A DNA stretch of 63,944 bases, counting the filler, from Polymyxa betae A26-41 (Eukaryota > Protista > Endomyxa: Phytomyxea): assembly GCA_003693705.1 (NCBI GenBank). It is 9 parts of 9 records of this genome, joined end to end, with 100 filler letters (N's around TTAATTAATTAA, not from the genome) between each part and the next. Parts side by side here need not be neighbours in the genome. Positions count along the whole stretch, not along the records: positions 21,573 to 33,132 come from RBZT01000185.1; positions 33,233 to 44,011 come from RBZT01000239.1; positions 44,112 to 48,871 come from RBZT01000604.1; positions 48,972 to 53,484 come from RBZT01000652.1; 5 more parts are not named here. One strand, written 5' to 3'. How positions within the stretch are numbered: position 1 is the first letter of the stretch; each line of letters opens with the position of its first letter. The notes beneath the pieces are model-generated. The model had not been told where the DNA came from, did no database searches, and was given only the letters and a program-made list of their open reading frames with translations. A program made the position numbers and the translations under genes. Positions 1-63,944 of the stretch are shown piece after piece.

Positions 1-669
1 GTCTTCGGAATCTTTTACGCCTTGGTTATTACCCTTGCCGGGTTTCTTCCGGTTTCGTCCTTTACCACGCTTCTTGACATCGGCAACGAGTGCCGCTTGA
101 GGCTCGACAGGCGATCTCTGGTGCGCGCGCTTTTCTGCTTCCTGCAGGCGAGCGATGAGCTCTGCCTTGTGGAGGACGCTGCCGTTGAGTAGGCATTCGA
201 CAACGACAGAGAACCGCGGTAGATCCTGTACTGCCAATAGGACAGTTGTACAGAAGTCCATGTCGGTGATTTCGGCGCCTCCTGCCGCCTTGATCTGACG
301 GGAAAGTTCCAGCATGTGGCTGGTGAACTCTTGAGCGCTCTGCCCGTCACGCATCTTGGCCCGACGAAACTCGTGGGAGAGCAGGACAACGTTCTGGCTG
401 CTGACATTCTGGTAGGCTTTCTTGAGGGACGTCCAAGCTTGACCGGGAGTCTGTGTCTCGAAGAGAATGTCCAGCTGGTCAGGCTCTACAGCTCCCACCA
501 GGAGAGAGAAACAGATATCGGCATCCTCTCCAGGAGCGTGAGGGGTGTCCAGAAGGTGCCCCATCCGTCATCCACGTAAGAATGCTTGGAATGCGAACGA
601 GAATTTCGACCAGTTCTTTCCATTTAGTCTTGGACCTGGAAATGTGACAACCGCGTGAGCTGGGCCCAT
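1..669 (-). pseudogene. Ty1/Copia gag (UBN2-type) of a nested element; one in-frame stop; runs off the window start
   Basis: Not in the ORF track. The minus frame from ATG 669 reads MGPAHAVVTFPGPRLNGKNWSKFSFAFQAFLRG*RMGHLL...TPGQAWTSLKKAYQ...EFRRAKMRDGQSAQEFTSHMLELSRQIKAAG, i.e. the LNGxNW/Y gag N-terminus plus a UBN2-like segment. TGA at 570-568. Confidence 0.85.
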
Positions 670-673
670 AACC
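660..673 (-). promoter_or_regulatory. Primer-binding site GGTTATGGGCCCAG (initiator tRNA-Met half, copia/Hemivirus type)
   Basis: Follows the LTR end ...CTCAACA directly on the minus strand. Matches the Drosophila copia-type PBS, which is complementary to the iMet anticodon arm. Confidence 0.85.
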
Positions 674-915
674 TGTTGAGATCCCTTGGTCGTAGACTGC
701 TTGCTGCCGCTTCCAGGCTGGGTTTCCGCTGTCGTCATCGTCCGTTAACTTCGTCTTCAACAAGTTTTACGACGGTGGGGAGCGAAGGCTAGATCAACAC
801 ACGGATCGGTTGTTATTCTGTATTATTTCGTACGCCGTGGCGGCATCCGGAGGAGGCCGCCTTCGGGGGCTGGAATGTTCCGAACTAGTGGTCGGGTCGA
901 CGCCCACATTCTACA
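674..915 (-). mobile_element. 5' LTR of the minus-strand Copia element
   Basis: The 3' end CAACA abuts the PBS. The 5' end TGTAG at 915 is inferred from where the host Copia pol sequence resumes. Confidence 0.6.
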
Positions 916-2750
916 CAAACCACGACGATTACCATCCCGTCATCAATAAAACCTAGTCACCTCACACCTACTTCTGGTTTTTCCGAAGAGGTACAAGATG
1001 ACCAGGATTCCGAAAGCCAACGCAATATAGCTTCCAGGCGCTCAACGCGTAAACGGAAACTGCGCGATACAGGATTCTACGTTAATAGCAGCTTCATTAA
1101 TTCTGTTACAATAAAACGCTCTCACGGTAAAGTTCCAATACCGAGATCTGTAACGGAGGTTCTCAGAAGCCCGTATGCTGCCGAGTGGAAACAGGCTATC
1201 GACTCGGAGCTCGCATCGCACGCCGAAAATGACACATGGTCATTGGTGGATGCACCTTGATAATGATCGGCACATTATAGGATCGAGGTGGGTATTTGCT
1301 GTAAAATACAATCAAACAGACGGATCAGTTGATCGTTTTAAGGCACGTTTAGTTGCCAGAGGCGACTCCCAATTACCAGGTATAGATTAGGTTGAGACGT
1401 ATGCACCTGTGGCAGATTTCACCTCATTCCAGATGCTAATCGCATTAGCAACCCATCTTGACCTTGATCTCGAACATATAGACATCACGACAGCCAATTT
1501 ACACGGCGACATTGATACTAAGATCTACATGAAACAGCCACCCGGCTACCATGATAAGAGTCATAAAAATAAAGTCTGCAAACTGCACAAGTCGATTTTT
1601 GGACTTAAACAACCAGGTCGAATCTGGAATTCAGTAGTCCATTCATTTCTAATAAGCTGTGGCTTTTTAGCTGTAAAGCAGACCACTGTGGCTATGTATC
1701 ACATCTTAATAACAACAGGATTCTATTATTCCTAGTTTATGTTGATGATTTAATTGCAGCTAGCAATTCCAAAACTGCTTTGGAAGAGCTCAAATCCAGG
1801 ATGAAAACCCGATTTAAGGTCAAATTCCTTGGAACACTATCATGTTTCTAAGCATCGAAGTCATTCGAGACCGCAAAAACCATACCACTTGGTTAAGGCA
1901 ACGTCAATACACAGAAGAGATTCTTACCGAATTTCGTATGAATGACTGCAACCCAACAGCAACACCCGAAATTCCTAACAGACGTTTACATTCGGGAATG
2001 TTTCCGCAGACCGAACAGGATCGGATGTTTATGAGCAAAATCCCCTACCGCGCCGCGGTGGGATCTTTGATATATTTGGCCTCCAAAACACGGCCAGATA
2101 TCGCTCATGCAGTACAGAAATCTCTCAGTTTTGTTCCAATCCGGGCGAATCACACTGGGACGCTGTCAAATACATTTTCCGATACCTGCAAGGGACTAAA
2201 AACCTAGGCTTGGAATACGACGAAAGGTCTAACTTACTACACGCCTATTTCGGCGAAGGACCGACCAATGTTCCGTCATGCGCTATGTTTGCCGACTGTG
2301 ATTGGGCAGGCGACCCGACAAGCGCAAATCCGTCAGTGGTTTCGTGTTTATCTACGGAGGAGTTATTGAATACTCTTGCAAAAAGACGGTGAAGACCCCA
2401 CTGTCATCCACTAAAGCCGAATGGTACGCAGCATGCTCAGCCGCAACTGCAGGCAAAAAGCTACGACATCTACTTGCGGAAATAGGATTCCCTATGACCA
2501 CCCCACTCGTTTTCTTTGAAGATAATAAAGGATGTATAAGCTTTGGTCGGAAACAAATCTGCCATGAGGCATACTGAAACCAAATACTGGTTCCTTTGCG
2601 AAGAAATTGAAAAACACAATTTTGCTCTCAAAAGATTGCATCAGCTGACAACTTAGCTGACATCTTGACAAAAGGACTTTCCAAAGTCAAATTTACCGAT
2701 CTCAGGACCCGGCTAAATCTGAAACCAGTCCCACAGATCAGCCTCTAATG
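916..2750 (+). pseudogene. Ty1/Copia pol (reverse transcriptase + RNase H), frameshifted
   Basis: Motifs EWKQAIDSEL, IGSRWVFAVK, RFKARLVARG, IYMKQPPGY, CKLHKSIFGLKQ, LVYVDDL, TRPDIA, DCDWAGD, ADILTK across several frames with stops. Confidence 0.95.
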
Positions 2751-2895
2751 TTAAGGCATGGGTTTTTTAGTGGGTAGTAAACTACATTGAACCCCACAGT
2801 ACCACGGAATATCTTTCGTGCGTCTCCGTAAATGGATTTTTCCCAAGTCTCTTCCTTTCTCCAGTCAAGAACTCTACGAGATCTAAACTGGGGCG

Positions 2896-3098
2896 TGTTA
2901 GATAAAATTATATATTTATTCACAGATACCCGATCAATCAAGGCTATCACTTCTCGGCTTCTATCAAAGCCATCCACTCCGCGATGACGCCTAGGCCAGC
3001 TCTGGCCATCTCTTTCGTGTGTGAATAAATTGAGACCTCACTTCGTTTACATTCTTGTAATTGTGACATCAAATTCTTTCTAGCGATCTTGTTCAACA
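2896..3098 (+). mobile_element. 3' LTR of the plus-strand Copia element
   Basis: Purine tract TGGGGCG, then TGTTAG...TTCAACA with an internal AATAAA; lies just downstream of RNase H. Confidence 0.7.
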
Positions 3099-3371
3099 AA
3101 TATCATTATATTGATGTGCTTTCGAAGATTTTAGCAACACAGTCTTTTAATTTTAGTAGGATCACTGGATCAATGTATTTAACGATGCTGCTAAGGAAAC
3201 TCTGGGATGTGACTGTTACGGCGAACCTATCGGTCCTAGAGCCTATATGGCGGTTCTAGCGGACCGAGCTCGAAAGTGTATTAAGGAATCAACCTTTATT
3301 TGCATGAAGTTAGATTTTGAGCCAGACTTTTCATCTCAAAAAATAATAAAAACCGCTATTTTTTCATAATG

Positions 3372-3486
3372 TTAAGACCCTGAAACGCTGCTGAAGGCCT
3401 AAGAATAAGACCCTGAACGCTGAAGGACTCTAGCACCCTAAACCCTGAGAAAAATATTTCAGGGTCTTAATAAAAAAATTACTGTA
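3372..3486. mobile_element. End of a small TIR (MITE-like) element interrupting the Harbinger ORF
   Basis: Inverted repeat TTAAGACCCTGAAA (3372) / TTTCAGGGTCTTAA (about 3457-3470). The minus strand starts TA-CAGTAA at about 3486, a Tc1/mariner-like terminus. Confidence 0.4.
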
Positions 3487-3800
3487 GATAAACTGTCGCC
3501 CAGAAACGGAGCCGCCATGTGGTGCTTCCTGCTCATCATCGCTATCAAGTTCGCTCAAAACGACAACCAGCTGTTTTAACTCAATATCCTGCATGGGCAT
3601 GAAGCCAGACCCAAGAAACCAGTTCGTTATAATCGACATCGACGAATAAACAGCCCAGATGCAATGGACGATGTTGTATGTAGATTTTAGCTCGATCCAA
3701 GCGATGGGGACACTCAATTTGGGAGCAAGCTAAAAAACTGCGGACACGCACTTTATGAGGTTTTAGGTTTTGGGTTGGGTCTGCGCGTTGGAGATGCTCT
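3487..3800 (-). mobile_element. PIF/Harbinger transposon 5' end (TIR + transposase N-terminal remnant)
   Basis: TIR AGAGCATCTCCAA (3800-3788). Downstream peptide HGGSVSGRQFIY resembles the GGSxxGRxxIxR start of Harbinger transposases. Confidence 0.6.
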
Positions 3801-4359
3801 CATCTAGCCAATTCTAAGTTGTTTTTTACCCTTGACGCCTTCAAAGGTTACAGGCATGCCCAGTTCCCAGTGACTGGTGATTTGGATATTCGAAGTTTTA
3901 TTACTCCTGATGGGATATATACTCTAAAGCGGATATTGCAAGGTGTGGTACCCGCCACCTTAACTCGACACAGTTACTAAGGAGCCACGGAGATTTGGAA
4001 CTCGTCCCTCATTTTCATAAAAAGGCAGAATCAAAATGCATGAATCGACAGATCTCGTTAAGACAAATCGAACCATGCATTCAGAGTTTCAATTTTCAAA
4101 ATATTGACGGACTTTATTCACTATAAAGTTTCTATCATAGACAGAATTTTGAAACTTGTGGAGCGCACTTAATTATCCGGGCGGACTTTTCAGCGCTTTG
4201 TGTGGTTTTTCACCCAATGGATAGATAAAATTCTATCTGATCTTTTATTATCATAATCTTCTACGTTCCACCCAGGTTGAGGAAAGTGCTGTTGCCAGGA
4301 CGTTCTCCACCAATCGTTCAGATCACGTTCTCTACCAGTCATTGAAGGCGTAACCCATC

Positions 4360-5685
4360 TGTGTGGACTGGCGTAGCCGCTGTGTGGACAGGCGTAGCGC
4401 GACTCAACAACATGAACTATTTGGCCGATGAACTTCAGCCTCCGAGATGAATATTTAAGGGATCTACTATCTGATATATAAAGCAGAGTTCTATTTCTAC
4501 GACTAGCAAAAGGTCGGAGCTTACACAAAGATCTTTGTAGTTTGACATCCGACATGGACAAGCACTACTTTGAATGTCTTGATGCTGTTGAGAAGCAAAC
4601 CCTTGATGATCTTGCGAAGATTGATCGGGTTCGCTCTGATTGCATGGTGGTAGAGGACGCAAAATCTACAGTAAGCTTTTCGTTTAGAATGATTACTGAC
4701 TTATTGTATGAAAAAATAAAGGGGCCCCATTTGGTTTGAGACAACTCTGGAAGCGATTCAAGCGATTTTAATATCATGTGGAGAATAGAGAGCATTTGAG
4801 ATTTGATCCGTTGATATAATGGGGTTTTCTCTGAATTGGATTCTGTCAAATTGCTGTTGAAGGATCTGTTATGTGATGGATCTACGAGGAGACAAGAGAC
4901 GAGAGAGAGGGGAACACGACTGATTTTATTCGCAGGGTCGAATCCAGCATGGTCAGTGCTGGAGCTGGAACGCCGCGGCGGACTTGGAGATTAGGGACTG
5001 AGAGGTATATACGGAGTTCACGGTGAATCTAAACCCTAGAACCCTAAACCCTGAACCCAAATACATTCCAACAGGATCAATTTACAATTATTGTATTGCT
5101 CATTCTGTTGCATCCAATGATGTTATTGTATATGCTGTTCTGCTAAAACTGTAATGTTACTTTGACGATGCATTTTGACATGGCGTTCATACAATCTTGC
5201 TCATGGCCAGGGACCAGTTGTAATGTTATTTATTAACTACGCACTGGGCATTGTATGATATTGACTTTTGTTAAGATGTGCGGACATTGTGATAGAGCAT
5301 TTTGGCCAGTATATAATTTTTCTATTGAAAGACGCACTTTTATATTTTGGGCAATATCTCTTTTTACAAGGAATGACAATTGTGAGTATACCTTTTGCCT
5401 ACCTACTTCTATACCAAAGGGTTTTCGGGTGGGTTTTACCGGTGCTCCAATATCATAGCGGACCTGTTTATCTTCCATTTGCACAAGTTTCCTTTAAACT
5501 TGTCTTGGGGGAGGCAGTGTGTGGACAGGCGTAGCCGCTGTGTGGACTGGCGTAGCGCGACTCAACAACATGAACTATTTGGCCGATGAACTTCAGTCTC
5601 CGAGATGAGTATTTATGGGATCTACTATCTGATATATAAAGCAGAGTTCTATTTCTACGACTAGCAAAAGGTTGGAGCTTACACA
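4360..5685 (+). mobile_element. Complete non-autonomous LTR element (TRIM-like) with 168-bp LTRs
   Basis: Near-identical LTRs 4360-4527 and 5518-5685 (TGTGTGGAC...CTTACACA). 5-bp TSD CCATC on both sides. PPT GGGGGAGGCAG before the 3' LTR. No recognisable pol. Confidence 0.92.
4867..5073 (-). mobile_element. Solo LTR nested in the TRIM-like element
   Basis: TGTTA...CAACA (plus strand) flanked by 5-bp TSD GGATC (4862-4866, 5074-5078). AATAAA and TTTAGGG-like repeats on the minus strand. Confidence 0.88.
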
Positions 5686-5827
5686 CCATCCCATACACCC
5701 TTACAGTCACGCATACTTTTGCCTCACTGCGCAATTTTTCTCTTGTGCGTTTCTTTGCGCAATGTCCAGATTTCCACATCGTTTGATAAATATGCCTCCC
5801 CTAGAAAAGCGAGTCGTTCGATTGAGG

Positions 5828-6094
5828 GAGTGCCCGTTGCAACCATCTGTTACAGAACTGAAGGAGATATTCAACCGTCAACGTGACATGAAGAAAGGAA
5901 ATAAACACTTTAAGAAGTCTTCTTACGCTTTTGTAACGTGAATTTCGGAGTGACTGCTTGAATGGACAAAGCAAATATGACGTTTCGGTGGAAATGAAAT
6001 TTGCTAATAGACAGGTTAACTGCGTGGGCATTCTGGATAGCGGTTCAGATCTTACCATCATACCAGAGTCTTTGGTTGATAGGTTCCTGAAGTT
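5828..6094 (+). pseudogene. Fragment of the same Gypsy family (gag end/protease)
   Basis: High identity to 7247-7514. Keeps the protease motif ILDSGSD. Confidence 0.85.
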
Positions 6095-6100
6095 AGGGAT

Positions 6101-9100
6101 TGTGTAGTGCAGTAATAATTGCGAACACTTATTGCGCCCTACTGTAACTGTTATGTTACATGTTATGTTACATGAAGTCTTGGAAGGTCCCATAACGAGA
6201 ATTTGCATTCCTTTTTCTATATAAGGAGCACTAATGCCGTGGCAATAAACAGATTACTCTTTCCATATTATTTCTTATTTTGGTTGAATCTCCGATTCAA
6301 GCCACAGAATAATTATTCTAGTGCTACGAAATTTGGAGACGCAATGTCGAGTGCGACTGGTGCTCGTAACTCCCAGGATTTAATGGTGGTGGATGATCAG
6401 CCATCCATGACCACAGGTCAAAATTCATCAATTGCTGAAATCCAGCGGCAGTCACAAATGCCTTTTGGTGCCGGGTTGGCATCTACTCTATCGAGTGATA
6501 GGGTTGCGGGTGCCATGGTTCATGTGGAGGCCAATGAGGCACCAGTGCTCCGCTCCACTGATACGTATGAAATTTTGAACTGGCTGGAGAAATACCGCGC
6601 CTATATTCTCCGTGTGGAGGATGCTTGTAGAGCCAGTGTTGGCCATATCTCTGGGTCACGCAGTGTTGCGTCCATGATTGACCCTCATTATTAAAGATGA
6701 TTGCCAAGTGGCATCTAAAAATAAATATTGAACAGCTGACAGATGAAGTGCTGCTCGGCTTTTTGAAAGAGTACGTGAAGAAAGACAAGACTTCTCATTC
6801 GAGAGTCCATGTCACCTTTAAGGAAGAACTCAAAATGGATATGAACATAAAGTCATCGTTTGCTCGGTTGGACGCCCTTGTATGTTTGATGGATGACATC
6901 ACCCGACGACACAACCTGCAGGATGTGTTTAACAGTGATGCTGGCAAGAAGAATTGCGTGCGCTTCATGTTGAATGCGTTGCAACCATATCGTTTGCGAC
7001 AGCATATGCGCACGATTGTGGAGATTACGCGGCTTGAACTTCAAAATAACCCTGAGCTGTTTTTTGAAGAGGCTGGAAAGCAGATCCCCATGTTTGAAAG
7101 TCACGTGGTTATGCAGAGCCGTCCAGGCTCTCATAAACGAAAGTCTTCCGAAATGGGCCATGCGAAGGGTTCGAATTCTGCGACATAGTTTTCTAAGCAG
7201 GAAATAACCTGCTTCAAGTGCCGTCAGCCCGGGCATCGGATGTCTGAGTGCCCGTTGCAACCATCAGTTACAGAACAGAAGGAGATATTCAAACGTCAGC
7301 GTGACATGAAGAAAGGAAATAAACACATTAAGAAGTCCTCTTACGCTTTTGTAGCGCGAATTCCGGAGAGTGGCTGCTTGAATGGACAAAGCAAATATGA
7401 CGCTTCGGTGGAAGTGAAATTTGCTAATGGACAGGTAGATTGCGTGGGCATTCTAGAGAGCGGTTCAGATCTTACCATCATACCAGAGTCTTTGTTTGAT
7501 AGGTTCCTGAAGTTAATGATTGACTTAAGGATGATTCCGCTTCCAGAGCCATTGACTGTGACTTTGGCTAATAATGCCACTGCAACAATTACAAGGAAAG
7601 TTCTCCTTGATATTCCTTACAAACCAAGGCGGGGAATGTTGTTATTCCGAACCAACCGTGCTTGATCTGGAACACACCAAGAAATGAAGTTTTTCTTGGA
7701 AATGATTTATTACGGACCATTGGAATTGATCCAAAATCTGCTTTGGACAATTTCATTCTGAAACAGGATAGTCAGATAACTGAAAATCAAACCATTGATG
7801 AATTTGATATTTCAATAATACCTGAGGTTGGTATTGATTGTGATTCTGACATGGAAAATCTGCTGAAGCAGAAAGTGCGTGATTGTCTCGCAAATGGAAT
7901 GTCGGAAAGATTCAGTGAGAAACTTTTGCGACTATTACTAAGTGTAAAAAATGTATGGAGACGGAAGTTAGGTCCGGATCCGCCTGCATTAGTAACTCCG
8001 ATGAAAACAGAGTCAATTGCAGATTGTAAACCTGAGCGTTGTAAAACTCGCTTATATACAAAAGAGCAAAGTGAATTCTTGCATGAATTTACAACACAGC
8101 TCAAGCAATATGGATTTGTATATGAGAATTACAATAGCCGATGGGCAAGTCCAGTCTTAGTTGTTGCAAAACGTGGCAAACAACATGAATTTCGAATGTG
8201 TGTTGATCTGAGAGCTGTAAATGCTTTGTGTAAAGCCACAGCTTGGCCGATGCCATTCCTTGAATCTATTGTAACAAATCTAGCAGGATCTAGATATTGG
8301 TTTCTTCTGGATGCTTTTAAAGGATTCTGGATAATGCCTTTAGCAAAAGAGTGTCAGGAGATGTTTTCTTTTATGACAGATCGTGCTGTCTTCACACCAA
8401 CAAGATCTATTCAGGGAGCGCTGAATTCAGCAACACAGTTTCAGGCTCGAATGAATGAGATATTTGTCGATCTATTGTATAAATCGTTAATTACTTGGAT
8501 TGATGATCTTCTGGGTTATGCTGACACAGAAGAGCGCTGGTTTTCTGTTTTGGAGAAAACATTAATTTTAGCCAATGGTTTCAATCTAAAGCTTAATATC
8601 GATAAATGTAACTTTTACCTGAAGGAGGTTAAATTCTGTGGTAGAATTTTCCATCCACAAGGAGTCTCGCATGATCCAAAGCGCATATCTGCTTTATGTG
8701 CCATGAATATGCCTGAGAAAGCGAATGAATTACAACGATTGTTGATGGCTTCTCAATGGATGAGTCGATCCATTCCTGACTATAATAAAATTGTCTCGCC
8801 GTTGCAAGACATTTTTGAGTTGGCTATGAAGAATCAGCCAAAACGAACTAAAGCAGTCGCGCGTGGTGTGCGGTTAAAACTGTTTGGGTGGAACACTATT
8901 CACTCTTTAGCTGTAGAGAAGCTAAAGTTGGCTATTGCAATTACGGTGCAGTTATCGTATCCTGATGAGAATATAATACAATGTGTTTTTGTGATGCAAG
9001 CCAACATTCTGCTAGTGGAATGGTTACTCAAATACCACCCGAAGATCAAGATAAGCCTGTGCATGAAAAGCGACATGAACCACTTGGTTTTGTTGGCCAT

Positions 9101-11353
9101 CGGTTCAATCGTTTCAGAGCTTAATTGAGCTATCATTAATAAAGAAGCTTTTGCAATTGTAGATACATTGCGAAAATTGGCATATTTGTTACACATGCCA
9201 CGACCTTTTAAATTATACTCTGATCATCGTAATCTGATCATGATGTACAATCCGCAGGAGTGTTCCAAACAGTCGTGTGAGCGATTGATTAGATGGCGAC
9301 TTAAACATCGCTAGTTCACTTTTACGATTCACCATATAGCCGGTGAAGAAAATGTTTGGGCACGATGAGGTGCTGTTAACGAAAAAGCTCTCACCCAATT
9401 CGGTCTCAGGGCTATAACAGTTATTCCTGCAAGTCATGTCTGTAATTCCTCTCCAGTTGACGATCCCATGGTAAAATTTAGGGTTCAACCACTGGCGCCT
9501 GAAAGATTTGTCTGGCCAGACATATCGGAAATTGCGAATGAACAGAGTGCTCATATGACTAATTGTAAAATGTCTATGAATGATGATAACTTGTTCATTG
9601 ATCATCGCAAACGTGTGGTGATCCCATTAGAAAGCAGGGAGCTCTGTGTCCGTCTGTGTGTAATTGCTCATGCAGGACTGAATAGTGGCCATATTGGATA
9701 TAACGTTGCATTGAAATTACTGCAGCACTGGGTCTATTGGAAAGGAATGGAGGCTGATTTGAAAAATGCGTGTAACTCTTGTTTACATTGCCTCCCGACA
9801 AGAAGTGGATTTAGGAAGCCCCGACCCCTAGGTGAGGCTTGTCATGGGACTCGACCTAATCAAGTTATCCACTTTGATTATCTGTATATAATGTCAAGAG
9901 AAAAAGGCTCTTATCACGATTTTGAATGGGTATTCATTATGCGCGACGATTTTTCAGGCCTTCTAAAACTGACTCCAGCAGTTGTGCCTGATACAATGAC
10001 AACTGTAGATGCATTGTTAGAGTGGCGATCACTCTTTGGGACATCAGAATTATATGTATCTGATCAGGCATCTTACTTTGTCTCAGAAACCATGCAGCAG
10101 TTTGCCCGCAGATGCAACACGAAACAGCATTCGACAACGGCCTATGTCCAATACTCTAATGGCACAGTAGAGGTGATTTGTAAGCAAGTGCTTGCATTGA
10201 TCAGAGCTCTAATTTCTGAGTTACGGTGGAACAAAGAAGATTGGCCATGGTTGGTCAAACTTATTGAGCATACGCTTAATCATCGGCACCAGCGACGATT
10301 GTTGTGGAATGCACCGGTGACTGTAATGACAGGATTACCTCCTGATAATCCATAGAATGTTGTTTTCCATAATCCACGTAACGAAACTGGTACTCTGACA
10401 ACGTTGTCAGCAGAGAGGATTCAGAGTCATGTTGAACGACTCAAAGAAGTCTTGGATTCAATGCATAAATCGGTTTTGAAAGCAACTGAACTTGAACGTG
10501 AGGTTCATCGTCTTAGCGATAAACGTGTTCGACAAAGAGCAAACTTTGGTATGGGAGACTTTGTCTTAGTAAAAGTTGTGGATCGCCATCCCAACCAGAA
10601 GCTATACTTAAAATGGCGAGGGCCATACAGAATTGTTGAGCTGGTAAACGGTTATGTTTTCGAAGTGGAAAATATAATTACACAGGAGAGATAGCAGGTT
10701 CATAGTGACCGTCTCTGCTTTTATTGTGATTCAAAGTTGAATGTCACTGAAGAGCTAGAAACTCAGTTTGCATTTGATAATGCTAAATATATTTGAGATT
10801 GAAGCAATTTTGGATGTTCGCCAAAATTCTCAATCTGGAGAGTTACAGTTGCTCATTCACTGGAGAGGATTCATTGATCTTGAAAATTCATGTGAACCTA
10901 TTGATATTATCGTGACGGATGTACGGTCGATGGTTCGAAAAGGTTCTATCGTGCACATCTTCATCATCCACTTGCAGAACGTCTGCAATTGGTAATCAAG
11001 AGTGCGGGCCTGAAGGTGTAAGTGACTTGGAGCAGACCTTTTCCATAACTTGCCACTTAATGTTTTTTACTGGTGCTCGGTCCCCTTCAAAATGTGTTCA
11101 AGTCTCACTACAACCGCGCGGGACTTAGTTTCTTTGGAAACTTTCGGGAGGAGGAAGTGTGTTGTGCAGTAATGATTGCGAACACTTATTGCTCCCTACT
11201 TTAACTGTTATGTTACACGTTGTGTTACATGAAGTCTTGGAAGGTCCCATAACGAGAATTTGCATTCCTTTTTTATATAAGGAGCATTAATGCTGTGGCA
11301 ATAAACAGATTACTTTTTCCATATTATTCTTTGAATCTCCGATTCAAGCCACA
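6101..11353 (+). mobile_element. Degenerate full-length Ty3/Gypsy chromovirus-type LTR retrotransposon
   Basis: LTRs 6101-6306 and 11158-11353 (TGTG...CCACA, diverged). PPT GGGAGGAGGAAG. Domain order gag-CCHC-PR-RT-RH-IN-chromodomain. No matching TSD. Confidence 0.93.
6343..10930 (+). pseudogene. Gypsy gag-pol with C-terminal chromodomain (multiple stops and frameshifts)
   Basis: CFKCRQPGHRMSEC knuckle; ILESGSD protease; WASPVLVV, RMCVDLRAVN, LDAFKGFW, WIDDLL RT; H..H..C..C, HFDYL, SDQASYF, NGTVE integrase; KWRGPY; FEIEAILDVR...IHWRGF...NSCEP chromodomain. Confidence 0.95.
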
Positions 11354-11405
11354 GAAGACTCGTCTAGTGATGATGGCAATGACGGCGTCGGTTCTTCGCA
11401 ATGTT

Positions 11406-11848
11406 TAGGGATGGGCGCGGTTCCGGCTAACCAATCGGCTAGCCTGTTTGCCGTTCTAAACAGCCAGCCGGCTGGTCATTGTGTTGTAGCCGGCTAGCCG
11501 ACAGCGCGAAAGTTCGGTCTCGCCTGACCTCGCATCCGCTATCTCCACAGTCCGTGCGGTACGGCTCTGACGACACCCGGAAACGATTGAGTTGACGATG
11601 TGAATCTTGTGTATGACTGTTGCGATGAAGATGTGATCAATAAAGTGCTTCATGAAAGCATTGACAGTGCCTGTCTCAGTGTTTGCCCCAGCTCTGAGCC
11701 AACTTACTCTGATTTTAGGGTTTTTACCTGTCTATAGAACCCCTAACCCTGACCAGCTAATCGGCAGCTAGCCGGTTTTCTAAGCGGCTAGCCTGCTGGT
11801 TCTGATTTTCAAGCCGGCTAGCCGAAACCGGAACCGCGCACATCCCTA
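11406..11848. mobile_element. Non-autonomous hAT element (443 bp)
   Basis: TIRs TAGGGATGGGCGCGGTTCCGG / CCGGAACCGCGCACATCCCTA. 8-bp TSD GCAATGTT (11398-11405, 11849-11856). Many subterminal CGGCTAGCC motifs. Confidence 0.93.
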
Positions 11849-11979
11849 GCAATGTTCCATAGACGAAGCATTAACCGCTGTAGCGTTCTATGAATCGAAA
11901 TCACGAACGTCGCTTGGGATCTTTGACAAAATATGATTATGTCCGCTATCTGAGCTTGAGCCGCTATTTTCAGTTAATC

Positions 11980-12459
11980 AAATCTGGAAAGCAAAAAGTA
12001 GAAACCTCACTTGATGCCGCAGCATTGAGAGCAAAACTAAACTGAATAGGCAAAGGCATAGGGATGTCACGTTGAATAATCGTCGTAAGCCAAATTTTGG
12101 TTTTGGAGATTATGTTCTGGTTGCTGTAGCTCAACGGAGGACTGGGCTTAAGCTCTTTGCTACTTGGAGAGGGCTATTTAAAATTATTGACGGGTATATT
12201 TTCAAAGTTGAAAGTATTCTTAATGGAAAGATTATGGAGATTCATGGGGATAGGATTCTATTGTACTGTGACAGTAAATTGGATATCACTGAGGAAATTA
12301 GGACTCCGTTTGATTTTGACAATGCTGCATTTGAAATTGGACAGCTTCATGAGGCAGGAATCAATGAGGATACGGGAGAACTGTAGTTCTTTGTCAAATG
12401 GAAGGGCTTTTCTAATCTTGAGAATTCGTGGGAGCCAGCATCAACTATTGCTAAGGATG
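11980..12459 (+). pseudogene. Second Gypsy integrase C-terminus + chromodomain remnant
   Basis: NFGFGDYVLV...TWRG...HGDRILLYCD...FVKWKGFSNLENSWEP; paralogous to about 10540-10920. Confidence 0.85.
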
Positions 12460-12724
12460 TGTTAGGATCGAGTAAAAAGTCCCCTTTTATTGGTAAGATA
12501 AGCGGTGCGATGACCCGGGAGCAGAGGGTAGGACGCGGGGGACCGGTGTCCTGCAACGGAGCGACGTCAGGGAGCCCTCGGAGGCGGAGCGGCGGGGCAC
12601 GGAGTGGAGCGGAGAGAGGGTCGGAGTGGAGCGGTGAGGGGATCGTAGTGGAGCGTAGGAAGGACGTACGGAGCGGTGCCGGTGAGACGGAGGCGGAGCG
12701 GAGACGGTCGGAGGGGAGTCGGAG
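12460..12724 (-). mobile_element. Probable LTR end truncated by the contig break
   Basis: TGTTAGG terminus interrupts the chromodomain remnant; TTTATT (minus-strand polyA signal); GC-rich until the gap. Confidence 0.5.
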
Positions 12725-12824
12725 NNNNNNNNNNNNNNNNNNNNNNNNNNNNNNNNNNNNNNNNNNNNTTAATTAATTAANNNNNNNNNNNNNNNNNNNN
12801 NNNNNNNNNNNNNNNNNNNNNNNN
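12725..12824. other. Artificial contig linker N44-TTAATTAATTAA-N44 (also 21473-21572, 33133-33232, 44012-44111, 48872-48971, 53485-53584, 56141-56240, 61062-61161)
   Basis: Eight identical 100-nt blocks whose core gives stop codons in all six frames. Confidence 0.99.
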
Positions 12825-13770
12825 CTTCTTCGTCGCTTAACCAACCGTCCCGTGATAGAATCGATCATGTTTCTGGTCCGGAGCGTGATTGGGGTTTCTG
12901 GGCCCGTCGGATCGGTCATCTGGTTCATATTGGATTTTCATTATAGCATTAGAGCCTAATCATATCGATCCATTAATTGTTATGATATTTCATCCACTTA
13001 TGTGGCCCATTTACGCCAATATTATTCATAACAATTTCTTTTTCATCAACACTCCTAATATCGGCTGCCCAGCTGTACTTTATTCTTCAATTTAAGCTTG
13101 TGCGAACTTATCGTTTCGCATTTGGTGCTTCTCGAGCTCATATTATGATTAATCAATCATTTCATTTCAACAATAAAAAATAGGTTTTGTCTATGAGCGT
13201 TTTGTTGTGAATTATTTGAGAGATGCATTTCTGTCGGGTTGTTGTTGATATTTCGAAATCTTCAGTCACGAGACTCGAGGCTGAATCACGACCTCACAAA
13301 GGTGTCAGTTAATCCAGCACACTGTACTCGATTCGATACACTAAACAGGACTTTGTATCCGCAATTCGATACTCTTGTTCAATATATCGAATGATCATGC
13401 CCAAAGTCTCGCTAAGCATTCCCAAGTGTCAAAAGCCCCCAAAAACGAACACTTATCCATACAACGTACCATCTCAGAGACATGCAAACCGATCCCATCC
13501 AAACAATGCCCTTTCTGCAGTCAGCTCATTCCAAAAATCTCTAATTGATCTGGGGGCATGGCCAAACCCGTCGTTCGCCGAATGTTGGAGACTGAATTTG
13601 GCGGAATATCATTCAATAAGGGCCAATATACGGCTACGGGTTATATTGCCAATTGGTCCTGAGTCTATTGATGAAGATCGGTGCCTGGCTCACTGTTCTT
13701 AATTCTATAAAATTCATACGAATCTGCCTTCTAACAGCTTCATATAAACGTTCGACCCAGTCGTGCTCAA

Positions 13771-14454
13771 ATGACCACAAAGCTCTGTGTTATGGCAGTT
13801 ACGAAACCGTCTTCTCTGAAACAACGAAAATCTCCATATTGGTATAATGATGGCGATTTCATCTTAGATATTCAGCCACCCGATGACTCCGAAGCCTCAA
13901 AACAGTTCCGCGCCCATAAACTGATTCTGTCCCTTGTGTCCGAATTCTTTCATAATATGTTCAAAGCTGGAGCTATCTGGAAGGAGAATCACGACTATAC
14001 AGCTGGTGGGGCCATTTTAGTGAAAATTGAAGATGAATACCCCAGCAGATCCGTCGCTGTTTACAACAATCGGGGAGCTTTGCGTAACAGGTTTTCAGAC
14101 ACGGTCCGCGGTTTTTGGACCCATTCTGTACTTTGCCAGCTGCGATGTTTAAAGAACTGCTATCAAGGTGATATTCGGACATTTGTAGATCATTTGGGCG
14201 ATACTATCATGACATCAATTCGCTGGGACCTCAGATGCCCGGTACGGTCTCACCAGATGGATTCCAGAGACGAAATTGCCATCTTATGTTCTCCGCCTTC
14301 GGATAAGAAGCGGCTGATATCTGAGGCAAATCCCGATGGAATAATGTTACCTGAAATTGAGCCTGTATCATTAGCAATATGTGACCAATCATCTGATTCT
14401 TCCACACATCCTGAGTCCCTATCCGATACATTCATGATCTGCGAAGATCATTAA
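13771..14454 (+). CDS. BTB/POZ domain protein (probably degenerate or spliced)
   Basis: GDFILDI...KQFRAHKLILSLVSEFFHNMFK is the BTB N-terminal signature; similarity fades after about 14050. Confidence 0.7.
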   Translation: MTTKLCVMAVTKPSSLKQRKSPYWYNDGDFILDIQPPDDSEASKQFRAHKLILSLVSEFFHNMFKAGAIWKENHDYTAGGAILVKIEDEYPSRSVAVYNNRGALRNRFSDTVRGFWTHSVLCQLRCLKNCYQGDIRTFVDHLGDTIMTSIRWDLRCPVRSHQMDSRDEIAILCSPPSDKKRLISEANPDGIMLPEIEPVSLAICDQSSDSSTHPESLSDTFMICEDH

Positions 14455-14704
14455 ATAAGTGGTGATCACTGAAATGGGGAATGCCGCTGTCGTACTAGAT
14501 TTCAGGCGCCTTCTCTTTCCCGAAATCTACCCGATTCTTAAAGAAAACTTCACTGGTTTAGCGGCTGCTGCAAGAATATAAATACTTATCATGTATTCTT
14601 CGAAAATTTGTAGCGTTAGCGGTAATGAGACAGCCTGAAGGAGAAACGTAGCTATGAAAAATTATCAGATCAATCAACTGAAACCTTTTTTTAGGAATTT
14701 TGAT

Positions 14705-15622
14705 TCAGAGTTGTTTCGGACCAAGTGCATCAGATTGGAGATAATCACCAAATGTTTCCAATTTAAATTGTTTCCCATATCGTCGAATAAATTCGTTGAT
14801 ATTTCCATGACAGCGATAATCGAGACATGATAATGTTGGACGTACTTGATGGAAGATAAATGTGATTAATTCAGCAGACCAGAATAGTTCTGGAACATGA
14901 CGACAGATATCATCAATATAACGGCATTCAACTAAGATACTTCGTGGATCCATTCCATACAGAGCCTCGCGGAAATAATAATTCAGACGACCCTCCGAGT
15001 CCTTACAGAATCCGAGAGGGAGTAATTTCGATATGGTGGATGATGGTGTGTTATGAGGAAGAGAGATGCGTGTATCTGTGGAATGAGAGATGGAACTTGT
15101 GGTTGTAACAATACTATCAGATGTGGATGGATAAGTAGATGATATTGTGCATGTTGTATATGATGGACATATTACAGAGTCAATAGATCCCAATCCGGGC
15201 GATAATTCCGTCTTCTGAACAATAATCAAAACATATCCGAATTGCATTCGTAGCAAAAGGTTCTGCATTCAATCTAAAGGCATGAAAAGTTTTTGAAAAT
15301 AAAATCTGAAACAAACTATTGTAAAAAGTTTTGTTACATCTGTGTTGAGTGGATGTTGAATATCATGCTGTATAATGTCCATCAGCTGTGATGATGTGGC
15401 GGACGTATTCCACTCGTCACTCATCATGTCGAAAATTTCATTAATTTCATGTTCTGGTAGTGGTGAGATAGAATTTATCATAGATAACAATCTCTGGGCG
15501 TCAAACTCCCCTTCCAGTAAATCGGCGTCCGCATCGGATAGAGAGAGAACCCGCTTCGGGGCTGCACCTGCCAGGGACAAGCAGAGGCCCAGCAGCAGTA
15601 ACGTTATACCACGTTTCATCAT
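14705..15622 (-). CDS. Predicted secreted protein / candidate effector (spliced or frameshifted)
   Basis: N-terminus MMKRGITLLLLGLCLSLAGA-APKR is a clear signal peptide. Continues into the adjacent 187-aa ORF with a Ser/Thr-rich tract. Confidence 0.6.
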
Positions 15623-15839
15623 TCAGATTTCGTGACACTTCCACGAGCTTGGTGAAGGGAGGTTTTTGCGTGGAATATTCCAAACTGGGCTGCGTCACTG
15701 GAACACCTTCTAAACAAAGTCCGTGACCCCAACTGGTACACCAACTCCTGCCTGGGGCCAGTACCACCCCGAATCACAGTGACAAAATCCCTTGAATGAA
15801 TGCAAACAGGATTGTATTATGAGTCGGATTTCGTGATGT

Positions 15840-18547
15840 TACCATCCGGTAAGTTTATCCGGAGGAGACTGTGTAGGCGGGGACTTCGGAGTGGATGGAA
15901 TAGTGCTGGTCGTTACTACAGTTGGGGTCCGCGGGGTTGTTGTGGCAGTTGCCGCACGGGGGGGGGTCGTTTTGGGCTTCGCGGTATGCTTACGAAGTAC
16001 AGTCGCTAATCGAGCAGTTTCCTAGACATGAGAGTTGGCATTAGGGTTTCTAGGGTTAGGGTTTGAAAGCCGACTGACCTGAGGTATGATGGTAGTTCCT
16101 GTATCTGTATAGATATATTTAGGTATTTGTGAATGTTCTTGTGTAAATTGTTCTAAATCTTGATCTAGTTCATGAAATCTCATCTCATCGTCCTCGATAT
16201 ATGAAGGATCCGTCTCTGAAGATATTCGACCAATATGTAATGTTACACCTTCGGCCTATCATCATACAATTATCAGACAGAGACGCAGACTCGGTATAGA
16301 ACCATCTGAAACTTCACGATACTCAGTAGGATGGGATACCCGCCCCACAACCCCAAAATGTAACATCATACCGAGAGATTCGAATCAGGTCGGTGTGAGG
16401 CCGCTCGTGAACATCGCGATCGTGATACACTGTTACACACTGTTTATGTTACATCAACATGTAGTTAACTGCATGAAACAGTTCCAAATCCAGGTCAAAG
16501 GGAAACATAAACGATTTGCCACTGACGTGCGCTGATGTAACGTTTGTCGTGTAACATGAGTAATCGTCTTAGGAGAGGCCGCGCTCCTCGACTTCGCTCC
16601 AGTAACATCGAGTTTCTGAATACATCCATCTATATGATGTAATGTACCACGCATTTCACATGTTCTTATACGTCCATCCATCTCACTACTTAGATGTGAT
16701 AATGCATCACATAACGACTCAACAGATCGACGTAGATGACGCTACACATCACTGTCACTTCATGTTACCCACATCACTACTGTGTTCATGTTACCGTTTC
16801 GTTACAGCTGCGTTCCTGCAACCGATCGATCTGCGACTGCATCGAGTGGGCTGAGGCCGCCGAAGTCAGCTCACACGGGCGTGCTGGCCCGGCACGTGTA
16901 GAGACCGCGTCACGGAGGCGGCGTTCGCACTGTCCAGTTACGGTTTCATAGAGCTCCGCCAAATTCGACGGTAATCGGGTTTCGAGCTGATGCACCTGAC
17001 AGGAGTCGATTAGGATTAATGTTACATTTCTAGCATTAATCGTTACAATATGTTACCTTGTCCTGAGTCAGGCGCAGAATCTTGGCGATCGTATCACATC
17101 GATCCAGAGTCTGTTCGTGACGTTCTGCGAATAGAGCGGCATTTGAGTTGACTGCAGACATAACTTCAACGACGGGGTCCGTGACGGTATCCGCCTCTGA
17201 TCGTGATCGTGGATTCTGCTGTGCTTGAAGTCGATCTGTAGACTGTATCAGGAGACGGATTTCATCCTGTCGGCGACTCTATATAGAAACCCGTTAATTA
17301 ACATTAAGAGACTAAATCCGGAGTTTACGGACTTTCTCGAACTCGAGAGCACTCGCAACAACATTCTTGATCTGAATATCGATCTGTGATCGAATTGATT
17401 CAATATCCTTCTGTGATATATCTAATCCTATCATATCTCATATATCAATATCATACTGATATGGAATTATGTTACAAATAGATCTCAACAGCTTGCAATA
17501 CACAAAAATGTGTCAAAAAATTTCGGATAAATGAATGTAGAAATGTATAGAGGTAGAGCCTAGAAGTAGTCCTACTCTGTGTCAATAATGCTTCTTGGTC
17601 CTGCATATTCCCTATACAACGTTGTATGTTGGTAGATTCAGCCTCAGTTCGGGCTTCAAGTCGAGATTGTTGCTGCTGAATCTCTTGTAGGGATTTCTGC
17701 GTTTCCGAGCTCATTGCACTCTACATATCGAACAATATCGTTAACAGACAACAAGGGTGCTTAGGGTTAGGGTTTAAGCGTAAGTTTAACAAATGTTTGA
17801 AATTTCGGATGCGTTTACCAGGTGTTTCTGTAGTGTGTTAATGCGATCCGTATGATGATGTATACTATGCCAACATGAATCTTGACGTTCATTCATCTCT
17901 TGTAATTGTTGCTTTATTAATGAGACCGCGCTCTCATCTGACTGTTGCTGACTGCTTAACGAGCTTAATTTCTGCTCTATAACCGTCTAATCAATAATAT
18001 CAGCGACTTTATAGCCGGAATACAGTGAAAGAAGGCGCCAATCCATGGCCAGAGACGGAACCATTTTCTGAGGAAAAAATTGCAGTTACAACAACATACA
18101 GATTTGTGAGTATTCTCCCTGGAGACGCGATCTAATTGCTGCCTTAATACATTCTGATCCGTTACAATCTCCTCTATATGATCTCTGATTTGCCCGAACT
18201 GTGTCTCTACGGTAGATCTCTGCACCTACAATCAGACACAGATAGATTCCGGTGAACTCCGTACTAATTGTAGCAGACTGGATTCTATAGCAGTCCATAG
18301 ATCATTGCCATGAGTGATGGCATCATTAGATCCACGCTGTATTAGTGCAGATCTGTATCAATACACAGCGATGTCGGATGATGTTACATCTGACCTCTGC
18401 TCGATCAACTTTGATTCCGATCTGATACAGTTCTCGACACATATTAGAAATTAATCGAGTTAAAGGTGGTGGTAGACCACGCAATGCATCACGAGGAAGA
18501 TCACCGATATCATCTCCATCCATATCCATCACGTCGGTCACAATCAT
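15840..18547 (-). CDS. Multi-exon hypothetical coiled-coil protein
   Basis: Chain of short minus-strand ORF pieces rich in Q/E/R/L (QKSLQEIQQQQSRLEARTE, IRDHIEEIVTDQNVLRQQLDRV) separated by about 40-60 nt GT...AG segments; Pro/Thr-rich end. Boundaries approximate. Confidence 0.55.
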
Positions 18548-18741
18548 GTAACATTACCGAGACCGATCATCAGGCCGTACCTGTCCCTGGTTGATAGATC
18601 TGGCTAACACATGATCTGCATACTGTATAATAGAAGACAATAACGCGATCAATGAAGGGAACCAGAAGCGTGGTAACGTAAACTGCGAGAGGATAATACA
18701 GTACTTCTAATCAATGATTATTATGGGTATCTGTATCAAAG

Positions 18742-18870
18742 AGTGGGTGAGGTTTGGAGAGGGTTTGGATGAGGTTTGGAGAGGGTTTGGGTGAGAATGA
18801 GTGGGTTGGTTATGGGTATGGGAGAGTATGGGAGAGGTTTGGTGTGTTGTTGGGTTGGGTGTGGGAGAGT
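18742..18870 (+). repeat. G/T-rich low-complexity tract (GAGGGTTTGG-like units)
   Basis: Repeated ggtttggagagggtttgg; essentially no C on the plus strand. Confidence 0.8.
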
Positions 18871-18902
18871 AATATTATCTATCGGTAATACAGTTAATAC
18901 TC

Positions 18903-19522
18903 ATTTAAACAATCCTTCTTGCTTCCTCTTCGCATCGTCAATGGTATGAAATGACTTATCAATCTTAAATTCGGCTCGTTTTTATAATAAAGTTATATTT
19001 TACATATTTCGTGATTGCTATGTGCTTTATATCGTTTTGATGAAGGTCTACAAAACCTGGGCAAATTTTCTCATCGTTGTCGATTTTCTTTTGAATAATT
19101 ATATCGCGAAATGCAATGGCATCGTCAGGACTTTCAAACGTCCTGTCAATATTATTCCGTTATTTGAAAGAAAATCGCACTCTATAACCATCTCTGTCGT
19201 TTCTTTTGACGACATTTCAATATTCATTATTATCGACTCCATTCTTTTGTATTGTCACCCATTTCCATGTTATCAAGGCTGTTATTCTGCTTATTCCTAT
19301 CAGTATGATCAACAACAGGATAGTCGTTGGGATTGTCTATAAATGTTTGAGCAAGCAGCCGATGAAGTTATCTAGTATATCTCGTTTTCTCTTTGTATGG
19401 AGCTACTACGACAAATCCATTAGAATCTGCATGCTGCTTGATGAACCTATTTCTGGGATATATATTCCCATTGAAATCAATAAATTTCTCTGGAATTCGA
19501 TGAGACGTTTAAATAAGACCAT
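18903..19522 (-). pseudogene. HNH endonuclease with C-terminal AP2-like DNA-binding module(s), phage/giant-virus type
   Basis: Not in the ORF track. Minus frames give FNGNIYPRNRFIKQHADSNGF...LHRLLAQTFIDNPNDYPVVDHTDRNKQNNSLDN/KWVT, then GYRVRFSFK*RNNIDRTFESPDDAIAFRD. AT-rich, no obvious introns. Confidence 0.8.
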
Positions 19523-19999
19523 TGTAGAATATAGATCAGACCTTTGTAGAATATAGATCATTCGCATTTAATAGATGTGCGCCGGCCACGGAGTTGCCTT
19601 ATTCTTACTTTTTGTCGTTGATTGTGGATGTCAAGAAAGACATCGTGAAGGCCACGGCGAGGTTGCAAGAGGCGGGGAAGGATTGTCACAAGGCGAAGGC
19701 GGATGGAGACATACCTTTGATGCAATTGTTTGGTAGAATGGTCGCTGGCTATGGCACCGATCGATTCGGGTAGTACCCGAATTAGTTCCAACGCTCTTTT
19801 CTTTAATAGCTAAGATCTTATTATTGACTGTTTTTCCAAACATCATCGCATTTAAAGTCTCCGGGGGCAGAACGTGACGCCGAAGTCCAATTTCATCCCC
19901 TTCGGAGTTGAAAATACGCTCAACAGAAACGGAAGACCCAGTTATTTGGGAATGACAATGAGGAAAGCCACAGTCAATACGAACTTCTGAAACGTTTAT

Positions 20000-20105
20000 A
20001 CAATGTTTGGGTTTTCGTGCCGGGTACAGCCTTCAACCCGAACACGAACCGGACCCGACCAGAGCTCGGGTTTTCGGGTTGTACCCAAACCCGATCGGAG
20101 CCCTA
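20000..20105. mobile_element. hAT-like terminus
   Basis: Clustered ACCCG/CGGGT subterminal motifs ending in GAGCCCTA (TIR TAGGGCTC). The partner end was not found. Confidence 0.55.
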
Positions 20106-20259
20106 TCGCTGGCTATACAACGCAGCTCGGCGGCCTCAATACTCGTCTCGCTGGTCTCGAGGCACTCCAGCCAAAACCGGGTAATATCACCCAATTTTTT
20201 TCATAGTTTGCATTTGTTTTCCCTAACCGAAGTGCCCAAGCACCATCCAATGTCACGGC

Positions 20260-20726
20260 GCTTGTACTGAAAGCGATACTGAGCCGTTTTTTCAGGCACA
20301 GACGATTTTCTCAAGGAAGCTGTATGTCAACGCATATTTCTTTCCGATCTTGCAGCAGAAACTCCTCCTTCTATCTGTATTTGTTCAGAGCTTGGAAAGC
20401 GATTCCCTGCAAGTACACAAGAACAGGCATCGGAGATCAGCGGGGAGATCGATTTCTATATTGATGGGGATATTCGTTGGGGATCAGAAATTTTGACCAA
20501 GGGCGATCGTGCTGGTCAACATTTGGCACGCTGTCGCCCAAATGGTAAATACGGTCCGCTTGACTTGAAGGACTACGCGATGGTCGATTTCCGGCGTGAC
20601 GATAGCAAAATTTTGCCAAAGCTTGAGCGTGATGGCAAACCAATCACTGCTCTGTTTCCAACTGGTAGTTTCCGAAGTTGCAAGGTTTTAATTGGGTTAT
20701 CTAGAAGCCCTGTCTTTCTTTCTTAA
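20260..20726 (+). pseudogene. Crinkler (CRN)-type C-terminal restriction-endonuclease-like domain remnant
   Basis: FLKEAVCQRIFFSDLAAETPPSICICSELGKRFP...ISGEIDFYIDGDIRWGSEILTKGDRAGQHLARCRPNGKYGPLDLKDYAMVDFR resembles the oomycete/chytrid CRN REase module. Confidence 0.75.
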
Positions 20727-21572
20727 AAGCCATAATCTGAAACCTCATCGTCTCAGTTTGAATCTGATAAAGTCTTTGCAGATTACCGCATCCACGAGGT
20801 AGACGGAGTCTTCGTAGTGGAGTAGTGATAGTTACTGAGTTCGTAGGAGTATAAGGAATTATCTACGAGTTATTGAAGACAATACCGCGATCAATGAAAG
20901 GAATCCGAAGCTTGGTAACGTAAGCTGCGAGAGGGTAATACAAGTATTTTTACTGATATGAGTAATACATGTTGTGGTTAGGGACGCATTACACAGATTG
21001 CGACGCCCTCTTGAGATGATCCTGATTTCAACACACGGCAAAGTCTGAGCGGAATACAGCCTTCCGATGTATTGAAAATCAAATGAATGAAAGAAGGAGC
21101 ATGGGAGAGGACGACTCTGCAGTAACGGCATGCATAAGAACAGAAACTTGTGCACTAGGACGCGGCCTTCGAAGAGGCGCGGCCTTGAGTGAGGCGCGTC
21201 CTGAACTCTGCACTCATGACCAATTTCAAGGCGCAGCCCGTTCCTGTATAGCCAGGGGGCTGCATTCTCTGTGTCACCTGTCATGACCAATTTCATATCA
21301 TGATAATCTGGATAATCAGATGATCGTGTTGGGTCAGCGACGGACGAGACCTAACGTCCGGGGGGGCTGAATCTTGAAAGCGGGCGGATTAGTCAGGGTG
21401 TTAACCTGAAACTGTGTCTGTACAATCACTACAATGACGAAGGCGATCGTCATTGCGAAAGTGCGTGGTTGTNNNNNNNNNNNNNNNNNNNNNNNNNNNN
21501 NNNNNNNNNNNNNNNNTTAATTAATTAANNNNNNNNNNNNNNNNNNNNNNNNNNNNNNNNNNNNNNNNNNNN

Positions 21573-21819
21573 TCCCTGACAGGGTTGTACCTCTCTCCCG
21601 AATGTTCGCTTGTCTTTGCAGCGAAACTCCACGCAGCTATATATAGAGGCAAGTGGGACTCTTAATCTGTTAGACGGGAGAGGGTTTTGAACTGGAATGT
21701 GTTTGAAGAAGTGTTTTATTTGATAGCATGCAAGCGGAAGACAATGCTTCCGGTTGAATTAGCTTGAGTCAACGCTATTGATATCTCGAGATTGATCTAA
21801 CAGCGCTCATATGCTAACA
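21573..21819 (-). mobile_element. Copia-type 5' LTR (21819-21668, 152 bp) + tRNA-Lys-half PBS (21667-21654), truncated by the gap
   Basis: TGTTAGCAT...TCTAACA, then GATTAAGAGTCCCA. Near-identical reverse complement of 43696-43942. Confidence 0.88.
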
Positions 21820-21827
21820 CAGGGAAA

Positions 21828-21900
21828 GCCGACATAGCTCAGTTGGGAGAGCGTACGACTGAAGATCGTAAGGTCGCGTGTTCGATCCACGCTGGTGGCA
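21828..21900 (+). tRNA. tRNA-Phe (GAA)
   Basis: Cloverleaf with D-arm GCTC/GAGC, anticodon arm TACGA-CTGAAGA-TCGTA, T-loop TTCGATC and a T6 terminator. Acceptor stem has one G-U pair and one A-G mismatch. Confidence 0.9.
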
Positions 21901-22606
21901 TCTTTTTTGCATCTCCCTCGAACATACAAAAGTGCTTCTAGCTGCTGTTGAATTTGCGAATGGTTTGGTGTCCAATTCATCTTCTAGTGCCACCAGTATC
22001 GCGATAGCGAAACAGTCGGCTATGGTCGGCTCTGTAGTTGCTGGAACTTTCTCCCGCAGTTCTTTTAACTGGAGCGTTCATATTTACCTGTTGTGATGTT
22101 TTACGACCTACTATATAAAATGCAATTATATTGTGTTCTAATTGTCTGTGTCCATCGTTTGTGAGATATGACCGACGAGAGAGACGGATCAAGCAAATCG
22201 GACTGCAACCAACAGCTCTTACGTTATCAGAATCATTTCAGCATTAGCCAGATCTCGAAGTTTAAAAATTTGATGGAGCGTCATTGAAGCAAACAATGAC
22301 CAAATCCGACTCAACCAAATACCGCAGACATATTTCCATAATTTGGGTAGATTGCATGAAATCGGCAGATCGTACAAACTGGTAATTCGCGCATAGGATT
22401 CCGAAATTATCCAAACCGCAAAAAAGCCATGCCTGTTCGAAAACTGAATTGGATTGGATTCGACTAGTTCGCTGACTTATGGTCAACAGGCGGCGCTCTT
22501 TTCGAAACGCATGGCTGGAAAGTTTAAGCAAATTGCCCAAATAGATTCCAGAGCCCCTAACTAACGATTTCGGGGCGTCACAGTAATTCACCCGTCTGCT
22601 CGAAAA

Positions 22607-23620
22607 CTACAAAGGACCAGCTGCCTTCCAAAACTCTATTTCCTGTTTCATAGAGAAGTCCGCGGTGCTGATTTCAGTTAGAAATGCGATAAGACCAACA
22701 ATACAGATTTCGATTATGCTGAATATGTATTCCACTCGAGCTTTCTTGTTCATCGAAACTGTCAGCAAGCCCTTCATTCTGTCGTGAACATATTCCTTGA
22801 CTTCACGATCTTCAGTATCTAATAGTTTGGGAATAACATCACCGGGATATTCATATGGACAGTCTAATAGACGATCCAGGATAGCTCGAGGAGCTGCATG
22901 CTTAACCGCTGCTTTGATTAATTCCCCCCGATGCAAACGCATCCCCTTGCAATCGAAATCGGCATATTGCGCTAGCAGATTAAACGTATCGAAATCTCCC
23001 TTCGTTAATGCGCATTTCATGACGTCGAATCCGCCACAGTAATCCGTCAGCCAATTCTGTCCCATTGGCAATTCGAACATAATACGAAGCATGTCGTGCT
23101 GGCCCTGGTCTCGGAACTTCTTGATGACATCTTCGACCCAGAATTCCGTCCACCAATTGGTGAAGAAAGGCTCGACTTTCGCGAACTGTTCGTACGGAAT
23201 CGGAATATGATAGAGATAGTGCAGGAGCGGGATTCGGACTCCGATTCGCGTCAGCGACCACAGTACTTCCGGGTCCGTCAGCAGAACCTTATCGGATTCG
23301 GAAAGAGGAGATAGGAAACCGACTCCATTCTTCACGATAGTCCCTTCGTATGCACAGCTCGATGACGTTATCTGAGAAGATGGTCGTCCAGGCCACCTTA
23401 TATAATTCATGTTTCCCTCCATCGGGAGTCTTTTCAAAAAAACTGATCGATCACGGATTGGATGTTGTCGACGACTTGAATCTGAATTCGACCTTCGATC
23501 TTCGGAATGCAGAAGACCTTGAATAGACGTTGAACAGTTGGAGTGGAAGGAACTCGTGAATATCTTCGTCTGTCCAGATAGATTCCCGGAACAATATCGC
23601 GAAATATTTCCAAATCGCAA
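22607..23620 (-). CDS. Hypothetical protein with degenerate ankyrin-like helical repeats
   Basis: 337-aa ORF. VMKCALTKGDFDTFNLLAQY and LIKAAVKHAAPRAILDRLL resemble ankyrin cores. Confidence 0.5.
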   Translation of the reverse strand: MRFGNISRYCSGNLSGQTKIFTSSFHSNCSTSIQGLLHSEDRRSNSDSSRRQHPIRDRSVFLKRLPMEGNMNYIRWPGRPSSQITSSSCAYEGTIVKNGVGFLSPLSESDKVLLTDPEVLWSLTRIGVRIPLLHYLYHIPIPYEQFAKVEPFFTNWWTEFWVEDVIKKFRDQGQHDMLRIMFELPMGQNWLTDYCGGFDVMKCALTKGDFDTFNLLAQYADFDCKGMRLHRGELIKAAVKHAAPRAILDRLLDCPYEYPGDVIPKLLDTEDREVKEYVHDRMKGLLTVSMNKKARVEYIFSIIEICIVGLIAFLTEISTADFSMKQEIEFWKAAGPL

Positions 23621-24204
23621 ACAGTAATAAAATCAGTGATTATCGCGGGACATTCAGCCTGGTCTAAATATCTGATCCACATCGATCTAGGAGGGGGTCA
23701 GGCAGGTCTGACAGCGACGACGCCATGGGAGTTGATCCCCGAATCGATGCAGTCAGCCTTGCAAGCAAATGGGAGAGATTCTCGCGCAGTTTTTGAAATC
23801 CAATGCGGCGGGCGCCAAACTTTGTGCGTCAATTTCAAGCAAGTGAATTCTCCTCATCCAAGTTTGCGCACGTCAGCGCAGTTTCCAGAAGCGCGCGTCT
23901 GGAGCAGCCTCTGGAGGCGCGAGTTTAGAAAAGTTTCCCAGTATAAAATAGTTAAAGAGTTTGGTACGCACATTTTTTCTACAGTCCAAACAATAATTTG
24001 CGAAATTTTGCGATTGCAATTGTAAATAAATGTCGCGTACTTTATGATTGAATGATTCTGCCGATAGCAAACTGTAATACGATAATGTTCCGGAAGGACT
24101 CAGATGCCATGAGTCAATATTCTGTTCACTCCATTCGGCGAAGGTGGGTCGTGTCCCAACCTGCTTGAGGCGGTTTTCTTGAAAGGTCGCACCGCTCTAT
24201 AGGC

Positions 24205-25094
24205 ATGTCCAGTGCCCAGGACAGCCCCGATCATGAATCAGGTTCAGCAGAGGATCCCATTGAGCAGACCTCATCTTACCCGTTGAATGCGATCCTGAAA
24301 GCTGTGCACTACGACCTCATCATAGGGTATCTTACTTCTGGTGACCTCGTTGGGCTCAAGGGCGCTTGCAAAACCTTCTATGAACGTTTCCGGATATTGC
24401 TATATACATATATATGATTGCTAATGAGATAAATACAGATATCAGCCAGATACAGATTCGGGATAAAGTCGCATCTCAACCTCCTGGAGCGTTTGATGGA
24501 CAGATTGCTAATTGGCTTCGATTTCGATACAATCCTGCCGCTCTCACCTACGTCTTCCTTGGTGATGGAGGATTCTATCTCGTCAGACCTCATTGTACGC
24601 TATTACAGCTCTATCAGCGTGTATGCAGGAGTAGCAAGCGTGAGGTTGAGGATCGCGTCTTCATCAGTTTTGGAGAGACACTCGATGATTGGTTCTTCTA
24701 TGATGAATCGAATCCTGTTCTGGTCGAATCAGTTTTTGAGTTAGGTCGCACCATCTATCTGGGAGATAATCACAGCGATATGTTCCCAACTGGCATCGCT
24801 CTTTATGATTGGTCTCAACATACCCAGAGCGGTATTGTCGTCCGGATTGCTCCATCGCCTGTTTGGAACATTCGGAATCCCATAACGAAGATATCCTGGA
24901 TATATGATAGAATTCGCTCTCAGTGTTGGCGCAGAGAAAGAAGTGATCTGCTCAGATCTCTGCTGAATCCAGATATTACTAATGAGGCTGCCGACACTCT
25001 GGACCATTCTGCTATGGAGAGTATTCCTTTAACACCTTCTATCACTCAGTCTGCTCTTCCGGATCAATCGAAAACATGCTGCGCTTTCATGTAG
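24205..25094 (+). CDS. F-box-like protein with C-terminal CCAFM (CaaX) motif
   Basis: LNAILKAVHYDLIIGYLTSGDLVGLKGACKTFY is F-box-like. Intron 24386-24438 (GT...CTAAT...CAG) joins the two ORFs in frame. Ends KTCCAFM*. Confidence 0.65.
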
Positions 25095-27848
25095 ATTTTT
25101 CACACTTTTAATAACTCAATACAGTGCGGGCAGTCTTAAACCGACAACTTGTCTCAATTTTATTTTGAAAAAGAGGCTGCGCCAGAGGCCGCGCCAGATC
25201 GAACGACTCATTTCCGCGATTTATCGGATCTGAGTGATAATCGAATTATGCCTCGGGTATGGCTCCTGAAGATCACGCTTCTCCTTGCCAAGAGCCTCAT
25301 AATACATATGTTGAAATGGCGAATTTTCCCGTTATCATTCGCCACCATATGAAAGTTGGAGCTGGCTCGAGGATCTCGAGCAACAAAGTTTCGTAATTCA
25401 TCAACCAGGCCACGACCACCTATACTACACGATTACAGTGTGCTGAACAGCTCATCCGGGAGAGGGAAATCTACGATTCGTGTCAATGGACTTTTTACGA
25501 AATAATCCTGTCCTCTTCTGGATCTGGTCTGGGGAATATCGTCCCTCTCATGATTTTAGCAGATTATTATGCTGCCTTTGAATCCGATCTGCTTGCGTTT
25601 CTATCCCTACTCTGCGGGTTTTTAACAGGCTTAACTTTTTCCAGAATAAGAATGTGGAATCCGGCAGCAGAATGTCTAACGCGGTCAAGGTTTCGTCACA
25701 GACAGGAAAACGCATTCAGATCGTGTTGAACAAATATTTTCGGCAATCTAAAAAGCTGGATTATATGGCATAGCGTTAGTATTAATTAGGTGTGCTTAAC
25801 ATTCGAACGAAAACGTTTTCAGAAACGCCAATCAGTAGGGATTACTCTCCTGGCATTGTCTGTCTTTGTATTGGTTTCAGATGGGTGAATCCCCAAGAAC
25901 AGATCTAATCCAATTCCGGCTCTGTATCAGGTATCTGGTAATACCGCTTTGGATGCGAATAGCATTATTTGGGATCATGACAAAAGAGGAATATTCGCAT
26001 TCCTGCAATACGAACACGGAAGTCGAATTTAGTATACAGTATGTGATAGAAGCAGGGAGACCAGAATGAGATTAAAACCCTAACAAAGGTTCAACTCTGG
26101 GTCAACCGGTGCCGGCCCTTCAATACAACTACGTTTCTAAGCACTCCTGTGCTGAGGCCTCCGAATTATCAGATGTAGGAGAGCCACTGATTCCGGTCTG
26201 TGACCCGAACGAAGAGCAAAAGGGCGACTTTGACGAAAGGCTGGATAATAGTATAATCCCATCCAATCGAGCCAGAAATTCCAAGTGCATAACCCAAAAC
26301 CCCAATAAAGTTTGAATATCCATAAGTATTTCATTTTCCTTGACCGTAATATCATTGAAATCAGCATTGATCCCTTTACAAGATATATTGGTCTTTGGTA
26401 ATGGAATAAAACGATTTTGATATTGCTGTTTCCAAGTGTTGAGATGACCTGCTTTTGGACGATTATTTAGCCGTGGCTCTTCCCATATTGTGACAAAACA
26501 GACCGAGAAGTTTCGCCACACAATTCCCCATTCTGACAATACTGCAGCTCCAGCTTGTTAATTTTTTTCGCAGTTGTATTAAAGTTCATGAATGCTCTGC
26601 AGTCATATATCTGCCGAAAACAATTCTGAAGTTGATAAGAGCGACTTTTCCACCTACTCTCGTCTCCTTTGACTTCGCATCGCTGCCTTCAAAACGTGTC
26701 AGAAGCTCACGTTAAGCAGCTTGCTCAAAGCAAGGTTTTCTAATCGCGCGCGAACTATTCTGCTAATTTGGGATCTTTAAAAAGTATGCATATGGAATTC
26801 ATCCAAAAAATCAAGAATCCAAAAATCAAACAAGAGCTCGTAATCGCAAACTAGAAGAAATGGCGAAAATGGGATATCCAGAAAATTTTCCAAACGAATT
26901 GTCCTCATACGATTGTAATCAACATTACTTTATCTTACAACGGCCATAACAAAAAAAGTAGAAAGATTCACTATGATGAGCTGGATTCCTTGAGTAATGT
27001 TTGCAAGAGTTGACTTCAGCAATGATTCTGCTGGCTCACCAGCAGCTGGAAAAGAATCCTCTGGAGTGCTAGCGCTCATAGAAGGGGGTAGACGCGCGGG
27101 GTTGAGAAACCGCTCACGATGCATCCGCAAAAGCACAAACATGGAATTCTGTAATTCATGTTATAATGAAATCGAAGAAATCTGCCATATCCTAGATTTT
27201 CAGAAGATTAAAATATTCGAAGTTTAAAATAGAGACGAGGATAGAAATAGGAACGGATCGCATTCAGCGGATATGATGCAGTCTGCTTAATGGAATCCTC
27301 TGCTGAATTTGGAAGCCTCAAGCAAGGTTTGGAACGACCCGACCTCTCGCCGAATCTGATGACGTGGCCTGATCATTGACTCTGAATCCTTCTCGTACAT
27401 TATCGTATTGAAGTTTGCAATCGGCAGGAATATTCTCTCATAATCAACGCAGCATTTTCAATGCCAATCTATAAAATCATCTGCACTTCCAGAATAATTT
27501 TTCCGGGCTGCGAAAGACATGCTATCCAGATTCTTCATTTCCCTTTGGAATTATAACATACTCTTTGTTAGATCTATATGAGATTGATCTCCCATTTTAT
27601 GTATCATGAGCAGACAGAGACGCAAAATCTGCTTCTTGCTTTTTTTTCCTGTAAACATTTCTGGTTTAGCCTAAGAACAGGGTAACAGATACGAGGATTT
27701 TATAAACCAGACGCCAAATTCTTGCAGGTCGGTCTTGAATCGCGGGAGACCTCCATTACGCACTTTTGTTATGCCATAGCTCCTGACAGTCTCCCATCCT
27801 GCCCACACGCAGAATTTGCCATTTCTCAATTCTCATTTCTACAGCGAC

Positions 27849-28663
27849 ATGCCACCGCAACGAGCGCGAGCTAGGCCTCCCCCTGCCGCCCCAGCGCCAG
27901 CCCAATCGCCCGCTCTGGTCGCGGCCGGGGTACCACCTCTCCCTGCCATTCGCGCTGGGACCGCCAACTTGGCCACTATTGCCGACGCCAAAGAGTACTC
28001 TAAACAAGTCAAGAGGCGCCGACTGGACCGAGCGCCGTCTGCCACCCCCGATGACATTGCCGCCGCCTTCGTATGAGCTATTAGAATTATTGGATTTTTG
28101 GCTGTCTTCCTGATGTTTCGCCTTTTCAGGTTTATCAAGTGGAGGCTGCGGTCGACCAGTCGGCCGGGTTGGCTGCCGCCATCGCTGCTGCTGTCAGACC
28201 GGTTGTTCAGCCGGCTGTCCAGGCGGCTGTCCAAGCGGCTTTTCAGCCGATCCAGAATGGCCTCGCCGAATTAGGAGCCCGTCTGGATAACATGCCGTCC
28301 AGAATTCGTAACGGGCGGAATGTAGCTGGTGGGCAGCCGGTCCTACCGCTGGCCAAGGAACGCACCGGGCATCCTGCCGGCCTCGTCCCGGCGGACCAGG
28401 CTCTGGCGGCATTGCCAGTGCCAGTGCCGCTTGGCACGCCTCTTCCAGCGTTGCGGTTTCTGCCGGTCGGCGGCGTGATGCTCAATGCTTTGCATCGTCT
28501 CACGAACAGGCAGATGCAGGACTTGGAATGGTTCTATAATATCAATTTAGGTGAGTGTTCATTGATAACATCAATAGAAAAAATATCTCAAATGTCATGG
28601 AAAGTCCCCCAGGTCCCAGTCGGCGGACGGCGAATGGCGCTGGAGCGGTACTTTGCTTCTTAA
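27849..28663 (+). CDS. Ala/Pro-rich protein, Mug135/DUF1773-like C-terminus
   Basis: In-frame intron 28071-28129. SRIRNG...VLPL...LHRLTNRQMQDLEWFYN resembles the fungal DUF1773 pattern. GC-rich island. Confidence 0.6.
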
Positions 28664-29089
28664 TAAAACCATCTCTCTATCTACCCACCAACTATTTGCA
28701 TCAGTCATGGCTTCTATCGTCGTTAAATAAGCTTTTTTTAATGGCATTGAGAATGGTTGTATGATGATAATTAAAGCATTTCATATTATTTTTGGACCAA
28801 ATTTTAATTTGGCGTAAATATCTCGAAAATTCTGTATCAACTTCATATAATATAAGCGAAAATGAATGCTCTTACATTTGGCTAACCGTATGTAAGGAAT
28901 TTGAAAAAAGCAATCGTTCAGCTCGAAGCTTGAGTTCGGTGGAACAATTGCAACTCATCTAAGCAGTGAATATAGCAAAGCAACGGCATTAGTCAATTTC
29001 AGGAATTTGAATTTAGACCAGGAGGTGGCCTCACGAAGCTGGATCCTGACTTCCGGAAAGTATGAAGCACAGATCGTCATTTGGCTTCG

Positions 29090-29200
29090 AGTCCGAATCT
29101 CTCGATTTCATCTACGAGTTCTTTGTTGATAACGAATTCTATCTCGTCAGATCTCATTGTACATTATTACAGCTCTATCAGCGATTAAGCAGGGTTATCC
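29090..29200 (+). pseudogene. Paralogous fragment of the 24205-25094 gene
   Basis: FFVDNEFYLVRSHCTLLQLYQR versus FLGDGGFYLVRPHCTLLQLYQR. Confidence 0.75.
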
Positions 29201-30632
29201 TGGACATCAGAGAGAATTCGTTATCCGTATTGGTACACAGAAAGGAGTGATTTGCTATTATCTTATCCAATTCCGGCTTCTTATCATGTACTTTGTAACA
29301 TCACTATATGAATGGCAATAGGGCTATAGAAAATTGGAATCTAACAATAAGAAGGATTCTCGCATTCCTCTTGAAAAATATCTCAAATATCTTCAAACAA
29401 AAGATAGTTCAATCTGTGTCCTTATTGTATGCAGCCGCCATCGCTCTGGATCACAGATCACATTATGCACTATTCCGATCCAGATTCGTGTGAATATCGT
29501 TACTGGTCCAATCGCGATCAATGACAATAAGAGCATCTGTTTTCGGATTCTGCGACTAAAGAGGTGATTTGCAATCGTCCGCAAGATTTTCTCACAAGAC
29601 AGTTTTGTTCATTCTTAGGGTTTAGGGTTTATCCATCGTCAGTTTAATCTCTGATAAGAATATGCATATTATTATTCAGATCTAATATTATTATCCAAAT
29701 TTGGATACAGAGAAAATCGTCCGTCTTCAGCATCATGAGAATCTCTGCAGCTTTCTGAATCAAGCAGTGGATAATCCGATATCTTCAGATACTGCAACTA
29801 CCACGATCGCCGATGTCTGATGACCATAATTGAAGCAAATAACATAATTTTAAGGATCGCATTCCGTCCACCATGGCCGAGTTTGAACAACAAAAAATCC
29901 AATTCTGCTACTGAAGATCATCAGATTCATCACCGGAAAAATCAGCCAATGCCAACGTAGAGGTTTCGTCCTCAGCAAGAAATTCAGTCTGAAGAGAAAC
30001 TCGAATTAATGAAGAAGATTCAGAGCGCCTCAGTCAACTCGTCAGCGTTTCCTGCTACGGATTCCATTTGTACAGCTTCGCTTTTGGCCCTGTTCCAGCA
30101 TCGCTCTGCTCCCGAAAATCAGAAGGTCTTTAGTATGTCGAAAGTTTCAAACATTCAAAAATCCAAGAAACCGAGCCAAATTCAGCGCAAAGATTGACTT
30201 TGTTGATAGCTCCAAGAATTTGGCCTCAAAACCTTTCAAACATCCTGAAATGGAGGCCGGCTCTGCTGCCTCTAAACCTAAAAAATGCTCGTTCGCGTCG
30301 CGGCCTCCTGCTGTCATCACATCCTGGGGCCAATTTCGTAACAAAACTGTAACAAACTGGACACTTTTGGATTTGATGAAGAGGAAAATTATCTCCGTTT
30401 TAATCAGCGACAACCGTTTGTAGGGCAAACTTCAAGTACACTCGGGACGCCTTCGAATTGACAATTTCGAGATCAATGGAAGGAGTTCAGCTCCGAGCGA
30501 AATAGGCATGTTGTCGTCACCGCATTTTGAAGATTGAAAGGGAAGTTGACCTGTCAATCCGAAAGATCATGGAAATAATACCAAAGGTGGCAAACAATTC
30601 GGTTTTCATCTTCGATTGAAGAAACAAAAACG

Positions 30633-30680
30633 TTCCGATACGGGGACTCGAACCCCGGTCCTCAATGTGAAAGACTGATA
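30633..30680 (-). pseudogene. 5'-truncated tRNA-Glu (TTC) pseudogene
   Basis: Anticodon arm to 3' end almost identical to 32424-32471; D-arm and 5' acceptor strand missing. Confidence 0.85.
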
Positions 30681-31138
30681 AATATTAACTTTTTTTTTGA
30701 AAAACTTTTATCATTTCGGTTGTTATCCTGTGATTCTCATCGATAGCAGATTCCGCTATTTTAGTACATACAACCACTATCATGAAATTAACAAGTTCTA
30801 AATGGGTGGTCACGCTGATGGCAAAGTTTTCTGAAACTGTTCTTGTTCTCTTCATCCACTTTAACGACCAGGAGTGACAAATTTTTTTATTGTTTGCAAT
30901 GATCATAATATTCCAGCCTGTGCCAAAGCCATACTTTCGGCATTACGATAAGCATGGTTGTGGCGCTGTTTTTACGATATGGAAACCACCAACTGTGACT
31001 TAGGCACTTAACAGGTTGGTTGCGGGCAGTCCGCGGTGCAACCCGCTGCCTGTCCTGCGCACTGGGGGGCGACCCCAAACTAAAGTGCACCACCCCCTTA
31101 ATCTTGCCATACTGCAAACCACAACCACCCGTCTCATC

Positions 31139-31507
31139 ATGTCAAAAGATGGATTCGTGTCTCCTGATGATGCGCCGATTTTTAGCCTCAGCAATCTACC
31201 AAGTTTGTCGGCACTAGCAGGGTTACGCCCAGGAGAGAAATCTGAACAGACCACTGTGATGTTCGGATTGATATGTTCATCTATTGCAAGTTTACGAGAG
31301 AACTCATATATTGGTCTGAACGTGGCAGAGCTCGTCTCTTCGGTCATTTGCATCTTCCTGTTATATATGATCGCCTTTTCTAAAGCCAAGAATCTTTTCA
31401 GCGACAAATGGAAGTTCGCCCAGCAGATTGTTTGCTACGTCTTCTATGTGGCTGCTCTAATCCTCGAGTTCATTCAGAGGAAACAATATCAAACTCGCCT
31501 CAAGTAA
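31139..31507 (+). CDS. Small membrane protein (2-3 TM), paralog of the convergent neighbour
   Basis: ATG at 31139; hydrophobic segments; aligns with 31700-32128. Confidence 0.7.
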   Translation: MSKDGFVSPDDAPIFSLSNLPSLSALAGLRPGEKSEQTTVMFGLICSSIASLRENSYIGLNVAELVSSVICIFLLYMIAFSKAKNLFSDKWKFAQQIVCYVFYVAALILEFIQRKQYQTRLK

Positions 31508-31699
31508 TCATTCACTACTTTACATCATGATAATACATAGCTCCAAAAACTCACAAAACGTCGAACAAAAATAAGACTGGTGGCATTCAGTTTTCAGTTG
31601 TACAATACAAATTCAGCCTCAAGATAGGAAAAAATCTTTCAAAAACTGCAATTTTTGTTTATACAGATGTACTTTTTATGGTGAACTCCACGAGCGCGA

Positions 31700-32128
31700 T
31701 CACCAGAATCTGAAAACTCCCTCGGACACGAAAGCGATTAGAAAGAACAGGTAGCTCACCCATCGTAGTATGGTGCGAGAAGTCTTTGACATGACCGATT
31801 TCGATGACCCAGCAAATATAACAGCAGCAACTATGAGGCTTATAGATGCGGATGTTAACTCGACAATATTCATGGCCAACTTGGGCGATTGTAACAGATC
31901 TGTCGACGACCTGTAGATTAGCGCTGACATTAACGTTGCATGCTTCGAAGCCTCCCCGGGCGCCAGATCCTTCATCAGATCCGACCAACTGCCAGTTATC
32001 GCCTCGATCACGTCGCTGGTCACATCCTCTTGAGGCTGCGGCGGATTCGTGGCAGACGGCGTCGTGCCCTGACTCACATTTTGTAGCAAGGGCGTCGTGA
32101 CGTCATTTGTCGGATTCGAGGTAGCCAT
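31700..32128 (-). CDS. Small membrane protein (2-3 TM)
   Basis: 142-aa intact ORF with C-terminal hydrophobic helices and an N-terminal DVTTPLL dileucine-like motif. Confidence 0.75.
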   Translation of the reverse strand: MATSNPTNDVTTPLLQNVSQGTTPSATNPPQPQEDVTSDVIEAITGSWSDLMKDLAPGEASKHATLMSALIYRSSTDLLQSPKLAMNIVELTSASISLIVAAVIFAGSSKSVMSKTSRTILRWVSYLFFLIAFVSEGVFRFW

Positions 32129-32423
32129 GTGAAATTGTCGATTCTTAACAAGACGATATTGGAAGATTGAAGAGACAGGAAGTTAAGTTCCAGGGAGGCC
32201 GGAGCCGTCATGCAGAGTTGATTAAGTTCCCGGTTTTCTCATCTTTTCGTTTCAACAGTATCAAGCCAAACGTTGGCTTTAGTCATTGGTTGGCTACAGT
32301 GCTGAAATGTCCTTGTTCGGGGAACATTTCTACAAAGTTATAACTTATTCTTTCTTGAACTAGTTTTTCTGTTGGCATCGATCGCTATTGAACCTCGCAG
32401 CGTCCTGCAATTCGAAAAAAAAA

Positions 32424-32495
32424 TTCCGATACGGGGACTCGAACCCCGGTCTTCAATGTGAAAGACTGATATACTAACCCCTGTACTATATCGGA
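32424..32495 (-). tRNA. tRNA-Glu (TTC)
   Basis: 72-nt cloverleaf TCCGATA...TATCGGA-A, anticodon loop CTTTCAC, poly-T terminator. Confidence 0.95.
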
Positions 32496-32502
32496 GGATT
32501 TC

Positions 32503-33132
32503 TGTTTTGACAGCGTAGCTCTCAAATATTGGGCATCCGGATAGTAGTAAAATTGGAAGTGGAAGTGTATTGATAAACGAACCGCCCAACCTAGTGGATC
32601 GGGTCGAGAATAACTCTGAAACTGGGTGTTGATGTCGTACTTATCCTATTACGCCCCTTCGAAATCAAGGTCCATTTCTGCAGTTGATTCGGCCGAAACA
32701 AGTTTGGCTCGGTGTTTCTGGAATAAATGCTTGCCTAATGGCTTAGTCAAGATGTCGGCAGTCATATTCTGCGTTTCGCAATAAACAATCTTGACTTTTC
32801 CGTTGTGAACTTGATCACGCAGAAAATGATAGCGTAAATCAATATGCTTGGTTCGTCGATTCACAGCATTGTTGTTCGCGAGCAAGATAGCGCTTTGATT
32901 ATCTTGATAGATCGCCGCCGGTTTACTTTCGCCGTCCATCAGTTCTTTGTGTAGATTTGAATCCAGATCGCTTCCTTGCTGGCATCACAACAGGCCATAT
33001 ATTCAGATTCGGTGGTTGATAGCGCCACTGATTTTTGCTTGACGGAACGCCATGAGATACCGTTACTGCCCATTAGTGCGATCCAGCCAGTAGTGGACTT
33101 CCGATCGGAGTTGTCGTCGGCGAAACTGCTGT
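32503..33132 (-). mobile_element. Copia 3' end: RNase H, PPT and inferred 3' LTR (32651-32503)
   Basis: DRKSTTGW, SWRSVKQKSVALSTTESEY, DNQSAI, RTKHIDLRYHFLRD, ADILTKPL. PPT GAAGGGGCG, then TAATAGG...AAAACA. Confidence 0.9.
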
Positions 33133-33516
33133 NNNNNNNNNNNNNNNNNNNNNNNNNNNNNNNNNNNNNNNNNNNNTTAATTAATTAANNNNNNNNNNNN
33201 NNNNNNNNNNNNNNNNNNNNNNNNNNNNNNNNGTCTGTCAATGATCCAAACGAAAACACAGAAAGCAGATTTCATTCGGAGCGTCCCGTGTGTAAGATTG
33301 CAGCCCAGAGGCCGCGCCACTATATGAACGACGACTTGAGGCCGCACCCTTGTATTGACGCAATGGACGCCGTTGCTGTCATCATTTGGCAGTTCTGTCA
33401 CACTAGTACTTTATGATTCGAATCTGTTAGACCTTAAACAGACGCGTCCACGAGGCGTCTGATAACAACTATTTCAAGAAGTTTCAACCCAATAAATCAT
33501 TTCATTCAGCAAATCA

Positions 33517-34849
33517 TCACTTGATATCAACATCAAGATTAACACCGTGTCCGACACAGATTCGGCAGATAGTGGACAGGGCGTATCGGCAGATAACTCT
33601 GCCATTAACGACGACACACGCGCTTGCCAGACATACGATTAATGATATTGTGACAGAAGATTGGTCCTCCTGCGTGTTTCCGATATAAGATATATGCTTG
33701 AAACATCCATGATGATTCAGACGAAATCCGCATCTTTTCATTTCTTTCATGGTCCGAAACAAGGCAGTGCGAGGGTGGAGGACGATCGCTGAAATCGACC
33801 ATGAAGATATTTCCTGGGGACAAGATATATGATCCCAATAAAAAGCCGTGGATGATGAAAACTGCCATGCTGGCGTCAAGATCAGACAGCGGGTCGAAAC
33901 AGTGAATACGAAGATGACGCTTTTCATCAGTGCGAGACATGCCAATGACATGCTGGCTCGTGGTGAAGTTCAAGTGGAAGTCCTCGGGTTTCTGTATATC
34001 GGCTGTCCAAGATTTCAGGAGATCGCCATTGGTGGAATCTATCAGCATAACAGAATGATGAGTAGACGATCTCTCCTCATTACGATATATAACGATATAA
34101 TCACCGGAAAAGCAGAATTTGCAATCTTCCGGCGACGTAGAGCTTGGAAACTGCTTGGACCACAGAAGGCGATTCGGGCAAATTCAATCGGCCAAAATGT
34201 GAATGTAGAAAGTATCGGCGGTCTCAACATAGAAGAGAACACGCCCGTTCGAGAAAATGTACCTGTGATGCCCTGACTCTAAATACGGGTCTTCGACAGA
34301 CAACATGGAAGAAGGAAGATGTGGCGGGTTTGCATTAAAGATTCGTTCTGGAGTGGTTATGTGAAAGCGACCAGATAAATAATAACATAGATAGGGACCC
34401 TCGGAAGAGCCTTGGCCGGAACCTAAGATTTCGAAATCGTAACGATCGGTGTCAGGGATAAAGGGGCCCACCATGGTTCTCAGCTGGTTAATGATGTAGA
34501 GCAGAGAATCATCAAAAAGAAAATAACCGCCGATATGACAAAATGGGAAGAATATTCCAGACGAATTGGCCATTACTCCAGCAACGATACGATCATCTGG
34601 AATAACATATTCTTCAACACATGGGGATTCAGCATTCGATAACGGTTGAATATAAACATGTCGGCGAAGTTGTCTATCAAAATCACGATCTTGCTGCTCA
34701 CCGAGGCATGCTCTCACGTATTCTGAACTTCGTAATAGATTGCGGAAGCGGGAATCGACCAGCTGTCCAATCCGGCTCCAGTACGGCCCGAGAAGGCTGA
34801 AGATCTGAAAATGGATGGAATCGGGAAGCTGATCGATCATCTCAGCCAC
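33517..34849 (-). CDS. F-box protein (C-terminal part frameshifted or spliced)
   Basis: IDQLPDSIHFQIFSLL...QLVDSRFRNLL is an F-box consensus. The reading continues through overlapping minus ORFs. Confidence 0.75.
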
Positions 34850-35583
34850 TGGCCTGGAATCATACCTCGGCGGCAGGCGCCGATATCAAATGACGACCCT
34901 TTTAGCACCTTCCACACAAATTGGTTTCGCAAAAGTACGAAGATACGCATCCTTTTTAAAATTGTCCGTAAATTTTATATCGAAATCTGTCATTTATTTC
35001 CGACATCTCACATCTCCATAGAAGCCCGATAATGTTACATTGTACGGATATTGTTCTATGGATTCTCTACAACGACATCAATGACATGGCTGCGATGCCC
35101 ATATCTGTCAGATGAGATTCTTATGGGGCTCTTTGATTCTCTTCTCGATCCTTAACAATACAAACTTGACTTTCTACCATTGCCTTGTCACCCTTAGACT
35201 AGCCAGCTGGGAGTTTTTATTGCGTCTGGCGCTCAGAACCCCCTTTATCACATGGTCACCTACTCCTTTGACAAAGAAAGTCGTTCGGGATAGCAGAGAA
35301 ACAGCTGATTTGCCGAGTATACAATGATAACATTACAGAGAAAAAACTAGAATCGCAGAGCTGGTTTCTGAAAGATTATGTTAGGAAATCGGCCGCTTCT
35401 ATTTCTGGCATTTTGAGAGACCTTAGGAAGTACGAGAATCAAGTGAGCAAACTGATGTTAACGAATGAAGTGCATCGAAAATTTGGTAAGCACTTTTCGG
35501 GATAACCCCAAAGAACTGAGGGAACTTCGTGAACTTTGTACAGCTTTAATTTTGTATCTATTCGAGAATGAACCTTAAAACTA

Positions 35584-35630
35584 AAAACGATTCCAATAAC
35601 TGCTGAAAACGATTCCAATAACTGCTGAAA
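35584..35630 (+). repeat. 22-bp tandem duplication AAAACGATTCCAATAACTGCTG x2
   Basis: Direct repeat read from the sequence. Confidence 0.85.
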
Positions 35631-36699
35631 GTTAACAAATACAGCCCATAGCCCTTACATATCTTTTTAACGACAATGTCGTTATCAATAAAACCGCCAG
35701 TGTCGTTATAGAGAGGGAGGACTGTAGTTACAATATTATTTGTCGAGCATTCTCTCTTCTTAGCATCTCTAAAATATGTGCTGTTGCCACGGAGCCAGGG
35801 ATGCCTTTGGTGAAGGGGGAGTGATTCATGCAATGGAGAGTTTGCTACTTCTAATCGAAAGCTGCAAGCTTAGTAGCTTACAGTGCAGTCAAGGTTCACG
35901 GGGGACTAAGGAACCTGCCGCAATCGATCAGGAACCGACACAGTTCGCTGATTGGAAGCTCTTGAAGAATCACTGACTTTGATACAGCACTCGACAAGAA
36001 AGATTTATGGCCGGCAAACATTCTAACTGCTGCATATGAGCACGGATATTGTATATTCGGAGATTGATGATAAGCTGGGTCACCAGAGGAGGAATCTTGG
36101 AGGAATATAATAGGATACATGGGTTCGAGTCCTTTTGAGCGGGTGTTTATCCTACCTTGTCGGGATTCTTCTAGGTCCTATACCGGAAGGGCCGAGCGAA
36201 GGTACTATTCTCTAACAGGGTGAAATACTGCCAGCTCTGATAAATAAATCAAGCGGCTTGTATTTGTTGGATTGAGAGAGAGCGAACGAAACACACGCTG
36301 TTTGATTTAGAAAATGGAGAGTGAGTGCTTATTCTTGGACGTATCCGGCTGGAATCGCTACTTGAATCGGACGCAGTGGCAGTCTTGCTGAAGTGGCATT
36401 CCTACTGAGGATGAGCGTCCTGGAAGCCTGGATATATGGCCCGGTTTTTATAGGGACATTGCTGACGTAGCTGCCCATGACTGAGGATGAAGTTGCTCAC
36501 GTGTCATGCCGCGGCGGACTTGTGAAAGAAAGCTAGCCTGTGTCAATATTATGGGCACTATATTGACTAAGCTCCGATGAATCGGAAAGCTCGTTATATT
36601 GAAAATGCTCCGATGAACCGGAAGCTCTCCGAGGTCCGAGCTATCTTATCCTCCGACTCTTGCTATATATCTATCTAATATATTCATTCTGCATTCATC

Positions 36700-37130
36700 A
36701 TTGCGATCTTAACATCGAGATCTCAAGTAGCGCTATAAGCCGAAATCCAACAATTCCTCTCCAACAGTATTTCTTCGCCTCATAATAAGATTTGCTTCGA
36801 GTTGAGGTTAGTGCCGTCAAAAGTGCTGATTCGATAAGCATCCATGTATCTAAAGCATTTCCTGGGAAAATTTCTGATGTAAGGTAGCGGCACTTTGAGC
36901 GATTCCTGAATAGTCTGCTGAAGATTCGAACCTGATTTCGGTCTGACCAAAGGTCGTTTCCTGCTCGACGAAAGCATTTTTTGCCAGACGGCGAGGAACA
37001 CATGCCAGGCCAATTTTCTGCATCCTTTAGAAGAAAGAGATTTTCGACAATGCTCGATTTTTGTCTCAGACAAGAGTTTCCACAGCTTATACTTAGCAGC
37101 GTTAAATGGCTCAGTAAGCCGTTCATTCAC
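36700..37130 (-). pseudogene. IS630/Tc1-mariner-type transposase C-terminus, copy 1
   Basis: LQQTIQESLKVPLPYIRNFPRKCFRYMDAYR...LNSKQI matches the fungal/oomycete DDE_3-like RxxxRYMDAY motif. Confidence 0.7.
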
Positions 37131-38009
37131 AGCGTAACGGCAAGCATCACCGTTACGCTGTGCGACAAACCGGTAGAAAACCCGTACACGGGAATGGTTC
37201 GCAAATACGTCAAGTACAGATTTTACTTGTTGGCGAGCGCGACTGGGAAACTGGGGCAAACTCCTATTTATGACAGCTTTCACTGACAAATACACGTGTA
37301 GAAGTAATTGGATTGTGGAATTTGGGATAATTACAAAACTTGCCTCTAGCCGACCATCTGTTGGAGATTTTCAGAATAAAAAAAGTTGCGAATGCCCGCG
37401 CCCTTTGTCAGCAGGTAGGTTTTGCCATGGAGTTTCAATTATCATATAAAAGAGTTGATCTTTCCATGCATGACACTACAGAAACGTTATTATACCAATC
37501 CAGAATCCAAAAAGTATATATACATGATCGCGACAATCTATTCTGAAGTCGTCGTGGACGGCTGAACAGCTTCGACCTCTGATGTCGACATGCACCTAGC
37601 TAATGCATCTATGAGACCCGGTCGTGCTCTGATTAGCCTTGTTTTTGAAGATGATTGGTGGATAGTATCATCATGATCGCCGAAAAAGGAACTTTTCGAG
37701 TTTTCGTAGTCCCGGTACAGGATGATGAGCGCATCCACATATTTGCCGAATGTATGCATACATAATAATCCGATTCTAAATTACCAGCCGGATCACGAGC
37801 GCTTCTATAACAACTGCAATTTAGAAAACTGTCGAATTTGTTAGAAACACTTACTAGTGTTTTTTGTTTTTGAGAAACATAACCAATAATATGATTTTGG
37901 AAAAAGAAATTTCCATAGATGAGCATTTCAAAAGTATTGTTGACATGCACTTCATATTAATTTTCTGAATAAATACTTATTATGCTCATGATAATGCGAA
38001 CATGAGATC

Positions 38010-38480
38010 GAGGGGTGATTCTTCACTGCAAACTCGATTTGCTTCTAGTTAAGGTTTGTACCGTCAGAAGTGCTGATTCGATAGGCAATGATGTATCAAA
38101 AACATTTCGGGCATATATATTCCTGGAGGAATAAAGCGGCGCTTTGAACGATTCCGAATAGAGTCCGCTGCAAATCCCGGAAAAGAATTGTCACAGTGCC
38201 GCCAACAGTATGTTTTGGCGTATCCCTGGCATCTTGAAAAAGAAAATTCAGGCTGAAATTTGGGTAAACTTCGATCAAATGGCCGTGTCCGGACGCAACT
38301 GCCTCCAGCCACTCCTGCTATTCTATAACATCCTGATTTTCCTCCATCAGCTCCCGGTCGGCTTTCAAGCCCATTGAATGGTCTTACAGACCGCGCTCTT
38401 TCTTAATCGTTTTAGCACCTTTGGTCAGCGTTTACCATAGACTGTCGGATATTTTAAAGGAACCACCCATCTCGTTGGGC
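38010..38480 (-). pseudogene. IS630/Tc1-mariner-type transposase C-terminus, copy 2
   Basis: KGAKTIKKERGL, LPKFQPEF...GYAKTYCWRHCDNSFPG, AYRISTSDGTNLN*KQIEFAVK; related to copy 1. Confidence 0.7.
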
Positions 38481-38879
38481 TTGCTCAAACGCGCAAATAA
38501 ATAAATCCTGCAAGAAATAAAAGATGCGTCACTGCACACAAATACTGAAATTTGCGATAAACGCTTTTTTTTCCCAATGTAAAGGCAATGTTTTTCAGAT
38601 AAATACTCGCTCTTTATACAAATGTATACGGGAATTAGAGCGTCTATTTTTACAATCGGCCTCTAATTTCTGGTCAGCTCATCAAAAGAAGCGGATTGCA
38701 AAAGAAATCTGCCAACGCGGTGCACTGATAATATGTTTGCGAAAAAGGTCAAAAAACCGAGTTCCTGAAAAAGTCTGCCATCAAGCATGGTATGGTTTTA
38801 TAGAAGGTATTTTCTACATCTACGTACCATGGATCGGAGTTGCTCACGACATTAAACAAATCATTCAATTAATAGAGCA

Positions 38880-40130
38880 TATTTCATGATTATGAGAACA
38901 TATACTGGATGTATGAGATCAACTCAGACCTCTTTATTATACTCAATCTCGAGATTTCTCCTTCTTCAAGACAAATTAGTACCGATTGTGTCTTAACCGT
39001 GATAAAAGCCAATCTCATATGGGATCAAATTTGGTTGCAGCGTAGACGATTGGACACCTTTTGGACGCGTTAGATCTGCTATATCAAGAAACGATAACAA
39101 AAGGTTTCGATTCTGGAATTCATCCAGAGGAAATCGTAGATTCCGAGACCCTCGAGGGACTTAGTACGTTCCACATATATAAAGTGAGACAAAAATGGAG
39201 TAGCGCCAAAACGGAGAATCTATCCCAGAAAATCGGCAGTGCTACTTAGACCGATTGAAGTCTAATCAAACTGTCAAAAAAGGAAATATCGCTCTCACGG
39301 GCACAGCCGCCATCGTATTTTCTCCAACTATGAATCTCACGACCTGCAACATTCAAACAAAACAACCCTAATCTCAAAAATGTTGTTTTTCGATAAGAAA
39401 CACAAATTATTGCCATACAAACGGGTTTAGATACAGTGCTTCCACAAGAACTTGCTGGGCTGAAGATTCATCTATTGTCAGATTCACTCTCATGCATCCA
39501 GCAACTAGTCGCCCTTCCCTACAAATATAACTATCAAACGCAGTTGTTGAAGACGTCGCCGAAAAATTAGCTCAATTAGCAAAAAACAATTCAATTGGAA
39601 TGCATTTAATACCTAGCCACACAGCAGAAAAGATTACACAAAGCGAGGAAATTGACGAACTTGCAAAACCAGCAGCTTTTCCCTTCATTCAGATTGATGC
39701 TAAAAAGGCGAGAAACAAAATAGGCTCTTAAATATCATGAAAGGAGATTTATACATCGTCGATTTGCAGATTATCCTGAATGGACTCATCTCATAGAATG
39801 TCTTATCAAGGATACAGAAGAGCGTATGGACATTAATAATATTCTTCTCAATAGACTGTAAAGAGCCCGAACAGGACATTCTCGGGCTAGAACACATCTA
39901 AAGAACATAAAAATGAAAATGGGAAAACATATGTCGAAACTGTAAGCGATATTGAGATCACTGTAGAACATCAACTAATAAAATGTAAAAACAAAAAACT
40001 CAGCTAAGGCCATTTCGAGACAAAGGAGTTAGAAATCAGAATCTTTTCTGAATCACTTTATATAGTCACAGAAAATTTATAAGCGAGTTCCTCTCCTGCA
40101 TAGATAACAATGGACGATATATATAACGAT
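38880..40130 (+). mobile_element. Degenerate LINE 3' half (post-RT region, RNase H, CCHC finger)
   Basis: MRTYTGCMRST; IHLLSDSLSCIQQL; HLIPSHT...EEIDELAK; RARTGHS...CRNC...TVEHQLIKC across frames. Confidence 0.75.
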
Positions 40131-40844
40131 CTACATATAAAGCTGGACATCCATTAGGGGAGTAGTGCTGTGAGTTAAAAGTAAATGGTGTCGAGCCAAT
40201 GTTGGATTGGGCGGGTATTTCCTACCTTATCTGGACGAACCTCTCTTAGGTCCTTCCAATAGGGCCGAACGAGATCCATAGATTAACATTAATGGGTGAA
40301 ATGATAAATCAATGGCTCCGAAGTAGGAGCCCTGATAGTGCTTTTGCTTTCATAGATTTTGATTACAAAAAGATTTACAAACTTAAAGCAGTGAAAATGC
40401 GTCCAAATGAAGGAGCAGAGTTGATGCTGGTTAATTGTAAAGTAAATGAGAGAAAATTTATTTGTTACCAAAAAATTACATTACAATCCTTCCGAGCACT
40501 GTATTTGGATGGAGATTCATTTTGCAACATTGAGAAGAAACTCCCTCTGGCAAACGAGATACATCATGCTAAAAGAAGACAGAAAAAATAGCAAAAGACG
40601 ATTTAGTGAGCTTAACGGCGTTATCATAGCTTAAGAGTTGGCGCCATTCAAGCGAATCGGGATCAATTCTGAGGGTGGCGAATTGCGAACTCCGACGGAG
40701 AGACGCCCAGCGAACGTCGCGAGCGAACTCCACCATCCGCGAGACGGTACGTCCGAACGGGGCGTACCCGGACCGAACTCCGATCCACAGAATCTTTAAG
40801 TGGCTTATGTTTGTCCGCCATCGCGCTCTCTCTCTCTATAGTCG

Positions 40845-41012
40845 TCCACATCACCCCATCGCCCCATCGCCTTGCCCCTTAGAGGCCTCTCCATCACCCC
40901 ATCACCCCGTCGCCCCCATCCTTAGAGGCCTCTCCATCACCCCCATCGTTAGAGGCCTCGTCATCACCCCATCACCCCATCGCCCCAAACCCTTAGAGGC
41001 CTCTCCTTCATC
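40845..41012 (+). repeat. C-rich minisatellite (TTAGAGGCCTC x4 with ATCACCCC/ATCGCCCC units)
   Basis: Directly visible upstream of ATG 41018. Confidence 0.85.
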
Positions 41013-41017
41013 ACACT

Positions 41018-42031
41018 ATGAGACCTCCTGGTGTCCCTCATTGGACAGAAGAGGAGTGTGACTTCCTGCAGGCGTTCGTCCCCGAGCATGGCCATAACTG
41101 GGTCCATGCGGCGCGCCAGATGTCCAACAAGTTCGGCGACCGACGCCCGTACGGCGCCGACATGATTCGCAAGAAATGGCGTCAGATCTGCCTGAAGAAC
41201 GGCGGCGAGCCGCCGTCGACGCCGGCCAAGGCGACGCCGACCGCCCGACGCCAGAATCTGAACCTGAACTGGACCGAGGTCGAGGAGGAAGTCCTGATCT
41301 CCCTCGTTGACGAGCATGGCGAGAAGTGGCCGACGGTGGCTCGCGGGCTCGTCGACCGCCTCGGTGAAGTTCGAAAGTACTCAGCTCGGCTCGCGAAGGC
41401 GAAATGGGAAAGCATGCCTGAAGGACGGCGCGCGCTGACGTTGGCGGCGGTGCCGGAGCCGACGACGACGACGCCCGGCTGGGGCGAAGAACATGACGAG
41501 TATCTGTCGATGCTGCAGACGATGTATCCGGACGACTGGCAGAAGATGTCGGAGATCTTTGAAAAGCGATTCGAGGCGGTCGACCCTTCCGTCGATAATC
41601 TCAAGCAGCGCGCGAAGGCGATCGAGATGCGCAAGCCGAGTCCGTCGTCCAGGCGGAAACGCGTCGAGCTCGATTCGTCGTCCGATGATATGAAGACTAT
41701 TTCCGAACCGATTCCGAAGAAACCGGCGCCGGCACCGAAATCGCCGAAAACCAAACTGAAGGCAAAACCGAAACCATCGCCTTCACCAAAGCCTAGAAAA
41801 CAAAGTACTTTTTTCCCTTTTCTTATTCTTGTTTCGTTCTTTTATCTTTTGTCACAACTTTTTGCTTTTGGTTAAGTTCGGATTTTTATCTGCCCTTTAG
41901 TTTTAAAATCTCGGAAATCGATAACAACTACAGCAGTGGCTTTCGCACCGAAGGAAGGAGAAGACAGCGGCGCCGCGGCCGTCGAACAGCCAGAAGCTCG
42001 GCCTCGATCGAAGAGCTGCATCGTCCAATAG
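41018..42031 (+). CDS. Triple Myb/SANT-like repeat protein with C-terminal CaaX (CIVQ)
   Basis: Three repeats WTEEE...HGHNW, WTEVEE...HGEKW, WGEEHD...YPDDW. Intron 41805-41900 gives an in-frame last exon ending RSKSCIVQ*. Confidence 0.85.
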
Positions 42032-43626
42032 CTGGCTTCAATGCCTCACCCAAATCGATAGCCATAAATTAAATACAATTGTTTTGTTATCTTTAGAATC
42101 CGAATTATTATTGATAAAACGTTGGTATCTTTACAATCCGAATTATTCTTGAGAAAACGCGAAACCAGCTGCTTTGATGAAGATGGGTTTCGTTGAAATT
42201 CCCCATTTCTGCTTTCAATGATGAATATCTAAGAATAGCAAATTCCGCTCCCTATTGATTAGTTGAAAACAATGTGAGATTTGCAGATTTCGCAACTTTC
42301 CGAAAAGTTCTGCAACGAGATTGTTCTCGCATCAACAAAACACACGAAGCTGGGAATGTTTTGGCATGGAAACAGCAGATTGGCAACGATTTTATCAACG
42401 ATGTTCGGAAATTGCTGGGATGACGCTCAGAGCGCTTTAGTTACTCGCCAATAAGCACAAGGTTGATCGTAAGCAAAAGCGGATTGGGCTTGAGATAAAT
42501 GGCTGTATACAGACAGCAATTTTTGGAATACTTTACAAAAACACAGAGCGAGTCTATGATCCACGCCCTTTTCGGATTTGAGTACCTTGCCCGAGGCAAG
42601 AGCACTCGAAAAAAGTGAAAAAATAATAGGTCTTGCGTGCGGCAGCTCAGATAGAAGGAAAAGGATGAAAGCTTCATATTTGTTGGAGTTTCACGGGACC
42701 AACTTATGCCAACCCCTGAGAACCATATAAGTTAAAGCACTCGAGCAAATTCCGATTGACAAATTGATTTCACAACTCTGGAGTAGTCTCAATGCTCAAT
42801 ATTTCTCATAAAATTACACACGAACGTGATGGCAGCTTCGTCCGGAGTCCAGTAGGACTTAACCATTTGCAACGACCCGGACTCACGCTGCAACGAAGTT
42901 CTGCTCTCAGCCTTTGTAATTAGGCGCGGCATTCCGTTTCAGCCGACACTCTTGAAAATCGAATATGAGCGCTCACTAAGGTCTGGGCTTCTCAATACTC
43001 AGTAAGATTGCGAGAAGACTTTCTGCAATCAAGTGATCAATGAGCGCTTTCTTATCACAATTGCTGATCCTATGCGCTTCAAATCTATTGATCGCCCGGC
43101 TGGTGTTGTTATCGAAAACGTCGTCGGGAAACCGAGGCGATTTAGACGCACCGCTTAAAATACATACAAAAATATTCGAACTTTGGAAGAGAATCAGTGA
43201 AAAGAATTTGTTGTTTTGTGAGATAGCCACAGTTTGTGAAAAGGTCGTGATTGTGTGGAGCTCTCAAATCGCTCTTCCGGATCTCAACCAATGTATTTCG
43301 AACTATTCGGCAGTCATTGTAGAGCATCTGTCTCCCTGTAACCTGGCAGAATTTCGATAGCAGTTTATGAGCCAGCAGTCGAATATCTGGTTTAAGGTCG
43401 CTTGCTTCTGTCAAGATAGGGATTGGCTTAGTTTCTTCTCGTCATGCAATCATTGTTCATAAAGAAATTTGTTCTTTAACAAAATAAGCGATCGCGATAC
43501 TCTAAAATGATCGAGATGCGGAACGGATATAGAGTTCGGTTATGTACTTTAACCTCCGAGACATCATGGTACAGGTTGGTTTGAATAGAGCACATCTGCA
43601 GTGGACAGCTCGAAAGAAAAAAAGAA

Positions 43627-43683
43627 AGGCCCTGCGCAGACTCGAACTGGAACCTGCGTGCTAACGACCTGCACTACAGATCC
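43627..43683 (-). pseudogene. tRNA pseudogene lacking the anticodon arm (Gln-like)
   Basis: GGATCTG-TAGTGCAGGTCGTTAGCAC...GTTCGAGTC...CAGGGCC followed by T-runs; A and B boxes retained. Confidence 0.6.
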
Positions 43684-43695
43684 GTACCGACTTTT

Positions 43696-44011
43696 TATTA
43701 GCATATGAGCGCTGTTAGATCAATCTCGAGATATCAATAGCGTTGACTCACGCTAATTCAACCGGAAGCATTGTCTTCCGCTTGCATGCTATCAAATAAA
43801 ACACTTCTTCAAACACATTCCAGTTCAAAACCCTCTCCCGTCTAACAGATTAAGAGTCCCACTTGCCTCTATATATAGCTGCGTGGAGTTTCGCTGCAAA
43901 GACAAGCGAACATTCGGGAGAGAGGTACAACCCTGTCAGGGAGCAGGAGCTGGATTCCAACTGAAAGAGCCAAACGTGAGCCGCAGTTGAGAAGAAGTCG
44001 TCAAGTTCCGA
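43696..44011 (+). mobile_element. Copia-type 5' LTR (43696-43847) + tRNA-Lys-half PBS (43848-43861), truncated by the gap
   Basis: Second copy of the element at 21573-21819; about two substitutions seen in the LTR. Confidence 0.88.
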
Positions 44012-44111
44012 NNNNNNNNNNNNNNNNNNNNNNNNNNNNNNNNNNNNNNNNNNNNTTAATTAATTAANNNNNNNNNNNNNNNNNNNNNNNNNNNNNNNNN
44101 NNNNNNNNNNN

Positions 44112-45019
44112 CCGCTCCCACTGTCACTTCTTCAGCACCAACTAGTGGCTCTTCGACCTCGGCGTCACCGAAGGAGATTACGACGGCCCCGGATGCCACC
44201 TCGTCTGTGACAACGGCTCCATCTTTAAGCTTATTTTCGACTTCGGCGTTACCGAAGGAGGGCACCAAGACCCCCTCTGCCACAACTTCAGTGACAACGG
44301 CTCCATCTTCAAGTTCATCTGCACCGTCGTCGCTGGCGGCTTCAGCAGCTCCCAGTGTTACTTCCTCAGCGCCCGCTACTCGATCATTGACCACAACGTC
44401 ACCGAAGAACGAGGGTACGACTGCGCCGGCTAATGTCGGGACCCTGACTGTCACCTCGTCGGTGACGGTGGCTCCATCTACAAATTCTTCGGCGACTACG
44501 CCTCCTCTGATGACTGCTGCAGCTCCTAACTCAGCACCTGTCACTAATTCCTCGTCAACTACATCAACCGAGATGCCTGCGGCCGCTCCGACTGCCATCT
44601 CTTCCAAAGCAGATAGCAGCTCATCCAGCACTACCATCCCCACCGCCATTTCAAAAGCGAATACAACTGATGCTGTGTCCTCTTTAGCGTCTAGCGCTGC
44701 CATCGATGCGATTCATAAATCCAAAAAGCTTCACCCGAAGCCGTATCCGCATGTACCTATAAGTTCTGCTCCCAAATCTAAACCGCATCCTCCACAAACT
44801 GATTGCCCTCAGCCTGTCAAAATACCGTCTTTGCCTCATCCGGCTTCGTCTAATCAGTTTAACTCTTTAAACCATTTGTCTCCAGAACAGATTCGTTCTG
44901 CCATCGCGGCGTATACCAAATCGCCCTCAACACAAAGTGATGATGATAGTTCTTCCCCAGCAATGCTCATTTCAGTTGTATGCATTGCCCTCGGTGTTGT
45001 CATTCATTTTATACTGTGA
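44112..45019 (+). CDS. Mucin-like Ser/Thr/Pro-rich surface protein, probable GPI anchor (5' partial)
   Basis: Repeats SPKEGT..SVTTAPS; C-terminal DDDSSS plus hydrophobic tail MLISVVCIALGVVIHFIL*. Confidence 0.85.
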
Positions 45020-45394
45020 ATACAAAATACTTGTTCATTTTCAGATAACGGTGCCCAATGTCCTTCTACTCGTGCAAGGTTTACTCCAGGAACTTCAGCG
45101 CCTGTCGTATGACCATAATGGCAGGAAGCGCTGCCATATCCAATATCCCGGTAATATGTGACGCTATCTTATTTAACTAGAGAGGATCTACAGAGTCAGA
45201 GTATTCAATTTCGCCGAAATTATTCATAATAGAGCGTTGAACGATACTCCCGAGTGTTTTGACGAATGAGGGTGGCATGTAATTGCCATGAAACATGCTA
45301 TTGAAGATTTCGTGCTTTTCATTAGCAGTGTTTTCTGTTTCATCATATCAGCAGTGTGTATGAAAAGCGCAGAATACACTGTTTTATAGTATGA

Positions 45395-46567
45395 TCATAT
45401 GTCCTCGGCTTTACTTCCTAGACACACCTGCCTATATTTCAACTCTTGGCGGGTTACCACGAACACCATCGAGCTAATGCCGGCGCTGAAGAAGCACCAG
45501 GTCGATGCAAACGCATCGAACCACAGCTTCACTGAGACGAACAGGCTGGCGGCGATCGCGATCGCGATTGTCCGATTATGTTGGACCTAAACGACGATGA
45601 AGGGGAGTACGACGCTGTTTAATATAGCCATATGTACCGAACTGAGGAATAGAGAACCTACAATAACGGCCACGTACAGAACGGCGGCCAGCAAGGCCGG
45701 GATTCGATCCGAATTCCAAAACATATTTGGGAATTCAAACATGTACACGATTCGCATCTCCTGCAGGCTAACGTGGATCGGGTCGTTTGTGATGATTGCA
45801 GTTAAAAGATAAGCGAAGAGAAATTGGCCTAGATGACTTTCAGGTAAACTGAATTTTTCTGTTTGTGTCTGTGCCAAATTTCATCCGAATTTGTTGGATT
45901 TCAATGGTTGAACTGCTCAACTTTGAAAGACAAATAATTGTAACTTGGAACTGAATTGCAAAAAGAATTTTGATGACAATCTTACCGATTATTGCCAGGG
46001 TGAAGATGATATAGCGGCGGAGCGAGGTCGCCTTCGTTTTTGTCCACGTTAGGAAGTCAGTGGTATGATATCTGGCTAACTCCCCGACCATAACATCATG
46101 CGCCTGATTCTGCAGATTCGTCATTGGTTTGGGCCTGTGTAACTCCAGCAGCGCCAATGTGAACGGGATAAAACCCGGCCAGAACGGGTAAGCTGCAGAT
46201 GACAACGTTTATTGCATTTCTTAAGAAGGCAACAATGCTGCTGGCTTCCGCAAGCAAACTCAACGTAAATTAAGGCACAACAATGTTGGAAGCATCGTAA
46301 CGTTTCAAATGGTTGAAAGCAGTCCAACAACGTACCAAAGAACGTGAAACAGCGAATGGCGTTCTGATTGTTCAGATGATTGATCCAGACGAAACCCTCC
46401 GATATCTGTTGTGTTCCGAAGGCAACGGGTATTGCGGCGAACGGCATCATCGATAAGCGATGTCGCCATGATAGCGATTGGGACAGGACGACTTGCGCGA
46501 TGTTAGCGAGCCCGATTACGACCAGTACTGTACCGAGCGTGAACGATGCCGCTGCCGAGAAACACAT
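45395..46567 (-). CDS. DUF6629-like multi-pass membrane protein, spliced
   Basis: MCFSAAASF...IPVAFGTQQISEGFVW...AYPFWPGFIP...AFASTWCFFSA; GT-AG introns link the pieces. Confidence 0.75.
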
Positions 46568-47460
46568 CGTATCTTTTGCAATACGATTATGGGCACGCGA
46601 ACCAACACAACAATCTCTCACTTCTTGTCAGCCATGAGATCATTGACGTTCGCGTCTAAAGGCTTATTGACAGGCTTCTCTCGGACCGATGGGTTCTGCA
46701 AGACGGATTCTGAATCACGAACTGAATCCCTGGCTTCAACTTCGTCTTGGAATCAATTTAGTACTGGAGGTATTCAGATTTATATCTGACTTGTAAAGCT
46801 CAAGTTGGTGCTTCATTAAATATGGCAACATGTAATGCCCTCCATCTCTTACCAAGGCAGGACTATCTACTAGATATCGGAGGTATTCCACTGAATATCA
46901 AACCTCCATGGTCTGTGGTACTTCCGAAGATAACATTCAAGCTATCATAGTCAATCAGAATGGAACGTTGCTGCAATATCACAGAACAAGATCGCATAAG
47001 ATCAGCATCATCAAATCATGGTTGTTTTCCGACTTCGGTGATTGTTCTAGGAACTTCCAACAGCTTGCAATAAAAACCGAAAAAGGCGACCTGTTGTAGG
47101 ATGAAACATCTGTCCACCGCCTAACTCCTAACGGCGCTTATGGGTTGAAGGGGCTAGATGCTGATCAGCTCCAAAATTAGACGTTCTGTAGGAGCACTGG
47201 TTGGTATGAAGGTTTTTGAAATTCTACCATTTCTGCTAGTAGAAAAAGGATCGCCATTCAACAAACTTCAGCGAGCCAGTCGAATCCAACCCAGTCGTAT
47301 TATTGAAATTCTTTCAACCTCTCGATAACACAATCTCCAGGCCACATTGAGCTGTTGATTGTTGCAATGTTTTGTATTATAATGAGACACACAATCGATC
47401 TTAATATCCAGCTTAATTCTCCGGCTTTGCAACACTCTTCAAGTTCTCATTTATTTACTA

Positions 47461-47988
47461 ATTAAGAGTCCCTAGTTCACGTCACCATAACCACCTCTGC
47501 ATTTATAATCACCAGACTACGTAGCTTTGACGATTGTCCTCATTGGAAGCGCCGCATGGTCGTGGTCTTTTACAGGAATCGACTTCGATCACTGCATTAC
47601 TCAAGATTATTCCACTTTCGGTCCCCTCGAAGCACAACCAGACCTTTCCAGTAAACCCGAACTCAACCGAACCGATCCTGGAACACGATGTTTACTTGAA
47701 CTTAATGTCGACGATAATGTCCTTCCACACCTGAGATCGGAGCCAACCGCCCACTTATATTGGGTAAACTTCATAGTATTTATCAGGAAGAATAGATCGT
47801 CAAATTTCTATCGACTTCGGATCCTTTTGAGCTGTTCTCAAGAAAATCGTTCAAATCAGGAGTACGTCTCTCTGATAGAATCTCGTGCTAGAGAATTGAA
47901 ATGTGCTGGAATTGATTCAAGCAGCGAATTCATCTCAGCATTAATGCTGTGCAATTTAGACTGCGCCCGCCTGACAACCGGTAGTTAG
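47461..47988 (+). pseudogene. Copia gag remnant preceded by tRNA-Lys-half PBS (ATTAAGAGTCCC, 47461-47472)
   Basis: RLRSFDDCPHWKRRM...QEYVSLIESRARELKCAG is UBN2-like. Confidence 0.65.
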
Positions 47989-48765
47989 GGTTTGTTATCG
48001 CAAAGTCAGTTCTTTCTTGTTTTAGTTGATCCTGAAACCCACCATCAAAATTTTTGACAAAAACAACCAGACACTCTCGCATTTCTCTGCCGGTCTAGCT
48101 TTTACCTGTCTAATCTTTTCTGTAGGCCCGTTTATTCCAATTTCAGGTGTCAAGACCATAAGCGTTACAAAGCTCTGCCATTTTTTCCTCTCCCATCATC
48201 TTAAAGAATTCCGACGAACTCGCTGAATGTCCTCTTTTTTTATTGAAACAGTTTACTGGCGTTTTGCTCTTTCATAGCATCTGCTCATGAATTGTAGCGA
48301 GAAACACGCTAGATTTCGCCTCCTAAACAAACCCTAAGAACTACTTCAATATGACAGCCGTCATTGGATGGGGCCAGCAATCAGCTCATTTTTCAAATAC
48401 AAATTACGAAATGAAATTTGTATTTAAACCCAGTGGATTAGGTCAAAGAGTAGCCGAAGCTGGTTGTCGATTCAGACACGAATGCAACAACCAGAGATGA
48501 AATGCAAGTTGCGTATCATCTACAATACAGCAGCTAATGTCTAAACGCATCTGAGACCATTAAACTGATTTCATCATAGCCCAAAAATATTCTTGTATGC
48601 GTAAAGATTTAGATATCAAGCTCATATATAGCCTGATGAATCAGTAACCCGACAATCAATGCTGATAAACCATTCCACTACAGATTTATTCAGCATTGGA
48701 AGGGTCGTTTAAAATGTCGATGAAGTTCACGTTGAAACAATCGGCATTCTGTTTGCAAAAAGAAA

Positions 48766-48838
48766 TGCCTCGTATGTGACTCGAACACATGATCTCTCGC
48801 TTACTAAGCGAGCGCCTTACCAACTTGGCCAACGAGGC
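48766..48838 (-). tRNA. tRNA-Thr (AGT)
   Basis: GCCTCGT/ACGAGGC acceptor stem, CTCGC-TTAGTAA-GCGAG anticodon arm, TTCGAGT T-loop, T-run downstream. Confidence 0.95.
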
Positions 48839-49333
48839 GATAGCTGTTCTGTCAAGGAAGATACGCCACGANNNNNNNNNNNNNNNNNNNNNNNNNNNNN
48901 NNNNNNNNNNNNNNNTTAATTAATTAANNNNNNNNNNNNNNNNNNNNNNNNNNNNNNNNNNNNNNNNNNNNTGTGAGCGAAATCAATCGAATCCGTTATG
49001 CTCAAAGCACGTTGAAAAAACTGATTTTAGTTGCAAATCTTTATCGGAAATTAATCTGGGCCTCCCGGAGATATAAATGGTCTTGGAAAGGATTCGCTCA
49101 TAAGAAAATCCGGTTTTGGATGTGTAAAGGGGCGGGTACGCTATTGACTCCAGCCTGGACTGTAACGTTGTCCGATGTGAATCTTGTAGATGCCGTTTGT
49201 CGTGTAGCACGTCTCTTACTCATAATGAAGCTCTCTAAGTTTTAAGGAAGTCGTAAGTAATGTAGTAATTTCAGAATGATAAGATTTTATTTCCTATCTA
49301 AAATTTGTAGTAATAAAGCATGAATCACGTATC

Positions 49334-50648
49334 ATGATTCAATCAATGATTCATTGCCGAAGCGGATGCCGACGCATCCTCAACAGGATGTACTTGGTGG
49401 ATCGTCCTGTACTACGATGTGTCATGTAATGCTGTCAGAAAGATTTTCGGACTTTTTAATCAGTCTGGGGGAATCCCTTCTGTCATTGGATTCTCCATAA
49501 ACAATGTTCCGGACATGAATGCCCATCCAAACTGTTTAATGCCGATCATTGTATGAATCAGGTCCGAGATATCTCTATCGACCCTTCTTATCTACACAAT
49601 GACAACAATCCGTCCGAAAACTGGATCGATTTTTATTCACCACAACAGGATCTCGTTCTGCCACTGTTTACATTTTTTCCTGAATTTCTGAACGTTTTTG
49701 ATTTTAATATCGAGATCACAGACTACACTACTCTGTGTGCTTTTCTGGTGAGATTTATTCATATTCAATGCGGAATCTCATCTTGAAACTGTATTCAGAG
49801 AAAGCAGCATGATGATGACGAGTACGCCCTTCTTACTGATACAAGAACTTTGCACCCATTCAAGAACAACAGCAAAGTTGCAAGAGACCCGATCGTTATC
49901 AAAGTTCACGATAGTCAGATCATAGTGACCGAAATCTCGGAATTTGCGACTTCGAAGACCACGTTACACAAGTTGATATTAGTGGCCAGTTTATGTCAAA
50001 AAATAGTTCGGGCCAAGATTGCCGACCCGAAATTGAACATGACACATGAAGGCTGTGGTGAATGGCTAAAGCGAACATGTTACTCATTACTTTATTGTGT
50101 TCGAATATGCTGTCAGAATGATCTTCGGATTTTTCAATCTCGATTTGGAAATCCGTTTTCGCATAGTCATTTTGGGATGCTTTGTTCTAGACACAAAGGC
50201 AAGAGTGAACAGTGCGGATTTGAGAGTCGCATTGTCAGATACAATGGGAAATACTCACTCAAATCACAACTAGTTCTTGATAGAACACGCGCTGTTCATT
50301 GTGTATTGAGATATTCTATGAAAGGAATTGAGACGGTATTACTGTGTTCAAGTTTATTTGGATTTTCTGAATATATCACAGAATCTCATGTTGGAGTGTC
50401 TTCAACGAATGAATAAGTACCTGAAGCAGCAAAAATTGAAACATTCATCTGATCTGACTGAATATCTTCAAGATTCTCTTCACCCAATATTATACTGTCT
50501 TGAACATCATTGTAATAATGATGTCGATTATTTCTCTCATATATTTGGACATTATATTGATCATTATCGATTTCAGCACAATTTCTGTCCTGGACATACT
50601 GGACAATGTCCTGCTCTATCTGCACTAAATGCTAACAAAAGCACTTAA
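49334..50648 (+). CDS. Hypothetical spliced Cys/His-rich protein; the 3' end of a paralog lies at 48972-49245
   Basis: Successive plus ORFs; TTLHKLILVASLCQKIVRA versus STLKKLILVANLYRKLIWA. Confidence 0.45.
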
Positions 50649-51540
50649 TCAGTAAATCAGTATATCAGATTTCTGTCTGCGAGATGTCTTGTCCTACTCA
50701 ACCTTAGAAAGCTCTAAACCGCCTCCTTGCCGTTGATCTCGGATTTTGGGCTTAAAATAGATAATGTCTGTAATAGTGATACTGAGCGTGACTGTTACAG
50801 ACATATACCTAGATATCGAAAGCGACCTGAGCACGCTGAGTGTCACTTAATAGCGACATCTGTCGACGGATTGCTGGTATTGCAGTCACACCGATTTTAG
50901 CCCCTTCGTTTCTGCATTGGAGGTTAAATCGATGACTGCCTCTATCTCTGCACAAGAAGCTAACGAGCGCTTGAGACGGGCATGCGGGACGACAACAAAC
51001 TTGTCGCAGCGTCTTTTTGTCTGGGGATTCAGGAACCTTTGTTCAAGCAGCTGGTGTGGATCACCTCATTTCGTTTGCAGGTTTTGCATCATCTTGCAAC
51101 AACTGATCTGATATCATGCTTGTTCGTCTTGGCTGAGCAGACCCAACGTTCAGGCGTCAGACTTGCGCTATGAGAGCATTGTTTGCCGAGTTTCTCGAGA
51201 TTACCTCACTTATTTCTGAATCCGGACATCAGCATAAGCGTCGGGTTATAATCGCACGAGTTCGGGAACGCTGTTGACTTTCATACTCTCAAAATTTGGC
51301 GGAAGCTTCAGATGGCAATCGAACAGAGGCGATTCAACAGGGAATGCTGAGACCAGTCCGTGACATTGTGCTTTCTCTGTTTCGCAATGGAATCACGTCA
51401 AGGAAGGACATGACGTTTGTTTTTGCGCATTCTCAAAAAAAAATCGTGGAGGTAGTCTTCCGCTCGTTAACTTCTAGAAAGTTCTATCATCATACGATTC
51501 GTAATGATAGCTTCAATGAATTCTCACATGGTTCATCGCC

Positions 51541-51830
51541 TGTTGCAACATGAAATTCGTGACTGACAACCGGCCCGTTGGCGCGCAGGCTGTCAGTCAC
51601 GAATTGATTGATTGGACTTGGATGTCTTCTTTCGTCTAGGAAGTTCTGACCCAAAACAGATTCAGAGTCCCATAATCAAAAAACAAAATGGGCAAACAAG
51701 ATGAGCTCGCAGAGAAATTTGATGGCAAAAACTTCAATTGCTGGGCACACAGGACGGCCAACTTACTGGTGGAGAAAGACCTGGATGAAGTCGTGGACAC
51801 TGATCCGACCATACTAGCGCTGAGCACAGA
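51541..51830 (+). mobile_element. Copia 5' remnant: LTR (51541-51658), tRNA-Gln-half PBS (51659-51672), gag start (ATG 51688)
   Basis: TGTTG...AAACA, GATTCAGAGTCCCA, then MGKQDELAEKFDGKNFNCWAHRTANLLVEKDLDEVV. Confidence 0.8.
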
Positions 51831-52618
51831 GCCCCCACTGCGACGACTGAGCGCCTAGCCTGGAGCATTACTAAGCGAGCAGATCTTTACTGGCTTTTGT
51901 TGCCGTTTTGACGGTTTATCTGGGAACTATGAAATGTCGTGCCGTTCTAGATTCTTTAAAACCGAAACAAATGATATCAAGTTTATTCTGTCTCAAGGCT
52001 ACAATGTGGCGCATGCCATTATCGTTGCCCATTTTCGGCCGAATCTGACATTCAATACTCAACCAATTTCCTAATGGGTTGTTAAATTGAAACCAGCGTT
52101 TGATGCACAGCAAGACAGATTTTCTAGGATGATTGAAGAGAACTTTGGAACAGAAGTTCGCCGAATTCACAGGAACGCCATTGCTCGACAGCGTATCCGG
52201 ATTTCAATTTTGTATACATCAATGAGCCAGATCATGCAGAACGGACAGCGCAGGGTCAATATACACAGCATCTTCGTTAATTCAGGCTGCAGTGGCTATG
52301 AGGCACCAGACAACACCAGCGCATGTCTTTGCTCCACATTTATGGACCGTTGCAAATTAAACGGAAGAAAAGAATTTTGATTGTCGAGGACCTCAGATTT
52401 CCAGTACGACGACCTCTCTGTCGTGACCCAGATTGCACGTTTAGCTGGTCAGTTTTATGCACATTTTCATATTTCGATAGCAATACAACCCTCTCAGGCC
52501 ATCTCCTCATTTTTGATTCGTTTATGGAACATCAAGCGGATCCCAGGGGTCGTGGCACCATTCGGTTATCCATCGAAGCGCGCGTTGTGAGGGATCGCGG
52601 ACGCTGCAGACTAAGAGC

Positions 52619-52990
52619 ATGTACAATGAAGACGGTGCCGCAAGCTCAGGTTGCGGCTTGTGCAATGGTTTCGAAATGGATTGCCCACCGGAATGTGGCG
52701 ACGGTTGCTGGAACAAAATTTTGACATCGCGGCGATTTCCGAAGACATTCGTTCGGGAGACTGGAGTCTCTGGCAAAGGTGTCTTTGCAGTTGGAGATAT
52801 TGCTGAGGGAACATACATTGCCGAATATACCGGAAGGGTACGCAGTACTGCAGGCGAAATGGATTCCCAACTCAGCCCCTTACAGAGAATTTCGTGGAAG
52901 AAATTCGTGAACAACGAAGGATATAAAAGCGGATTATGGGAAGCATCAGGCTAATCCAGGTGGCCCAGGTTCATATTGATTTGGATCACG
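52619..52990 (+). pseudogene. AWS/pre-SET + SET domain N-half
   Basis: CNGFEMDCPPECGDGCWNK...GKGVFAVGDIAEGTYIAEYTG. The catalytic NHSC motif was not found. Confidence 0.75.
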
Positions 52991-54094
52991 AACTCCGCTC
53001 CGAGTGGTTGCAGCTCGTTGATGGAGCAAATTTCCACTCAATGGCGACTCTATCATTCTCACCATCGCCGGGAACTTCTGGGTTAGTTCGGAGTTGTTTT
53101 TTGATAACCGGGTGCTCGGAGACAACTTTCCACTGGCGCGTTCTAGCCCAGAACTGTCCCGGAAGTTGAAAGTCCGTAGAGAACGAGCCGGACTTTGAAA
53201 GATCTTCGTATCAACCAAACTGGAGCGTCTTGTATACAATCAGCCATGCTCTTTCGAGTCAGATTGCGATCGTGGCACAGAAAACACGAGGCGAGACGTC
53301 AAACCTGTTAGTGCTATTTTACCCTCAAGCCTATCTCCGTTTCCCTACGAGTTACCTCTACGAATTTTCTATTTGGGTTGTGTCCCTTGGATTGCAGTAC
53401 CCTAACGCCTAACAATTCCGCTGGTGGCTGTTGCAACCCGAAAGGGCCAAGAACACCCTCCTTGGGTCGCGTTAGGACGGACTGNNNNNNNNNNNNNNNN
53501 NNNNNNNNNNNNNNNNNNNNNNNNNNNNTTAATTAATTAANNNNNNNNNNNNNNNNNNNNNNNNNNNNNNNNNNNNNNNNNNNNGGTTTTTACTGCCGGG
53601 AACCGCGGTGTGAGCCCCCCGATCCGACCCCCTGCCAGGTAGCCCAGCCTGGACAGGGCCGGCCTGTCTCCGACGGCCGTAGTTAAATAATAAATTATTT
53701 TATAAGCTCCTAACCCTAAGAAACCTTCACGCCAGTGAATTTTTACACTGGACATATTTTTTGTTAGTCTTCCTGTGTCTGGAGATCAAGTCCAAGTTGA
53801 ACTTTCCGCATTAAATTTCCATTAGTCAATACAAAATCAGTGATTTATATTTATCCAAGCACAGTTTTTTATCAATTTTTGTTTGCTAAGGGATTTCAGA
53901 TCTGCAATCTGCGACCGAAGATAATGTCAGCAGAAAGCTAGCTGCTGCAGTTCCTCCATTGCAAGATGCACCCATGAGAGTACAGCATAACCCGCGTAGG
54001 CAGTCCTTTTGAAGTGACCGCTTTGAGAAAACCGCTTGAAAGGATTTTCCACTCACATCTGTTATCTTGTGAAAATTCTTAAATTGTTAATGTT

Positions 54095-56140
54095 GTGAGT
54101 GCAGACAATGCTGAGCAGTACGCGCCCCAATCGGAAGGCCGCCCTTTCAAAGGCTCTGCCGTGGATCGGCGATCTCTGGGGGTATATAACGGAGAAAACA
54201 TATGTTTCGCAATCAGCACAATCACCCTGTGTACATACCTGGTTGCAAAACTGGATGACTCGTTCATAAGAATAGATCCGATAGCTTCGTTGATCTATGA
54301 GGTAGGTAAAGAGCTCGGTAGTCTGCAAAATCGCTTACTGTAAATGTTTTAGATCATGAACCCTCTCCTGACGCCAAGGCAACGAAAAGGGAAGTTGTAC
54401 CCTCTTTTAAGCCAGATACGCCATCTTCTTGAAGATCACTCCTATACTTCCGGTCAGCATGACCCAGCAGAGCTGTTCGGGCAACTATTGTCAGAGTCTC
54501 CTCAGCTCAATGAACTGGTTAAGTTCCATTATGTGGATTCTTTAACCTGCTCCAGATGCTGGGAGTCAGAACCTGCTCCCCAACTCTCAGATTCAATCTT
54601 CGTTCACGATTTTAAGCCATTGTACGACCACGCCGACTGGTGGCGTTGTTACAATGGCTATATTCAGGAACTGGAGCCGCATCCAAAGGTTTGCGCGAAC
54701 AGCCCTACGTGCGGAAAGGTACCTTTCAGTTATTTGGCTTGTTAATCGACTAAATAATTACCTTTGCCTCAGTGTGATCACTATCGGACCAAGAGCCCAT
54801 TGGAAACCAGTGATTACATCATCCTGGCACTCCACCGTTTTCATCCTGAAGTCGTGAACGGCAGATCGGCCGAACGAAAAATGATGAACGTATTCGATTT
54901 ACGGCAGCGGCTGCCCTCCAATGCAGGGGACTACCAACTGTGCGCCTTCTTGTGCCACATTGGTCCTAACCTGCGTGGAGGGCATTTCGTAACGTATCTG
55001 GAAGTTACGGAAGGTTCCTGGGTGCATGTGAACGATTCCAGCGTCGAGGCGGTTCCTGATATCGATCGACTTATTGATCGACTGTCGGATCCACGACAAC
55101 GCTCCCTACCGCCGCGAGCCCACACTCCGTATCTTTTGATATACAGAAAATGTCAGTCCGGCACAGGTGAGAAAATGTTTGCATATATACGCTATTACGA
55201 TTTTCATCATAAGAACTCCATTTCAACCTCTGAAATTAGCGATGTTTCCAAGTCCAGTTTCGGAATTGACGGACGCGCTCCCATCAGGAGAGGAAGTCAT
55301 CGAAATCGAGGACACTGGCGAACCCGACACTTTCCAGCCTGTCGAAGGTCAGAATTTTTCAACTTTTCATCGATGATCTGCTTTCTAACTTGATTTTGGA
55401 GTAGACCAGCTGCGGCCTTTGCTTCGACTTTGCGAGTGTTTAAGCACTCCCGAAGTCAACGGATTTGAGGCCGTGCTCCTTGCACAGGATGTCAATTCTG
55501 GGATCTGCCTGGTCCCTCATATGTACTGGGGCATGGCATTCCATGGCGACACGGAACGCTCCTATGGGCACCGCAGTGATGGAGCAAACGCTGCTCACCT
55601 ACTCCAAATCCGTCGGAATTGGAAAAAGGAAGCAGAACTAGTTCTTCTGCCGGTCTGCCTGTAAGTCTGAATTCCGCGGCGTCCCATATTGCTGACAATT
55701 GAAACAGGGCACGAGAGATGCATTACATTCTTCTAAAGGCAGACGTTGGCCGTAACGCGATATGCCTCTACGATCCAATGCCCCGGCTTACGGATCCAGG
55801 ATTGCGGGAGTCACAAGCCAGACGGTTTGTGGCTCTCATCACTGAAACAGAAAAGGACCAGTGGAGTATGGAGGTACCTAACTATATGGAAGTTACGTTA
55901 ACAAATGTCTCATTACCATGATTCTTAGATCGAACCGGTCCATCCCCAACTGGGAAGCCTGAACTGCGGCGCGTTCGTCTTGGCCAGGTGCCTGGAAATC
56001 ATATTTTTTCCGGGTCAGAACGAAACCCAGTTTCAAGAGCGGCACATGCTTGCCTTTAAACTGTGGCTTTTCCACGCTATCAGTACTAAGCGCCAGTTTC
56101 CACGGAGGGAGGAGATATTTACAAGTAATGGTTCCCCGTT
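54095..56140 (+). CDS. Spliced gene encoding a USP (C19) deubiquitinase followed by an Ulp1-like (C48) protease
   Basis: Cys box GVYNGENICFAIS, GQHDPAELF, His box CHIGPNLRGGHFVTY...VNDSSV. Then LVLLPVC/HYILL...YDP...PQLGSLNCGAFVL. Exon boundaries approximate. Confidence 0.8.
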
Positions 56141-57741
56141 NNNNNNNNNNNNNNNNNNNNNNNNNNNNNNNNNNNNNNNNNNNNTTAATTAATTAANNNN
56201 NNNNNNNNNNNNNNNNNNNNNNNNNNNNNNNNNNNNNNNNACAGTATAGAAGTGAATGCTCATAAAAGGTGATGATGACGGGGGGTAGGAACATGGGGGG
56301 CACCACTCCCGATAGTATTTATCGTGAAAATATTCAATTTTTATATTAACAAAATACAGATTTTGTTCGGGAACTTACACAGGGACCTTTTTCATATCAA
56401 AATAGTCATGGACAATGCATATTTTAAGTCAGCAAATGGAGTCACAATCTTTATAGTGAACCATAAAGCGGCATTTTGTCGAGGACCAAAGCATTCTCCG
56501 TTTTTGAATGAAATTTGGATTGTGTGCTGGTGATTATCCGGATGACGAATTCGTTGAGCAGCTCGATCCATATTCTGTGAACATCTCGGAAATGTTCTGT
56601 TGTATAAGTTGGAGTTTGTCTCCAATAATCACAGATTAGTTGATATTCATACAGATCTGGCTGACGATTATGATTTGATCAGTGGAGTTTTCTCCTCCTT
56701 ATAGCATTCATTCATCATTGTGACAAGGAGTCATTCTGCATCGCAGTCGCCATCATCGCTGCTACACTATCATGCTCTGGACGCCATTCGGCGCCTAAAA
56801 GATCCATTGTCCAGGATTTCGGAGGTTCAATGGCTCTATTTAGAAAAGGTCCTTCTGTGTGGATTCCCGATCAAATCAGTATTTCTAAATATTGGACGAT
56901 AAAGATTATTTCTTATCTGCATCATGCTCTTAATGATTATACATAAAGTAGTTAAACACGATATTTCTCTGCATGTTTTGACTTTATTGAGATAATCGCA
57001 ACTTAATCCAACATCCACTGCTGCCATCTCAACCCTTTATGACTGTCAGAGATTTAATAGAGCATAAAGACGGCTATATGGTCACCTCAAGATCTGTGCT
57101 TATCTTTCAAACAATCTTTGTAATCTCACCAATAACGAATATCAGATGGGTATTATCTGTAGCATGCAATCAACATGTAGGTAGATACCAGGTCATGCAG
57201 ATTGAATAAAACTTTATGGAAAACTATCGCAGGCAGAATCTTCTGCTTTCAAATTCTACAAGTTATAGAAATTTTATAAAAGGAAATTTGCGGGAAACTG
57301 AGAGCAGATAGTCTGGATTGATGGTCATGAAGGACGATGGAGGCTGTGTCCAAGAAGGCGATTGTCTGATCAGTAGAGCCTTCTGGGCCTGCTGAATGCC
57401 CATCAGCGCCTGAAAGCGTTCGTGGGGTTTGATTGCAAAATCCAAACCCTAACCTGAGTGGTATTCTGCTGAGCCCAGACAGACAATCGTAATCAGTTTC
57501 TATCTATAAAAGCGATCCACAAAGCTGGGTTGATATTCTAACAGAGCTGATTTATGCTGTTTCTTGAACTTCAATGAAACCAGCTGAAATGAATCCTGTT
57601 TGAATCTCAGCTACGCATTAATAGGCAAATTTGAAATTCATTTTAGATAAGCTGGACGAAACTCTGAGAGAATCAAGGTAATGAATTTATATGGCGATAA
57701 ATGTATGATATGATGATGTCATTGATGCTGTAATTAAGAAT

Positions 57742-58912
57742 TCAATCGAGCTGGTTCACGGAAGAGGTTGATTTCAGGAGTGGCGATGATGAATCTTCTG
57801 GGGCGGCAGGAGAGGGAATCTCTAGCACAGATTCGCCCTTCAGATCGTCCATCAGCAGGAAATAGTCGTCGTTGGGGTCGCCTTCCGGCACAGGTTCGGT
57901 CTTGGGTTGTCGAAACAGGACGACGAGATAGAGGAAGATGAGGTCGAAGAAGATGGAGCCGAAGGTGCCCATGAAGATGGCGGCCGACGACCCGACGATC
58001 ATCTTGGAGATTGGGACTTGATCTTGAATATTTTGTAGTAGCACTCCTGTCCCTGAAAGCATATTGGAACTCATTGTCAGCAGATACATTATCATAGAGA
58101 TGCCTTCGACGCTCTTTCGTCTCCAGATCTTGTAGAGCTGCGGGATTCGTGACGAGACGAACAGCAGATTCGAAGCCCAGAGGCAGAACGTCCCGATATC
58201 GTCCATGAGCGTCGATTCCGAGACGACATCGGCGAACGAAGTACGACCCAGGGCGAACATCAGGACAGGGACGGCGATCATGAAGGCGACGATCAGGAAG
58301 GTTTTGGTGGAGACGGGCGTGGACGTGCGATCTAGGGTTAGGGTTTTGCGGTGATACCAGAACGTGTAGTAGGCAGATTGCGATGTGAAGATGATCGTGT
58401 CTATGATATACCATGTATTAAGGGTCACGATATAAACAGGTTCGTGACACAGAAAGCTTCCAAAAAGGTTCACCAGATCGGCAGCACCTCTGTAATAATC
58501 ACGTTACAATCCATGCAGGTTATAACTGTTGAAATTCAAGCGAAAGAAACATGATAAAATAATGGTCCATGAATTCGAAACAGTTGGAAATCAGCCGAGT
58601 GAAAACTTGAATACTTTTCAAAAAAAAAACGAAAATCGTGCGAAATTAAACGAAAGTAGGATGTAGAGCGATGTGAGGTGAAATCCAGAACTGAGAGAGA
58701 TGTAATGTTACAGAGATGAAACGAAAGGTGTAGTTTTGAGAGACAAAAAAAACGAGAAGATGGAGGAGGTACCTAAGAACGAACATATCCATAGAAAGCG
58801 CCTCTCCGGACTTGCTGCGGTAGTTCTCAATGAGCTGCGGTATGCTGGGAAATATACCGACGGCGGTTCCCAAAACCCCTGAATATGACATTGTATGAGG
58901 CCGTGTGATCAT
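57742..58912 (-). CDS. PQ-loop repeat transporter (PQLC2/YPQ-like), spliced; true start may be upstream
   Basis: Two PQ loops, SIPQLIENYRSKSGEALS and SRIPQLYKIWRRKSVEGIS; TM helices; C-terminal EDSSSPLL dileucine-like motif. Confidence 0.88.
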
Positions 58913-61161
58913 GAGACCATCATCTCACCAGATACAGTGGCAATATCACCCATTGTTATCGAGTTATATGAGAACGGGTTCTTATAGAAAGCTATCAGAT
59001 AATGATCAGATCATGCAGATAGACAAGATCATTAGACAACCTTCAAAAGGTCTTAACATGATGGTACCAGCGCGGGAGAACGTCTCCAGGCCGGTCAGCG
59101 GTCCGGGCCGAGCCGACAGGGTCACGCCCATCAAATGGACAACAGCCAGTACGACCACCGAGGAGCAACGGTTCATGATCATGAACGAACAGAGGAGCGA
59201 GAGTGCACCGCATTCAAGCCGTGACGGCATTTGCGAGTTCGACGGCGTTCTTCAGCGCGGCCTCCTGCCCTTCACCGTACTCACTGTGAATATCCCTGCA
59301 TGAAACGGGAACCCACAAGTCGATTTATCTTACACTGTTTTTATAAAGTTTCTTCTTTTCTTGGAGGATCAACTTTTTTGGCGAAAGACATTTTGCAACA
59401 CCAAATTCGCTATAATGTATCGATTAGACATGGAGTTGGTAGAGTTCATCTTATGAATGAAAGTTCCAGGTTGAATTCGAAAGCCTCTTTGGCATGACCC
59501 GTCTTCACATGAAAACCAATTTGCAACATTCCATTACAGCAGGAAATGATGGAATGCAGCATCACATTCCGCAAGTTCGGCTGTGTCGAACTGCGGATGA
59601 GTCGTTTGAAGCAGATCAGGTTTGGTTCACGCTGAAGCCGGTTCTGTTAAGACGTAGAATTACATTCCGACGGCGTTCATGAAGGATATTGAAATGCTAG
59701 GCAGTTGACTACGACATCGAGCCCTACCATCCAGAATACATTGGACTTTTGAAGGCACTTTTTGTTTGCTCGACCACAATTAGGTAAATGCGGAGAATAG
59801 TTTTTGCCGAAAGGACATGGATTGATGAATGAAAAGTTTAAAGAAATTTGGTTTTACGAATAGCGATTCAAATAATTTATAACGATACTAGCCATAGATC
59901 ATCATACCAAAATGTTGGTTTTATAGAATATCACCTTCAGACAGTCAAATGTAGAATAGACAAAGGAAGTAGATTTTGTTTCCACTTTTGATAATAGAGT
60001 GAATCAGCTTTCTTGGAGATCTGGTTCAACGACAGGATCGGCGGAAGCTACGAACATAACCCTTATCAATCTCATGGAACAAAAATATCACTAAATGTGA
60101 AATTTGCCAACAAGAGAGGCCACAGAAGTTGAAGAATCACTGGAAAGGAGTAGCTAAAACACGAATGTTATTACCATTGGCAGCAGGATGTTTTGGCTTT
60201 CTCTTTTTCTTCTGCCTCTTGGGCGGAGTTGGATGTGTAACAGCATCAGCATCCAGGACCACGGTGACGATCTGTTGCGCGGCGGATTGCGCATTACGAA
60301 GCCTTTCTCTTCTCTTGGCTCGGCGACTCCTATCCGAAACCGGCATATTGCCGATATTTTCTTTCTCTTCATCCTGTTTAACTTCTTCCGAATGACTTGC
60401 AGGCTTGAATAAACCATTTGAGCAGCATCGCCATTCAAAAGCTTCGACAAAATATTCTCTGAACTTGTTTGTTCTGCAACATTTTATGACCAGACTTATC
60501 ATCATCCTGCAACATATCATTTCAAAAGAAGCAAATCATAAATTTCTGAAAAATTTCGACCGGGTATCCCAGTTCAATCATGAGCTCGCAAATGTAAGCG
60601 ACAGAATAATATGGGCTTTGATTCAATTTAACGACTTTGTCGTTATAAAAGTATATGAGGTTCCTAACGTACTATGGACCATTTGTATGTATTGACTAGC
60701 AGCAGTTAATGGGATCGCTTCTTGGAGTTTTTATCTCTCAAATAGATACAACATTAGAGCTTTGCAAACTCAAGAAGTTCTTCTAGCTGTTTTTTGGGGG
60801 GGTTATCCCGAGCAGTGCTTAACAAACTTTCGATGCGATTCGATTTGTCGTTGTTGATTTCAGTTTACTCAGTTGATTCTATACTTCCTAAGGTCTCTTA
60901 CAATGCCAGAAACAGTTGAGCGGCAGAACTGATAACGCAATCTTTCAGAAACCTGCTCTGCAATTCTAGTTTCTTCTCTGTAGTTAGAGATATCTGTCAA
61001 CCGATCCTCCTTAACTGTACCGATATATAAACTAGCGATCACTTCGCCCTTTGTTCTGCTTNNNNNNNNNNNNNNNNNNNNNNNNNNNNNNNNNNNNNNN
61101 NNNNNTTAATTAATTAANNNNNNNNNNNNNNNNNNNNNNNNNNNNNNNNNNNNNNNNNNNN

Positions 61162-61305
61162 TTTCATCTGTTGTTTATCATCATAAGTATATGGTTTATC
61201 CTTATAATAATTGTTAATTGCCTTCTGTCTTTCTTTCTTTCTATATTCTTCATCTGTATGATATTTTTGCCGTCTATCTCTATTATATTTTTTGTTTGCC
61301 TCCAT
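61162..61305 (-). CDS. Partial K/Y-rich ORF in very AT-rich DNA
   Basis: MEANKKYNRDRRQKYHTDEEYRKKERQKAINNYYK; runs into the gap. Confidence 0.35.
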
Positions 61306-61494
61306 TAACAGCCACTACTTTTTTACGTTTAAATTGTTTTGACTTTAAAGAATAAAAATATAATGAGGGATTGAATGATATTTTTGAAATTGGTTTTCGA
61401 AATATCATTTTTGGATTAGGGTTTGGGGTTAGGGTTATTAATCTTTTTTTGGATTAATGTTTTTTATTGTTCCAAACCTCCCACGATTTACTAT

Positions 61495-63265
61495 CGGCAA
61501 GCTCCTCTACTATCCGAAGACTCGCAGGTGGTTGATGTCGGGGATCGTCCCTGTCCACAGCTCGAACGGGGACCGACCGTCATTAGCTTTCGTCGGGAGG
61601 CTGTTCGTGATGTGCACAGACGCGGCCATGGCATACTGCCAGTATTCTTTAGGCAGGCTCGCCGTCCGCAGCATGGCTCTTGTGGATTCGACCAGCGTTC
61701 TGTTTTTCCTCTCGGCGACACCATTCTACTGGGGACAATCTGGCGTGGATGTCAGTAACTCTATGCCGCTTTCTGAGAGCCTTGTCTTCGCTTCGTTGGA
61801 GGTAAACTCCCCTCCGTTATCAGCACGTATGTTTGCCACCTTGTTGCCAGTCTTCGCTTCGAAATAGCTGACTGCGTTCATCAGGTGTCGTAAAGCGTCC
61901 GACTTCTTGGCAAAAAATACGCGACGGTGAAACGGCTGTAGTCGTCTGTCACCAGCATGACGTCTCGAAGCCCTTGGATGCTTTCGACCTCCATCGGCCC
62001 ACATAGGTCAACGTGTAAGGTTCTGCCTGGCGCCTTCTCTCGGTGACGAGTTTCTTTAGGATACGGTTCATCGGTCTTTCTTGTCAAGGCGCAGATCTTG
62101 CAGGTGTTAGACTTGGCTTGGCGTGCTTCGGCTTCGTCAATCGACATTCCGGCGGCGCGTCGCTTGCTTGCAATTCCCTTGATGAGATCGAGGCTGTAGT
62201 GGCATAACCGTTGGTGCCACTTCTCTAAGGAGACGAATGCAGTGTCTTCGGTGCCCGACAGGACGTAAAGGCGCTCGCGGCGGATGCCTTTCGCGATCAG
62301 CATGTCGTCCTTCATCATCTTGCAGTCGCTCTTGGTGAACACGATTTCGTCGACGCGTCCGGTGTCGCAAAGCGCCCCCACAGAGAGCAGGTTTGCCTTG
62401 ATATCAGGTACGACCAGGATGTTGTCGGTGCTGAGGTTGCCGAATTGATGACTGCTGCAGGTTCCTGTGGAGCTCAGGCTAGCTCCATTTCCGATTACGA
62501 CTTCACGCCTTTCGTTGTTGTCGGCCGCTGCGCTGGGCGACATCGACGCGCTTGCTGCAGAATCGATTATCGACGATTTCTTGGCTTAAAATTCGTTCGC
62601 GAATGCACAGAGTGCTACATGTGCTTCGTGCTGCTTTTGGTTTGTCTTTTTACTCTTGTTTCTCTTCTTGGAATTATCCTTGCCCTTAGATTCCTTACAT
62701 TCTTGATCGCCGCGCCAATGTCCGGTCTCGCCACAGTCGAAACATTCGGAAGCGTCCTTATCGATCTTCTTCTTCCTGCCCTTTCGATCCTTGGATACGG
62801 CGGCGACCTCGGCGGGTCGAGACTCATTATGTCCTCGGCTCTGGTGGTAGCGAATCAGGGTGGTAACGACATTGCTAAGCTGCAGCATCTCGGGATGGCC
62901 AAATCTGATTGATCTTTGCAGGTCTTTCATTGACGTTGGGAGCCGCTCCAGAATGTAGAACGCCAGCTCATCGTCGTCATATGGCTTCCCTGCTGCTGCG
63001 AGGGCGTTTTGGGCTAGTTTCATGTCGTCGAGGAACTTTGGGATCTGGGCGGCCGATTCCAGGCGGATTGAGTGAAAGCGTTCTCGAAGGCTTATGATGT
63101 CTGTCGATATACGGCTCTCGTACAGTCCCCGAAGATGGCTCCAGGGCAGATTCTTGGATATCCAGTCAATACTTTTCCCTAGAGACGCCCGTTGTTGCTC
63201 AAATTGCTGAGCCACGACGTTGGCAGTTTCGGACAGTTCCCCTGACATTTGACGGGCTCTCGATT
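61495..63265 (-). pseudogene. Copia gag-protease-integrase fragment
   Basis: CFDCGETGHWRGDQEC, IIDSAAS, NLLSVG, WHQRLCH, LHVDLCGP, TDDYSRF, IRADNGGEF, PQ*NGVAER. Confidence 0.92.
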
Positions 63266-63944
63266 CTGTGTGGAGGACATATAGCAGATCTTTTAATGTA
63301 GAAAGTGCCTGCTTCAGGAGCGAACCCAGCTAAAGTCCTTAAAGATTGCCGAGGTAGACTGCTGAGATAGTAGTTTTCCATAGATTGGTTATTCCAACGA
63401 CCTAGTCTACGAATCTGGGCCTCGCTAGCTCCAGCGAGCTCAGCCATTCTCGCCCCTGATCCTTTCCCGACGTGGTCTTCGCTTTCGACTGGAGACCAAT
63501 AAACGAGAATGCGGTGTTAAACGCTTGCAAATGAGTTGTATAGGACATAGCTTTCGTTCGATCGCTTCCACACTTAAGCAATTTGATATCATACCAATCC
63601 CGACTCGATACAAATGCCGGAAATGGTTCACCTTCCACATGCCAACGCCAGAATAAGTAGAATCCGACTGCTCCCCAGGGACAGATATCGATTCTCTTGT
63701 TCCTCAGGCAGGCCGACACCTCGATTCTGCCGAAATGATTCGTTTTGCCATTTCTCATCACCATCACAAGCGCATGACAATCACTAATTCCTTCATTCTC
63801 CAGACGAATTGAGTGGAGATCCGGTAGTTCCATTCCTCTAGCGGACTCCCCTCTAAGAACTGCATAATGTGATAGAGCAAGCGCCACCCAATTCCTGAGA
63901 TTAGGGCCGAATTCGCGACAACGAGTCCAGAAAAAATTGGCAAT
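63266..63944 (-). mobile_element. CryptonF tyrosine-recombinase (NDC10 domain II-like) fragment, frameshifted
   Basis: VLRGES...NGKTNHFGR...LRNKRIDICPWGAVGFYLFWRW...WYDIKLL...MAELAGASEAQIRRLGRWNNQSMENYYLSSLPR...LAGF. Confidence 0.9.

Follow-up and report, generated by a model that had tools for sequence, protein, structure and literature searches.

LTR retrotransposons of a Copia family and a second, likely Copia family beside tRNA genes of Polymyxa betae

Can Copia retrotransposons be aimed at the start sites of RNA polymerase III (Pol III) genes with the precision of Ty3? The question is raised by a window of Polymyxa betae A26-41 (the whole stretch of DNA analysed, 63,944 nucleotides, in which nine contigs are joined by N50-linker-N50 spacers). 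Ty3 of Saccharomyces cerevisiae uses a narrow Pol III-start site, 0–20 bp from tRNA 5' ends (PMC7175516), and the review passages cited here give precise targeting of this kind among LTR elements for Gypsy only (PMC5911963; PMC5006619).

LTR ends and tRNA genes in the window

Three tRNA types on two contigs adjoin an LTR end, with gaps of 8, 12 and 12 bp, and tRNA-Thr had been put forward as a further case. The features are:

21573..21654, minus strand: start of the family-A internal region, copy 1, truncated by the contig end; no ORF seen
21655..21667, minus strand: primer binding site of LTR-A copy 1, pairing with the 5' half of tRNA-Lys
21668..21819, minus strand: LTR-A copy 1, 5' LTR (152 bp, TG...CA), U3 end 8 bp from tRNA-Phe
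21828..21900, plus strand: tRNA-Phe(GAA), called by ARAGORN and Rfam
32424..32495, minus strand: tRNA-Glu(TTC), called by ARAGORN and Rfam
32508..32651, minus strand: LTR-B, 3' LTR (144 bp, TA...CA), U5 end 12 bp from tRNA-Glu
32652..33132, minus strand: family-B Copia RNase H end (two frames, shift near 32951) and polypurine tract, truncated by the contig end
43627..43683, minus strand: tRNA-Gln(CUG) pseudogene that retains both promoter boxes (A and B) and the T run and has lost about 15 nt of the anticodon arm
43696..43847, plus strand: LTR-A copy 2, 5' LTR (152 bp, TA...CA), U3 end 12 bp from the pseudogene
43848..44011, plus strand: primer binding site (43848-43860) and start of the family-A internal region, copy 2, truncated by the contig end
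48766..48838, minus strand: tRNA-Thr(AGT), called by ARAGORN and Rfam
48845..48871, plus strand: unproven LTR-like stub at the contig end, TG 6 or 11 bp from tRNA-Thr

The LTR terminus at 21819, which the first-pass annotation had placed 8 bp from tRNA-Phe, was upheld on re-measurement of the gap, as was its near-identical counterpart 12 bp from a degenerate tRNA (43683); the two LTR-A copies share 99.6% identity across 245 bp. Beside tRNA-Glu, the RNase H, polypurine tract and LTR of the proposed Copia element stood, and the LTR end was moved. It had been set at 32503, but among public sequencing contigs (runs X1–X4, of which X1 and X2 are possibly where the window's own DNA came from and the X4 study is not so flagged) two start at 32508, one of them shared and multi-copy and the other a separate X2 contig at single copy, and the shared LTR-B contig terminates at 32651. 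These branch points define LTR-B as 32508–32651 with a gap of 12 bp, and the 7-bp gap was dropped. The fourth case, at tRNA-Thr, is unsupported, because chance alone places a TGTT or TGTC start 5–13 bp from 9% of random points and the 22-nt stub has no match elsewhere in the window (best 15/22).

The degenerate tRNA at 43627..43683 was called by neither ARAGORN nor Rfam. A loose end of X3 at 43649 supplies the anticodon arm in full, with CTG as the anticodon, and so identifies the degenerate sequence as tRNA-Gln(CUG) with about 15 nt lost. Its 3' part has a depth of about 6–7 times single-copy in the public contigs. It is more decayed than the young LTR-A copy beside it and keeps both promoter boxes, which points to the promoter complex, rather than a working tRNA, as the target.

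The distances between LTR ends and tRNA genes had been proposed for comparison with random placement, and at window scale the pattern held: three of the four tRNA starts lie within 15 bp of one of the 10 listed LTR ends (p ~8e-9 under random placement), as do two of the three intact tRNA genes (p 5e-6), with a threshold of 15 bp fixed post hoc and a window selected by a reader, not at random. The remaining LTR or LTR-like ends of the window (seven listed and one found later) have no adjoining tRNA, so that within the window the placement is specific to particular LTR families. LTR ends within about 20 bp of a tRNA 5' end, as expected of a Ty3-like element, occur at three window loci and on one further contig, whereas the spread over about 1 kb upstream expected of a Ty1-like element was not seen, the four gaps clustering within 5 bp of each other. 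The 5-mers adjoining the LTRs at the three loci (CAGGG, AAAAG, AAACA) are unlike one another, so the insertion site looks set by position and not by sequence. Placement in both orientations, as first described, holds only across families (the U3 end faces the tRNA in A and the U5 end in B).

Several other sites were set aside. Two loose-end consensuses (43701 and 43704, two contigs each), with tRNA-like sequence at about 12 and 2 bp, were left uncounted; they are mixtures (agreement 0.68 and 0.75), and per window 197 and 7.9 occurrences of their motifs would be expected. The LTR at 51541 was scored as not Pol III-adjacent because the stretch upstream of it, which ends in a T run, matched Rfam at E 0.92 at best, too poor to be credible. 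Relaxed ARAGORN calls, which ran to hundreds, were discarded as noise.

Superfamily of the two families

By its protein sequence, family B is Copia. Its RNase H is 50–86% identical to the Copia polyproteins P0003–P0005, which contain RVT_2 with integrase preceding RT, and it clusters with them (support 97/91, from a bootstrap that had not settled). The RT/RNase H sequence is of Copia type and not of Gypsy type, and a polypurine tract is followed by an LTR, with ends TA...CA rather than TG...CA. Family B would act like Ty3 though it is no Ty3/Gypsy member, at the one tRNA-side locus observed. The integrase C-terminus of its relatives is short. P0178–P0183 are also counted among the relatives, and P0004 and P0005 lie together on one contig of 21.7 kb. 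Its own polyprotein was absent from the 23 protein-search matches, and no loci of the relatives were found in the viral or genome contigs searched; the sole metagenome match to them is a contig of 1838 bp at 47% identity, which stops short of the LTR.

Family A is likely a Copia as well, judged by primer-site type alone, no coding sequence being seen in the stretch covered. Copy 1 has TG...CA ends and an adjoining half-tRNA-type primer site, complementary to tRNA-Lys through the anticodon loop CTT (anticodon taken from the reverse complement). The 164 bp of internal region contain no ORF, and tblastn with six Copia polyproteins gave no hit there. A primer site at 51659, one base off that of family A, is followed by a stretch resembling the start of a Copia gag (E ~1e-5 by BLAST against a local collection of 177 proteins, and no better than E 0.15 for Pfam DUF4219). 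In the part of a plant-element survey cited here, only Copia elements had half-tRNA primer sites (PMC6317226).

The missing coding sequence leaves room for a different reading, in which family A is targeted but non-autonomous or moved by a Gypsy-type integrase, so that its precision would be known Gypsy behaviour, and the single B copy struck an accessible site incidentally. The 164 bp without an ORF, the lack of any common sequence between LTR-A and LTR-B and the lone tRNA-side locus of B agree with it. We consider it unlikely, given that the primer-site type and the near-identical site ahead of a Copia-like gag both speak for Copia in A, and that the 12-bp gap of B agrees with the gaps of A.

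Copies in public sequencing contigs

Both families are young and multicopy, with about 30 LTRs for LTR-A and about 12 for LTR-B. The identical LTR-A core has a depth of 468.6 against 14.7 for single-copy sequence in X2 (about 32x), and LTR-A plus internal region stands at about 15x; LTR-B has a depth of about 11–13x, with its internal part at about 7x on one contig of 3572 bp. In one X2 contig a further LTR-A end and a tRNA-like 5' end are 11 bp apart, and the 19-nt motif that the latter fits is expected 1.62 times by chance per whole window on both strands. Head-to-tail LTR-A pairs at single-copy depth are separated by 5-nt spacers, CCATT (X1, X2) and TCATT (X1, X2, X4); neither spacer is primer-site sequence, so the pairs are not circle junctions. 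The spacer of a third tandem pair is 7 nt. LTR patterns had no matches in the metagenome, genome and viral collections.

Each of the three window loci is no more than 700 bp from a contig end, and at 43652–43672 depth is zero in all four runs, as might be expected if tRNA and LTR repeats had been misjoined in assembly. Such an artefact is highly improbable: each locus has its own spacer and the pseudogene its own deletion, the separately assembled X2 contig has another tRNA-like/LTR junction at 11 bp, and filtered records can leave such depth holes. No bridging public contig for junctions 2 and 3 was among the matches listed.

Other copies have long flanks. Ten contigs exit the U3 end of LTR-A with a median loose length of at least 255 and a near-random consensus (agreement 0.47–0.48), one diverged LTR-A sits within single-copy contigs of 6–8.5 kb, and a single-copy contig of 5689 bp enters the U5 end of LTR-B. 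They may represent flanks on the far side, tRNA genes present as single copies, or copies that were not targeted. The loose ends listed were 23 of 70 at the LTR-A locus and 17 of 26 at the LTR-B locus, and none of those 17 lies at the LTR-B ends. tRNA-Glu(TTC) has about 9–10 copies, counted from distinct 3' flanks, and two tRNA-Glu-like copies are unbroken upstream for at least 255 nt, which indicates that occupancy of tRNA genes is incomplete. An X4 contig that follows the window to 32501 and then diverges may be an empty site or a paralog and was left uncounted.

The long unbroken flanks of several LTR-bearing contigs, and a window chosen for its pattern, would suit a wide Ty1-like preference or random insertion with tolerance, the near cases being a noticed tail. 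This seems improbable, since all four measurable gaps are 8–12 bp (a small sample that includes the X2 contig), none in the window falls between 20 bp and 1 kb, and exact 5-bp tandem pairs would be unexpected.

A model of Pol III-start targeting and known systems

Considering the above results, we find it probable that two young multicopy families, B being Copia and A likely so, are aimed at Pol III starts through an integrase tethered to TFIIIB. The Pol III initiation complex (TFIIIB), which is positioned by TFIIIC bound to the A and B boxes, would hold the integrase, whose cuts would then fall at nearly the same place near the transcription start. The cut would be staggered by 5 bp, making the 5 bp beside each LTR a putative target-site duplication, and repeated hits on one fixed site may build LTR-5 bp-LTR stacks. 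What is recognised would presumably be the promoter complex and not a working tRNA. The early claim of at least two Copia families with Ty3-like precision stands as to narrow placement (three loci, one more, and two 5-bp pairs), while Copia identity reaches family A only through primer-site type.

Full-tRNA priming is a property of Ty1, Ty2 and Ty4. Like them, family B belongs to the Copia superfamily and lies upstream of tRNA genes. They differ in using a window of about 1 kb, the Ty1 integrase binding Pol III subunits (PMC5911963), whereas the gaps found here cluster in a span of 5 bp, and the primer site of family A is of half-tRNA type. Osser, Bryco, Gymco-II and Bianca also have primer sites that match a tRNA cleaved within its anticodon stem, but with half tRNA-Met or -Ile rather than half tRNA-Lys(CUU), and the portion of the survey cited makes no mention of tRNA-gene targeting by them (PMC6317226).

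The closest likeness is to Ty3, which is tethered by TFIIIB and makes a 5-bp duplication (bioRxiv 10.1101/2021.07.27.453949). Narrow Pol III-start placement is common to both, and the Gln pseudogene beside LTR-A recalls the Ty3 insertion at the tRNA relic ZOD1 (PMC5911963), with gaps of 8–12 bp slightly under the ~15 bp of Ty3 (PMC5006619). Ty3 is a Gypsy element with a C-terminal domain and vestigial chromodomain, whereas B is Copia, with relatives whose integrase C-terminus is short. DGLT-A (Dictyostelium), Tca8/beta (Candida), Tj1 and Tyl3/Ylt1/Tyl6 have LTR ends 6–33 bp upstream of mature tRNAs, with targeting likewise recognised from genome distribution (PMC5911963; PMC5006619); unlike family B, all are listed as Ty3-gypsy.

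We lean slightly towards the view that one Copia lineage, whose integrase C-terminus would be compact, independently evolved Ty3-like targeting of nearly single-base precision, its LTRs piling up at 5-bp spacing on the same tRNA genes, and that a second, half-tRNA-Lys-primed Copia family did likewise. The structure of Ty3 accounts for its precise insertion by a Gypsy-specific chromodomain. If the present reading is true, a Copia element reaching Pol III starts would have come to this site independently, through a binding surface different from that of Ty3, the division into a broad Ty1 and a precise Ty3 would break down, and a small integrase would be offered for studies of safe-harbour insertion.

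LTR ends beside tRNA genes

The nine contigs of the window (2.6-12.7 kb each, GC 42-49%) hold many transposon pieces and three intact tRNA genes. LTR ends adjoin tRNA genes at three loci, one of them with a corrected boundary, and one further locus was dropped. The LTR of family A (LTR-A) is 152 bp long with the ends TGTTAG...CTAACA, and occurs twice:

21668-21819, minus strand: LTR-A copy 1, ending 8 bp from tRNA-Phe
43696-43847, plus strand: LTR-A copy 2, ending 12 bp from a degenerate tRNA (43627-43683, minus strand)

Both distances and the near identity of the copies had been reported in the first-pass annotation and were reproduced, with differences at 2 of 247 positions, the terminal TA of copy 2 included. 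A primer binding site directly follows LTR-A in both copies, and therefore both are 5' LTRs with U3 toward the tRNA. The reverse complement of this site gives an anticodon arm (5' side, anticodon CTT), so that the primer is probably a half tRNA-Lys, as read from the primer site itself rather than from pairing with a tRNA-Lys gene. Among plant elements, half-tRNA priming is exclusive to Copia according to PMC6317226. The degenerate tRNA obtained no score with ARAGORN or Rfam. It is a tRNA-Gln(CUG) pseudogene: A box, B box and terminator are all retained, depth indicates about 6-7 copies of its 3' part, and the intact arm with anticodon CTG is present on a loose contig end in sequencing run X3.

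At tRNA-Glu, the Copia 3' LTR noted earlier (LTR-B, of family B) stood, preceded by Copia RNase H and then a polypurine tract, but its 7-bp gap did not: branch points of contigs from run X2 set the LTR-B ends at 32508 and 32651, hence a length of 144 bp (TA...CA) and 12 bp from the U5 end to tRNA-Glu. The stub at tRNA-Thr (TG at 6 or 11 bp), previously taken as a weak fourth case, was discarded as an LTR locus, since such a motif arises by chance in 9% and nothing else in the window repeats the stub.

Chance level and other elements of the window

Three of four tRNA starts lie within 15 bp of an LTR end (p about 8e-9 for a list of 10 LTR or LTR-like ends). This stays far from chance even though the threshold was post hoc, a reader picked the window, two listed control ends are only LTR-like and a further Copia 3' LTR (2896-3098) was found after the calculation. 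Placement beside tRNAs is family-specific, because the other LTR families in the window, namely the two Copia elements of contig 1, the chromodomain Gypsy and the Copia at 51541, have no adjoining tRNA. The other features were as follows:

1-2740 and 2896-3098: two Copia elements back to back, with gag on the minus strand and decayed RT-RNase H plus 3' LTR on the plus strand
5828-12724: decayed Gypsy with chromodomain, LTRs 6095-6309 and 11152-11356, 90% alike
30621-30680, minus strand: 3' half of tRNA-Glu, with an A/T-rich run in place of the 5' half
36108-36217, plus strand: LTR-like stretch starting TAATAGG as LTR-B and ending CTAACA, B-box-like motif at 36122
46121-46627, minus strand: intron-broken gene with a DUF6629 match (E 1.2e-5)
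47461-47472, plus strand: isolated 12-nt match to the family A primer site, preceded by a decayed LTR-like stretch
51541-51860, plus strand: Copia 5' LTR and short gag start, with a primer site that differs from that of family A by one base and reads as anticodon CTG
63405-63944, minus strand: ORF with an NDC10_II domain (E 1.7e-25)

The primer site at 673 in the Copia pair is presumably of the half-tRNA-Met type. In the Gypsy, a gag/protease stretch is duplicated, and near 12387 lies the remnant of a second chromodomain. The junction in the tRNA-Glu half is real, because an identical one occurs in an X2 contig. No tRNA adjoins the LTR-like stretch at 36108-36217, and the isolated primer-site match is a probable relic. 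The 100-nt stretch upstream of the 51541 LTR (minus strand, T9 run at its end) has no credible Rfam match. The NDC10_II ORF is likely a Crypton-type element; a 5'-truncated Copia gag-integrase fragment directly follows it. Short interstitial telomere-like runs of CCCTAA/CCCTAAA occur at 3436, 5033-5055, 11713-11750, 29621 and 61420.

Copies in public sequencing runs

DNA of the window was found in nine runs from 4 studies, two of which (X1 and X2) are possible sources of the window itself, and contigs were compared in four of the nine at the LTR-A locus and three of the nine at the LTR-B locus. With depth as only a rough guide to copy number, the identical core of LTR-A reached about 32x single-copy depth (X2), LTR-A with its internal region about 15x, LTR-B 11-13x, and the family B internal region about 7x in one near-identical 3572-bp contig. 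Both families are young. At 43717-44011, X3 has high depth on LTR-A and the internal start and none on the flank, a pattern as from an RNA library. Among 23 of 70 loose ends, one X2 contig has a tRNA-like 5' end (G1, U8, G10, A14, G15, G18, G19) 11 bp from the LTR-A U3 end, matched by eye to a motif expected 1.62 times per whole window. Three LTR-to-LTR joints were present, all at single-copy depth:

Spacer of 5 nt, CCATT: X1, X2
Spacer of 5 nt, TCATT: X1, X2, X4
Spacer of 7 nt, joint to a diverged LTR: X1, X2

Since a second element inserting into exactly the site of the first would leave a single 5-bp duplication between the pair, the two 5-nt-spaced pairs would favour a fixed target, perhaps at tRNA genes. 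Against this, ten contigs branch off at the U3 end of LTR-A, where their flanks are long and the consensus is near random, one diverged LTR-A lies within single-copy contigs of 6-8.5 kb, a single-copy 5689-bp contig ends in LTR-B, and two tRNA-Glu-like copies are preceded by long uninterrupted sequence; LTR-B is absent from the 17 of 26 loose ends listed, and none of the contigs listed bridges the tRNA/LTR boundaries at the tRNA-Gln(CUG) pseudogene and tRNA-Glu. Long flanks are expected even with strict targeting, because only one outer end per element can face the tRNA, and therefore these data are as compatible with a large untargeted share of copies as with a small one.

Integrase, precedents and proposed mechanism

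The RNase H pieces of family B have 50-86% identity to the Copia polyproteins P0003-P0005 and group with them (support 97/91). P0004 gave 678 matches; among the 120 listed, seven others had 49-67% identity and the next at most 41%, with no named protein among the close ones. P0004 and P0005, only 67% alike, are both on contigs of 21757 bp, probably one contig. In the six of nine clade members measurable by motif search, 112-128 aa separate the end of the integrase core from RT; for 150 other Copia proteins the median is 180, and only 3 of them have 135 or fewer. A short P-[LM] motif follows the SH3-like domain in all six. This compact C-terminal stretch, as measured in relatives of family B that are not known to lie beside tRNAs, is a candidate targeting surface.

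In Table 1 of PMC5911963, all precisely placed LTR elements are Ty3-gypsy, whereas the Copia elements Ty1, Ty2 and Ty4 use a window of about 1 kb, compared with gaps of 8-12 bp here; PMC5006619 and PMC7175516 agree. No description of a Copia with such precision was found in the mostly open-access literature searched, and an earlier one may exist.

Most likely, the integrase would bind the Pol III initiation complex, cutting near the start site, similar to Ty3, which acts on TFIIIB (bioRxiv 10.1101/2021.07.27.453949). The varying 5-mers next to the LTRs argue for a site set by position rather than sequence. The pseudogene, which retains both promoter boxes, is more decayed than the young LTR next to it; this suggests that bound factors, not a working tRNA, may mark the site, a likeness to Ty3 at ZOD1 (PMC5911963, section 10), or the pseudogene may have decayed after LTR-A insertion. 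By our estimate, these elements are likely targeted to Pol III starts, and the odds tilt slightly toward precise targeting here being a Copia invention.
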